A DNA stretch of 63,346 nt, filler included, from Kipferlia bialata (Eukaryota): assembly GCA_003568945.1 (NCBI GenBank). It is 3 parts of 3 records of this genome, joined end to end, with 100 filler letters (N's around TTAATTAATTAA, not from the genome) between each part and the next. Parts side by side here need not be neighbours in the genome. Positions count along the whole stretch, not along the records: positions 1 to 23,341 come from BDIP01000260.1; positions 23,442 to 46,769 come from BDIP01000261.1; positions 46,870 to 63,346 come from BDIP01000306.1. One strand, written 5' to 3'. The notes under the pieces are model-generated. The model worked only from the letters and a program-made list of their open reading frames with translations, had not been told where the DNA came from and made no database searches. Of the stretch, positions 1-63,346 are shown piece by piece (position 1 is the stretch's first letter; every line of letters begins with the position of its first letter). Made by a program: the position numbers and the translations under genes.

Positions 1-153
1 GAAAACTATACACGGTGGAAAACGTTTTCCACAGGTCATTATATAGGGAAGGGGCAGTGTTTTTAGTTTTCCACCAGAGTTTTCCACAATTGTTTTCCAT
101 TTCCACTTGTGGAAATGAAAGTGGAATACTGAATCGGGTTTTCCACTACACTA
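1..153 (-). mobile_element. Putative end of a DNA transposon/MITE (hAT-like terminus with subterminal repeats)
   Basis: The minus strand from 153 reads TAGTGTAGTGGAAAA. GTGGAAA/TTTCCAC recurs about 7 times in both orientations within 150 bp, unlike the microsatellite-rich flanks. Only one end is visible, so no TIR pair or target-site duplication can be shown. Confidence 0.35.
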
Positions 154-158
154 TATCG

Positions 159-286
159 AGGGTTTAGTGTGTGAATGTCTTTGTCCGTAAGGATCAATAA
201 AAACTATATCTCACTGATGTACATCACACAATAAGGGTTTAGTGTGTGAATGTCTTTGTCCGTAAGGATCAATAAAAACTATATCT
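159..286. repeat. 53-bp perfect direct repeat (159-211 and 234-286)
   Basis: AGGGTTTAGTGTGTGAATGTCTTTGTCCGTAAGGATCAATAAAAACTATATCT occurs twice, 22 bp apart. Confidence 0.9.
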
Positions 287-477
287 TGGTATCATATATA
301 CATATATATACATATGTATACATACTACCTGTATATATAAATATATGTACATATAGATTCAACCATACCTGTTAGGCTTGATGGGTATCAGGATGGGTGT
401 CTGTGTCTTGGTACCATACTCACACACACCAATATATACATACTATACTCTCTCTCTCTCACACTCTATATATATAC

Positions 478-1849
478 CTGTTAGGCCTGATGAGTATGAG
501 GATGGGTGTCTGTGTCTTGGTGCCACCTGGGACAGGGGTGGGCAGGACAAAGGTGCCCTGGGATTAGTAGGGGTAGTACAGTGTAGGATATTAGACTAAT
601 ATATAATAATATATACACATATATATATTATATTATATTGTGTATGTGGTATCACCGGGTACAGGGGTGGGCAGCACAAAGGTGCCCTACGGTGAGAAAG
701 GACTCTACAGTAAAGGATACATGCATACAAATACACACATATATATATACATTCGTGTATATAGATACAGGACATAGCAGCCCTGGTGATGAGGTGAACT
801 ATATATATATAGAAAATACTGTGTATACAAGAATATATACCTCTATCCCCTGCAGGCTCTTGGTGGGGTATGCCCTGGCCCATGTGTTGAACCATATATA
901 TTATATATACACTTACTATATATATACTATATCCATATACATACCTCTATACCCTGTAGACTCTTAGTAGGGTATGCCCTGGCCCATGTGTTGAACCTCT
1001 TGACCACACCATACTTGAGTGCCCATTTAACCTAGGGTGAATATATATATAGTGTATATATACATAGAGAGAGAGAGAGAGAGAGAGGTATTGTCTTAGT
1101 AATACAGCAAATGTGTTGAACCTCTTGACCACACCATACTTCAGTGCACACTTAACCTATAGTCAGTATATGAATACATATATATATACATATATATAGA
1201 TATACATATATATACATAGAGAGAGAGAGAGAGAGAGAGAGTTGAACCTCTTGACGACACCATACTTGAGCGCCCACTTGACCTATTGTCAATATATAGT
1301 ATACATATTTATACATATATATAGAGAGAGACAGAGTGAGAGAGAGAGAGAGCTGAACCTCTTGACCACCCCGTACTTGAGTGCCCACTTGACCTAGGGT
1401 AGGTATAATACACACACACACATATATATATATAGATACATAGATATATAAAGAGAGATAAATGAACCTCTTGACCACACCATACTTGAGTGCCCACTTG
1501 ATCTGTGGTAGGTATAAAGCATATATACAAATATATAGATACACACGTTGGTACTGTGTAACGTAGTGTGGGGGCTAGACCATGCTTAAGTGCCCACTTG
1601 ACCAAGGAGGCAGATATATAGTATAATGAAGAGAGAGAGAGAGATGGAGAGAGAGAAAGAGAGATATGAACCTCTTGACGATACCATACTTCAGTGCCCA
1701 CTTAATCTAGAGTAAATATATGATATAATAGAGAGAGACAGAAATAGATGGAGAGAGAAAGAGAGAGAAAGAGAGTACCTTTGTGACGGGTGATGTGGTG
1801 AGGTTGTCGATGTGACATATACACATATATACACATAATATAGAAATAC

Positions 1850-1894
<45 letters not shown>

Positions 1895-4800
1895 CCTTTG
1901 TAACGGGTACTGTGCTGAGGTTGTCGATGTGGACGTGGAGGTGGGTGCCCTCACTGGGTGTGAGTGTATGCAATATATACATATATATATGTGTGTATAT
2001 ATTTTGAAAATTGAATGTAACTTTTGAGATTCAGATGCTGAGAAAACCATATATATATGAGTGAGTGTACATACCCAACAGGTTCCAATAGTATCGATTA
2101 TTACGCATAAGCATACCCCACTGATGCCACCAGGGATGGCACAGACACTCTCACATTGACCAGGTCATATATACATATATAACCATTCGAGTATATACAT
2201 ATATGTGTGTGTGTGTACATACCCGACTGATGCAACCAGAGATGGCACCGACACTATCACATTGACCAGGTCCTTCTTGGTGCAGCATGAAACAGCCATG
2301 GCCTGGGGGTAGAATATGTACATCAATACTCGTAATGAATATTAGTATGAATAATCATAGTGTAATATAGACACTCAGTAGAGTATCACGAAAGTTCTTG
2401 GTGCAGCAGGACACAGCCATGGCCTAGGGATAAATATACATATATATACATATTACAATGCATATAATCTACTATATATATAGGGTATTGGTGCAGCAGG
2501 AGACAGATATGGCCTGGGGGTCATTATTGAAGTGATAATATAGCACATTGCATACACAGTACAAATGCAGTACTATATAGACCTGGCATGTTGATACTAT
2601 ATACACTATCATGCACTCTCTCTGTACCTGTGCACTCATTGGAACAGGCTCTCCAGGCCTGGCGGGATCCATGGGGAGGGGGAGGTACCTTGAATCAGAT
2701 ATGGGTATATATATACAATGCAATGATAATAGAATACCTATCTATATATCAATTATTAAGTATATACTATAATCATAGAGTAGTATATATATATGAATAT
2801 TCCAATATGCATAGCAGGATCCATGGGAAGAGGAGTGTGAACCTAGAGGTAAGGCACAGTATCAGATAACCTAGGGTGGGGTGTTGATATATATGTGTAG
2901 AATAGATGTAGGGGTAGGTAAGGAGGGAGACAGAGACAGATAGAGAGAATGCCTTGCCTGCCACCAGGGGGAGGTAGGACATATACACTGGCACAAACGT
3001 ATATTTGTACTAACATATAAATACATACATACATAGAATGTCACTGGTATATATATGTATGTATATATATACATTGGAAACAAATACCGGACCTGCCGCC
3101 AGGGGGAGGAAGGACATACACACTGGCACCCAGCTTGTCATCCATGCCTGACATAAGGGTGTAGAGGGGGAGAGAGAGAGAGAGAGAGAGATGCGACACC
3201 TGCCAGCTGTTAGAATATACAACTTATGATACTTGAGTCTCTATCACCGTACTGCCTTCGATTATGGGTCAGAATTTTCAGATCACCATCTAGACAAAGT
3301 ACCTCACACATAAACAAATACACTAATGTGAACGAATCTATATATAGAGAGAGAGTGTGTATATATAGAGAGAGAGTGTATATATATACTGATACTGATC
3401 CCCGTACCGCCCTTGATTCTAACCACCATCTTGACAAAGTATCTGTATTGTATATGTGTAGAACATAAGTACAATTATAACATATATATATTTATATAGT
3501 ACAAATAGTACATGTAGACCATATGTACTATATGATATAGTATATATATCCATATATACATACCCCCCTTGATTCTGACCACCATCTTGACAAAGTATCT
3601 CACATTGTCGGCTGGCTCATGATCTTCGACCTTTCTGGGTGTAAAAGAGTGTAGAGAGAGAGAGAGAGACGGTCATTGCATCATTGGCGGAGTACCCCGC
3701 TCAAGGATATCTGCTTATATCATATGTATGAATGTTCACCTTCCTGGTACAGTCATTGCATCATTGCCGGAGTACACGGACCAAGGGAGGTTAGGGGGTA
3801 CGGTGGTCTAAGTAAATGAGAAGGAGAGAGAAGGGAGTGGTAAAAAGAATGGGATAGAGGGAGAGAGAGAACATAGTGAAGAGGCAAGAAGGGGGGAGAG
3901 GGAGAGTGGCTCACCTGGATGAGAACACAGGGGGGGGGAGAGAACATGGTGGCAGTGAGAGGGAGGGAGAGAGAGAGACTTGGGGGAAATGAGAGAGAAG
4001 GAGATATAGAGAGAGAGATTCTCACCTGGATGGGGAATGTGAGTGCCTGGCCAGCTGACACGGCAGTCACATCCTGGGCATAAGTGGGATAGGGAGAGAG
4101 GGGGAGAGAGACGGAGAGAGAGAGAGAAAGAGTGCCTGACCAGCCGAGAGGGCAGTTACATCCTGTATTTGTCAGTGGGAGAGCACATATAGATATAGTA
4201 CTCAGCGAGAGGGGGGGGGGAGAGATACAGGAAGGGGGGGGGGGGGGGGGAGATTGAGAGACTCACCTGCACAGAGAGGAGCTCCTGGTTCACAAGGGAA
4301 CGCCTGGGAATCAGATAGAGACGTGGTGATATATGGAGATAAACACAGTGTGACATGGTGACATAGAGAGAGTCATTACATATAGTGTACCCAATTCTAG
4401 TCTTCGGCAGAATACACATGCACTATATATAGATACATAAACTACCCACCTGTTGACGGTCACCCCCCTCTCGCCCTGCACAAAGACATGCTCCTCTCCA
4501 AAGAGGGAGAGAGACACCCTAGAGTGAGAGAGTAGTATAGAAGGGAGAGAGTGATAGAGAGATTGAGAGCAGTAGTCACAAAGACATGCTCCTCTTCAAA
4601 GAGGGAGAGAGCTATCCTAGAGTAAGAGATGAAGAAGAGTGATAGTGAAGAGAGAGTGATAGTGTAGAGAGAGAGTGAAGAGGGAGAGAGACACCCTATG
4701 GTGAGAGTAGTATATAGTATAGAGAGAGTGAAAGTGTAGAGAGAGACCCTGCAGTGAGAGAGTAGTATAGTACAGAGAGTGATAGTGACGAGATAGAGTA

Positions 4801-5375
4801 CATGCTCCTCTCCAAAGAGGGAGAGCGCTATCCTTTGGTGAGAGAGACACTCTGCAGTGAGAGAGTAATATAGAAGGGAGAGTGATAGTGAAGAGGGAGA
4901 GCGAAGAGGGACACTGTAAGTGAGAGAGATTGCATGCTCCTCTCCAAAGAGGGAGAGAGACACCCCAGAGTGAGAGAGGGTGAAGAGGGAGTGTGATACC
5001 AACGAGGGAGAGAGCTATCCTATGGTGAACAAAGGGATAGAGTGAAGACAGTGAACGGATAGTAGTTGACACAGATATCAATTGACATTGAGAGACACAC
5101 TGATAGACGGTTCACTGTACCCAATCAATTATATACCCAAGAGGGTTATAGTTTAGCACCGCCAACCCACCCCGTGACAGTGATGTCCTTGCTGGGGGTG
5201 TATGACACAGTGGCCTGAAGAGGCTCGCCTGAGGGTGAGAACATAGAGTATATATAGAGAGTGAGGATGATACATAACTGTGTCATCAAGTACATCAATG
5301 TTCACCTGGTGTGTAGAGGGGTATGGCCCTGTCCCACTGTACTGACATTTTGCCGGTGGCGCTGAAGTATCCCAT
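478..5375 (-). CDS. Arrestin-domain (alpha-arrestin-like) protein, at least 13 exons, 3' end not found in window
   Basis: Manual splicing gives MGYFSATGKMSVQWDRAIPLYTPGEPLQATVSYTPSKDITVTGVSLSLFGEEHVFVQ...ALTFPIQTTVPPNLPWSVYSG...VRYFVKMVVRIKG...CCTKKDLVNVIVSVPSLVASVGEGTHLHVHIDNLSTVPVTKVKWALKYG...GTFVLPTP. This matches Arrestin_N (YxPGE, LxLxGxE, FP...PxxLPxS, RYxVK) and Arrestin_C (GExxxxxxxIDNxS) patterns. Confidence 0.8.
840..1711 (-). repeat. Exon-echo array around arrestin exon 945-1031
   Basis: Six copies of the exon head (VKWALKYGVVKRF) lie near 1111, 1241, 1351, 1461, 1577 and 1666; five keep the acceptor AG. One exon-tail-plus-donor copy lies at 841-892. Copies are separated by (TA)n/(GA)n. 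Confidence 0.9.
4560..5025 (-). repeat. Exon-echo array upstream of arrestin exon ~4450-4518
   Basis: Repeated acceptor + (V/I)(S/A)LSLF(G/E)EEH fragments near 4577-4620, 4800-4834, 4932-4968 and 5001-5023, in a GA-rich minisatellite. Confidence 0.85.
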
Positions 5376-5720
5376 GTTGATGATACACAGTGGGTAAAAC
5401 TATTGGAAGAGAACTAGGCCAAGGGTCATTCTCGTCAATTTGCCAAAAACCCTTAATTGAACCCTTAGTTTCCAAGATATGTACAGACATCGTGCCGGTA
5501 GCGCTGAAGTATCCCATATTCTAGTGGATAGTAACACTGGTATAAGACTCGTTGTCTCATGTCCAACGAGTTGTGCCAAAAACTCACTTCAACCCTTATT
5601 TACATTGCATAAATGAAGAATGAAACGAACCCGTGTTCTATTCTATTGAACACACTCCTCTCTTAGTGGTGAGTCACCACTGGATACAGGCCGTCTACTT
5701 CAGGTATGTATCTTAATCGT

Positions 5721-8153
5721 CTACTTTAGGTATGTATCCACTGGGACGACACCAAGGACAGCGGCAACAGGGGGGAAGACTATGGCATCAGCAATGTGGA
5801 TATACATATATAGCAGATATATATGTGACATACCACAAGTGTAAGGCTATCATGCAAATAATGATATATGTACATATACGTGTACAATATGTCTGACACA
5901 CCAAGAAGATTGGGTGATTAGGGATGTATATATGATATACTGTCAGTACATCATAGTATATATATTATACTGACATACCAACACAGTTACGCATCTCGTC
6001 CTACAGTATATAACTAACAGTATGTTTAGCAGGCACCAATCAAATAGGTATGGTTAATAGTCGTTCTGAAAGATAGTATATTAATATAGTATATTAATAT
6101 TGTATATTAATACATAGTAGACATGCTCTGAATATGAACACTAATAGCATACCGAGGAAGCCCCTCATCTCGTTCTCAAGTCTCTGTCTGGTGGCCTGTG
6201 AGTGCTTCAGCTCAAGGACCTTGGTCGTCAGTGTTAGTAGTACTATAAGACGAGAGAGGGAACAAGGACATGGGGTAAGATATCCATAATGAGAGCATTC
6301 TTACCTTCTTCTGGTACCTCTGGACCTGTGTCACTGCATCTGTCTTCAGATCCTCACTCAGCCTGGGATGAGGGTGGAGTATACTGCATATAGTAGTCAT
6401 CATTCAATCAATATGTATATGCTTCCCGAAGCAAACGGTCGAAATGATCATGTCAGATACTGCAATATATGATACCTTGGGTTCTTGGCCGCTACCTCAG
6501 CCACTAGCACATCATACTCTGCACCCTCAATGTCAGAGTCTGAGACAGGGGGAGTTGCCTGAGGGTAAGGACTGTATGCAGGTAGGTTAAAATTCAAACA
6601 TTTTTGTTGGTATATAGTACTGAATATCATGAGTCACAGAGTTGAATATATACCCTAACCTTGTAGTCCTCCAGCCACTGCAGTCCCATGCATTTACGGA
6701 TAGTTACCTATACACATGATTGTATACACAAATATATTTGTGTGTATATACTTACTCCTTACCTTGTACTCCTCCAGCCACTGCAGTGCCTCCTTCTGCA
6801 GAGGTGCCAGCTTGGCAAGTGCCTTTAGGAGAGTATCGCTCTGCCTCTGCACCCTTTCACACTCAGCCATGTCCACCCCACTTACACCCCCTCTAACACC
6901 TATACAGTGCTGGATACGGTGAGAGCATGCAATGAGAGGGCCTATCAGACGCAGTACCCCCCTCACATCATTGTTATAGTCCTCCACCACGACGTACTTG
7001 ACCTTGTCAGGGAGAGAGAGACTCATGGTGTCACGGGGAAGGGGGATAAGGCCAATGCTCTCGAAGCTGGACACTAGCTCCTGAGCCTCAACGACAGAGG
7101 ATAGAGCCACGGAATGGTCACGCTGAGAGCTGAAGGTCTGGCGTCAACATTTGAATCTGCCAGTCCAAGCCTATTCTTATCGTTGGACTAATACCTGAAG
7201 AGAGGCGTGGAACTTCGTGCAGAGACCGTACAGGGAGTCGACCAGGGCTCCGCAATCCTCAGAGACAACCTAGAGGGGTCAGAAGTAGGAGAGAGAGCAA
7301 TGCACTCTATATGGAGAGAAGGTAGGGGCTGGGAGGTAGTATACTTGTAATGTAGTGCAAAGTGTACCTTCTCCAGTGTGTGCTCAGACATGAATGCCTG
7401 CACGGCTGCCAGCTGAAAGGTGAGATAATATGGGGGAGGTTGTACATCACTACCAAACATACATGCCGCTTAGTGTCTCTCTCAATGTCAATGGTACAAG
7501 CATACCGTATGAGATACTCATATTTATACACAGTAGGAGACACATGGAAGCCACAATAACAATTAGTGACCTTCTTCTGCAGGCCTGCATCTCTGGATGC
7601 ATCTGTCTCTCTCTGTCTCTCTCTCTCTCTATATATATATATACATATGAGCAATGTACACGTATACACACTACCGTTTTCTGAAGGGCTTTCTGATCTC
7701 TCTCTCTCTCAATGTATATTTATATACAATCATATATATATTGTATATGCATCCTCACTACCTTCTCCTGGAGGGCTGTGTGACTGGATGTCTCTAGGGA
7801 ATCTAGAGCAGAGTACAGGGCTGGAGGGTAAGTGACGTTAGTACACAAATACCGTAAATGTCTATTGTGCCATACATACTATGTATATATAGACTAAATG
7901 TAAATATTTCAATGTATATGTAGAGGGGGAGGGATGACTGAGGTACTGACACAATCCACAACATCAATAGACTTTGCCTACGAATGTTCACATTATTCAA
8001 TGTATACTTCCCCACTATATACGTTATGAATCATAGATACCCTCGACATCCATTGCCTTGACCCTCTCCGTGAGAGCCTTCAGTCTCTCACTGGGAGTGA
8101 GAGGCATACTACAAATTCCATACTTGCACAGTGCACAACCCGTGTAGAGGGTG

Positions 8154-8184
<31 letters not shown>

Positions 8185-9695
8185 CATCAGCACTATGCAG
8201 GTACCTCATCTCTGGGTTGAAGCCCTCAAAGTGCTGCATCAGTGTCTGCTCCTCACCCTATGGGTCAGCACTACATAGTATAAGGATACACTACACATAC
8301 TGATACTAAATAGAGTTTCTACATTCTGTAGGTATGTATCCTACTATGGAGAGAACTACATATTAGAAGGCGAGAATCAATATGTGTATATATACATACA
8401 CACACTTATATGTATATACACAAATACCTCTGAGGCACGCTGTCTCTTGGGTACATCTGCAATTATAGCAGCAAACTCTCCCACAGTTTCTGTCTCCTGT
8501 CCCTCTGCAAGTCTGCGGGTCACATCGTCGTGAAAGAGGGCGTCAAGCTCCTCTTTCAGAGCCTCCTCCTTGATACCCTCCTCACACTCGCGGAAGTTGA
8601 ATGGACTTATGGGCCTAGGTCTTGACTTGAGGCTCTGGTCTTCAGCCTAAGGGTCAGATTCTACTGCTCTCTACATATGTATATATATATATATGTTTGG
8701 TGAGACATATTAGAAGGCGAGAGTTCATATATACTATACATATGATATATATATATATATATATACATACCTCAGAGGCACCCTCTCCCTTTGGGTCACT
8801 GCACTCTACAGAGATGGACACAGATGCTGCCAGAGTATCAGTCTCCTGTCCCTCTGCAAGTCTGCGGGTCACATCATCGTGAAAGAGGGCGTCCAGCTCC
8901 TCTTTCAGAGCCTCCTCGTTGAGACCCTCCTCACAGTGGCGGAAGTTGAATGGACTTATGCACCGAGATCTTGACACAAGACTGCCCTCCTCAGTAACAA
9001 GTTGTTACTAACAACCTCCACAACCGCACTCTGAGTGGGAAGGCCATCAAGAGAGAGGCCACACCATCTGGTGTCGTCCTCGAGGAGGGCCTCAACCTTC
9101 TCAATGATTCTCAATGAAACTATCGTTGAAGATACCAGCAAGGACATCGGCAGCAGTGGAGGGGGAGGATAGGATAAGAGCCTTCTCACTGGTAGGCTCA
9201 GTGCATGTCCCGGTGGCAGTCTCTGGCGAGGGGGGGACGGTTACACCAGTGACATCAGCGATACCAGTTGCATTTGGGCCAATGTTGGGAATGAACCTCT
9301 TAAGTGCCCTGGCCCTCTTGACCTCGGCCTCGTAACGGGCTAGGTGCTCTCTGGCCACAGAGTTGGTGACACGGATGTGGTGCTTTCTACACTCTCTGGT
9401 GGGTTAGATAGATACATTTAATTATATATCAAGTATTAGAATGAACGCAATATATATGCCGTATCTTATACTGTTTCTCACTGGAGGAGACTACAGATAT
9501 CACACATACGCAGCCAAGTATATATACATACTCATGGAAGTATTACTATGTGAGTATACCATACATAGACCATATAGTAAAGTTGTTAAAGTAGGAGAGT
9601 GCATACTATCAATAATGTGCACAGTACCTGGTGTGTGCCACCAGCTCAGTGGTAGGGATCATTTCACTGCAGAACATGCACTGGATAAGTTCCAT
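5721..9695 (-). pseudogene. Multi-exon gene (N-terminal C2HC zinc-finger-like motif, helical/coiled-coil body) disrupted by 10-bp and 14-bp insertions in exon 2
   Basis: Starts MELIQCMFCSEMIPTTELVAHTREC (CxxC...HxxxC). Exon 8771-9395 reads through only if 9108-9117 and 9001-9014 are removed. Downstream exons (8428-8646, ~8204-8257, ~6763-7138 etc.) are open, and the end is probably LGVVPVDTYLK* at 5721. Confidence 0.6.
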
Positions 9696-10065
9696 ATTGA
9701 TGCAGGCTCAGCTTAGTGTGTCAAGAGAGAGTGAGTGAGGCCCAGCCCAAGCTCGGCCATATCTTCCGATTCGGAGATTTTTGGCAATAAGGGTTTCTTA
9801 CAGAGTACACTAAACTAATGAAATGACTTGATTCTATGACTCATAGAGTCTATTAGGCGTGTGTAGATGACTCACTGAGGAGGGACACACTTGAAGTACT
9901 ATACTTCACAAACACAGAATGTCTATTGACCACATCTACTTAACAGAGTAGAGAGGGGAAAGAGGGAAAGGGCAGACATCCCTATAGTGCAGTAAAGTAA
10001 GTAATAGAAGAAATAAATAGACATCACCCAGAGAGAGAGAGTGGCGGAGAGAGAGACTACTCCCA

Positions 10066-13000
10066 TCAGTCCCACGAGAGCTGCTCTCCGCTGACACTGT
10101 CGAAGGTATGTCTCTCCTCCCACCTGGCCACCTCGAGCAGTGAGTGCTTGATACCATGCCAATAGTACCAGTCCGACTCCATCTCATGCCCGTACTTACA
10201 ACGGCCAATCCCTGGCTCCCCTGCATACCCACTTCCAACGCAACGCCTCTCTCCCCCACCTCCTCCTACGGGCAGTGTAGGAGTATCTACATCAGTTAGA
10301 TCCTCTAGTGCGTCAGTGAGAATACTGGAGCCCTGTGTCTGTGCGACTAGAGTGGGGCTCCCTGAGAATAGTTCCTCTACCAGCTGTGTATTGCGGTTGA
10401 GGATGTTCTGTGGAACAGAGGCCAGCTTACGTAGGTCACGTAAGGGAGTCACTCTCTCTACAACAGGGCCTCCGAAGTGGTCTCTTGGTTCCTGCTCCTC
10501 CTCCTCCATGTGCTCCTCGTATCGCTGCATGTACAGACAGCCAGAGATAGCATGGGGTCAAAAGGACTGAAATATCAATGATGTCAATGATGTCAATGAT
10601 TCCGTGATATATATTAATATATGTCTGTATTCTACCTCATAGTGTGTCTGTCCAGTGAGTACCAGACCCTCAACAGCACATATAATCATTACTTATGTGT
10701 AGGTGTGTATATATACACACGTGTTACCTCTGACAGGGCCTGTCCAGTGAGTACCAGACCCTCAGCTGTCTCTATGTGAGTTGTCAGGTACTCCTGCTGT
10801 TAGACAGTTTTACAGGAGTTGCAGGATCCCTTTCAAGTGACAGTAACACTACACAAGTCTTGAAATGTAACCCTACCTCCATTGTCATTCCAGGAGATAA
10901 ATACTAGAAGGTATGTTGTGTACATATGATTCTAAGACTCACCTCCAGTGCCACTCTGGGTGGTGCGTGTATCGGCCAGCAGAGGATGTTGTGGATGTAG
11001 CTCATGGCAGCGGACCACCTATATTAAGTCTAGTAAATAGGACACTATTTCTTATCACTCCCTACATATATATGTGAATGTATACAATACTTGTACTTAT
11101 GGCATGTTGTGCATGTAGCTCATGGCAGCACACCACCTGTGTTTAGGTTGTACTCAGAATTGGAATAATATATTATATATATTGTACTACTGTAATGTGT
11201 GTCTCTCTCAGTGATGTTGTGCATGTAGCTCATGGCAGCACACCACCTATACTAAGTCGAGTAAATAGGACAGTGTCACTCCCAACATATATATGTATGT
11301 ATGTATAGAACTACTTGTATTGAGGGCTTGCTGTGGATACATATAGCTCATGGCAGCACACCACCTGTGTTTAGGTAGTACTAGGAATTGGAATGATATA
11401 TATTGTACTACTGTTATGTGTGTCTCTCTCAGTGATTATAGTGCCTACTATCACCAAGACTAGTGTCGTAGCACACTCACTGTTGTAACTCTCTCGTATA
11501 CTTATGTGTATGTATCACTAGTAAGTTCTCTTCCTAACACATGGTATGTGTCCCATACCTACTCGCCATCCTGTAGAGCGTGTTGCTACTGGCCTGGTCC
11601 TGGGATCAGTGTATCTCCAGTATATGCATCATATAGCAGTATTCATATATATACGGGCTGTTTAAGATAATACATGCTTTCGATACCTCAGGTGTCAAGC
11701 TAGCAGCATAGCTGACGAGTCCCTCATTGATGCCGTGTCTGATGCACAGGTCAAGGGCAGGGTTGGCCTTGCTCTCATCCCACACCCCGTCTGATATGAG
11801 GATGGCAGCTATATATATATATATATATAGATACATATACGTATGTATGCGTTACAATATACCTGACACTGAGTCACTCAGGATAGCAGGCAGGACCCGT
11901 CTCATAGTCAGGAGGGAGTAGGCATCTTTCTGGTGGATAGTGTCACCTGGGAATGAGTGGTATGTTAATGTAGTAAATGTATAAGTGCGAATACATGTAT
12001 GGGGAGTACGTCTAAGTTTTTACACATCTCTCTGGTGTATATATGTCACATAGGTCGGAGTGCGATTCTGTACATTATTATGAACAATGAACAATAGGTA
12101 TCAGTATCAAGTCCTGATTCAGGAGGCCATTGTATCAGAGTCAGTTAATACTCGCCTGACGAGAGTAGGCTGATGACGAAGCGTAGCAGGGGTGCCTCGC
12201 TATCTGTCATGACACCATTGACAGCAGCAGTGACCTGAGGTAAGAGTACTATGTAAAACAGAACTAATTACTATACCGAGCCATATTGTAACCAGCCAGG
12301 CATCATGCACAGCCGCAGAGACCTGACATGAGTGTGTCTTCCAATGTATATGAGTCAGAAGTTATATATGAGGAGGAATTGTATTATAAATTACTATATA
12401 TATATACTACTATTATATATATACTGTTATACTATATATGTACTATTGTATATTATATATATACATTAGTGTATTTCTACCTGGTCTTGTGTGAGTTGAT
12501 GCACAGCACTCATCATGGACTCGGATAGTTCAACAGCGGGGTATATGCTGCTCTGACGCCTGTGCAGCCCATAGATGTAGGGCTGCAGCTGCTCTTGCTC
12601 TGGGTGTCAGAGGTGCTGTATGTGATAATGATACTAACTCAAAATATATCATACTGAGCTGTTTCAATAATACCTCAATGATTGTAAATATAGATACCTG
12701 TATCACTAAGACACAAGATGCATGACGGAGGGTGGGGTCCCATCTTCAGAGAGCTGTAGGCCAGACAGCGAAGGATGTCTGTGCCAGTGCGTCTGGGATT
12801 AGTAACTAATACCTGGGATACCAATACATTTGGGAGTTTCCCATTGGTAACGCCAATACAGATGCAAGACACATTAGCAAATGCCTCACAACAATGTGTA
12901 TTCATCAAAACATGACGAGTGATACCAGGTCATTGCCTGCTATATCATATAGGCAACAACAAGGTGTGGGGAGATATAGATCTCCCACATAGGTGGTACA

Positions 13001-16000
13001 TGCATAAGTGTAGAGTAAGAGTATACAGGAGTATACAAAGTGTATGTGATACCTCATCATTGCCTGCTCTCTCTCATCGATAGTACATGCATAAGTATAT
13101 AGTGAGATTATATATGAATAGACATAATACATGGATACTTCGTCATTGCCTGCTCTATCTCCCATCGATGTAGTACACGCTAAAGTATATAGTTGAGAGT
13201 ATATATGAATAGACAGGATATATGGTGTATATATATAAATGTACATATACATACCTCTTCATTGCCTGCTCTATCTCCCACACTGTCAGGTTGTCGACTG
13301 GGTCCGCGGCTCTGCCAAACCTGTTGTTACTACATACAGTCACCCACCCACATATATATATATGCGTATGTATGTGTATATAGATACCTCCCCTCTCCCC
13401 CATATGCCGTGTAGTCCAGTCTGCTCAGTGACTGCTCCAGTGCATCATAGGTATCGTAAGAGACATATTCCCTGGGGTTATAGTGTGAGTATATGTGCAC
13501 TATATGTGCACTATAGTATATCAACGTTATCAGTGGATACATAGACCCTGAAGTTAGAGCATGAGATCATACGCCCTTGAAGACGGCAACAGTGATATAC
13601 TAATGATATATATCGTAGCACTACGAGGATTTATTAATGTACACATCTGAGCTAGATAATACTTCGAATTGACTGCCTTTAGAAGTGTAATAGCCAAATG
13701 TACTACATGCTATACCTTAGACGAGGCAGGTCTTCTACCAGGTATCTTTCTGCCTCTGTATGTAGTCTCAGCTGCATCCGACAGGATCTAGGGTGGGAGG
13801 ATAGAAAAGATGAACTCTAGGAATGTATATATATGTACTATTCTCCAACCTGTGCTTCGTGATGCTATTCAGTATAGAGGCAACACCTGACGCCACAGGG
13901 TCTTCCTCACTCTCCCCCTGAACCCCGTATATAAAGTGTAATCTCGCTCTGAGAGACTCTCTCCTCAGGCATAGACGCGTGTCCCTCCTCTGGTTCTCCC
14001 TCTCTCTCCCTTTGTCTATCTTCGTCTCTGTCGATCTCTCCCACTGTACTGGTTGCACACATCCACCTGCATGTCGGACAGCCACACACATAAATTACAT
14101 GGATATAGAAACAGGTCTATACATATTACACAGTCACATTAATGAATGAATAATTATATCACTGTCAAGCATCCATACCTGTTAACCAACCCCCCCTCCA
14201 CCATGGCCTGGGTACATGCCATACTAGGGGTACCCTCTACGGAGAGCAGGGCAGGCTGAGGCACACTCCCTCTGCGGTATATGGTCTCTGGCTTGTAACA
14301 CCAGAGTGGCACAGGAGGGGAGCAGGCGATATCAGTCCTGACCACTGCACCAGCAAGCCTCAGCACCAACTCTACAGTGGAGATTGGTGTATTGGCATCA
14401 TCTGCCACTGTCTGGACCAGTGTGTGCAGAGCACATGCAACCTCATCAGAGAGACACATGGTGTAGGGAGAGGCAGGGTCATCTATCAGCTCGAGCAGGT
14501 CTCCTAATATAGAGGGGTCAGTAACAGCTGCTGTAACAACACTGCTTAGGTACCCCGCCCAAGCTGATATAACGTCTGATGACAGAGCAGCCACATCAGC
14601 CTCTCTCTCCCTCTTCCTCCTACTCCCTGCTCTAATCTGTAGCATCATTGGATCAGACACTGATGGCTTATCTGGGAGGGGAACAGTAACAGCATCAGGT
14701 AGGGTAGCACCGACACGCTGTGCTAGAGACACCACCTTCCCCACACCTAGTGCATATAGTACAGAAGTGGGCCACTCCCTGTTAGTCCCAAGGGCGTTGA
14801 ACATCAGGCAGAGTAGCGTGGCCTCTTGATAGCCAGGGGGGTTCTGTGTGGAGATACACTCTCCTAGTCTCTGTACCAGCCCACTCCCCCACACAGCCTC
14901 CGCTGCCTCGGAAGTATCAAGAGCTGCTCTTGATATATCTCTTGATTCAAGAGCAGTAGAGGATGATGGTACCTCACTTCTCTTTGGTGGTTGCAGGATA
15001 GTGGCAAGGCACTTGAGAGCTCCGTCAGGGATTTCAGGATGCCTGTTGCAACATGCAATACGAGAGACACATCCGGCTATCCCAGCACACTCCACACTAG
15101 AGAGAGTGTAGGGCACGTACGTCCTCTCCCATGATGGACGCTTTGGGGGATGTACCCCGTGGCCAGAGTCCTTTAGCCAGTGTGACGTGACCTGGAGTAA
15201 ACAGGTTGTTGATGTTAGACCATCCCAAAATAGACATCGTATTACCAATGTAACACTAACGTATGCTGTATCATTGTAGTCATCAGATTCTCTGTTATAG
15301 TGACTATTACGATTGGTACTGAATCAAACTGCACACAACGTAAACTGGATATCCCAGTGTTGGTCATTATAAATATATAATATATATATATATATATAGT
15401 ATATATTATTATTATATATATAATTAATGGAGTGAGAGTCCTAACCTTGAGAGCGTTGGTGATGAGTCTTGGGTAGGTGTCACTATTGACAAAGAAGTCA
15501 GTCAACCACGGCCTCTCTGCATCTCTCTCCAGTATCTGGTAGACAGGTATCAGACACCGGAGGAGCTGCATCCTCAGCCTATCAAGTGCTCCGTGTCTCC
15601 CTTCCAGCAGTCTATCCTGATGGGCGTCCCAAAGACGGGTCCTCTCTTCATACGGTATGGTACGTGGAAGCATCATCTCATTCTGGCCCTCATTGCTGCT
15701 CTGCCATGAACTAGCTAGGTGCCCCTGCCACATGACGAACAGGTCACAGGACCCTACGATATCCAGGGTGGCTATGCATATCATCTGAGAGTGAATATAT
15801 TGATTTGTATATGAGAGGAATATCTATGCACTCCAGGGTGGTTATAAATACTACCTGTGTGAGAGTGGTTTTGATACAATGATGCTGACTATGTGAGAGA
15901 GTCGAGTAGTAATATTTAGTACATCCTGAATCGTTCAGGTACTATTCCGACACATACTATACTCAATGAAGGTAAATATACGAGAGAGTGGGGTTGGATA

Positions 16001-17010
16001 TATATAGACGATATACTATTCACAGTGTGAATTCACACACACACATATATTCATACTGAGTCAGTAACTGACCTGTGAGAGATTGAGTCTCTCTCCATTA
16101 TGGTGGAGAGGGTCACGCCAGGCTGCAGTGCAACACATGTCTTGCCCAGCATCACTCTCTAGTGTACCCAGGCACAGGCTCCCTAGCTGCGGTAGCACAT
16201 CACTGTCGACTAGAAGCTCAATGGCTCGTCTGCCCTTTGGTGAGTAGAACATGTAGTGCTACTTATATCGTTTATACTAATTATATATACATATTGAAAA
16301 AAAATACAATATGTCTGCCCTTTGGTGAGTAGGTTGTATTGCCATAGTGACCACATTGTTGTATATTGTGAGGAGGTAAGGAAACACAATGGTAGTGTGA
16401 ATTCCCCCCCCCTATCAATGAGAACTGCGTCATGGAATAGTATGTGCACAAGTCGTGATACTCATTGTATAGTACTTAGTACATTATTCACATTGTATAC
16501 ACATATTCCGAGTATTGTACCCCTGTGCGCTGTAAGTGGGACCTATGTGTATGTGTGTGGATGTATATATGCATTACATGCAGGCGAGTGCACTGAATAC
16601 TTGTGCTCTGAGAGTAGTACATATGTATATATAAATGTGTGGGCATAAGCATTACCTGCAGGCGTGTGCACTGTGGAGATACCCCCCCTATGGCAGCAAC
16701 CAGGGTCTGGGCAGCTGTGTGCAGAGTGTATGCAGAACAACTACCGCTGTGCATAGTACCTAGTGTCAGTATCAGTATCATCATCTCTAAATCTACTTAG
16801 TATACTGATACCTAGTGCATAGTGTCTGGCTGCACATACTCCCTCTCTCCTCCCCCCCTCTCTCTCTTGCGCATCTGATGTACTCTCATGATCTGCCTTC
16901 TCTCTCTCTCTCTCCACCCCTCTCTCCCCGGTATCTTGCAGTGCAGTAGACATCGCTGAGAGGGCGGTTGCTAAGCTCTCTAGCTCAGGACACGGATCAC
17001 TCTCTGTCAT
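10066..17010 (-). CDS. Large multi-exon hypothetical protein, probably alpha-solenoid (ARM/HEAT-like)
   Basis: Start MTESDPCPELESLATAL. Long exons near 14179-15191, 15446-15785 and 10066-10536 plus many short GT-AG exons encode amphipathic helical segments (ALKCLATILQ, VELVLRLAGAVV, GINEGLVSYAASL). It could be two genes. Confidence 0.5.
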
Positions 17011-17318
17011 CTCTGTCTATGAGAGCGAGAGAGCGAGAGAGCGAGAGAGTGAGTGAGAGAGAGATACGATTTGATGCCGTCAGAAGATCCAAAATCGGAT
17101 TTTCCGACGAACGTTCAGTGACGTTTCATTGAATTATGATAGCTATGTATGTATTGGAGGTATATATAATACACATGGAGTAATATGACTCTTTGAATTG
17201 AACAACCCTACTAGATAGTAGGCCTAATGGCCAGGTTAACAAACGACTTCACACGTATATATTTACTTTCCAACTACACCACAAACAATATGATGTGACA
17301 GCATCACGTGTCACAAAC

Positions 17319-17349
<31 letters not shown>

Positions 17350-17360
17350 GTAGACCCTTT

Positions 17361-18591
17361 TCATGGAGAGAATGCAAAGATGTCGTCATCGAAGAGGTCA
17401 GTGCTGACCTGGGGGTGAGGAGAGAGTGGCAATGTATAATACATATACTACATTTATACTATATGAACCTTATAGTATAGAGTATACCTGCTGCTGCTGC
17501 ATCCTGCGCCTCTTGCTCCTGAGTGCACTCCTGCCAGAGTGGCCGGACAGGTAGGGGTTGACACCCTGATATTAAGGGTCTAGAGAGAGAGAGAGAGAGA
17601 GAGAGTACTGTACGGATGACCGGACAGGTAGGGGTTGAATTGACACCCTGAAGATAACAACCAATTGATGCATATATACACATAAACACAACTATCACAA
17701 GAGAGACTCGTGCCTCAGACCCTGCGTCTACATATACATGCTATACCCCCACTAGTATATGTATATACATTTTCATAAATATACCTGAGACCCTGCGTCT
17801 CTCTTGTTGCCAGGTGTCCTGTGCATGGTGGGCTCTCTCTCCTCTTCTCTCTCTCTCTCTGCCTCAGCTGCTCTGGACTGACTCTTGCGGGAGGAGCGTC
17901 TGGGACGGCCTGGAGGGTTAGATACACTGACACATAGATACATATACATATACAGGTATCCTTAAATATACATATATTTAGAGGAGCGTCGGGGACGGCC
18001 TGGAGGGTTAGATACCTTGCAGATATATAGATATATATATATGTAGAGAGAGAGAGACACATATACATAGAGGAGCGTCTGGGACGGCCTAGAGGGTAAG
18101 ACATACAGCAGATATACATACATATATACATACATACATACATACATATATATATATCGGAGCGTCTCGGAGTGCCTGTGGGGTTAGATACACAGACAAA
18201 GAGATATATATGTACATATACTATGTATCCATGTACATAATTGTATATACCTCTTCCCCCAGGTGTGCGCCTTGTCACATTGGGCTGATCCTCCTCTCTC
18301 CTCCTGCCTCTGGCCTTGGGCCTAGAGGTTAGACAGAAGCAATAAGGGGGTAGAGAGAGGGAGGGAGAGAGAGACGCACACAGAGAAGGTAAACCTATTC
18401 AATTCAACATTATAGTAGACACAGTATACATATAGTGGCTGCCCCTGGCCTTGGACCTAGGGTTAGAGAGAGAGAACATATCCACATACATCCGTAAATA
18501 TACATAATGTAGCGATAGAGAGAGATAGAGAGAGAGCGTATACAATATCCGTACTTGTGTCTGACTGGCTGGTCCCCACTGAGACTGACAT

Positions 18592-18623
<32 letters not shown>

Positions 18624-19046
18624 TTATATATATATATACTTAAACGTATATATATGGAGAGAGAGATAGTACAACTATACAGAGACACATGTCCGTACTT
18701 GTGTCTGACTGGCTGGTCCCCACTGAGACTGACAGACCTCTCGAGGGCCCACAGACCCTGGGGGGTTAGAGAGCATATAGACTATAGTGTAATCAATACG
18801 AAGTATATACACAATACATGTAAAAATGGTAGAGAATACAGTACCTGAGACTCCGGCTGGTCTGACACCATGACTGATGATATAATAATGAGTACTTATA
18901 TATATACCCTATTTGAGTATATATAGTATATACTACATATACATACTATATATATACAATATCATACCTGAGACTCTGGCTGGTCTGACACCATGGCCAC
19001 AGTGGACTGGAGGGACGTGCCTAGGGTGAGAGAGAGATGGATATAT

Positions 19047-19079
<33 letters not shown>

Positions 19080-20654
19080 AAGAGAGAGAGAGAGAGGGAG
19101 AGAGAGACCATGGCCACTGTGGACTGGAGGGAGGTGCTTAGAGTAAGGTATATATATATATATATATATACAAAGAGAGAGAGAGAGAGAGACAGGCCTG
19201 GGGTGAGATATGTAGTGGTCGAAAGAGATACATGAGAGAGAGGACATGTATACATACACATGTACCTAGCAGGTCTGCACTTGTGGCTGGACTGGCAGCC
19301 ATCCTCTCCCTCTCCCTCTCTCTCTCTGCCTCCTCATCCCTGCTGGGGGTGAGAGCGGAATACAATACCCATCACAAGTACATACATATACATATACATA
19401 TATATATATATATACATACATAATCCACTCACTCTCTGCTGGGTGTTGAGGGTGCAGTGAGGGCCAGCGTATACACGTATATACATCTAGATATGTATAT
19501 GATATACATATATGTATATATATATATATATATATATCCACTCACTCTCTGCTGGGTGTTGAGGGTGCGGTGAGGGCCAGGGACTTGCGGTCCATGCTCT
19601 TGCTGGGAGGTGAGACAGTAGCAAATAAGACTATATACAATATCACACATATCTATACAGAGAGACAGATACAGAGATAGCGGTCCATGCTCTTGCTGGT
19701 GGTGAGATACAAGTACAATACAAGATATACTAGTGCATTTAAGGAGAGAGAGAGAGATATCAATGTTATACTGGAGATGATAATTGTATGATTACTCTGT
19801 TACGTAATGTGTACAAATAGAGTGCATAGGTGGTGACCTGCCTCTTGACGCAATACAATTGAATGAGAGAGAATACATATATGTATACACATACACATGT
19901 GTACCTGCGAGACTTGGCCACTCTGCCACTGTATACAATATATATATACATTGTATACATTATATATAAATATATGCATATCTATATCTATATATATACA
20001 TACATATACATACAATACCTGCGAGACTTGGCCACTCTGCCACTGTACGACCTCTCCCTCTCCCTCTGTGTGTGGGTGGGACTAGAGGGGGGTCTGTCGG
20101 AGTCCCTAGGGGTCAGGGATACTATACACACACACATAAATATGTATATATACATTACATATATAAGACATAACGGGGTTGAAGGGGGGTCTGTCGGTGT
20201 CCCTGGTGGTGAGATGTATATGTGGGATACATCATATATATACACTGTCAGTCCCTAGCGGCGAGGGAACCTCATGAAGTACATAGATATAAAGATATAT
20301 ATACATACACCCATACATATAAACACAATAAAGAAATCAGAGGAGGGGGGTCTGTCGGAGTCCCTGGTGGTGAAGGATACATAATGATGACACAAAAGTC
20401 CGAAAGGATGTATGAAGCAAGTGTTATACATATATATACATTTATACATAATGCCTCTTACCTGTCCATCACGAGGGGAGTAGTGTCGTTGACTGTCTGT
20501 GTGCCAGATATCAGGGGCATGGTGCTCATACCACTCTCTACCTCTCTCTCTCTCTCCCTCTCCCTCTCTCCCACACTCAGGATGTTGATGGAGGTGGGGG
20601 TGGAGTGGGTGCTGGCTGTGAGACAAATGTACACACATATATATACTATATACC

Positions 20655-20686
<32 letters not shown>

Positions 20687-22125
20687 CCATTACTATATAC
20701 TCAGGATGTTGATGGAGGTGGGGGTGGAGTGGGTGCTGGTATTAGAAATTCATACACACATATATGAATACCATATATGAATACCATATACCATATATAT
20801 ATAGATATATATATTACAATATATCACTATATACTCAGGATGTTGATGGATGTGGGGGTGGAGTGGGTGCTGGGGGTAAGGGGATGTATACATGTATATA
20901 TACATAGATATATACTATATATACCACCCCATACCTTGTAGATGATGCACTGCGACGGGATGCACGCTGACTGCGCACACTCTTCTGGGACTGGTGGTAA
21001 GTGTATAAATGTACAATACTTATATACTATATATACATTTATGATGAAGAAAACGCAATAATAGAAGAGTCACTCCATATATATCGAGTGAATGCAAAAT
21101 TACGTATATGTATTTAATAATAATACCTTGTGGGCCACTGTGACCCGCTCTGCCTCTCTCTCCCTGTCCCTCTCTCTGAGCCTCTCGGCATCACGCTCAG
21201 CAGCCTGAGGTGAGATATAGACGGATAAGACACCAATGTGAACATATATATGTATATATGGATGAATATACTATACTGCTTACTCACCTGCAGGTCCCCT
21301 GTGAGCACTCTCTCCCTCTGCTGCAGGGCAGATATCTGAGGGATGGGAGGGTATGTATGTGTATGTATATATATGTGTGTGTATGTATTACTATATAANN
21401 NNNNNNNNNNNNNNNNNNNNNNNNNNNNNNNNNNNNNNNNNNNNNNNNNNNNNNNNNNNNNATATAAAAGAGTATATATGTGAGAACCCTCGCCCTCTGC
21501 TGCAGGGCAGATATCTAGGGGGTGAGAGGGTATGTATGAATATGTATATATCTAAACATACATGAGATCTGAGCTCCTTGGCTGGGTTGGTAAGCTATCT
21601 CTCTCCCTCTCTCTCCATATATGTATTAATATACCTATATATAAATTCTATATAATCCTACATACGGATAATAATACCTGAGATCTGAGCTCCTTGGCTG
21701 TGTTGGCACCCTCAGACAGGGCAGCCTGGGGGGAGAGGGGACAGGCATGTATATATCTAGTTATATGTAAATATACATGAACATATTAATATACTATTGA
21801 ATGTGAGAATGCTATAGTATATGTGTTGGACCCCTCAGACAGGGCAGCCTGGGGGGAGAAGATATACACAATACCCTGCTCATGATAGATGTATATATAG
21901 TGAGATAGTCCCTCACCTTGAGATCATTGACCTCCTCCCTGCACTCTGCCACCCTGGCATACTATGTATACATACATGACACACGACTATATATATTATA
22001 TAGTATATGATTATATATATATATATATATATCATATATACATGTATGATATATTACCTTCAGGTCATTGACCTCCTCCCTGCACTCTGCCACCCTGGCA
22101 TACTATATATATACTACATATATGG

Positions 22126-22163
<38 letters not shown>

Positions 22164-22235
22164 TATATGTACCTTTAGTCCGTTGACCTCCTCCCTGCAC
22201 TCTGCCACCCTGGTATTCTATATACAAATATATAC

Positions 22236-22266
<31 letters not shown>

Positions 22267-23310
22267 CCCTTATATATATACACATATATATATGTACCTT
22301 CAGGTCATTGACCTCCTCCCTGCACTCTGCCACCCTGGCACACTATATATATACTACATATATGGTATATATATATATATATATATACAGTACCTTCAGG
22401 TCATTGACCTCCTCCCTGCACTCTGCCACCCTGGCATTGCACTGACGGGCAAGGGTCTCAGACTGATGTCAGTATGAATATATTATTATATATGGTTATT
22501 ATACAGTGGATACAAATATAATGACACTCACAAATACATAAATACATGTGTACACTCCAGATACATGCACTGACGGGCAAGGGCCTCAGACTGGGGTCAG
22601 TATGTATATACATAGAGACATATCCATATATACACACTGTGTATATAGGCACTGGCGGGCAAGGGCCTCAGACTGATGTCAGTATATGCACATGAATACT
22701 ATATACAAGAATACAAATATACTGTGGATATGTGTACTGTAGATATGTGTTCTGTGCAGGGCAAGGGTCTCAGACTGATGTGATAGTATATATATATATA
22801 TAGACACACATCCATATATACACAGTGTATATAGGCACTGACGGGCAAGGACCTCAGACTGAGGGTGAGTGTATACAGCCTATCTATAGAGTAGAAGGTA
22901 TTAACATACATGATATGTACTGTATATATACACATATTTACATACATATACCTGCTCCCTGGCCCCCTCCCTCTCTCTCTGTCTCTATATACATACATAC
23001 ATATATATATATATCTGTCTCTCTCTCTATAAATATATATTATTATGTATACATATATATACCTGCTCCCTGGCCCTTGCCATGGCCTCTCTCTCTCTCT
23101 CTCTCTGTATGTACATATATATATCTATATTAATATATACATATATACACCTCCTCACTGAACCTTGCCATGGCCTCTCTCTCTCTCTCTCTCTCAATAT
23201 ATATATTAGTATATAATGCTATGCATGTATATAAATATATTCTTAATAGTGGTGATACATACCTGCTCCCTGGCCCTTGCCATGGCCTCTCTCTCTCTCT
23301 CTCTCTCTCT
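17361..23310 (-). CDS. Coiled-coil protein with basic, S/TP-containing C-terminal tail (5' part cut off by scaffold end)
   Basis: Short exons give SETLARQCNARVAECREEVNDLK, AALSEGANTAKELRSQ, ISALQQRESAHRDLQ, then a tail ...VTRRTPGGRGRPRRSSRKSQ...GVNPYLSGHSGRSALRSKRRRMQQQQVSTDLFDDDIFAFSP*. Confidence 0.6.
21937..22865 (-). repeat. Exon-echo arrays on both sides of exon ~22394-22462
   Basis: Four downstream copies of GCCAGGGTGGCAGAGTGCAGGGAGGAGGTCAATGACCTGAAG/gt-like sequence (near 21937, 22057, 22172, 22297). Four upstream copies of cag/TCTGAG(A/G)(C/T)CCTTGCCC (near 22570, 22650, 22757, 22837). Confidence 0.9.
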
Positions 23311-23341
<31 letters not shown>

Positions 23342-23441
23342 NNNNNNNNNNNNNNNNNNNNNNNNNNNNNNNNNNNNNNNNNNNNTTAATTAATTAANNN
23401 NNNNNNNNNNNNNNNNNNNNNNNNNNNNNNNNNNNNNNNNN
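23342..23441. other. Artificial scaffold linker (N44-TTAATTAATTAA-N44)
   Basis: Exactly 100 nt, with an all-frame stop cassette at 23386-23397. Identical to the linker at 46770-46869. Confidence 0.95.
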
Positions 23442-23442
23442 C

Positions 23443-23499
<57 letters not shown>

Positions 23500-23909
23500 A
23501 CAATATATTTATGTTACATATACCTGTCTATATATACATGTCTGACCCAGGACTGCAGGTCCAGTCCTGGTAATATATAGAATTCATATATATGTATAGT
23601 ATATAGTGAACCGTATTTAGTATAGTGCGTATATATATCATAAATATATGAATATACCTGTCTGACCCAGGACTGCAGGGCCAAACCAGGTACACACATA
23701 TGTATGTATTTATAGCATCGAGTATATATATATATATATGTATATATATGTGTATACGTGTATATGTATACATATATACCTGTCTGACCCAGGACTGCAA
23801 GGCCAAACCAGGTACCTAAATATACTAATATATCTGTATGTATTTATAGTATCGCATGTATATGTATATAATGTTTGTATGTTTGCATGTATATACCTGT
23901 CTGACCCAG

Positions 23910-25040
23910 GACTACAGGGGCAACCCAGTATTCGAGGAGGAGGTTACCGTATACACTGTCAGAGAGGGTGTTCTGCACGTATTCTGGAGCAACCAAACAC
24001 ACTGGACATACTCCATGAGAGACGGGTGGCTGAAGGAGCCTACCCGCACACCGTGCAATGGTTGGCCGGCATTTGCTCAGGTATACGTACTGTATATACT
24101 ATTTTCCCCTTATGCAATACTATACACTATACATACTATATACACTCCCATAGTGGGTGGATTTGGAAGGTGAATGAATCATTCACTGAATGATCCTACT
24201 CAATATGAGTCTCATACCGTGCCATTTGAAGGAGGGATTTGCAAATGTATGGAAGTGATCACATATACATGGAATAACTGTGGGACTATATTTATCTCTC
24301 GGATACAAGAATACTTGTATTATACATCAACCATAGAGTTAGTGGGAATCCAAGTACTTAATTACTTGACCTAACATTTCTAACAGTCAGACCTTCGACC
24401 GACTCATATGTGTGTTCACCCCAAGAGGAGTGTGGGCATTCGACACCATCAGGTACAGATATATAGTACATAATTATATAGTATGTCAGGTATGTAATAG
24501 TATATATGTGAGAACATCAGAGACTGTGACCAGAGTATCTCTCTCTCTCTCTGTCTTTGTCTCTCTCCATCTCCCTCTCTCACCCTCAGTGGAGACTGGG
24601 CCATGCTGTGTGACGAGACTACATGCCGCACCTGGAACCTTAACTATGAGAGGGGGATGTCTGCACCATTAGGATTCAACACACTGCTGGGTGGGTGATA
24701 CTGAATCGTATACCTATACTGACGCTGACACTGATACTGACACTGACACTGACACCTAGATGTCTGGTCCACCATGGGTACTCAAGTGGAAGAGACAGAT
24801 GATCCCTCCCTCTTTGTGCACCTAGTCACTCTCAATGAGTCCATGATCTACCCTAGGTGGACCAACTGTCTAAGATACTACAAACTGTATGATATGTATA
24901 CTGTATGTATGATATGTTCTCAACTTACTCCAAGTCACGAGGAGGGGTGGGGGAGGCTACTCAGCTGGGACAAGGACTGGAGAGAGACACTGGGGGTCCG
25001 AGCGGCGGATGCGGTAAAGGGGGAGGCAGAGGGACAGTGA
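23910..25040 (+). CDS. 3' part of a kelch-like/beta-propeller hypothetical protein
   Basis: Exons read DYRGNPVFEEEVTVYTVREGVLHVFWSNQTHWTYSMRDGW, ICVFTPRGVWAFDTISGDWAML and LVTLNESMIYPSHEEGWGRLLSW, which are blade-like (hydrophobic strand, xYD...W). One exon junction (~24690-24760) could not be phased. Confidence 0.45.
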
Positions 25041-26324
25041 GAGAGAGGCAGAGAGACAGAGAGAGAGAGATCGTTGGAGGAGGATGAGGTGTAGAGGGCT
25101 CTGGTAATGGGATACCATAAGGCATGATGAGTTGGAGCACCGAGTGTAACAGCCAGAGGAATTACCCTGTAACCTATCGTGCAGCCGATTATTCTGTCTG
25201 ATAGACACTCAGTGTCTAAGACACTGTACTATACTTCTCTTCAAGAGTGCATCCACAATTCCTTGACAGTGATGAGCCAAAGTACTTGTATACTAGGTCA
25301 AGATGCTTTTTACACTGATTTATGACAGTGTGGGTATTATCTGTTCCCACATCTCTTGTATCTCTTCACAGCACTGTCTATGCGCACACTGTATGTCTAC
25401 TACTTACTGTGCCACTAGCACTCATGTAGTGTCGTGTCTGAAAAGCCCTTCTCTCTCACTCCCTCACTCGTGCCTCTATGTGTATACTGTACCAATAGCA
25501 CAAAAACGCATTCTGGTCTGAAATCATCTCCCTTATTCATCTCGATTCTGTTACAGCAGCCAGTTACAGTGTCAGCATCGGTTGAGATTATGACTCATTT
25601 GTGACGGTATTTGGCGACAGAAGAGCTTTAAAGATAATGCAAGTCTTAAACATAAACTATTTATGATAAATACGCCTTGCTCTTGTCATTGGATTAAGTT
25701 AATCATTTACTGAATGAGTAGAGAGTGACCAGAAAGAATTGTATAAGTAGCAGTGAGCGATACAGATACTGACACTGATACAGTGCACCTACCAATGTAC
25801 TCTCTCCGGCTCCAGTGTAGAGACAGCTGGTCTTCTACTGTTCAAGTTACAAAATCGCTAATGCATCGTGCACTTGAAGTGCATACATCTACCTATCTAG
25901 CATGTTTATATGAACACCCTTACTTGAGACGCCACCTCCAAATTATTTGGACCAAATATGACCATGGTCTATACACTATATAGTTGCTTCATAGTCAGTC
26001 ATTAGGCCATCTTTGCAAAAGAGAGTAGTTTGGCAGTTACAATGGTGCGTTCAATGAATGACACTAAAACAAGGGGATCTGACTGGTCCCCCAATCATTA
26101 GTGAGCGTCTAACTTGTCGGAAGTTCTGAATCAAAACAGTCGGAATAGATCAATATGCCACGTTAACTCTTCTCAGTTGCTGTCACTCTATATATGGGGT
26201 CTTATTGCCTCTCACCCATACGACTGAGCATTCGACTGCGTATACCTCTTCAAACACTGTATCAGTACTATTATGACGCGCCACCTGCCATCAGTGATGT
26301 TAAGTTAACATTGTTAACTATCCT

Positions 26325-27415
26325 TCAAGAGATGTTCCACGCTAGTGGAACCAGTACCCGGTTGGCAACCCTCAGAGCCTGTTGTCTCTTGGCCTTCCGT
26401 GCTCTCTGCCGTGCAAGATAGTCTACCAGCTTCTCCTCTGCTGCTACCCTCTCTCTCTCAGAAGCTGCTAACTGGCTCTGCAGGTGCTCCATAGCTGCAG
26501 CGTTGTCTGCCTTCCTCTTCCGAACCTCTCTCTCTCTCTCCTCGGCTTCTCTCTCCAGGCGTCTTATTGTCTCTTGTGCCGCAGCTAGCTCCGCTTCCTT
26601 CCCCTCTAAGTCCCTAGTTGCCTTCGACAGAGCAGTTGTAGATGCTGCCTCTCTCCTCTTGATCTCTGTCACCTCTTCCTCGGCCTTTTCGGCAGCATCA
26701 CTCCACTGTTGCAGAGACACGTCTCTCTCGTGCACCATCCACCTTAATGTCTCAACTGTCCCCTGACATCAGCGCGCTACCAGACGTGTATGATAATATG
26801 AGGATACTCGAATACTACGAAGTGACCAGAAATGGCTCATGGTGGACATACGACTGAAGCGTGCTGTGAAAGTAGTACACACTAGCCAGTACCTGTAGCT
26901 TGTGGTTATCAACCTGGTACTGGCGGGATATGCAGATCGCTGTCAACACTGCCTACGCATAAGGTGACAAAAAGAGGGGTACATATTCAGATAGTATCGT
27001 TCTTTGCTGGCTGTAAACAAGAGAAATGGTGCAGACGATGTCAGGACGCACCTCGCCAAGCATTAATGCTGGTGACCGTAATGACCACCAATATACACAC
27101 TCTATCTTAGTCATTACACTATCGTACAACTCACCTGATCGGTTGCAGACCCATTGGTGGGAGAGTCCCCGTAGAGGTATACAGGACGTACTGCGGATTA
27201 GAAGTGTACAATTTACAGTCATGACATGTGTTTCTATACCATTGCGAACCCAGGAATATTGCGAAAGCGTATGAAGTACAATATTGGCAAGGAAAACAAG
27301 AGTGTAATATACCTGTACATTCCGAGTTGAGATCAGGGGCCAGAGACCCCTGGGAGTATGCAACAGCCAGCTCACACTGAGATATGAGTGATGCAGGTTT
27401 CAGTAGTCTATCCAT
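26325..27415 (-). CDS. Hypothetical coiled-coil protein
   Basis: ORF 26325-26738 is strongly heptad-like (AEKAEEEVTEIKRREAASTTALSKATRDLEGKEAELAAAQETIRRLERE). Upstream exons are uncertain. Confidence 0.4.
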
Positions 27416-27707
27416 TGAAAGCCTCACAATGAGATACCTCCTCTACATGTTGTGTCATAACTCTAGAGAGATCATCATCTCCATACCGTAGTGGGAATGA
27501 CCGGAATGTCATCAGAAGGTGACAGGGACACGTGAGGAGGCGCGTCATCTGAATGATTAGAGGATAGTGCCTGAGACGCCAGGATAAGGAAATGAGAGGA
27601 AGTGGAGTAGTATAGTATACGTCTACACTGTAGACTCTACAGCTACACGGATGACGTAACCGAGATGCAAAACATGTATAGAGTTAGTATTGCTCTATCA
27701 TAGGGAT

Positions 27708-28077
27708 TCAAACACCTAAAGGTGACAGTGGATACTTACCAAATCCAGCGGCCGGCACATACGTGTACCCGCTGTGGCCTCCTTGGATGGGGTGTACATC
27801 CAGTAGGGCATCTCTCTCTCTCTCTCCCCTCTCTTCAGTCTGGTCAGTCCACGTGTATGTCTCTGACTCATCGTAAGGCTCATCACCATTAGGAACAGCG
27901 CCCCGGAAACTCTGGAAGAAACGCATCTCCTATGTTGTGGGAAGAGTAACGATCACCGTCGACATTGTGCATACAGTCAACAGTGTAGAGACCATTCTTT
28001 GAGGGGTTCTCTAAGAGAACTTCTCTTTGCCAACTGGATTTGACACATACAGAACCAGACTCTGGTTCAGTTAGCAC
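27708..28077 (-). pseudogene. Possible degenerate coding fragment (two overlapping frames)
   Basis: Non-repetitive, coding-like sequence split across ORFs 27889-28077 and 27708-27926, with no obvious intron between them. Confidence 0.25.
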
Positions 28078-28427
28078 ACAGTGTTTGAGTCAGGGAAACA
28101 GTCTCATGTACAATCACCTGCATGAAATAATTGCTGAATAGTATTGAATTATTCATTACTATTGAATAGTATTGTCCTCTTTTAGATCCATAATGTCGCG
28201 GCAGTGCATCGACCAGTTGCTAACACACCTTGTTACTTATAGTATTACAGTGCTAAAGATATATATGGACAGAAGAAAGATTTATGCAGGCAGGCATGCG
28301 CCGCATGCGGTCCAACTCGACAATCAAAATCAACAAAGGGGCCGGCCAAAAAATGTCATCAAAAATGACTGCCCCTAAAATCAGATACGGGTGTGCCTTC
28401 AGGTTCTCCCTCTCTCTCTCTGCTGGC

Positions 28428-31400
28428 ATGCTGCAGCCCCTGAACAGCTTTGTGCACATCCCTGACACTGTGCAATGCCACTACCCCTTTGGGAATACCC
28501 CTAGCCACCCGATGCCCCTGGTGCCGGTGGGGGAGGGGGGGGTATGTCATGAATCTGTATCTGCATATATATCACTTACTCTTTTGACTGGCCATTGCCC
28601 TATGCCCCTGGTGCCGGTGGTGGAGGGGGAGGTGCGGCATACATATCCACAAGTGTCATACTGCAAGGGGCAATAGTGATTATACCTTCTTCACTGGTAA
28701 TTGCAGTGCTCACTCCAGGCTCCGTCGTACCTGTTACTTGGCTGTGGAGACGCCAGACACATGTAAGTTACCCCCTCCCACACACACAGACGCGCCTTCC
28801 TCTTCCAATGTATTCACATGTTCACTCCCAAATAGGTTGCTTAAGACAAGTTACTGTCGTATCTCTTCCTCGGATGCGGGAGTCCTGTCAATTCAGTTGT
28901 TTTCACTCTCTTGATTGAGGGGGGGTCTCTTTCACCCCCCCCCTGTTTCCCATTCCCTCCCCTTGTTCTATCTCCCTTTTGTATGTATATGTGACCCTGC
29001 TATATAGGACTGGTAGTATTCACTTTCTATCTCTCCTTCTCTTCCCAAGTCTCTCTCTATCCCCCCCCCTATCCAGGTATGAAACCCTGCTGCATATGAA
29101 GACTTGATATTTTTCTCCATCCCCAGCTCTCTCTCTCTCTCTTCCTAACTCTCTCTCTCTCCCTCCTTACCCAGGTATGACACCCTGCTGCATATGAAGA
29201 CTTCATATTCCTCACCATCCCCAGCTTTCTCTCTCTCTCTCTTCCTAAGTATCTCTCTCTCTTCCCAAGTATCTCTCTCTCTTCCCAAGTCTCTCTCTCT
29301 CTCCCTTACAAAGGTATGACACCCTGCTGCACAGGAGTGGCAACCACCACTTCACACTCAATGACATGCAGCCAGAGGTATCTCTCCCCTCCCCTTCTCT
29401 CTCCCCTCCCTCCTTATCATATACATATATATGTGTATATATATTGCTGTATATATATATATATACCTTCACACTCAATGACATGCAGCCAGAGGTACAC
29501 ACACACACACTCTCTCTCTCTCGTTCTCTCTCTGTCTCCCTCTTTCAAGTGTTGTGTATGCATGAATATCTACTCCTCCACCCTTAATGATATATATATG
29601 TATATATATCTATATCTATATCCCCCCCCTCTTCTCGTATGTTGAATGTTGAATATATGAATCGTCACCCTCAATTCATTTCCCCTTCCCTCCTCTTACC
29701 CAATCCTATACAGTCCTGACGTTCTTTGTCGTGTATCCATTTTTGACTCCCTCCCTCCCTCTCCCTCTCTCTCTCTCTTTCCCCCAGGTCCTGTTACGCG
29801 CCTTGATCCTGGTACATTCTCTCTATCTCTCTCTCTCTTTCTGACTCTCTCTTTCCACAGGTCCTGTGTCGTGCCCTGATCCTTGCTCACTCTGTCACCT
29901 GGTGGGGTAGACAGGATGGTGCCCCACCCAAGCGCCGTAAGCCCTATGCATCTGTTGCAGCATATCTGTGGAGAGTGCACTACAATGCATACCTGTCCCC
30001 CAAGGATCATGAGAGACTAAGGTACATACATATATTGGGTAGTGGTCTATTTGGTATTGCCAGACTGAGGTACAGGGGGGCTATATTCATGTTTCTTTAC
30101 ACATACAAACAGATACTGGAAATCTATTTATAGTGAGCTCGGATAGTTGTGTTAAGTGGTATCCCTCCCACCAGAGGAACACCAGAGACTCATGTATGTA
30201 TAGATTGGCACTATTACAGTACTCATATAGATCCTCTTACCTCCAGGGAGACCTGTCGGCGTCTGGCAGCAGATGTAACGGAGATGCTCTCCGTACCCAC
30301 CTCCTGTCCAGATGCATACCTCAGTCTGACCCAGCCCATGCCCCTCCCATCTCTGCCTGGGTACCTACTAGACAGGGGCACATGCATGTCTATCCTCCCT
30401 GTGCTCACTCTCTGGGGGGAGAGAGAGGGGGTGCCATTTCTCGAGGTATGCACCCTTCTATGTACATGTATGTATTATATTCATACTAGTATATATATAT
30501 ATGTATATATGTAGTCCTCTCTCACTGTCAGACCTGTGCCCGATCCAAACTTCCCCACACCCCATATACCATATATCCTAGGGTTTGCAGATAGCTATCA
30601 TTTGTGTTTGTGTATATGTATACCTCTCTTACCACCAGACATGTGCCCGATCCAGACTGGACCTGCACATCAGACAGTTCAGGGCATCGGACAGGTATGT
30701 TATAAGTTATAACAAGTAACAAGTACGGGGCAATAACATATATATATATACTACACCTATGTATATTCACATATGTTTATACATACATATATATACACAT
30801 CAGACAGTTCAAGGCATCGGACAAGTATGTTACAACACATCAGATATATAGTGGTACTGATACAATATAGCATCGGACAAGTACGTATCATATACTAAAC
30901 CATGTATCACATACTACACATCTATATTTTCGTATATATTCACATATATCTATATATACATCAGACAGTTCAGGGCATCGGACAAGTATGTTACAAGTAA
31001 TATATATACATACACATGTATTAATATACATTTACTGAATCTGATACACATCAGACAGTTTAGGGCATCGGACAAGTACGTATCATGTACTAAACCATGC
31101 CTTACTGCTACCCACAGATATGGGTGAAAGCACTCTAGCTGTATACATAGTAGCCAGTGTCAGTCTCTCCCCGTATACTCTGCCCTTCAGTTACTCTGCT
31201 GATAGAGAGATAGAGAGACTGACCCTAGGGGCATAGTGGAGAGAGCCAAGGACGGCCCACCCCGTGCATCCACATACAGCCTCAAGACCCTGTGCCAAGT
31301 GGCTAGGAAGGTATGTATATCATTTGATTTGTATATAGATAGAACCCTTTAGTGTCATAGTTGTATGTCGCGTCTGACATCCAGGTTGCTAAGAAGTCAG

Positions 31401-31453
31401 TGTGTGAATGTCGTTATAAATATATATATATAAGTATATATATAAGGTGTATA

Positions 31454-31494
<41 letters not shown>

Positions 31495-34400
31495 TTACCT
31501 CCAGGCCGCCGAGAAGTCTGTGTGTATAGAATACATATATATATATTTCTTCATATATACATATATATATATATATATAAATACAGTATATAGTATAACC
31601 CCCAGGCTGCCGAGAAGTCTGTATGTGAGAGACAGGCCGGGCTCTGGGAGGACAAGGCTCTCTTCAGCAAGTGGGTGATATACATATACATATATATATA
31701 TATATCTTCAGCAAGTGGGTGCAAGTTATACACTTTGGCCTTGCCAAGAACGGACATGTCCTCCTGGTCCCCCCCCCCCTCTCTCTCTCCAGCTTATGAA
31801 TAGGCACCTTGACTACATAGTGCATGGTTCCTATGAGGGCCAGGCAGACACTTCTCTCTCTCTCCCTCTCTCTACTAATATATATATATATGTATTCAGA
31901 TATATATCTCATATATAGGCACCTTGACTACATTGTGCATGGTTCCTATGAGGGTGAGGCAGACACAGACTCAGTGGCCAACCCAACAGTGTACAGGGCA
32001 TGTGACTTCAGGTACAGTATATATATCATACATGAAGTAGTATATATTGCACACATACATATAGTATACATAATTTTGTAGTATACCTATACATAAGGCA
32101 GACTCAGTGGCCAACCCAACAGTGTACAGGGCATGTGACTTTAGGTATAGTTTACATATACATATATATATATATATATATATGTATTAGTATAGAGATA
32201 TGTATTAGTATTCAAGAATTTTTTCACAGACGTATGGTATATGGATGTATATCGTGTACTAAGTGGCCAACCTAACATTGTACAGGGCATGTGACTTCAG
32301 GTATCTCTCTGACTGCTATCACATATGACAATACTATTTCTGGCAGTCTTAACTCTATGGCTCTCTCTCACCCCAGGTTATGCGATAAGGACACCCCCCC
32401 TCAGTGGACAGCTCACTATGGGACCCAACCAGTCCTGGGGTACCCGCAGAGGTACCCTTATATATATACATACGTATATATACATAGTGTTGAATTGTAC
32501 AATATATTAGTCCTGAGGTATCTTCTCTCTCCCACTCTCCTCTCTATGTCTTCTCTCTCTCTAGAGCCTTATTCCAGAGTTGGAGAGGACAACTTCAGAT
32601 CAGATGTGGAGTGTGAGGTATGGGCTCCTCCGCACATTGCCTTCCCATACTCACTTTCATCGAGTCGCAGTGCCTACGGCTACACAAATACTGATATTGC
32701 TGCCGATACTGATGCGTTTCGTATTGTGTCTCTCTCACCCCAGACCATCTTCACCTCCTGGATGCGTTCCCTTGACAAGGCCCTGTCGGCAGAGAGAGTG
32801 ACCGTGACACTGCTGGCTGGGGATTGTCTGCAACTGTTGCTAGGTGGGTGTCAATGTATATTTTATATATATATATGTATTATATATTATATTAAATACT
32901 ATATTATATATACACACTCTTGTTAGTATATCTATCTATATTCATATATATGTATATATGTATGCGTGTCTGCAACTGTTGCTGGGTGGGTGTCAATTTA
33001 TGGATAGAGACTGCTAGCTGGGGACTGTCTGCAGCTGTTGCTAGTTATGACTTACTCCTACATAGACAGTAATATGTATATACTAGAACACATGAATTCA
33101 ATTAAGATAGTAATGATAATGACTGTGACACTCCTAGCTGGGGACTGTCTGCAATTGCTGCTGGGTGTGTATTAGTCTATATATACATACTGTTTCTGGC
33201 TTAGTCTCAATCCCTATGTATAGACGTGTATGTAATAAGATAGCCATCGCTATGACTCCAAATTTGCATCTACTAATAATGGTTGCTTTTCCTGACTCTT
33301 ACACCAGAGAGATCTCTAGGCCCCACCATGTTCAACTACATCGGAGACCAAGGGGAAGATAGCCCTTCTATATCATCTAGACCGTCTAGAGCGTCTAGAG
33401 CGTCTAGAGCGTCTAGAGAGTTCCGGTTTGACTACATATCTGCCTCCAACATCGGGGACTTCGTAGGCCTATTAAACATATTGATAGTGGCACCTGGCTT
33501 CCTGAGGACCCCTGGGGTGTCTGTACTCAGCACAGTGTTCCTGCACAGGTGACAACTCTCTCTCTCTCCTCATAAATCTCTCTCTCTCTTTCTCGTTTCC
33601 CTATCCATGTGTGTCCAGCACTTCGTCTTCTCTCGCCCCTTATCTCTCTCTCTCTCTCTCTCTCTCTCTTACCCTAGAGACAGTGGTCAGTCTGTGCAGG
33701 AGTTCATCAGAGAGAGCACGGGAGTCAGGTATGTATACATACATATATATATATATATATCTTGTGTCGATACGTCTTCATTCTAAGTGAGCATTCTCTC
33801 TTATCGTTCCCTGTCCACATTTGTGACCTACTTCTGTCTTTCACTCTTTCTGCCACTGTGGCTCTTACTCTCTCCCTCTCTCCATTACTCCCCCTTTGCC
33901 CCTATAGGTATGTAGATATACCACTTTCTCCATCTCCCTAACCCCGCCAGGACCCGTGACCTGCCCCATCTCTTTGGCGTCAGGGTGTGTGGGGATGATG
34001 AAGAGATGGACAGGGGCAGTGACATGCTGGCATTCAGCCTCCTGCCCTCGGCCGCACTGTCGATATCCCCCATGCCAAGGGTACCTACTCTCTCTCTCTC
34101 TCTCTCTCTTCTTCCCTGTCCCTCCTCTACATCATTTCCGACCTTGCTTCTTCTTGTGACTAGTACTCACCCCAGGGCCACGTCGGAGCCTCTGCCGTGA
34201 CAGGCTACACCTCTCTCTCCTTCTGCCGCTGTCCCATCCCATCTCCCCCTCCCTGCATAGACATGGGGCAGGGGTCACCTGAGTGGGCAGGTGTGTATAT
34301 ATATAGATACAGTATACACTAAGTAATCTCAACTGATACTGGCAGGGGTCGCCTGAGTGGGCTGGACAGATAGGTATGTATTAGTATATCTATACATTAG

Positions 34401-34723
34401 TATCTATATATGGAGTATTCAGTCATTCTCTGACTGGTACTGACTGGGCAGGGCAGACAGCCACTGTCACACACTCCCCAGACAATGAGTCACACCTGCA
34501 CAAGCTGCTACTGGGAGTACTCAGCAAGACCCATCCCACTGGGAAGGGCGTGGTAGGGTATATAAATATATATATATATAAATTATTTATATGTTTGAGT
34601 TTTCTGAAGAGACATCCCACTGGGAAGGGAGTAGTAGGGTAGGGTGTAAAAGTTGAATATTGCAGTACTATTTTGTGGCGTTTTGTAGTAGATATTCACC
34701 CCGAATTCTATACCGTCTATGTC

Positions 34724-34760
<37 letters not shown>

Positions 34761-37700
34761 ACTAATAGCCCAGGGATGCTGTCCCATCTATGTCTGCCTT
34801 CTGTGCCCTTGTGGCCATCTTTCTCTCTCTCTGTCTCCCCCTCATCCTCTCTAACACATAGCGATGCCGTTCCATCTATGTCTGCCTTCTGTGCCCTAGT
34901 GGCTGTGGGGTGTAGGAGGGGACTATTCAGTGCACAGGCACCTGGGGGTATAACCACCCCATACCTTGTGGCAGTGCCAGAGGCTCTCTCCCATGATAGT
35001 ATGACAGAGGGGCTGGGTGACAGAGAGGCGGTTGGCTCTGGGGAGGTTTGTTACAGAACACATTGTATGTCCAGGAGTATAGTAGAGGCGTAGTATGCTG
35101 ACCCCAGGTTGTTAGGTCCGCAGTCTCCACCATGCACCTCCCCCCTGGCCCTGTCAAACTGTATCAGAAACAGATAGCCAGCCCAATCCCACTCCTGATA
35201 CAGACACTGTGTGGGGCGGTGAGTGCTATATGTACACCGTTCATATTTTTACTCTGTGTCGTTATTGGTGGTACTACTAAATGACTTCAGAATCACTGGG
35301 ACCTGTTCATGTAGCTATATTAGCATCTATCTAACCTCAGGGGCCACAAGGGCCAAGCCACCCTCTTCCCAAGTCTCTCTCTGCCCTCATGTGCAACTCT
35401 GTGCCTTACCTCCTTGCCACCCTCAGTGAGTACGGGATAGACACAAGGTTAGTGTACAGTTAGTATACACAAGTATATTATATATATTATGTTAGTATAC
35501 CTCCTTGCCACCCTCAGTGAGTACGGCATAGACACGAGGTTAGTGTATAGATAGTATATACTAGTATTTATTATTAATTATGTTAGTATGTATTTGTATA
35601 CCTCCTTGCCACCCTCAGTGAGTCAGGTGGGGTGGCGATTCTAGTATTCTTCACTCCCTTAGCATTTTCTTGTTGCATAATGCAATACTTACAGTGCAAT
35701 CATTTGAACCATCTTCTCACACTAGGACCTGTGGACCTAGATACACACTCAACGTCAAGGTGACCGGTCTGAGTACCAATGCCACAGACCAAGACCTGCC
35801 TGGTTTGGAGGTTGGGTCGATAGTTGACAGTGTGGTCCTAGTGCCCAGGAGGCTAGTGTGCACCAACATTGACATAACATCCAGTGACTACACAGTCAGG
35901 CTCAACCCACCGTCAGTCCTGCCACCAGTGTACGTTTCAAATACTCTGTTCGCTACTCGATAGTCCAGTTCATAGTCAATGACACCAGGGCGAAGTACCT
36001 CTCTGAGAGCCCCGACATGATGCACGGTGTCAAGCATATCTTTGAGCACCTGACCCCAGCCGTACAGGCCAGGATGTGCGGCACCAACGTGTACGTACAC
36101 ACATATATAGTGTTACGTAGTATAGTATATATGTATAGTAATTATAGAGCGATCCAGTATAGACAAAGTATGGTATTAGGACGTTGGATGCATATAACTG
36201 ACCAACCTGCACGTACACTACTTAGTAGCATTATCTAATTCTTCTATATATCTCACTATTCTTCAACATCTCCCCTGCTCTCACTAACCTCAGGTACGGA
36301 GAGTCCTACATGCTTGGCCCTGTGAGGCCCAGGGACTCCACATGCCAGGTAAGAGGGAGCGAAATATCGAGAGAGAGAGAGAGAGAGACAGGGAGGGAGA
36401 GACACATGTGCTTCCTAACCTGCCAGGCTGCTCAGAGGACTGCCTACACGATCCATGGGGTGGGACCAGTGGCAGTGAACCCAGTACAGAATGCCCTGCT
36501 CAAGAAGACAATCCGCTCGCCCTTCTCGGTTCCATTTCTAGATGGGCACATATCAGGTGGGGAATGTATTGGTATATTCATTCAGGTGGGGTTGCCGCAC
36601 TTTTCGATACCCGTTATTATCCTGTCCTGACGTACATATGTCTTATACCAGGCCCTAACGTGCCGCACTCGGGTAAGCATGTCTCCATAGAGGCTTGCTC
36701 TGTATGGTGTGCCATCCCTGACTCCTGTAGACCCAAGGGCTGGGTCAAGGAGAGTCAATCAGGCTCAAGCAGAGTCAACCCCCTGACCTGGCTCAGAAAG
36801 GGAGGGAGAGGTGGATCTCGACCCGAGACACTTGCCTTTGAGATTGGCATACCACCTTCGATCCCCAACAAGTACGATATTTCTACTCTTCGTATTTTCA
36901 GCTCTTCAGTAACTTGTTGATTCACATGACATCATTGATCTTCATATCATATTATCAGCATTTCAGATACTAGATGACTCAAATTTGCCTTTAGTATAGT
37001 TGACGCTGTATCGATACTTGCCATATTCTCTTCTCTCTGACATCCAGTATTGTATCCGACCCCAAGATACGTCCATCTGTAGAGGCCTCTCCCCTTGGTA
37101 CAGACCTCGATGCCTTCACCCCCCTGCCCGGTGTGTTTGATGGCTACACCAGACATGGGGTGAGGTCACATGACCAATCTCTAGTAGGGGAGCCCCTCTC
37201 TGATGCCTACTCTGTCTGTGTCAGACTTGGGGGCAAGGTGGTTGGGACAGTGACCTTGCCAGTGCCAGTGGACATGGCCTCCCACAAGTACGGTTCCCTT
37301 TCATACACTACCCTCAATCGTATCCTGTCATAGCCTACCAGCCATTCAACACTCCATGTATTGGGTGTGTGCCGATATATGCATATTCAGAGTACTATGA
37401 GTCAGTTGTCTCACCCGAAGGCTTCAGATATCCCGCAAGCGTCGCTTCGTCCGAGTTCGTCTCTCTTCGGCTCCCTACACGCTACCGGCACCCTCTGCTG
37501 GTGCCTTCGTGTCAGTGTCCCCCAACCACACAATGGAGAGCATTGAGCCTGGTGACAAGGACGCGGTACGTGACAAGCAATAATACGTTCTCTCTTCATT
37601 ACTGCAGACTTATGTTTAGGTGCTGCTGTGGGGTGCCATTACCCTGAGGGCTAATCCTGTGAGAGTGGGCATGCTGACCCAGAGCAAGGTACAGACCCAT

Positions 37701-38970
37701 TCATATTTCCCGTCATGGCAGTCTAGTGTCTCTTCTTCCCTTGTGTCTGCATGTTTGCGAGGGAAACTATTGAAGAAGTTGTAGTCCTCTCACTCATATA
37801 TGGGCAGCCCTGTCTATCTCTCCCTCTATGTCTATCTAACACTTCAGGCCAGGCTCTCTCAGTGTCTGGGAATGGCCAATAACACATCAGCCATGAGGAC
37901 TCTTGGAGAGGTGTGATCCGCTAATTACTCTGATTATCTACACTCTTGACTCCGTTACCACTCTGTCTTTATATCTCACGGTGTCAGTCTTACATCGCTA
38001 GCCATGCTCACCCCAGCTCACTGAGACCATGCAGGCTCTGTTTGTAGGTCATGTCAGGGACAACATCAGGCTATTCCAGCTCCAAGTCATTAGGGGGAAC
38101 ATGGGAGGTGAGCATTGCATCTAGTTCTCTCACATTAGATGGTGAATATTGTATACTCAATACTGCGTTTTGAAACCGATTATTGGGAACTGTCTGGTGT
38201 TGTCTGACGAATAGCTATGTTCGGGGCCGTCTGTGTTCACGGTCTGTACCGCACAGCCTCCTCCTGTGTATTGGATGTGTCAGTGGTGTTCAACGCCGCC
38301 ATGCCCAGAGATGTACAGAGAGGTACCTCCAAGGCATTCTCACACCTAATGGGACCCGCGGGGAGGAACATGTACGTAGGCTGTGGTGTGCATGGGACTA
38401 CTTGCAATACTACATGTATTGAGAGTCGTATGTATTATATGTTGTATCCGATGCCAGGCAGGTTAGGTGTACCCCCGAGGAGGTTGTACTGTTAGGCAGG
38501 GTGCTGACATACATGGAGAGATACACCCTGGACGCAGAGGTGCACCCAGATATAAGGCGTGTAGTGCCCAAGGTATTGCATAATACTATTTGTTATTAGC
38601 TCTGTTTGTGTATAGTGGAAAAATTGTATATACTAATATACTTGTATATATATGTGTGTGTGTAACCTGGGAGGTGCCAGTGGTAGGTAGAGAGTGATAT
38701 CAGATTATATATATATCTATATATCGTGGTGCCGTAGGTAGAGGGAGGATGGTAGTCTATATATAGTTGTGGGTGGGTGGTGTTAGGATGGCCATGTACT
38801 AATTGCAGGCCGGTCTGAAGTATGTGGTGCGTCTGGGTATCCAGCCTACCCACTGCTCTATGGTGATGACAGACGCCAAGAGTGACAGGAGGGGGGAGAA
38901 GGAGAGCTTCCTAGCCTCAATGGCACACTCCCCGATGGACTGGATGGAGAAGGGAGCCGTCAATTACTAA
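28428..38970 (+). CDS. DUF4470-family protein (SAM-methyltransferase-like N terminus, related to DUF4470/MYND proteins), about 30 exons
   Basis: Spliced motifs [74 protein letters not shown] and CVLDVSV follow the order recalled for DUF4470-MYND proteins. Ends ...KGAVNY* at 38970. Confidence 0.7.
33376..33420 (+). repeat. In-frame 9-bp tandem repeat (TCTAGAGCG-like x5) encoding [15 protein letters not shown]
   Basis: tctagaccg tctagagcg tctagagcg tctagagcg tctagagag, inside an exon just before [10 protein letters not shown]. Confidence 0.9.
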
Positions 38971-39281
38971 TCCATTAGTCCATAGTCTGATTGACTGTAC
39001 TAAGTAGTAGTACTAGTTGGTCACGGGAGAGTACCCTTTCACGATACTCTGTCGCCTATTGCAGTCACAAGGCGTCAATATCTCAACCGATACTGACACT
39101 AAAACTGGTTGGAGTGTGCAAGAGAAACGATTATGGGAGAAGGAGAGATTTTCAGTCAATAGACTACAGGTGTACGAGTGACATAGTGTCTGCCTATATG
39201 TCTATTACTCTTCTTCCCCGATCCCCCTTTCCGTGTAACACGTTCACTTTGTTCATGACATTACTCTCCAGCTTGGATCAC

Positions 39282-42200
39282 TCAATGATCATCACTGGGC
39301 TCTACTGTTGCGACATTGCGGATCTGGAGGTGAATATAGCTATTGATTGATACTATACCGGTGATTATTACCAGTATAGATACTACACCGGCTGCATATC
39401 TATTAGGGGACGAATGACTAATAACATACGGAGTGAATGCATTCCTATACTCCTCCACGCAACACCGTTAGCTCCGATGCCTTGTCCATGATACTGCTGT
39501 TCATGTATACATTTGTAGGTTCTAACATACGTCTAGGTGCATTGTTGTTGTCTGTATAACTTTGAGCTCTGCTGCCCTGTCCATAGTACTGTATACAGTA
39601 ACGTATATACATATTCATATGTACGTGACCTACACTTGCTGTATGTAACACTCTGTGTTACTGTATACTGTACCTTGAGCTCTGCTGCCTTGTCCATGAT
39701 ATCCTTGAACAGAGGGGTGGACAGGTACCTGGGAGTAAGGATGTATATATACTATGTAATACATAGGGAGAGAGAAGAAGCGGTGGAGAGGAACCTAACA
39801 GTAAGGGGGAAGCGATGGTATAGAGAGAGAACATGAGGGACTATAGGCGATGGAGTCATTGAACAGAGGGGTGGACAGGTACCTGGGAGCGAAACTGTAG
39901 TTGATGACGTTCTATAACAGAGGAGTGGACAGGTAGAGATAAATGAATGTGGAATAAATATATATAGAATTAGTATATATGGAATATATATATATGGAAT
40001 ATAAATATGGAATATACTAAGACTAAGATTGAAGGATATAGAATCAACCGTACCTCTCCCCCGTGTCACACACCACAGTCACCACTGCCTTGCCATGGGC
40101 CCTGGGGGTCAGAGTCTCTCTCTCTCTGAACGCCAAATGTCAAAAGGTCACTCTGTATATCCAAATACCTAAAGTCTGGTCTCTTGGCTTTCTCTCTCTC
40201 TCTTAACCTTGCATACCTCACTGTATGCATAGTATATATAGAAATATACCACTCTATGCCTGAAGTCCGGTCTCTTTGCTACTTGTATGGCAGCCCACAC
40301 ATTGGCCCCAGCAGACATCCCACAGAAGACACCCTCCTCCTTGGCCAGCCTGGGGTTAGTGTATACTATATACACTGTATATACAGCTATACAATTACAA
40401 CATATGAACATGTTAGTACGTGACAACATCTGGAAACCACCTCCTACTTAGCTAGCCTGAGGAGGGTGAGGATGGTATTATTTGGCATCTATAGTGTATA
40501 GTATACACCCATGCTCTCTCAAGATTCGTTTTCAATAGGGCACAATATACCTGCTAGCCGTCTCCAATGCATCCTCGTACGTGACTGTCATGACCTCATC
40601 ATACACAGACACATCTAGGACACCAGGCACAAACCCTGCACCAATACCCTGGATGGAGGGACCGCCTGGGGCATAAGGGGATAAACTTACGCGGTTGAGA
40701 GTATATGTGGTACACTACGCGTGTACTCCGTGTACCTGGCCCCTTGTTCCCTGTCGAGAGAACTGGAGTGGACAGTGGCTCTACTGCAACCACTCGCACC
40801 TTAGGGTTAGATATGGAGGCAGAAGAGACTACGTGATTACCGTATGTACTGTATTTGACCCATACGGAATCACTATATAGAGATACAGTTTGGCGCCCCG
40901 TCCATCGAGGACAAACTCAGAAGGTGTCATAAATGCAACTGTGCAGTCCATCATCCTCACCTCTCTGTCCATGCCTAGGTCTCTCAGGTGCTGCCCCACT
41001 CCTGTGATAGTGCCGCCAGTGCCTACTCCCTAGGGGGTTAGAGGGAGTACGCAGAGTACGGATTCTATACATAGTGTATATATAGGGATATCACTAGTCA
41101 ATAGCATTCTGTATAGGAGAAGAGTAATGAATAATGGTGCCGCCAGTGCCTACTCCCTAGGGGGTTAGAGGGAGGGTCCTAAGGACACTGTCCCTCTATA
41201 TATGCTCAATTCTATTAGACAGACACATTGTTTAGTGTCTTGTGAACACCGGTACATACCGTATACTCATATATACTACAATACGTTCTACTACTACATA
41301 CCGCCACAAATGCCCCCAGCTTGAGCCCACTCCTAGCCAGAGTACTAGTGATCTCAGGGCCTAGTATGAGTATGAAGAAGAGCTATGCTACTGTACGTGT
41401 CACTCCATACAGTCGTGTCTCTATAATATGTCATCGCGCCTCCAGTATGTATAAAAGAATATTTGTGTGTGGTCTGAACATCAAATAGCCAACAAGAGAA
41501 ATTAGGACTTGGATGAGAGGTGTACATTTACTATGGATGGAATACCTGTGTGCTCTCTGTGTGCCACAAATACATACAGCAATCCCAATACAGAAATCAA
41601 TATGCTGTATGCTAATCGTATCATGTATAATTGGTAATAGCATTTGCTATACAATATATAGAATATATAGTATATATTGTGTACACATGTATAGAATATA
41701 CCTGTGTGCTGTCTGTGTGCCACGGGGTTAGCCTTGTTGATGAACTGGGGGTTAGAGAATAGGGTGAGATAGACATCATGAACAACCGTGTAGAATCTCT
41801 ACTGCTGTTAGTCCCGTCTGGTAGTATAATGTGGAGACCGTGTCGGTATCACTGCATAGACAATATCAATGGTCATATATTGAGAGAACACACCTGGTTA
41901 ATCATGAGGCATCTGGAATAGTCCTCCACTAACATACACACATATATATATACATATAGTAATGTAAGTACATAGTGATAGTAGTGCGTGGTTGATCATG
42001 AGGCATCTGGGGTAGTCATCCAGTAACAGTGGTATATAATCATCTGCTACTATTCTTTGGGAGTAGCGGTGCATACTATTTGATAGCATATATAATTGTG
42101 TATATAGTAGTGTATATTATAGTAGTATATGCATGGTACCTGGTTGATCATGAGGCATCTGGGGTTGGCGTCACAGATGGCATTGACCAAGGATAGACAG

Positions 42201-43755
42201 CCAGACATGCCAAGGTCCTAGTGGTTATGAAGTAGATAGATAGTGATATAGACAATGAGAGAGAGAGATAGAGAGAGATGGCATTGACCAGAGAGAGACA
42301 GCCTGACATGCCTAGGTCCTAGGCGGGTGAGACATAGTTGAATAGCACGTAGTCAATAAGCATCTATGTACAATATATGTTAGTATACATACTACTATAT
42401 ACTACTATATGATGTCATACCGCAAATGAGAGTACCACCTCTATACCGAGTGAGGGCACGTCTCTCTCTCCTATAATTATGGTAGTATATATGAACTCAC
42501 ACTTACCGCTGGAGATAGTACCACCTCTGCCCCCAGTATCATCATGAGGGCACGTCTCTCCACACTCATGCTGGCAGGCATCACAGCCACAAACTAGTGG
42601 TTAGAAATGGACTACTCTACTACAATATACAACCGTAGCAAGGTCTATTTTTAACACCAATACTCTATACGTAGTCTCTTAGCAACACACATTGAATGTG
42701 TGACACATTCATAGTCATTTATATATCAATCAATCAATCAAGGGGAGTCATGAAGGGGATAGTGTCTCAACTTGTAGTCCCTTGCGGCACAGACCAAATA
42801 CACACACACATATATATATATGTGTAGAAAGATATATAGAAAGACATTAGATACATTGAATAGAGTATGAGTCCCCACCTTGTAGTCCCTGGCGGCACAG
42901 ACCATGGCGAGGGCAATGCCTGGAGTTATTAATGGAAGGATGTATAGGTATGTATGGATGTAGAGGTACGATAGAGAGAGAGAGAGCCTGGCGTGAGGCA
43001 TATACTTCAGTAGTCACCATCTACAAATACTATTGAATATATCGTACATACTCATTGCACGCAGACCATGGCCAGCGCAATGCGTGGGGTCACTAAGAGC
43101 TTGTATATGTATGTATTGTATGTAGTATATTCAATGTGTGTACTACATACTATGGAGTGTAGATCCAGGCAGTAAGGCGGACTGTATACAATATACACAA
43201 TACCATATTCTATACATTTACCATATTCTATACATTTACAGTACCTGTGTTTCCAGATGTGGCCTCTATGAAGACAGTCTCCCCAGGGATGGCCAGCCCA
43301 CGGTGCTCCTGGGGTAAGGATATATATATATATATATATACATTATATATTGAGAGAGAGAGAGAGAGAGAGACAGTCTCCCCAGGGATGGCCAGATCTC
43401 GATGCTCCCGGAGTGCATTGGTTGACATACATACATGTATGTATATATATATGTATGGAAAGAGAGATACTTGGGGTGACAGGACCACGATGCTCCTGGT
43501 GTGAGAGGCATGTTCATATACATATATAGAGAGAGAGACACAGAAAACCTGGAGTGACCAGAGCCTACTGTCTCTGTGGATATTATGAATGTGTGTGTGA
43601 AAGTATGCATCTAATAGATACTATCTATCCAGTTGTATAAGTATACACTATTCATACCATGTCGTCGATCATCGACAGTGCTATCCTGTCCTTGACACTG
43701 GAGCAGGGGTTCATGCACTCCATCTTGCCTGGGAGGATAAGAGGGTGTAGAGGAG

Positions 43756-43807
<52 letters not shown>

Positions 43808-44248
43808 GTATTTATGCACTCAACCTTGCCTAGAAGGAAGAGAGCTAGTACATACCCTTTTCAATATGTATAGGTATATACATATATGAGTATTCGGAGA
43901 CATGAGATTCAGGGTCCATACACTCCAGCGTCGGAGGATAATAAGGGATATAGAAGAGAAAGAGAGAATATCGGGTTCACGCACTCCATCTTGCCGAGAG
44001 AGGAAAGGATATAGAGGGAGAGAGAGACATAGGGAGATTGACTGGGACGAAGAGGGAGAGGGAGCGAGTAGCACTCACCATAGACTGGCAGACCCCCACT
44101 CACTCTGGACAGATGGACCTAGGTATGAGAAAGAGAGAGAGAGAGAGAGGGAGAGGAGGAGAGAGAGAGAGAGAGAGAGAAGAGAGGAGAGATACCCCCA
44201 CTCAGTAGTGTGAAACTGCTAGATGGACCTAGGGATAAGAGAGGGAGA

Positions 44249-44282
<34 letters not shown>

Positions 44283-44335
44283 CGCACCATTGGTGTGTTC
44301 CCAATGACCCCAGTCACATTGGGTGCAACCTCCAT
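39282..44335 (-). CDS. cysK: Cysteine synthase (O-acetylserine sulfhydrylase, CysK-type, PLP-dependent), about 16 exons
   Basis: [22 protein letters not shown]...[17 protein letters not shown] (PLP lysine), [93 protein letters not shown]. The last exon and stop are uncertain. Confidence 0.93.
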
Positions 44336-44874
44336 ATCTGGTACAGACTCAGGGTGCGACTCTATATATGTCTCAGTAGCCTAGCCTAGCTATAACAGCG
44401 GGGAACAGTGTAGTCTCTTTGAGCCTCTCTCCTTTGTCGTGTAGTAAGAGCCTCTCTACTAAGACCCGATGCAAGTTAACCTGTACAGCACAATGAAGAG
44501 TGGTTGCTGTGAAGAGCAGTATGATATGGGGTGGGCAGGAGCAGGAACCCATACTGTAGATCGGTGTCGAAACTGTAGTGAGGAATCGGTGACGAGATCA
44601 GAGCAACTGTAGACTATGCACCAGGGGCACACAGACTCTAAGTGATAGTAGGGGGGATACAAATATCATTAATATACTACTAGGCCTAGTAGTACACTCT
44701 TAACAAACCACAAAAGAGTTCAGAACCTCAGTTCATAATCTATTGAAAAGCACAGTGACTCATCAGAGCCACCACCACTCTCGTCTTATATATATAATCA
44801 TATTTGGTACCGCCACCAATCTACACAAACGTCTTCCACTATAGGCGATGCAATCCTTGTATCCTGTTGGGGAA

Positions 44875-44953
44875 TCAAGAGACTGCGATCCTCACATGTA
44901 CATGTACAAGCAAAGGTATGAGTACAAGTGCATGTCGGTGGAATGGAAGAGGG

Positions 44954-44997
<44 letters not shown>

Positions 44998-45600
44998 CAG
45001 TCTGCGCGACAATGGCTCTTTAACTCCCTGAGGTTAGCAGGAGAGGACATAACCTTAATTATCCTCCTCTATATACATGCATACACCTTACACCATGTCA
45101 ATATGATAAGGACACTATGCAATACATATATATACACATGTATATACACACCTTACACCATGTTGTTGGGTGTGTCTCCCTTGGCGTTGTTGGGTGTGTC
45201 CTTCACAGGAGAGGAGGGCTCAGTCACAAGGTCCTAAGGGGTCAATGGAGGTCAAGACAAGTCAATGATTAATACTACACGATTGTGCAACATTTCTACA
45301 CGATATACCTGTATCTGCAGGATGGCTGTGACTGCCTCCAGATCAACAGGGTATACAATNNNNNNNNNNNNNNNNNNNNNNNNNNNNNNNNNNNNNNNNN
45401 NNNNNNNNNNNNNNNNNNNNNNNNNNNNNNNNNNNNNNTACTATGTATGTATCTATAGGTATATATACATACCTGTATCTGCAGGATGGCTGTCACTGCC
45501 TCCAGATCCACAGGGTGCGTGACATCGGGGACTGGCTTGGCCTGGGTCACATCGGCCTAGGGGGGAGAGGGTATACGCATATAGATAGTTAGGGAGAGAG

Positions 45601-45641
<41 letters not shown>

Positions 45642-46756
45642 GCTTGGCCTGGGTCACATCGGCCTAGGGGTGGATATACATAGAACAAACATCCATACAC
45701 ACAGAGAGAGTGAGAGAGAGAAAGAACACCAGGATTAAGAACACGACTCTCATACCTCGTTCATCTCGCTGTCGACGTCGTCGTTGGCACTGGGGGTGAG
45801 GATGGATGGGGAGGATATACACATACATATGTATATCTATATATACATATATAGTGAGGATTGATGGGGGAGAAGGGTGTTTGAGAGTACAAATTACACC
45901 GTACATGATAAGTACAAACCATAATGATATGTGATGTAGGTAATACATGAAGTATCTATCAAAATATGTACGTACTCCCCCTGGTACTCCTCCTCGGTCT
46001 GATATACTCAATATGCTCTCTCTACACTCTCTCTATACTCTCTCTCTCTCTACATATATATCTATACACTTATATAAATATACGTACTCTCCCTGGTACT
46101 CCTCCTCGGTCTGGTACTCCTCCTCAGAGGGGGTGGCGCTGGGGTGAGAGAGGGATACACATATATATCCACATATATATAGGATATATAGATACATAGA
46201 GGGGGTGACACAGAGGGTGGGAGGGAGAGAGAGCAAAGATGCAGAAGCAAGAGTACCTAGGCACTCTAGACATGACTGTGGTGTCATGTATATATATGTA
46301 CATACAATATATATATATATAATATGATATATATGATATATATCAATATACTACACACTGTACCTGGGCACCCTCGACACCACCCGTGACATGACTGTGG
46401 TGTCCTGGTGGACAGTCCTGGCAATGCGCTGGGCAAAGTAGAAGATACGCCTGATGTATAAGAGAGAGAGAGAGAGAGTCCTGGCAATGCGCCTGATATT
46501 AGATATATATATGGGAAGAAATAGAAAGGCAGGCCATACTATGAATAGCATATACATACATATATATATATATAGCATAAGAGACGATGGGAGATAGAAG
46601 GAAAGAAAGGCATCAAATATTCACAATATGCACACATATACTGTATATCCGTACTTGTAGAGCTCGATGATGTCGGACTCGATGCGGTACACCTCCAGTC
46701 TCATGGACTCTGTGGAGATGTTGACAAGGCGCTCACGCTTGATGATGGTGCGGCGC
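44875..46756 (-). CDS. 3' end of a Na+/Pi cotransporter-like protein (PhoU-like C-terminal domain) with an acidic tail; 5' part beyond scaffold end
   Basis: Exons ~46655-46756 and ~46364-46451 give RRTIIKRERLVNISTESMRLEVYRIESDIIELYKRIFYFAQRIARTV. This resembles the C terminus recalled for bacterial Na/Pi cotransporters (Y.iE.DIIE..KRIyYFA.R.A). The stop position is uncertain. Confidence 0.55.
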
Positions 46757-46769
46757 CTGGAGGGTAAGA

Positions 46770-46869
46770 NNNNNNNNNNNNNNNNNNNNNNNNNNNNNNN
46801 NNNNNNNNNNNNNTTAATTAATTAANNNNNNNNNNNNNNNNNNNNNNNNNNNNNNNNNNNNNNNNNNNN
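46770..46869. other. Artificial scaffold linker (N44-TTAATTAATTAA-N44)
   Basis: Same 100-nt structure as 23342-23441; stop cassette at 46814-46825. Confidence 0.95.
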
Positions 46870-46939
46870 TATGCATATATATATATTGAGAGCATATACT
46901 ACAATACCCGTCCCCCCCCCCCCACCCCTCACCCCCCAG

Positions 46940-47113
46940 GCCAAGGAGGAGCCTATCCCCGAGGAGGTTGCCCCCGAGGCAGAGCTGGAGCCTGAGGTAG
47001 AGACCGTCCTTGAGGTTGCCGAGCTTGACAATGCCGCTGCCCCCGTTGAGATGGACGAGGACGACTACTGTGACGACCTGGAGCCTGTCTCCCAGTCCCT
47101 CTCCCGCCTCTAG
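46940..47113 (+). CDS. Terminal exon of an acidic hypothetical protein
   Basis: ctcaccccccag acceptor, then AKEEPIPEEVAPEAELEPEVETV...SQSLSRL*. Confidence 0.55.
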   Translation, partial: AKEEPIPEEVAPEAELEPEVETVLEVAELDNAAAPVEMDEDDYCDDLEPVSQSLSRL

Positions 47114-47430
47114 GCACTCTAGGCACATGGGAGACTAACACACTCCTATAGTAGTATAGGGGTGTGGCACTGTGTATGATATCTATTTGTGTACAACTCT
47201 AACTCTGGTCTCATCTGACCACTCTCTCTCTATGCATGAACCGGGTACCCAATCTGTGGGCCATGTAACCAATCAAGAGTAAATGATGTGACTGTTTTGA
47301 GGTTAAGTGGGTAGTGATAATGAGTTATGGTGGGACCAATCTATATATCCCTGACACTGGGTCCCTCCACCTCTTATCTCCAGTATCATTATTAGGGTGC
47401 TGGGCTCTACTACCCTAATGACAGATACAC

Positions 47431-49598
47431 CTATGGTATCACCAGACCATCGGGTCCAGACGTGTAGGTGGGGGACATAGCCTGCAACCTTCAATAGCAC
47501 AAGAGCGCACTCACCGTGTGTGTCTTGGATGTGTCTCTGCCATTGATGATACTAGTTAGGCACAAGCAGGCTACCATATGGCAACGCGCCCAGTCCGTAC
47601 AACCTGGAATATGTCTCGATACACCATGCTAGCGTTGGCCCTTGTGCTCCCACTCTCCCTCCCATATCCACTCATGCACATGGATGTGGTCCATATCTAA
47701 CGGAATGGTGGGTCTCTATGCACTGCCACTGACTATGTTCATGTGTACACGCTCTGGCTAGTGTGGAAGGAGAAGAGTCCCTCTCAGACATGTGCACTCA
47801 AGTCCACTCCAATTCATCTACTCCCAGTCCACAAAGTGCCTAGGGCTGTACCTACAGTGTCAATCAAAGATAGATATGAAGTCATATGCAAATGGATGTG
47901 TATATATGCAAGCGTGCCCATGTCTGGCCCTCCTTATAGCTGAGTCACTGATGAGTGGCAGACACACTGTCATGATTATGCATACATACACCCACCTGCC
48001 CATGTCTGGCACCACCCCCTGTACCACACTCACTGTATGCACTGGCTCCAGACACACCCAGGACAGGAGGGTCTTAATGATAGCGGCACTGTCTGTGGTG
48101 TGTGTGTCCAAGAGAGTGTGTGTGCCCACCGAGACAGGCACTGCACCCCCAGGTAGAGTGTATCGGATGGAGGGTAGACAGTGCCCTACTCCAGAGGGAA
48201 TGGGGCGTAGGACAGAAGGGGTGACCAGGGGGTGCTCTCTAGCACTACTAACACTATCAGTATAGTCCTGCCCCTCTGTGACTAAGGGGGGTACAATGTC
48301 GGTATAGACAAGGCCAGGCATCTCCTGGGGGTCAGGGCCTGTTCATATATATACGGATGATAGACACACTCCTCTACATCCACTAATGAATGCAGGGAGA
48401 TTCACTTGGTATATACACTACATACACCCTCTCTTATCCAGTATATCTGTACCTGGAATGCATTCCCCGTTGCCTTGACACAGGCCTCTGCACATGCCCA
48501 CCCCACACCCAGGGGCACAAGAGGGGTGTCTACTTGATCAACCCCTCTGTCTGGCAGGGGGTAGGCAGAGACACCGGCACCTATCCCTAGCAGTGAGGCA
48601 AGTCAAGCGTATATGTATATATATACTCTATCAGCGTGTGATTGGAGTAGGCGATCATACATATCATTATGGTACTACTATATGTGTAAGTACCTGGCAT
48701 CACCCCCAGCACCCCCTGCACATCCCTGGCATCCAGGGCCAGGGTCACCACATCCACCCCTATGCAGTGGCAGAGGGAGGTGTGGAGGGAGAGAGAGGGA
48801 GAGACAGGGGGTCGATCATTGTCTCTCACTAGCAATGCCACCCCCAGTGTCCCCCCACTGTGGCTGATGGATATGTCTATAGCAGACTGCATGCTGTTGT
48901 CTAGCAGTATACAGGGGCGGCCTGGGGGAAGAGGGGAGTGGGAGGGGGAGAGAGAGAGAGAGACACCATGTTCATCCTATAATGGCATCCTCTAATAATC
49001 GACCACTCATAGATGAATAGATCAATAATATGTGTCACAAGCACAGAAGTACATGTAGAGCCCAAAGGAGAGGAGACCATAATATTGGGGAGAGGGGGGG
49101 AGAGGAGAGAGAGAGAGAGACTAAGGAGAACTAGTGAAGTTCAGAGCACATACAGGTAGAGAGAGCCTTGTGACAGTTTTCACATTTGGACAAATTCATT
49201 GCCACACACCTGTCTCCTCGTGGCCCAGTGTTATGGAGGAGGGAGGGGTGTTGGGGAGAGAGGGAGTGTGGGAGGGGGAGGCTAGGCCACGACCTGTGAG
49301 GACCTGATGCATCAGATGGAGTGTAGAGAATACACCTCCTCTCCCATATGCCCATACCTGTCTAACCATGTGTATGGGCATCTCCTTGTTGAACCTCCTG
49401 GCATTGACTGGGCCTGGAGGGTCAGGGGGTGTTAATAATTATAATTAGTAACCTCTCATATATTCGCAACCCACTACCAGTGCAGAAGGATACGTGCAAG
49501 GTAATCCATTGGGCAAGTTTAACTACCCAGCCACCTATGCCACATCTATACATACCTATGTCCTCGGGGGCAGTTACATAGCACAGATACACAGACAT
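47431..49598 (-). CDS. Multi-exon hypothetical protein
   Basis: MSVYLCYVTAPEDIGPVNARRFNKEMPIHMVRQVLTG... then open GT-AG exons near 48694-48920, 48452-48587 and 47994-48324. The 3' end is uncertain and no family was recognised. Confidence 0.5.
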
Positions 49599-49925
49599 GG
49601 ATGCCTGAAGAGAAGTAGAGGGTGCACCGATATCAATAGATCCCCTTGAGCAGTTGAAACGTCTTCAATGCAGTTGATGCTTCTTTAAGACCTGCCCTCC
49701 TTTCCAGGCTGTTTACTACTACTTGAAGTCGCATTCTTGTTGCTTGGTGGATATGGAAGTGTTGTGAATGTGATGGTATACACATATTGCTCTGCGACTG
49801 ACACCAAAACCCTGTCCTACTGATACACATCTATTCACACCACACCTTCAGGCATATTAATGCTATCATGGTAAGGTCACCTCGTCCCTGACTATACTTG
49901 AATATCTCTCTGTCCACACACTGTC

Positions 49926-51331
49926 TCACTGCTCATCGTGCTGGCTGGACCACCTGTTGAGGTTGTCCCTGGGGGTGAGGAAATATAATAACAAGCAGAG
50001 AGAGAGAGAGGGGGGGGGAGAGAGAGAGAGAGAGAGAGAGAGATGTATGTTGACGTTAGTGTATCCAACCCCACCTGAGCAGCTTCATGAGCAGTGTGCT
50101 GTCTCTGTACGATGCCTCGGACAGGTCGTCAAGGCCTGCGTAAGATGGGGGGGGGGGGTTATATATATACATATCCATATATATATATATATATATATAT
50201 AGTATCCATATACATATACCTGGTATGGCCCCGTCGAATGCGTCCTTGGCCACCTTGCACGCCTTGTCACGGTTGGACAGGATCTCAAAGTAAAACACAC
50301 TGGGGTTAACATAAGGGGATGCAATAGGTATATACAGATGAGTATATGCACACTGGGGTTAATATCTGACAGAGAATATACATAGTATATATATTTAGTG
50401 TAAATAGCCATCTCAAAGTAGAATACACTGCGGCAAGGGCGTGACAGGATATGTTATAGGAACACATAGTAAACTGATACTACACACACTGATACCTGAA
50501 GATGAGCCCCAGCAGAGACTCATATGCTAACATCCACTCGAAGCATTAACGAGACAATATTCAGTATATGATATATACACATTGATACACAACTATACCT
50601 GAAGTTGAGCCCCAGCCCTAGTAGCAGAGGGTGTGTGCCTGATAGGTGTGTCTCAGCTATCTCCGTGGCTGTCTTGTATGCTAGTAGGGCCTGCTCAGCT
50701 GCCATCTTGCGTCTCTCCCCAGACACAATCTCAGCTGGGGGTGGGAGAGAGAGAGCGAGAGAGTCAGTCAGAGCATTTATCTACGTATACATGTATGTGA
50801 GAGAGAGAGAGCGAGAGAGTCAGTCAGAGCATTTATCTACGTATACATGTATGTACCTATGTATCTGAAGTAGTCTGCCTGCATCTTGAAGTAGAACACC
50901 CTGGCCTCAAAGGACACAGCACCGGGGATGAGCACGTCCTGGGGTAAGACGCATGCATAGGAATATATTCAATACTGTGAAAGATTGTATAGACTTGCAG
51001 AGAGATAGGTACCAGGGATCAGGACGTACTGGGTATGAGGGGAGATATACACACATAAAAATATGTATGCAGAGAGGTGAGTACATACACATACATCCTA
51101 GGCGGAAGGGGAAGAGAGAGAGAGAAAAACAAACACCAACACCACCTGCAGCAGTGCCAGTATCAGTTTCAATACCATTTACAATTATATATTTCCAAAA
51201 TGTGCACTTATATATATATATGCCCCACCTGCAGCAGTGCGAGGATGTTAGTGCATGTCTCCTCCAGCTCTCCCTCCACCTTTCGCCGCATGTCAGCCAC
51301 CATTTGGATGCGTCTGGGGTGAGGTATACAC

Positions 51332-51370
<39 letters not shown>

Positions 51371-51981
51371 TAGGGAGAGTCATCAACACATTAGTGCCGA
51401 AATAGAGAGATGTATGTCAGCCACCATCTGGATGCGTCTGGGGTGAGACAGGGAGAGAGCTAGGGTATTGAGGGGGGGTGGGCATGCAATGAGCCATTGC
51501 CCACGCAGATACATATAGTTCTTTCATGTATAGAGAGTTTATGTAAGTATAATAACCATTGAACCCACCTCACGTTCTGTGCCACCTGCTGTCCGTGCTC
51601 CAGGGTGCACAGCACTCTCCAGCTGCTCCTGGCACATAAGGGAGATGCGACACTATCACATAGTGACCACTACTCCAATACCCACCTCCTCCCTGCCACG
51701 TAGTTCTTGTAGGCCACGCTGAGCAGGTTCCTCTCCTCCACACTCAGCTCCTTCCTGTCTGTGGCTATGGTGGTGGTGTGGTGGATCATCTCTGGCGGTG
51801 AGGGGGGGGGGGGGGATAGAGAACAACTACTACTCTTTAACGGCTTTTTTTTTTCTTTTCCCCCCCCCCCCCCCCCCCCTTCACACGTACCCATCCGGCT
51901 ATTGGTTCTCTATGTCCCTCTGTCTCTCTCACCCCAGCACAGCCTATCTCTGGTGGAGAGTGTACTGGTAGTGGAGGGCAT
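49926..51981 (-). CDS. Divergent 14-3-3 protein
   Basis: [106 protein letters not shown]. The start exon is tentative. Confidence 0.92.
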
Positions 51982-52024
51982 ATCACTCGATAGCATAGCA
52001 AGGTGAGGAATATATATTGCATCC

Positions 52025-54154
52025 ATGGCGCGCTACCTGTGTTCAGACCGTTCATCAGTATATGAAGCAGTATATAGTATATTGTTGTTGTATTTGTCTG
52101 TGTATACTCTCACTCCAGAGGTGAGCCCGAGCTGTTTCTGCAGTATATATATATATCAGTATATGAAGTTGTGCATAATGGTATATACTGTATTAGTACT
52201 TACTCCAGGGGTGAGCCCGAGCTGTGTCTGCAGTGTGGCAGAGACACCCTAGTACTGGTGGAGATGAGCGACGGAACTAGGTGGGTATATGTCTACATAT
52301 ATGCAAGTATACCCCCCCTCCTCTCTCTCCCTCTCATATCCAGCCAGTGCCCGAGATGCTTCCGGACTGGCTTCCTGTCCCCCCCTGGTGCCAACCCCTC
52401 CAAGCCGGGCCAGGCAGTGCCCCTCTCCCTATCGGGGGCAGAGTGCAGTGTGAGGTATGCGTTTGTATACTGTCTGTATGTATCTCATGTATCTATTGAA
52501 TGCGATGCTCACTCCAGGACCCCAGAGGGTGATGTAGTAGACATCTCCGACCTGATTGGGGGTGAGGAGGCACTAGACACCACACCTACAGATGCCCCTG
52601 CTGCTTCCAGCACTAAGGATGATGCCCCTATCAAGGGTGCAGGTGGGGCAGTGAGTGAGAGAGAGAGAGTAAGGAGTGTGCAGGAGATGGCAGACACCTA
52701 TGCCAGACAGACACAGACAGAGGGTCTCCTCTCCTTACTCTCCCTCCTCTCCCCTGCCCTGTCCTCTGCCCATGTGTCCATGCCACACACTGTGCATGGG
52801 GGGGACAGGGTGCCCATGGAGGTAGAGGTGGTGCCAAGGTGGGTTCTTCTCAGAAGAAATTGTGTGTATACTATGTACTTCCAGAGATAGCCTTCGTATC
52901 TATAGCTTTGCAGATGTATTTATTGAACACTGTTGTACTATACCATCTCTCACCCCCAGAGATGGCCTTGGCAGGTCTGTGCGCATTGGCACCGATGCCA
53001 TCTGCAAGGAGTGCACCCTGACCCTGTCCTGCATCAGTGACGATGAGTGCATGCCCCCCACCCCCCTCCCCCTCTCCCTCTCTGCCTCTGGGGACAGACT
53101 GGTCACATCATTCGGCACACTAGAGGCAGAGGGTGGTGTGTCTACAGGCACAGGGGAGGATGTGTGTGTCCCCCCCGGTGTGTATGGACTCAGACTGTAC
53201 TGGAGGGGCATGGTGCACACAGAGAGTGTGACTGTGAGGCCCAAGGAAGAGGAGAGAGAGAGGGTGGTCTATGTCGACAGGGTCAAGGTGCTGGACCCTT
53301 CTGTCGTGGTGGAGGTGCCTGCCACAGAGAGTGTAGAGAGTGTTGAGAGTGTTGAGGCACCAAGTCCCGTGACAGAGGAGGCTGTTGTGGAGGAGACTGT
53401 TCCTACTCTTGAGGCTGTGTCTGTATCCCCCTCTCCCTCTCCCGCTCCCTCTCCCATTGAGGAGGAGAGAGAGGAGGTAGAGGAGCCAGCCCCTATTGCT
53501 GCCGCCCCCGCCCCCTCGAAGCCCCTCCTCTCCCTGTCTGTACCTCCCTTTGCCGTAGTCGATAGGGATGTGGACATCACCGTGACCAGGGAGAGGGGTG
53601 ATGCCTCTAACATGGTGGGTCAGCTGACTGTGAGGGTGGGTGAGGTGGCAGACGGGGCCGGGGAGGGGGTGGCCCTGGAGGCCCTGGCCTGTGTCACAGA
53701 GGGCACCACAGACACAGTCAGGTACTCATTCACATCCAAGACACCCGGTGACTATGTGGTATCAGTGCAGGGTGCCACTCTAGGGGTCGACACAGTGCAG
53801 AGACGGGTGCTGGTCCGGCCATTCCTCTTTGCAGACGGGACCGCCTCTGTCTCCCTCTCTGCCTCTCTCTCCACCCCACCCCTCTCCCCCTTCCCCTCGG
53901 TGGGTAGGGTGGCTGCCAAGCTCTCTGTCTCCGGCTGTGCCAGGATAGGCTATGAGGTGGAGGGTGAAACCGATGCCAGCAGGGTGGTGCTGGTGGGTGA
54001 GGGTGAGCACACCATGCTGTACGATGGAGGTAGGGGCAGGGCGGCACTCAGAGGGCCCTCGGGGCAGTATGTGATACCCCCCTGCAAGCTGGTGGGCAGT
54101 GTGAGACCTGTGGTACAGGCAGGAGAGGCAGAGGGGAAGGTGGTCATTGTATGA
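52025..54154 (+). CDS. Hypothetical protein: N-terminal CxxC...CxxC motif, Ig/filamin-like beta segments, E/P-rich linker
   Basis: CLQCG and CPRC in early exons. Long terminal exon ~52959-54154 includes VRYSFTSKTPGDYVVSVQG. The start exon could not be phased confidently. Confidence 0.55.
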
Positions 54155-54356
54155 ATAGAGGAAGAGGCGTGTGTATCCTCTCAGTTTAGGGGACTGCGAA
54201 GCTGTCCAAGGACTGCGTCATTGAGTGTACATAGATGACTCAATAGAATCCGCAACGACGACACATTTACTACCTGATCTCTATCTGTCCCTCAATCGGA
54301 CAGGTTACGAAACATACTACATACACAGACTACTCTCTCCACTCAAGGCATCTCTC

Positions 54357-56019
54357 TCACTGCTTGACCTCTGTTGCGTCAGGCTCGACACTGCTACTCC
54401 TGACAGTGAGACTAGGGAGAGAAGGAGGAGGAGGGGGGGGGGGGACACGCAATCCGTATATAACCTTCGGAAGTATAGTGTATACCATACCTGGTGGATG
54501 ACAGTGAGCCTATGCTTGTGACGCTGCCACTCCTCCTTCTGCGCCTTCCCCTCTTCCTAGACCCATAGGTCTCACGGAGGGCGTCATAGATCTAGGGGTG
54601 AGAGAGTGGGTGATACCAGATATACATATATGAGTGACTAAGGTAAGTGGTATGTACCTGAGTGCTGTCTGCCCTCTTTGTCTTGAACCCATCGAGAGAG
54701 GGTGCCGAGACCAGCTTCCTGACCCTCCGCCTCACCACCACACTCAGCACCCTCACCCTCACATACACCAGCCACATGCATAGTCCATAGAATATGGCAA
54801 GAAGGGCATACACAATGGGCAGCATCAGCATGTTCTTGGGCTGGTGCACGTCGAGGAAGGGGTAGATGGAGAAGTTGAACAAGGCAGAGAAGGAGAGACC
54901 CATGCAGGAGTAGACGGATAGGGTGGCAAAGAGAGGCTTGATGTTGCACAGGGGGAACTCAATGCGGGAGGCTGAGGTTAGAAAAGAACAAAATAATGAA
55001 CTGCTTTTCTAGGAGGGAGGGAGGATAGGAGAAGAGGGGGGGCAAGTGAGAGTGACTGCATTGCGGCCATGAGGCGTGTATTCTTCATACCTACGAGCTC
55101 GAACATGACAAAGATGAGTGTCACACCGTGAGCACCAATGCCATACACTGGGGTCAATGAAACAGGAAGACTATATGAGAGAATACTGTGAATGCATATA
55201 TATACCTAGGTCGATGTTTCCGTGGTCTCTTCTGAAGTGCTTCCAGAGGAGGGGCCAGAAGATGCAGGTCTGGACGTGAGAAGGAATCGCTTAGTGAATA
55301 GAGGCGAGAGGATGCAAGAGAGAGGGAGAGAGAGACGTACTGTCAGCAGGTGCATTGGGGCTGCCACGTTCAGCATCATCTCTGCATAGTGGGCAGCATG
55401 GGAGGGCCTGGAGCGCTGGTACCTGGGATCAGGGAGACAGACACAAGGACAGAATCAATGACTATAATCAATCCGACCGTCAAAGACCCCCTCACATTGT
55501 GGCCAGCTTGGATGGACCCGGGATGATGTAACGCTGGGACACAACCCAGGCCTGCACTGCGTATACGGCACTGATCATGTTGGTCCTGGGTGGTCAGAGG
55601 CATGTGAACAAGAGAGAGACGTCATGTTCTACAGACACACACTGACAATTGAACACCAGCTCTCAATCTTGATGCCTACACACGCACCAGTTTGTCCATT
55701 GCACAAAGAACCGCAGCTTGCGTGTCCACACTCCTGTCACCAGCACTGTCAGGTGCAGGGCCATGCTAGGGTGAGGGAGGGAAGAATGGTCATATAATGA
55801 CAAGTGAATCCCACTCCAAACCAGCCATACCTAATGCAGCGAATCACATAGAGGTGCGTGGTACGCACGATAGGCGACGTGGCCAGATCTCTGAGGGATG
55901 GATGTACCATAACGCGACACAAGAGAGGAGATCGTCATCGAGAACAGAATCAGTGAGATGGCCCTTATTCTAATACTTTTGACGATCGTCAACTCTGTAC
56001 GATCACAAAGATGTCTCAT
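54357..56019 (-). CDS. FAR-17a/AIG1-like (rolling-stone-like) multi-pass membrane protein
   Basis: Hydrophobic exons with family motifs LRFFVQWTNW, TCIFWPLL, IGAHGVTLIFVMFEL and FSIYPFLD, followed by a basic tail. Confidence 0.7.
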
Positions 56020-56041
56020 CTTGCCGTATTGCTACTGGTCG

Positions 56042-59000
56042 TCAATCTCCTCTTGCCGGATGAAGCAATAATTCTACATACACCGTGTTCCCTGCAAATG
56101 GGAGAGCAGAGGGCAAGTATGTGGTCAACACATGGGCAAATTGTGTGTCATCTATTCATTGTATCGTAATAGACAACTCCATCAATCCCCCCCTTCTATA
56201 GGAATAGGGGCGATGGCGACACTGGTCTGAAGGATGTGTGTCTGTCTGCATTGTGCACTCCATCCTCACCTGTCAACACACCGGAGGCACACACACGGAA
56301 CCTGAAGAATGAGAAATGAACATGTGCAAAGGTATATACTTGGCATGTCAACTATACACTTAGAGAGTGCCTTGCGTTACCTTGATGCGATGTCGACCTG
56401 TGTCTGCTGTGAGACCAGTGCAGTATACGCCAATGTATGGGAGCAGCCAGGCTCCAGGGAGAGGGAGACCTGGCTAGGCCCCATGATGGGAAGGGAGAGA
56501 GAGAGGGCCTCCACAGAGGAGTTGTCCACAGCCACGGAGAGAGACACTGCGTCAAAGAGAGCATGGGATGTCAAGGTGAGGGCTAGAGGGACCACCCCTC
56601 CTGCTGATGCGTCCACACCCTCTGCCACAGAGAGGCATACACCTATGGGGGGCAACACCTGGCCGACCCCTCCCTCTCTATCCCTCCTGGCCCAGCCCAG
56701 CTCAGGTAGATGCAATGCCCCATCCTTGACAGATAGGACATGCTCGATGGACTCGCCCAGTGCGATGGAGGGGGAGTAGGGGTGGGGGATGGAGACCACA
56801 CCCCGGTAGCTGATGCACACCTCATCGTCCATGTCCACCCCCATCTCTGCATCTACACCTCCCTCATGGGCATACAGCTCTGGGGCAATGGACCCACCCC
56901 CACCCTGTGTAGAATGCACAACAGCAAGGTGCACAGCACGAGAGCGTCTCGACCGCTGGGTCTCCTTCTGACGCCACACCTGGGGGTGAGGCATATAGAT
57001 ATCAACCAGGTTAGAGTTTATAGTGGTATATAGTGGTATATACCTTCTCCCTGGCTATGCTCCGCCTAGAGTTTGATGCATTGACCGTCTCCTCGTCCTT
57101 GATGGACTCGAACTGACCAAAGCCCATGGGGTTGATGATGCGTACACCGTCCCTCTCCTCGTTGTGCTTGTCCTCAACCTGGAGTCAGACTATATATATA
57201 CAACTCTCTCTTAATGCAGATACAGATATACCTGGCGCCTAAGTGCGAGCTGTATGAGCCTGTGGAATGCTGCAGTGACCGTCGGGTGAGGGTGTGCCGG
57301 TGCCTCCCCCCCGGTGAATGCCATGACCATCGGGGCAGGGGCCTCACACACAGGCCTCTCCTCTTTAGCCAGAGTCACCTTGAACACCTCGGTCTCACCC
57401 CCCTGGCCCATACCGTCATCCAGAGTGTTGCTGGATAGGCCAGTCACATGGGGTCTGTATGCACAGACATCAGAGAGGGTCCACCCACTCTCAGTTGTGG
57501 GTGTATCATCACTGTCTGTGGGTAGGGTGTCACCCACCGGCATGGTCAGCACAGCCACAGGTCGGGTGGTGCCTGGGGTCAGGAGGGGTACAATCTCAAA
57601 TACAGTACTTGTAGAACGAAGGCTATCATTGATGCCTTCAATGTATAAATATACTACATCGATACTTCAGTAGTGTACCTAGCAGCTTGATGCCCACCAG
57701 CACATCTGCACAGGAGGAGGTGTCATCTGAGCAGGGGGTCACGGGGCCATAGCTAGAGTAAGACAATATAGTAAAAGAGAGGTAATTGAATCGTCAGTAC
57801 ATGGTGCAACTGGACCACCATAGAGAGGTACATGAATACAAGTGTGAAAGACATTATATAAATGATTACATACCCTATTGCCCTGATTGACTGCACATCT
57901 GCTGTCACCCGACAGACCTCGGCTGCCCTCTCGGCCTCTCTCTCAGCGGGGAGGTCACGGTCAATCTGGGGGGTCAGAGAGATACATATAGAGAGTAGTA
58001 CATTCCAAATATGAATGATGTAGCCCATACTCATATACATATACACACACCTCCTCAGCCACCCTCTTTATCCGGGGCATGTCGTATGTATCAACCACAA
58101 AGAAGGAGAGGGAGGTGGTGTTGTCATCGGGGCACAGGAATGTGAAGGGTAGAAGGAGGGGTGCCTCGGGTGACACATAGAGGGTGCAGGGGGAGGCCAC
58201 AGAGATACTGACACCAGCAGTGCCACCGGGCACTGAGACACTCCTCTCTCTCTCCTCCTTCCTCGCTGCCTCTGCCTCTGCCTCCGTGGCCACAATCTCT
58301 ATGGGGATGTACCCCTCCCTCATACCAGCACCCTCACCCAGCACACAGCCACCTAGCATACCCGTCCACCTGGGTGTAGGACCAGGCTCCACACCCTCTC
58401 CCACCCTGGGTGTGTGCCATATGACCCTGCCTGCTAGGTCACACCTTAAGTGTAACTCACCCACCTCAGGGGCAGGCATGGCACTGCAGTCCACCCTGAG
58501 TTCTGCTGTCTGCAGAGACCCCCCGAAGGATGTCCTCTGGGGGGCAGTAGGGAGGGAGAGAGAGAGGGCAGGGGCGGCAGGCTGCGTGGGTATCACGCAC
58601 AGGTGGGGGTGGGGGCACATGAAGTTGCACAGGAGGGAGGTGAATATGTCGGTCGGGGAGTCGTTAGGGGATGTGACACCAGAGGGTAGGCATGAGAATG
58701 AGGCGTCGTTGACCATGGATAGCATGCTCCCTCTGCCCCTGGTGTGCCTCCCACTCATGCGCCCACTGGCCCTGGGGTTACACAGACATATGTATAGACT
58801 AGTACATATGTAAAATAGTATACATATGAACTATATGTATATGGTACCACTGCCACTGATACCTAGCGTTGGCCAGTGCCACTGATATGGAAGGGGAGGC
58901 AGGTCTGGCAGGAGATGCACAGGGTGTAGACAGGGCTAGGGCATGTGCCGCCAGGGTGGCTGTGGATATGGGCCAGGCCAGGGAGGGGTGGGACGAGTGG

Positions 59001-62000
59001 CAGGGGGAGATGAAGGTGGATGGGGAGAGAGACTCAGGGGCAGTGGGGTGCACCAACAGGGGTTCCAGCTCTGAGGCCACGTCCACTACTACATCGTGCC
59101 ATCCATTGACAGAGAAGCACTCGTTGCGGGGCCTGGGATCAGTACATAATACTCTACGGTTGAGATACATATAAACAGTAGTATTTGTAATAATGTATGA
59201 GTACCCACCTGACGGTGCAGTATGCCCCGAGCTTGAGTGAGACCGATGCTATCACCCACAGACCGGAGGTGGGAAGAGTGAGACCACCTGGGGTAAGGGT
59301 CGGAACCTAAGGGATGGGGGGGGTCAGTTACTTCAATAGTGAAGCTCAGTAGATACGGAATCAAAGACACCACCATGCATGGGCCCCACCTAGCACGACA
59401 GCCGCACTGCTCTGGCCGTGTGTCCCCCCAAACTCCAGCAAGTCCTCCATGACGTTGGACTGAACTGGTGCCACTGCTCTGTTGTACATGCACATGCCAT
59501 AGCCCTCGCCCTCAAACCCACCCAGCTCTATATCAACACTGGACACAGGCTGGGGGGCATCACTCTCGCTCTCATCCCCGGGGGACTGGGCGATGCCGGG
59601 GGAGGGGGTCGGGTCGAGGAGGCGCAGGGTCACGGAGATGTCACGAACCTTCAGACGCACACCTGGGATGAATAGATACATCGTATGAACACCAAATACC
59701 CCTATCTTTCATATCCTATATACCCTAATGTACCTGGTAGAGGTGTCCTCAGGATGAGACCCACGCAGAATGGCACGTTGCTCCTGATACCTAGACCACC
59801 AGATGGACAGGCAGAGGAGTCTGGGCCGGGGATGGGCTGGAGTTAGATGATAATAGTGCGAGAGACACAGTAATAGTTGTATATTTAGGAATCACTGCTT
59901 CTTACCTCCACACTCCTGCTTCCCATCCTGGCCGAGGGAGAGTCTCTACTGGACAGACCATAGTTCAGTCTGGGTAAGGATAACATACAGATGAACGGGG
60001 TTGTTTGTGTACTGTATCGCTGCCCATACCTCTCCCCCTGCGTGTGCTGTGCGTTCACCCTGTGTCTGAAGTACTCAGCTGGGGTCATGCCGCTCATGGC
60101 ATGGCCTGGGGGGTGAGACAGGTGTAGGGATTAGTTAGTGTATATGTGTATATGTGTGTGTACCTGCCCCTGCCTCGACCTCCCTGGCCCACACATCTGA
60201 CACGTTGTCACTCCTCAAGGGGTAGTACCTCCCAGGGAGGGGGGTGGATGCATCGTCAGAGGGTGCTAGGACACAGGCAGGTAGGGCACAGACGTGGCAC
60301 AGGGCGGGTACCCCCACAGACACACCGACAGGGGGTGCGGGGGAGGAGGCAGAGACACGGCCAGTGACCACGTCTCTCTCCCTCTCCCTCTCCCTCTCCT
60401 TCTTGGCCATGCCTGGGGGGTGGGAGAGCTAAACACCACTGTAGTGTCTGGTGACTATACAACATACGAGGTATATCACACACCTAGCCTGTTCTTGAGC
60501 ACATCCAGCTGCTGCACTGGGTTGAGTCCACCCGCACAGGGTAGGAGACGGCGGTACAGACCGGGGGCCTGGGGTGAATACAAAAACATACACGTATATA
60601 TAAATGTATACTTATCATACTCGTATATCATACCTGGTCCGTGTGCCACTTGACGGCTGCTGTGAATGCGTGTAGGTATGCCAGGGACCTGACTGCACCC
60701 CAGACCCGGGTGGCCTGGGGGGCGGCATCCCTGGGGTGAGACGCATGCAGACCAAAGGATAGTTCTTATAGATACTAGAAGAGAGAGACAGAGAGAGAGA
60801 GAGAGAGATGGTATCCCCCATACCCGTCCATAAGCCTTGTGCTGCCCAGGATGTCGTAGAATCCTAGTCTTCTGACCAGAGCCAGGGACCCCGTTTCACA
60901 GCCTGCTATGCTCTTGCTCCACCTGGTAGGTCAGCAGAGAACACAGTATGTTGGAGTCTGGAAAGACAAATGTTAATATGCTCGTATATACGTACATGAG
61001 TCTGTTTGCGGCATAGATCAGGAACAGTGCCCCCTTTCTGGGCATGGCCATGGACACACACCGCACAGCAGCAGCCTGGGGGGTGAGAGATATATATACA
61101 CAATAACAATAATGATGATATGAGAGAGAGACAGGAAGTTGCGGCACACACTCTCATACCTCGTGTATAGAGAGAAACTAGTGGAATACGTACCTCGTAG
61201 TATATGGCCTTGACCAGGTCGCTGTCATATCGGGTGTACTGCTGTGATGTGAGCACGTCTATGCACTGCTGGTCTGACCCCAGACTGCCCTCCATCAGGG
61301 CAAGCAGCAGAGGGATGCGGCTGTAGGCAACACTGTTGGTCACACTGTCCCTGGGGGTGAGACATACACACATTGAGGAATATATACATCATACATGTAT
61401 ATAGAAACAGCCACTAACCTGTCATCTGTTGCTGTCTGCCACGCTGTGCCTAGGCTCTTCCGACAGTTGGTGTACATGTCCCTGACATCATCGTTGTCAT
61501 ACTGGCCACCCTCCCTAGACAGCGAGGATATACCCCTCTCAGAGAGCAGGGAGGCCAGCTTATCAGCGTGGAGGAAGGTGCACATCCCATCATAGGTGTG
61601 GACATTGGCACGGAACAGAGCGCGGGAGGTCCTGGGGTGTGAGAGGAAGATTACTACCATACAGCAAGATCAAAGGGATATGCATATCACTAACACACCT
61701 GCAGTCATTTGCTGCTCTCCTCAGTGCCAGGGTATAGTCCTCTCTCTCTCCATCTCTACTTATACATATATATTCATACCTATAGTCACTGGCAGCCCTC
61801 CTGAGTGCCAGGGTGGCCAGTCTGTACTGGCCCAGCTGGGCGTACAGACACCCTGGGGGTCAATGTACAAAGTGTATATATACTATATACTGGTATGTAC
61901 TAGGTACAGATACTGAATGTGTATACAAACTATAGTCTGATATATAGTAGACACAGACACTTGTTCAGACACCCATGGGGTCATGGTATAGTAGAGAAAT

Positions 62001-63100
62001 TACAGAGTGGATAAGAAAACAGTGGTCCCATGGTAGTTGCACACCTAGGTACAGGGCCACTGACTCTGGACTGTTACCAGCAGACAGAGACTCGGGGGCA
62101 CGGTCTGAAGATGAGGAACTAACCAGTCACCAAATGTGAATGATATATGCTCAATACACACCTGTGTCGTCTGAGCCTCTCTTGAAGATTCTGACCTTCC
62201 AGGCCTTCCTAGACGTATCTGCCCTGGGGGTCAGTCAACAGAACACAATGCACACACATTCTTTTGTATATATAGTTGGAGTGATTAGTATATATACTTA
62301 GAGTCACATACCTATAGCTGAGCCTGTCCAGCCTCTGCTCCATGACCCTTAGTACAAAGCGGGACACAAACTCTCGCATGAAGACTGGGGCCTGAGAGTG
62401 AGGAATACAACCTAAGAAAACCTCAAAAGATGCTTCTGTATACTCAAATCACTCATAAGGCACAACATACAAGTGCTATAATACTCTGTACCTGCCCGTC
62501 TATCTTGACCTGTCTGTCCAGTCCCTGCTTGGACCACCGGGCATTGCCAGAGGCACCGTGCAGACCTAGGCGTCAGTATCAGTACAATATATAGATAACG
62601 AGGAATTAATACACCCTGATTATTCTAAGTATAGTACTCCACCTGCGTTTGTGGAGTGTGCGAGGTATCTGATATATACTATATACTATATACTATATAC
62701 AATATACTATATACTATATACAAGAATGAACAAATGAACAAAAGAACACTGTCTGTATTACACTACACTATATATACTATACCCCACCTGCGTTTGTGGA
62801 GTGTGCGAGGTATCTGTCGAGCCAGTTGCTGAGGGATGCCACCGTGGTTGTGTTGGGCAGGGTCAGGTCAAGGGTCCAGAGACGGGTGAGGGAGCCAGCG
62901 GGGGTCTTGCTGCCCTTGCTCTTGCCTGGGGGTGAGATGATAGAATAAGATATACGAAATATATACAGCATTACGCATATATGATTGTGTCAACGTACTC
63001 TTTGAAGTCCCCATTGGCGACACCCTGACACTAGTGATGGACCTCAGCTGGGAGTGGAGGGAGGAGGTGGCGTCGGGGAGGGGGGGCATGCCGGGTAGCC
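56042..63100 (-). CDS. Probable TRAPP III subunit TRAPPC8/Trs85 (5' end beyond window)
   Basis: VFMREFVSRFVLRVMEQRLDRLS..ADTSRKAWKVRIF, LGQYRLATLALRRAASDY and AIYYEAAAVRCVSMAMPRKGALFLIYAANRL parallel recalled TRAPPC8 motifs (P.mE..i..l; A.l.EqAA.cf...RK.af....Ag.rf), followed by beta-rich C-terminal exons. Confidence 0.6.
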
Positions 63101-63122
63101 TGGTTGTTAGCTATATATATAC

Positions 63123-63159
<37 letters not shown>

Positions 63160-63346
63160 GTGGCATCGGGGAGGGGGGGCATGTCGGGTAGTCTGATTGT
63201 AAGCTATACATATACGAAGAGAGAGAGAGAGGGAGAGAGAGAGAGAGAGGAGGTGGCATCGGGGAGGGGGGGCATGTCAGGCAGTCTGGGTGTTAGATAT
63301 ACTTATACATGGGGGGGGGGGGGGGGGCCCGGTGACCAAAAGAAGT

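Follow-up and report, generated by a model that had tools for sequence, protein, structure and literature searches.

Gene content and partial exon copies

The window, the whole 63,346-nt stretch analyzed, joins three scaffolds of the free-living protist Kipferlia bialata, and every count given here refers to it. We curated 181 exons with 336 exon edges in 15 gene models, among them a cysteine synthase (CysK) gene and a 14-3-3 gene; the map omits ~8990-9700, a stretch of ambiguous reading frame. Deposited proteins matched the frames of two genes over 337/337 and 1278/1278 residues, and an RNA contig confirmed those of six exons. Local alignment of each exon with its own flanking introns returned 108 matches at a score of at least 24, two of which (one at the threshold score, one abutting its exon) were discarded. 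The 106 partial exon copies analyzed, or echoes, lie in 60 of 166 introns and flank 73 of the 336 edges (~22%, about one in five), 34 of them acceptors and 39 donors (Table 1). The count is a lower bound, with short or old copies (e.g., 23551-23811) and orphan tails (22952-23312) unscored. By comparison, 0.58% of pairs between exons and the introns of other genes reached the threshold, as did 15 of 2672 non-flanking pairs within genes. A general repeat search of the window gave output dominated by microsatellites. A self-trained gene model, used as a guide only, labeled many echoes as exons.

A preliminary description of this DNA had proposed that the intron upstream of an exon holds copies of its beginning (heads) and the downstream intron copies of its end (tails). 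Tabulation of the alignments bears this out: 51 heads lie upstream and 47 tails downstream, and the 108 matches include no tail upstream, no head downstream and none covering both exon ends (copies with both an acceptor and a donor, at 8428-8989 and 23551-23811, fall outside the count). These 98 matches reach an exon end; ten stop short of any end, and the eight retained all lie toward the expected one. The eight intervals originally offered as examples hold the copies described (6, 3, 3, 8, 3, 2, 1 and 2 detected, respectively). The pattern was also said to pervade most genes, and it does occur in 12 of the 15 gene models, but unevenly, at 34/108, 30/127 and 9/101 edges on scaffolds 1, 2 and 3.

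Each echoed edge has one to six copies, with an exon part of 18-47 nt (5th-95th percentile) that contains a gap in only 1/106 cases. The repeat period (median 110 nt, IQR 91-128) is about the size of one intron, and tails precede heads in all ten introns holding both kinds. Echo units make up 35% of intron length (31,212 nt, 164 introns), and introns are longer by 119 nt per copy (r = 0.87). The suggestion that echoes plus microsatellites may be the main engine of intron growth is reduced, for the echo units, to a large share, one third and not most.

Table 1. Echo-bearing loci, associated repeats and filler in the window (positions count along the whole window).
Position	Strand	Feature	Remarks
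369..686	-	Gene 1: tail 369-416, head 639-686	Around real exon 478-557
841..1705	-	Gene 1: tail 841-893; six heads at 1111, 1241, 1354, 1463, 1579, 1667	Exon 945-1031
1779..2994	-	Gene 1: tails 1779-1814, 2117-2166, 2958-2994; heads 2395-2423, 2488-2513	Real exons 1896-1953, 2223-2302, 3093-3147
3277..4162	-	Gene 1: tails 3277-3308, 3413-3444, 3669-3706; head 4130-4162	Real exons 3564-3634, 3740-3807, 4026-4073, present in RNA contig
4519..5170	-	652-nt intron with three scored heads (4577, 4800, 4933) of exon 4450-4518	Excised whole in RNA contig; sequence reproduced by DNA contigs
6660..7599	-	Gene 2: tails 6660-6687, 7571-7599	
8428..8989	-	Whole-exon duplicate: open 219-nt copies 8428-8646, 8771-8989, each with donor	Handled as exons, excluded from echo count
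10648..11364	-	Gene 3b: tail 10648-10672; three heads of exon 10943-11018	228-nt higher-order repeat
12930..16595	-	Gene 3a (KIPB_001751 region): three tails 12930-13164 of exon 13255-13320; tail 16579-16595	
17617..22858	-	Gene 4: 24 copies	Include four tails 21917-22340 and four heads 22566-22858 of exon 22394-22462
22952..23312	-	Four tail-like copies	Real exon beyond scaffold end; unscored
23551..23811	+	Three 19-nt heads of exon 23910-24080, each ending in GT	Sub-threshold, uncounted
28598..35623	+	Gene 7 (KIPB_001755): 22 copies	At edges of exons between 28428 and 35447
39470..43994	-	CysK gene: 14 copies	pN/pS 0.10; GC donor at 40259, tail copy 40169-40189 bears GT
45309..46492	-	Gene 9: five copies	
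47915..47928	-	Gene 11: one short tail	
50410..51437	-	14-3-3 gene: four copies at 50410, 50496, 51146, 51414	
52120..52144	+	Gene 13: one head of exon 52209-52280	
61703..63284	-	Gene 15: tails 61703-61733, 62643-62671; heads 63150-63191, 63243-63284	
1184-1541, 20575-20874, 21915-22394, 63057-63308		TRF arrays	Head-to-tail, next to real junction
23342..23441	.	N-padded linker, scaffolds 1/2	
46770-46869	.	Second N-padded linker	
21399-21461, 45360-45438	.	Inner gaps	

Codon signature of the exon halves

The copies differ from their exons mainly at silent codon positions. Comparison of real exon with copy gave 138 silent and 74 replacement differences, a pN/pS of 0.17 (95% interval 0.12-0.24, edge bootstrap); restricting the comparison to the nearest copy again gave 0.17, comparing copies with one another 0.20 and reading in the wrong frames ~2. 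In neutral simulations the ratio was 0.52-0.58, or 0.49-0.56 with the same detection step, and we rejected detection bias as the cause of the silent-site excess, since simulating it did not lower the ratio. Divergence was 3.5% at non-degenerate sites (65/1873), 40/478 at two-fold sites and 20% at four-fold sites (102/512). It has two components. The non-degenerate changes run from GC to AT more often than the opposite (31 versus 16, p 0.04), include five stops and are no more conservative than random replacements (p 0.14), whereas the four-fold changes are symmetric (35 versus 38), with no AT drift. Variants found in only some copies were silent in 29 cases and replacements in 25. Copies that keep GT/AG and copies that have lost the site have similar ratios (0.17, n = 86, and 0.18, n = 20). 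This signature, overlooked in the preliminary description, is not what plain duplication and decay give. The bias toward silent positions makes it likely that the copies derive from other functional versions of the gene and are not simply decaying. Literature searches retrieved no report of echoes or such codon bias in a protist, of junction repeats in Kipferlia or of codon bias in comparable animal repeats; Canestro 2002, Gao and Lynch 2009 and the PMC3087553 supplements could contain material relevant to the codon bias.

Splice sites and splicing

We read one contig as RNA because five GT-AG introns are absent from its sequence, the sample type itself being guessed. It carries the real exon bases of gene 1 and joins real exon to real exon at 5/5 junctions, three of which span copies; five copies are spliced past and the real sites used, in a single assembled contig of a kind that cannot show minor splice forms. 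The sites in the copies are often intact: AG is retained in 43/53 copies and GT in 43/53, or in 75/88 of the copies reaching the junction. Per base, this retention (0.85-0.89) does not exceed that of adjacent exon bases, on which grounds we rejected both selective loss and extra retention of GT/AG. A copy outscores the real site at 16/34 acceptor and 9/39 donor edges, so selection of the real site must depend on more than site strength. This points to exon definition, the real exon alone having both an acceptor and, after it, a donor. Of the two options raised previously, these results favor exon definition and give no support to stepwise splicing. Use of an echo site would by our computation cause a frameshift or stop in 78/86 cases. 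Spacers are intron-sized (median 80 nt). In-register GT/AG pairs occur at only 5/73 edges, and we rejected silent alternative splicing through in-register AG|GT; the six-copy array at 1111-1705 does hold in-register AG|GT. The motif AGGT is present at 2/73 echoed and 19/263 other edges.

Intron halves, breakpoints and assembly

The intron half of a copy has a median identity of 0.68 with its original, compared with 0.60 for unrelated sequence and 0.78-0.82 expected at 20% divergence, and exceeds background beside the junction. None of 84 intron halves reaches an identity of 0.9, including those of 16 copies with a perfect exon part. Between copies the exon halves are alike, and the intron halves (40 pairs) have a median identity of 0.68 and a best of 0.88. 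Similarity of the exon and intron parts correlates at donors (rho 0.52); the value at acceptors (0.19) is non-significant. Members of most arrays have their inner breakpoints in common. Exact runs common to copy and exon are at least 31 nt long in 17/106 copies and shorter in 89/106, and none of the 106 has a run of 55 nt. Breakpoint microhomology was not demonstrated: a dinucleotide run adjoins the inner end in 65/106 copies against a 40% background, an excess we do not count as microhomology because alignment ends bias the measure.

Separately assembled DNA contigs, from a run possibly made on the source sample itself, connect six copies to their exons at a depth of ~290-420 and with 0 differences. 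The comparison covered 3400-8340 at a 95% identity cut-off, and over this interval the contigs, which drop variants and rare forms, contained no second allele (no other letters, even depth across exons) and no joint deleting a unit. Homologue searches returned no second allele either, four protein clusters having one member each, which is weak evidence. Two metagenome scans for relatives gave 597 pattern matches each, 0 of them confirmed. The sole CysK paralogue found has 222 identities over ~300 aligned residues. As excerpted, the genome report describes a diploid k-mer pattern and an Illumina-only SPAdes assembly of a diploid, with no long reads (PMC5874029).

Origin of the echoes

Tandem duplication with one breakpoint in an exon and one in an intron had been put forward as the source of the polarity, and our results support it. 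Genes here are so compact that 81% of tolerated random 110-nt duplications would span a single junction (computed). Polarity would therefore follow from tandem duplication across a splice junction, and the idea that it needs a special system finds no support. The reading we favor, with a little better than even confidence, is that echoes are old duplications of this kind, passed over by the spliceosome in the single transcript available, and that misaligned homologous recombination with diverged working alleles first supplied their exon half and later refreshed it. Tandem geometry would force the polarity, with selection removing duplications that take in an exon or intron in full. Because the introns are low-complexity and fast-changing, exon edges would offer the only good homology and exchanges between alleles would fall there. 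When an echo recombined with the real exon of another allele, the exchange would add a unit, keep the old inner breakpoint and import the silent variants of that allele. The copy would afterwards decay neutrally and briefly, acquiring AT-biased, non-conservative changes and some stops, as exon definition picked the real site and mis-spliced products were mostly frameshifted or stopped. Metamonads lack NHEJ, so their repair leans on homologous recombination (PMC8516963, in excerpt). The silent-site bias, the two components of the divergence, the equal ratio in copies with and without their splice site, the rarity of gaps in the exon part, the greater divergence of the intron halves, the common inner breakpoints and the diploid k-mer pattern speak for this allelic reading. 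It would need a silent diversity in the species near 0.15-0.2, and the divergence of the intron halves exceeds its prediction, which counts against it unless slippage is fast. Also against it are the failure of contigs and protein clusters to reveal a second allele, the non-significant correlation at acceptors and the restriction of the data to one window with 15 gene models.

Same-chromosome tandem duplication followed by neutral decay, with the exon half seeming better kept through detection and fast microsatellite spacers, is an improbable account. Its geometry yields the polarity and the focus on junctions, a fresh intron-only duplicate lies at 50741-50854 (98% identity) and amphioxus offers a precedent (PMC3087553, in excerpt), but under it pN/pS should be 0.5 when a copy is compared with the exon and 1 when copies are compared with each other, some young units should show no differences along their length, and four-fold sites should drift toward AT; all three expectations are already contradicted within the window. 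Use of the copies in mRNA, through nested (inside-out) splicing or through a non-canonical joint between an echo half and the remainder of the real exon, would explain the codon signature directly as protein-level selection, and the retained, often stronger acceptor sites, the intron-sized spacers and the in-register array at 1111-1705 agree with it. We nevertheless consider such use doubtful, given the real-to-real joints of the RNA contig, the scarcity of in-register sites and of AGGT, the unexceptional retention of GT/AG, the five stops and the equal ratio in copies that have lost their site; nested splicing, moreover, would preserve sites, not codons. Selection could also act through consequences, if deletion or conversion between direct repeats frequently moved copies into the working exon and damaging ones were purged. 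This would account, with no use in RNA, for the low pN/pS, the few gaps and the exon half kept beside a decayed intron half, and the exact runs of at least 31 nt are in its favor. It is an unlikely explanation all the same: by arithmetic, two-way conversion alone brings the ratio near 1 and second-order selection at 20% silent divergence needs a population diversity above 0.4, the replacement changes look random, stops included, and the DNA contigs contain no unit-deleting joint.

The remaining alternatives concern the source of the differences. The echoes could be scars of imprecise exchange with a donor since lost by loss of heterozygosity, either a diverged paralogue or a hybrid's second subgenome, which would give both silent-biased differences and a homozygous-looking strain. 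The chance of this appears small, as two sources would hardly yield six versions that differ by private silent changes, many of which occur in the six heads of exon 945-1031, and the CysK paralogue is far too diverged. It is very improbable that a short-read assembler placed divergent alleles in tandem, whether these came from a diploid or from a mixed culture. The differences do look allelic and the assembly is of the type that invites the suspicion, but the DNA contigs reproduce six copies with 0 differences, exact runs with the exon are mostly under 31 nt and never 55 nt, and one array holds up to six different versions.

Relationship to known systems

Mutually exclusive exons arise by tandem exon duplication and appear as neighboring copies with a coding signature. 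They have an acceptor and a donor, unlike the echoes, each of which is half an exon with a single splice site; we rejected decayed mutually exclusive exons as a source, as strict polarity is not expected from decayed whole-exon pairs. The preliminary description knew of no account of such copies as a genome-wide system, yet the structure is of a known kind, the amphioxus "mirage" minisatellites of Adh3, the globins BflGb6 and BflGb9, troponin C and PGBD5 (PMC3087553, PMC3902484, both in excerpt). These were proposed as a route to new exons and introns, their origin being called unclear (PMC3087553, in excerpt). According to the same excerpts, they too are tandem copies over an exon-intron boundary, both 5' and 3', of one to six units, many but not all keeping AG/GT and leaving normal splicing undisturbed (here in one RNA contig). 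Length instability between alleles or cells and concerted evolution within an array, with units similar from end to end, belong to the mirage type. As excerpted, amphioxus units are 81-100% alike and 10-160 nt long, whereas in K. bialata units are narrowly ~110 nt, the exon halves are alike and the intron half has largely decayed into microsatellite; the host is a unicellular metamonad, with 22% of exon edges affected and not single loci. The strong silent-site bias is a further difference, the available text of the amphioxus papers containing no report of one.

In the model of Rogers, introns are gained by tandem genomic duplication across AGGT (PMC3443670, in excerpt). There as here, intragenic duplication multiplies splice signals and splicing-out can leave the protein unchanged; the excerpted model, however, duplicates exon-only DNA with in-register sites, and the K. 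bialata unit spans an existing junction with no in-register enrichment. Introner elements likewise add intron DNA with splice sites on a large scale, but echoes match only their own neighboring exon and form no dispersed family in the window. A term search of an introner paper (PMC9860276) returned no mention of Kipferlia.

Biological implications

Hitherto known as oddities of a few animal loci, mirages are here frequent enough to measure. The codon signature is a sharp and cheap test of their origin, and we expect it to be applicable to lancelets and sea urchins as well. Gene finders are misled by the copies in practice, as our self-trained model was. K. bialata combines short introns with a reduced spliceosome (87/174 proteins; PMC6679479, in excerpt), and near-perfect decoys 100 nt off, often stronger than the real sites, are still passed over, making it a natural test of exon definition. 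There is a slim chance that echoes form a genome-wide store of spare exon halves, kept in coding shape by regular swapping into the working exon via direct-repeat recombination or non-canonical RNA joining; if so, a protist would have in them a cassette-like means of varying or repairing ordinary genes by the thousand. If exchange between alleles is the correct reading, mirages would mark exon-confined recombination in very diverse populations.

Exon Edges Recur in the Flanking Introns

Aligning masked exons to their own flanking introns yielded 108 matches: 51 placed a copy of the exon start (head) in the upstream intron and 47 a copy of the exon end (tail) in the downstream intron, none were reversed and 10 fell short of either exon end. 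After two matches were dropped, 106 copies were analyzed. Copies occurred at 73 of the 336 exon edges in the window (56/181 exons, 60/166 introns, 12/15 gene models), against match rates of 0.58% in one control and 15/2672 in the other, and in all eight intervals that the preliminary description had offered as examples of exon echoes. Density was uneven among scaffolds (34/108, 30/127 and 9/101 edges) and varied strongly by gene or region, as three genes are largely spared (see table). The repeat period had a median of 110 nt (IQR 91-128), introns without echoes had a median length of 99 nt, and intron length followed 121 nt + 119 nt per copy. Duplicated units, each comprising an exon half and an intron half around one splice junction, made up 11,016 of 31,212 intron bases (exon-derived parts, 9%). 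For the majority of the 20 edges with more than one copy, the copies shared inner breakpoints.

The genome of Kipferlia bialata, a free-living and probably diploid fornicate, is an Illumina-only SPAdes assembly with 124,912 GU-AG introns (PMC5874029); the strings 'duplicat' and 'microsatell' are absent from the main text of that paper. Because gene prediction with a self-trained model mistook many echoes for exons, we curated the exon map by hand to open frames (181 exons, 15 gene models, one of them split; about 8990-9700 omitted). The cysteine synthase (CysK) model agreed with the deposited protein at 337/337 residues and gene 7 at 1278/1278, the only differences being a start placed earlier and the retention of one intron; the deposited models, which were predicted in a comparable way with hints from RNA, are therefore not a fully independent check. 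In gene 1, an RNA-like contig backed six exons along with five junctions, and Pfam searches with 16 single exons detected 14-3-3 in three and PALP in three. The frame changes at 8990-9400 could stem from very short introns or errors in the sequence, or the gene may be damaged.

We consider it very improbable that the echoes are an assembly artefact. Separately assembled DNA contigs, possibly from the source sample, bridged six of the eight copies scored in 3400-8340 with their exons at 0 differences; the seventh was split over two overlapping contigs and the eighth was absent among the matches listed. An exact run of 55 nt was shared with the copy's own exon in 0/106 cases and one of 31 nt in 17/106.

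Features of the window and its scaffolds
Feature	Position	Strand	Observation
N-padded linkers	23342-23441 and 46770-46869		join three scaffolds
KIPB_001751 (Kipferlia bialata)	scaffold 1		100% match to one long exon
CysK and KIPB_001755	scaffold 2		sequence match
Intergenic tandem duplicate	165-287		fresh; no exon part
Repeat of gene 1 start-codon region (5360-5385)	5489-5520	-	upstream of gene; no splice site
Two 219-nt exon copies	8428-8646 and 8771-8989	-	open, in-frame, donor on each; pN/pS 0.63 (44 codons)
Coding-like stretch	8990-9400	-	two frame changes; only weak short-intron candidates
Higher-order repeat	10985-11436	-	228 nt, two units; two copies with unrelated intron halves and identical exon halves, two codons off real exon
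Frame break across intron	12152-11863	-	deposited model ends here; beyond it, more coding exons on same strand, without evident start region
Three 19-nt head copies	23551-23811	+	each ended by CAG/GT or CTG/GT; in register with CCCAG 19 nt inside real exon
Genes 6, 14, most of 15	26300-27900; 54380-63000		short introns, hardly any echoes
CysK tail copy	40169-40189	-	stronger GT donor, 91 nt downstream of GC donor
CysK exon	40260-40349	-	GC donor at 40259, required by deposited, conserved protein
Intron-only tandem duplicate	50741-50854		fresh; period 56, 98% matches; no exon part

Tandem Duplication as the Probable Source of the Polarity

The structure, for which the preliminary description gave no precedent as a genome-wide system, is of a known kind. 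Amphioxus mirages are tandemly copied exon-intron boundaries, 5' or 3', in 3-6 units, many with AG/GT, that leave splicing undisturbed and whose origin was called unclear (PMC3087553, PMC3902484). Like them, the K. bialata echoes are boundary-spanning tandem copies that mostly keep AG/GT, with the real sites used in one RNA-like contig. A literature search, with key papers and supplements outside it, found no earlier report of such mirage density in a protist or of the codon signature described below. Nor is a special system needed for the polarity. A tandem duplication over an acceptor would leave a head upstream, and one over a donor a tail downstream; in the gene structure without echoes, one junction is spanned by 81% of duplications 110 nt long (excluding those inside an exon or over two junctions), so this geometry suffices for both polarity and junction focus. 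Since the 5489-5520 copy lacks a splice site, duplications are not tied to such sites.

Codon Signature and Origin of the Copies

Among 212 differences between copies and exons, 144 were at third positions and 138 silent (silent expectation, 26%), giving a pN/pS of 0.17 (edge bootstrap 0.12-0.24). The ratio was 0.17 for nearest and farther copies alike, 0.14 on the acceptor and 0.20 on the donor side, 0.10 in CysK, 0.20 between copies and about 2 in wrong frames; the silent bias was missing in two copy-poor genes (gene 2, 0.90, 9 differences; gene 3a, 0.79, 5 differences). Divergence rose from 3.5% at non-degenerate to 8.4% at two-fold and 19.9% at four-fold sites. Replacement changes, with GC-to-AT at 31 vs 16, no conservative tendency and 5 stops, look like neutral decay, and four-fold changes (35 vs 38) like differences between working genes. 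Intron halves were homologous near the junction, with a median identity of 0.68 (unrelated introns, 0.60); none of 84 reached 0.9, although the exon part was perfect in 16.

Protein constraint held for most of the copies' separate history and was absent for a short part. The most economical reading of such a history, which we rate slightly more probable than not, is descent from real exons of other, diverged alleles through echo-exon exchange. Recombination of an echo with a real exon carried by a diverged homologue would keep the old breakpoint, add one unit and bring in silent variants. Other mirage-bearing animals are highly polymorphic. Metamonads lack NHEJ and rely on homologous recombination instead (PMC8516963). 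Counting against allele exchange, no second allele was seen in DNA contigs on 3400-8340 or in homologue searches, two metagenome scans found no relative, and the model would require a diversity of 0.15-0.2.

Plain neutral mirages are an improbable source of the signature, as simulated copies beside an exon drifting at silent sites gave pN/pS of 0.49-0.58, with the detection step in or out, vs the 0.17 found. Selection acting on copies through their swapping into the exon would also impose constraint and seems unlikely, and we likewise doubt a lost paralogue or subgenome as source. That copies are used in mRNA has a similarly small chance: the RNA-like contig, a single assembly in which minor splice forms are hidden, carries the real exon's bases and connects real donors with real acceptors at 5/5 junctions, three of which span five copies.

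Choice of the Real Splice Sites

AG and GT were each kept in 43/53 copies, a rate similar to that of adjoining exon bases. Copies scored lower on average, at 6.1 bits for acceptors and 4.0 for donors against 9.4 and 8.4 for the real sites, and a copy outscored the real site at 16/34 acceptor and 9/39 donor edges. In acceptors throughout, a branch-point-like CTNAC lies 2-4 nt ahead of YAG, fusing branch point with acceptor. Splicing at a copy's site would cause a frameshift or stop in 78/86 cases. The 23551-23811 copies could be alternative micro-exons or an incipient intron, and the 8428-8989 duplicate may be a tail echo that acquired an acceptor, following the model of PMC3087553. Where introns held both kinds, tails preceded heads in 10/10, and copies therefore never make an acceptor-donor pair. 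Given that shortest-intron pairing would favor the copies, exon definition is the likely rule by which real sites are chosen, and the CysK GC donor and its GT copy provide a natural test of splice-site choice.

Follow-up and report, generated by a model that had tools for sequence, protein, structure and literature searches.

The DNA analysed here, called the window in the following, comprises 63,346 nt from Kipferlia bialata, a free-living fornicate for which 124,912 introns are given in the portions of its genome paper used here (PMC5874029). Three contigs are joined in the window at runs of N that enclose a six-frame stop linker (23342-23441 and 46770-46869), at which genes end, and the DNA is rich in introns and in TA/GA microsatellites. 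Inside the introns, partial copies of the adjacent exon were detected, for which the term echo is used: a head echo contains the start of an exon with its acceptor, a tail echo the end of an exon with its donor. On the minus strand, an arrestin-like gene (478-5375), truncated at the window's beginning, has 13 modelled exons, 10 of them with echoes (22 echoes, pN/pS 0.13); its first exon has only a predicted start. The reading frame of this gene was fixed by an RNA contig and by the annotation, whose protein P0002 includes the 256-aa model and matches Pfam Arrestin_C (E 7.6e-9). Also on the minus strand are the 3' part of a gene for a low-complexity protein (17361-22462) with echoes at 11 of 15 modelled exons, a PLP-enzyme gene (39466-44335) with at least 14 introns and echoes at nine of 15 exons, and a 14-3-3 gene (49928-51791), the model of which equals P0001 and shows echoes at three of eight exons; one 14-3-3 exon has 100% identity with a K. 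bialata protein. The PLP-enzyme gene, which we take to be cysteine-synthase-like, gave Pfam PALP matches under the curated cut-off on two of the three exons submitted. A gene of unknown function on the plus strand (29077-35623) displays head and tail echoes of the same polarity; this gene and the low-complexity protein gene were modelled by open-frame chaining only.

The exon at 945-1031 of the arrestin-like gene (29 codons, defined by the RNA contig and P0002) is accompanied by seven echoes, all on the minus strand. The single tail echo downstream (841-893) consists of the last 53 nt of the exon and a GT donor, lacks an acceptor and differs by five silent and no replacement changes; these are exactly the five codon differences named for 841-892 in an earlier note on this DNA. 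Upstream, six head echoes comprise the first 24-46 nt of the exon with the acceptor. The nearest one (1111-1156, AG and 46 nt) shows the W>C exchange noticed before in the copy at 1111, along with two silent changes. The second and third (1241-1282, AG and 42 nt; 1354-1393, AG and 40 nt) have four silent changes each, and the count of four silent and no replacement changes per 13 codons reported for the copies at 1241 and 1351 was reproduced in both cases. To the copies at 1461 and 1666 nothing but V>I had been attributed beyond silent changes, and one such exchange is present in the fourth head echo (1463-1502, AG and 40 nt), two in the sixth and farthest (1667-1706, AG and 40 nt), in both cases beside silent changes. 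The fifth (1579-1602), described as a degenerate copy at 1577, is short, has lost its acceptor AG and differs by Y>H and three silent changes. Taken together, the seven echoes carry 23 silent and five replacement changes, with 6.8 +/- 2.2 silent changes expected if they are moved to random sites of the same base. The array represents seven different haplotypes, and all four gametes were found in five of the six informative site pairs.

Alleles or paralogs could have been stitched in tandem by the assembler, an objection that the earlier note had raised against its own reading. The introns are rich in microsatellites, the GA microsatellites of 1037-1460 are not bridged by any of the DNA contigs listed, so that the order there is unconfirmed, and the DNA run is possibly the source of the window itself, in which case independence is confined to the assembler. 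Nevertheless, contigs from this different assembler cross the junctions of echo, spacer and exon without a single difference and at full single-copy depth, which contradicts stitching. One DNA contig of 759 nt covers 360-1015 with no differences and has the tail echo and the exon in line, and another (1467-1623) joins the fourth and fifth head echoes. Every head echo is found on a contig of its own that has the flanks of the window, at depths of 357-455, with 441 for the nearest head echo, 455 for the second and 403 for the third; unique DNA nearby has 294-431. Words common to two copies reach a depth of 900 in the DNA run, and no further variant was seen in the eight of ten DNA records viewed. 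Stitched alleles would show half the depth and at most two versions, whereas seven versions are present, and they would not be expected to take the form of half exons that strictly keep one polarity, contain stops and have lost splice sites. An assembly artefact is therefore hardly credible. At the RNA level, a contig of 1084 nt joins the exon at 945-1031 to the exons at 478-557 and 1896-1953 with no differences, and its offsets follow the 12-exon gene model to the base. Since this model is free of echoes, the RNA contig contains no echo sequence, and the transcript check for echo-specific variants suggested earlier came out negative at this exon. The RNA evidence consists of one contig for one gene, from a run that proved to be spliced, and minor isoforms are invisible in contigs. 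Thus, the seven echoes are confirmed as real single-copy DNA that is left out of the spliced RNA contig.

To determine the extent of the phenomenon in the window, 94 exons, each with an open frame, were modelled across 15 gene segments, and their flanking introns were searched codon-blind and without gaps, a score of 13 or more defining an echo. In total, 107 echoes were detected at 55 of the 94 exons, while 940 control pairs of an exon and an intron of another gene yielded none. Heads lie upstream (51) and tails downstream (49), and the seven internal echoes keep the same polarity. The proportion of 55 in 94 overstates the window, because some segments were picked for the presence of repeats; in the five genes modelled throughout, echoes were found at 36 of 57 exons. 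Echo density is specific for genes or regions, as almost no echoes and fewer microsatellites are present in 24100-28400, 36000-39000, 47000-49900 and 54200-61500. Four matches scoring 12-12.5 were left uncounted, as were a cluster of tail echoes at 23530-23928 with unresolved frame, another at 22939-23300 whose working exon lies beyond the contig break, and repeats at 8481-8975 and 159-286. A family of introners or transposon-derived introns was rejected as an explanation, since exons match their own introns only (none of the 940 foreign pairs). Local repeats number 170 in the 63-kb window compared to two in 158 kb of 56 metagenome loci, a weak control because these loci are mostly intron-poor.

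Echo units are spaced by 54-266 nt (median 111), and an echo covers 17-75% of its exon with a core match of at most 53 nt. Introns with echoes have a median length of 298 nt, those without 91.5 nt. Next to the splice site, echo and working copy share intron homology over a median of 9.5 nt in heads and 4 nt in tails, the spacer measuring about 80 nt. Even echoes with an identical exon part show intron-flank identities of no more than 0.66-0.71, and values of at least 0.8 with the intron of the working exon are reached by six of 50 heads and three of 49 tails. The flanks are closer to intron (0.56-0.59) than to the next exon (0.23-0.27); being intronic, they rule out an origin from cDNA or mRNA templates. 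The inner end of an echo adjoins a dinucleotide repeat more often than random intron does (p 2e-5), and the phase of the repeat extends 0.79 nt into the exon part compared to 0.33 nt expected (p 3e-6). A periodicity of 3 or 10 nt was sought in the unit lengths and was absent. Break points of heads and tails are shared within 1 nt in four of 18 cases (p 0.036); widening the limit to 13 nt gives 14 of the 18 (p 0.19 relative to a mid-exon null), and no positive correlation was observed. The exon at 22394-22462 (minus strand), flanked by four head and four tail echoes in an array at 21917-22858, is an example of abutting ends: three heads reach as far as exon base 24-25, and every tail begins between bases 24 and 26. 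Such cases hint at repeated breaks at one site, the test being marginal. The focal exon has a latent AG|GT at the break; the other abutting cases, inspected by eye, do not.

Most echoes keep a splice dinucleotide, AG in 42 of 50 and the donor in 40 of 49, and a plausible downstream donor is available for five of the 42 heads with AG. This would agree with echoes serving as alternative exons or splice pieces that are conserved as protein. Yet every echo has one splice site and covers no more than a part of its exon, five of the 71 replacements are stop codons, and the RNA contig has the length of the echo-free model, which makes such a use very improbable. Retention of the splice dinucleotides is even lower than predicted by neutral decay at 0.03 (p 0.009 for AG, p 0.002 for donors), and a comparison of the splice-proximal with the inner half of the echoes revealed no excess of conservation near the splice site. 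Echoes are not under constraint now. Tandem duplicated, mutually exclusive exons were also considered and rejected, as echoes lack the second splice site and cover 17-75% of the exon.

The differences between echoes and exons have a marked bias. As claimed in the earlier note, they are mostly synonymous, and over all 107 echoes 139 of 210 differences are silent (66%), with pS 0.186, pN 0.030 and pN/pS 0.16 (0.11-0.23 by exon-block bootstrap). The accompanying premise that neutral intronic DNA should change mostly at replacement positions had to be replaced: the ordinary null is a dead copy beside a protein-constrained exon, for which about 42% silent differences and pN/pS of ~0.5 are expected, and the data exceed that null too (p 7e-13). 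The bias persists if only unique changes are counted (0.17), if the focal exon is dropped (0.18), or if an echo of a first exon at 5480-5517, which may be non-coding, is left out (0.16). An artefact of mutation spectrum or codon composition was ruled out by a base-preserving permutation, which expects 55 +/- 6 silent changes among 210, by frame-shift controls (pN/pS 2.1-2.3), and by the distribution over sites: 103 of 546 fourfold sites differ compared to 35 of 1055 second positions, twofold sites show 28 silent and five replacement changes, and transitions and transversions at fourfold sites are balanced (52:51). Error-prone copying filtered by selection would require an error of ~13% per base. 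Comparisons of echoes with each other, like those with the exons, gave the value well below 1 that the earlier note had anticipated (pN/pS 0.19). The 52 echoes that are alone at their exon show 0.14 (pS 0.22; 81 of 116 differences silent, p 1e-9 against 42%). For changes private to one echo the ratio is 0.26 (p 6e-4 against neutrality), indicating that the echoes' own branches were once under protein constraint. Over 73 echoes, pS and pN are uncorrelated (rho 0.01). In seven of nine gene groups pS is far above pN, and the conserved genes are lowest, the PLP enzyme and 14-3-3 having a ratio of 0.09; the exceptions are group B with five silent and 11 replacement changes (p 0.004 against the rest) and group I with none and one. 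For 27 weaker matches, about half of which are expected by chance (48 in 564 control pairs), the ratio is 0.39, which gives a combined ratio of 0.20. A silent bias beyond the expectation for dead copies means that the copies had separate protein-coding histories.

Two sources of this history had been proposed in the earlier note, capture of diverged functional alleles by unequal recombination, and cycling of the echoes into the working exon, by which they would feel purifying selection. The first is the branch that fits best, by the silent bias in lone echoes, echo-echo pairs and private changes, by the four gametes and by simulation; allelic diversity itself was deduced rather than measured, since no second allele or strain was seen. 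The chances appear about even that echoes are demoted halves of once-working alleles, left by out-of-register recombination between diverged alleles. In such an event, one allele would be joined, from within its exon, to a position about 80 bases into the neighbouring intron of the other. A head echo would consist of one allele up to the exon point on its left and of the other allele from the intron onwards on its right; a tail echo would be the mirror image. The unit observed, a tandem of ~110 bp with its ends in exon and intron, whose inner junction lies next to TA/CT/GT repeats and shares 1-3 nt of their phase, could arise by exchange or template switch between diverged homologs, the exon and the intron repeat being joined through microhomology. 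If a chromosome duplicated its own DNA, the entire spacer would be copied as well; the short flank homology seen here therefore points to a junction between two alleles whose repeat-rich introns have ceased to align. The spliceosome would use the innermost acceptor and donor, as seen for one gene, so that the protein would remain unchanged and the event would be tolerated; reciprocal deletions and duplications of whole exons would be removed by selection. Both partners would have been protein-coding until the event, and their differences would be the allelic differences of the population, mostly silent; once the decay term is subtracted, they would amount to about 0.13 per silent site. Thereafter the echo would decay neutrally, as reflected in pN 0.03, stop codons and lost AG or GT, and fast turnover, whether by echo-exon deletion or by other alleles taking their place, would keep echoes young relative to allele divergence. 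The lack of correlation between pS and pN fits a pS set at capture and a pN set by later decay.

Forward simulations were performed with toy models (N=150, lethal replacements), which show the class of process, not its parameters. Allele exchange with fast turnover and a silent diversity of 0.13-0.22 gave ratios of 0.05-0.15 and pS of 0.11-0.23. For capture at a silent diversity of 0.13-0.21, pS was 0.16-0.23 and pN 0.015, with ratios of 0.07-0.11 for lone echoes and 0.12-0.15 between echoes. Slower turnover under allele exchange raised the ratio to 0.32-0.43 and capture at low diversity to 0.25, so that the fit depends on parameters. The second branch of the earlier note, clonal cycling by contraction, conversion or unequal sister exchange, by which the intron would be a working archive, agrees with the shuffling seen as four gametes in the focal array, and with donor-only conversion and slow turnover it produced 0.17-0.25 for arrays and 0.19-0.30 between echoes. 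It did not hold for lone echoes: all clonal simulations (contraction, two-way or donor-only conversion, unequal sister exchange) yielded ratios of 0.47-0.65 for these, compared to 0.14 observed (n=52), and a pS at or below about 0.08 compared to 0.22. Moreover, the stop codons, the retention of AG and donors below neutral expectation and the lack of excess conservation next to the splice site speak against selection on echoes, and clonal cycling is considered improbable. Silent partial copies beside an expressed exon with coding-like conservation are familiar from the pseudogene donor arrays used for gene conversion in chicken Ig V and trypanosome VSG genes. Those arrays are dedicated to diversification of one family, whereas echoes are found at housekeeping genes, are decaying and, when alone, did not fit a donor model in simulation. 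Echo variants may reach the working exon again when the DNA between echo and exon is deleted, though the proposed reading does not depend on it.

Echoes may also have been born by tandem duplication from the same or the sister chromatid, identical to the exon at first, with in-register crossing-over or exon-limited conversion with other alleles later swapping the working exon, so that the two would diverge as alleles do. In simulations with moderate exchange this gave 0.14 overall, 0.15 for lone echoes and 0.24 between echoes and fits as well (0.05-0.14). Consistent with such a birth, 20 of the 107 echoes are identical to their exon, some units copy each other including their spacers (22055-22144 and 22295-22384, 99%), and the nearest echoes diverge less than the farthest (pS 0.10 vs 0.18, p 0.06). 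However, few echoes keep the intron flank of the working exon, so that very fast turnover of flanks would be needed, and we regard this birth as rather unlikely. It would lead to the same inference about the population as allele capture, with a different birth. Exchange of alleles in some form, by direct capture or by sister birth with later recombination, is probable.

The capture of alleles proposed here requires a diverse population that exchanges alleles by sex or parasex. In the available parts of a survey of metamonads (PMC8516963), neither process is reported as directly observed in Metamonada; Ku-type end joining is given as missing, and fornicates are described as having two Dmc1 and meiotic genes and no Rad51A. 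Repair of this kind, lacking Ku and Rad51A, would be a plausible background for echo formation. A routine pathway tied to it, by which exons are broken, the partner's copy is nested inside the old one, old halves move outward in layers and stored variants flow back, is conceivable but tentative; introns would then grow from a sample of alleles, and a single genome would speak for sex and hyperdiversity in Metamonada. At the focal exon, the DNA run was searched for a second allele and yielded none; likewise, no heterozygosity was seen in 250-6000 in the DNA contigs, which drop rare variants. The sequenced culture thus looks haploid or homozygous at this locus. A search of metagenomes by the 14-3-3 protein revealed no close relative in 56 loci, the best identity being 67%. 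Two k-mer peaks are interpreted as diploidy in the portions of the genome paper used here (PMC5874029). In the window, 581 of 61,768 distinct 21-mers are two-copy words, and as such words echoes may add to the second peak. High silent divergence together with present homozygosity, and the diploid reading of the k-mers, would also be in line with a past hybridisation or polyploidy, in which homeologs of two subgenomes were exchanged and heterozygosity was lost later. Two subgenomes provide two haplotypes, but the focal array has seven; in addition, the private echo variants are silent-biased, and many serial events would have to fit into the short lifetime of an echo. A hybrid origin therefore appears doubtful. 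If allele exchange is correct, one genome offers a sample of the alleles of a population, with an estimated silent diversity of about 0.13-0.19, and echoes would be indirect evidence of allele exchange in Metamonada.

Duplicated splice junctions have been known as curiosities of single loci; here they affect over half the exons in several genes, and intron length is tripled. In anatomy, echoes are of the type known from intron 7 of human F7, where a 37-bp VNTR spans the border of exon 7 and intron 7 (Borensztajn et al. 2006, PMC1557585). As far as the sections of that report cover it, copies of the exon end with a donor remain silent in the intron and splicing takes the donor farthest upstream, which is also the case for tail echoes; the F7 repeat occupies one locus with near-identical units of fixed period that include the intron part. 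Kipferlia is set apart by scale, non-copied flanks and the silent excess: echoes are present at both exon ends and at more than half of the modelled exons, with periods of 54-266 nt, their intron flanks are barely homologous, and pN/pS is 0.16, not at least 0.5 as expected of copies that diverge as dead sequence. Models of intron creation by tandem genomic duplication have reportedly been put forward by Rogers and by Gao and Lynch. According to parts of a study of this process (Hellsten et al. 2011, PMC3265369), short duplications within genes do no harm, as they are spliced out. Echoes share this, but there an exonic duplication with a latent AG|GT creates a new intron, while echoes duplicate existing sites, are situated in introns whose two neighbouring exons the RNA contig joins, and lengthen existing introns. 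For the proposed junction, with offset breaks and short microhomology, a possible model is the joining of meiotic double cuts in mouse, described in part of a preprint (Lukaszewicz et al., 10.1101/2020.06.23.168138), by which ends, including those of homologs, are joined with 0-2 nt of microhomology and tandem duplications and insertions result. The mouse events, as given in the same part, are rare, mostly ATM-null and occur with Ku-type end joining present, and echo units lack a periodicity of 10 nt. A published description of the echo pattern in Kipferlia was not found in a search that covered literature other than subscription papers, and intron growth of this type is not mentioned in the portions of the genome paper used here (PMC5874029). 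The spliceosome is described as reduced, with 87 of 174 proteins, in sections of another paper (PMC6679479). Echoes offer thousands of natural pairs of competing splice sites for testing the choice of the innermost site.

Several further features were noticed in the window. P0002 combines two genes (5306-9400), the arrestin-like one and a coiled-coil-like one upstream of it; an ATG at 5375 and the RNA depth over 5305-5508 hint at a separate start of the former. The putative start-codon region and upstream sequence are duplicated (5338-5375 and 5480-5517, within 5338-5610), and echoes may form at gene starts too; a short repeat like this one follows a stop codon near 45090-45160. A 146-bp repeat (8481-8626 and 8830-8975, 91% identical) is coding in P0002 in both copies and is possibly an echo-type event with both copies kept as protein. 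The longest array introns of the arrestin-like gene are 1032-1895 and 4480-5030, the latter with five or more head echoes alternating with GA-rich subrepeats over about 650 nt. Internal stretches between short direct repeats are deleted in the echoes at 46269-46288, 46474-46492 and 42421-42466, which points to microhomology-mediated decay. In one case the modelled working donor is GC (40260) and that of its tail echo GT (40169). Finally, an exact 53-bp direct repeat (159-211 and 234-286) is unused by the RNA contig, and 1-140 belongs to a multi-copy element with a DNA depth of 1100-2600 and variants.
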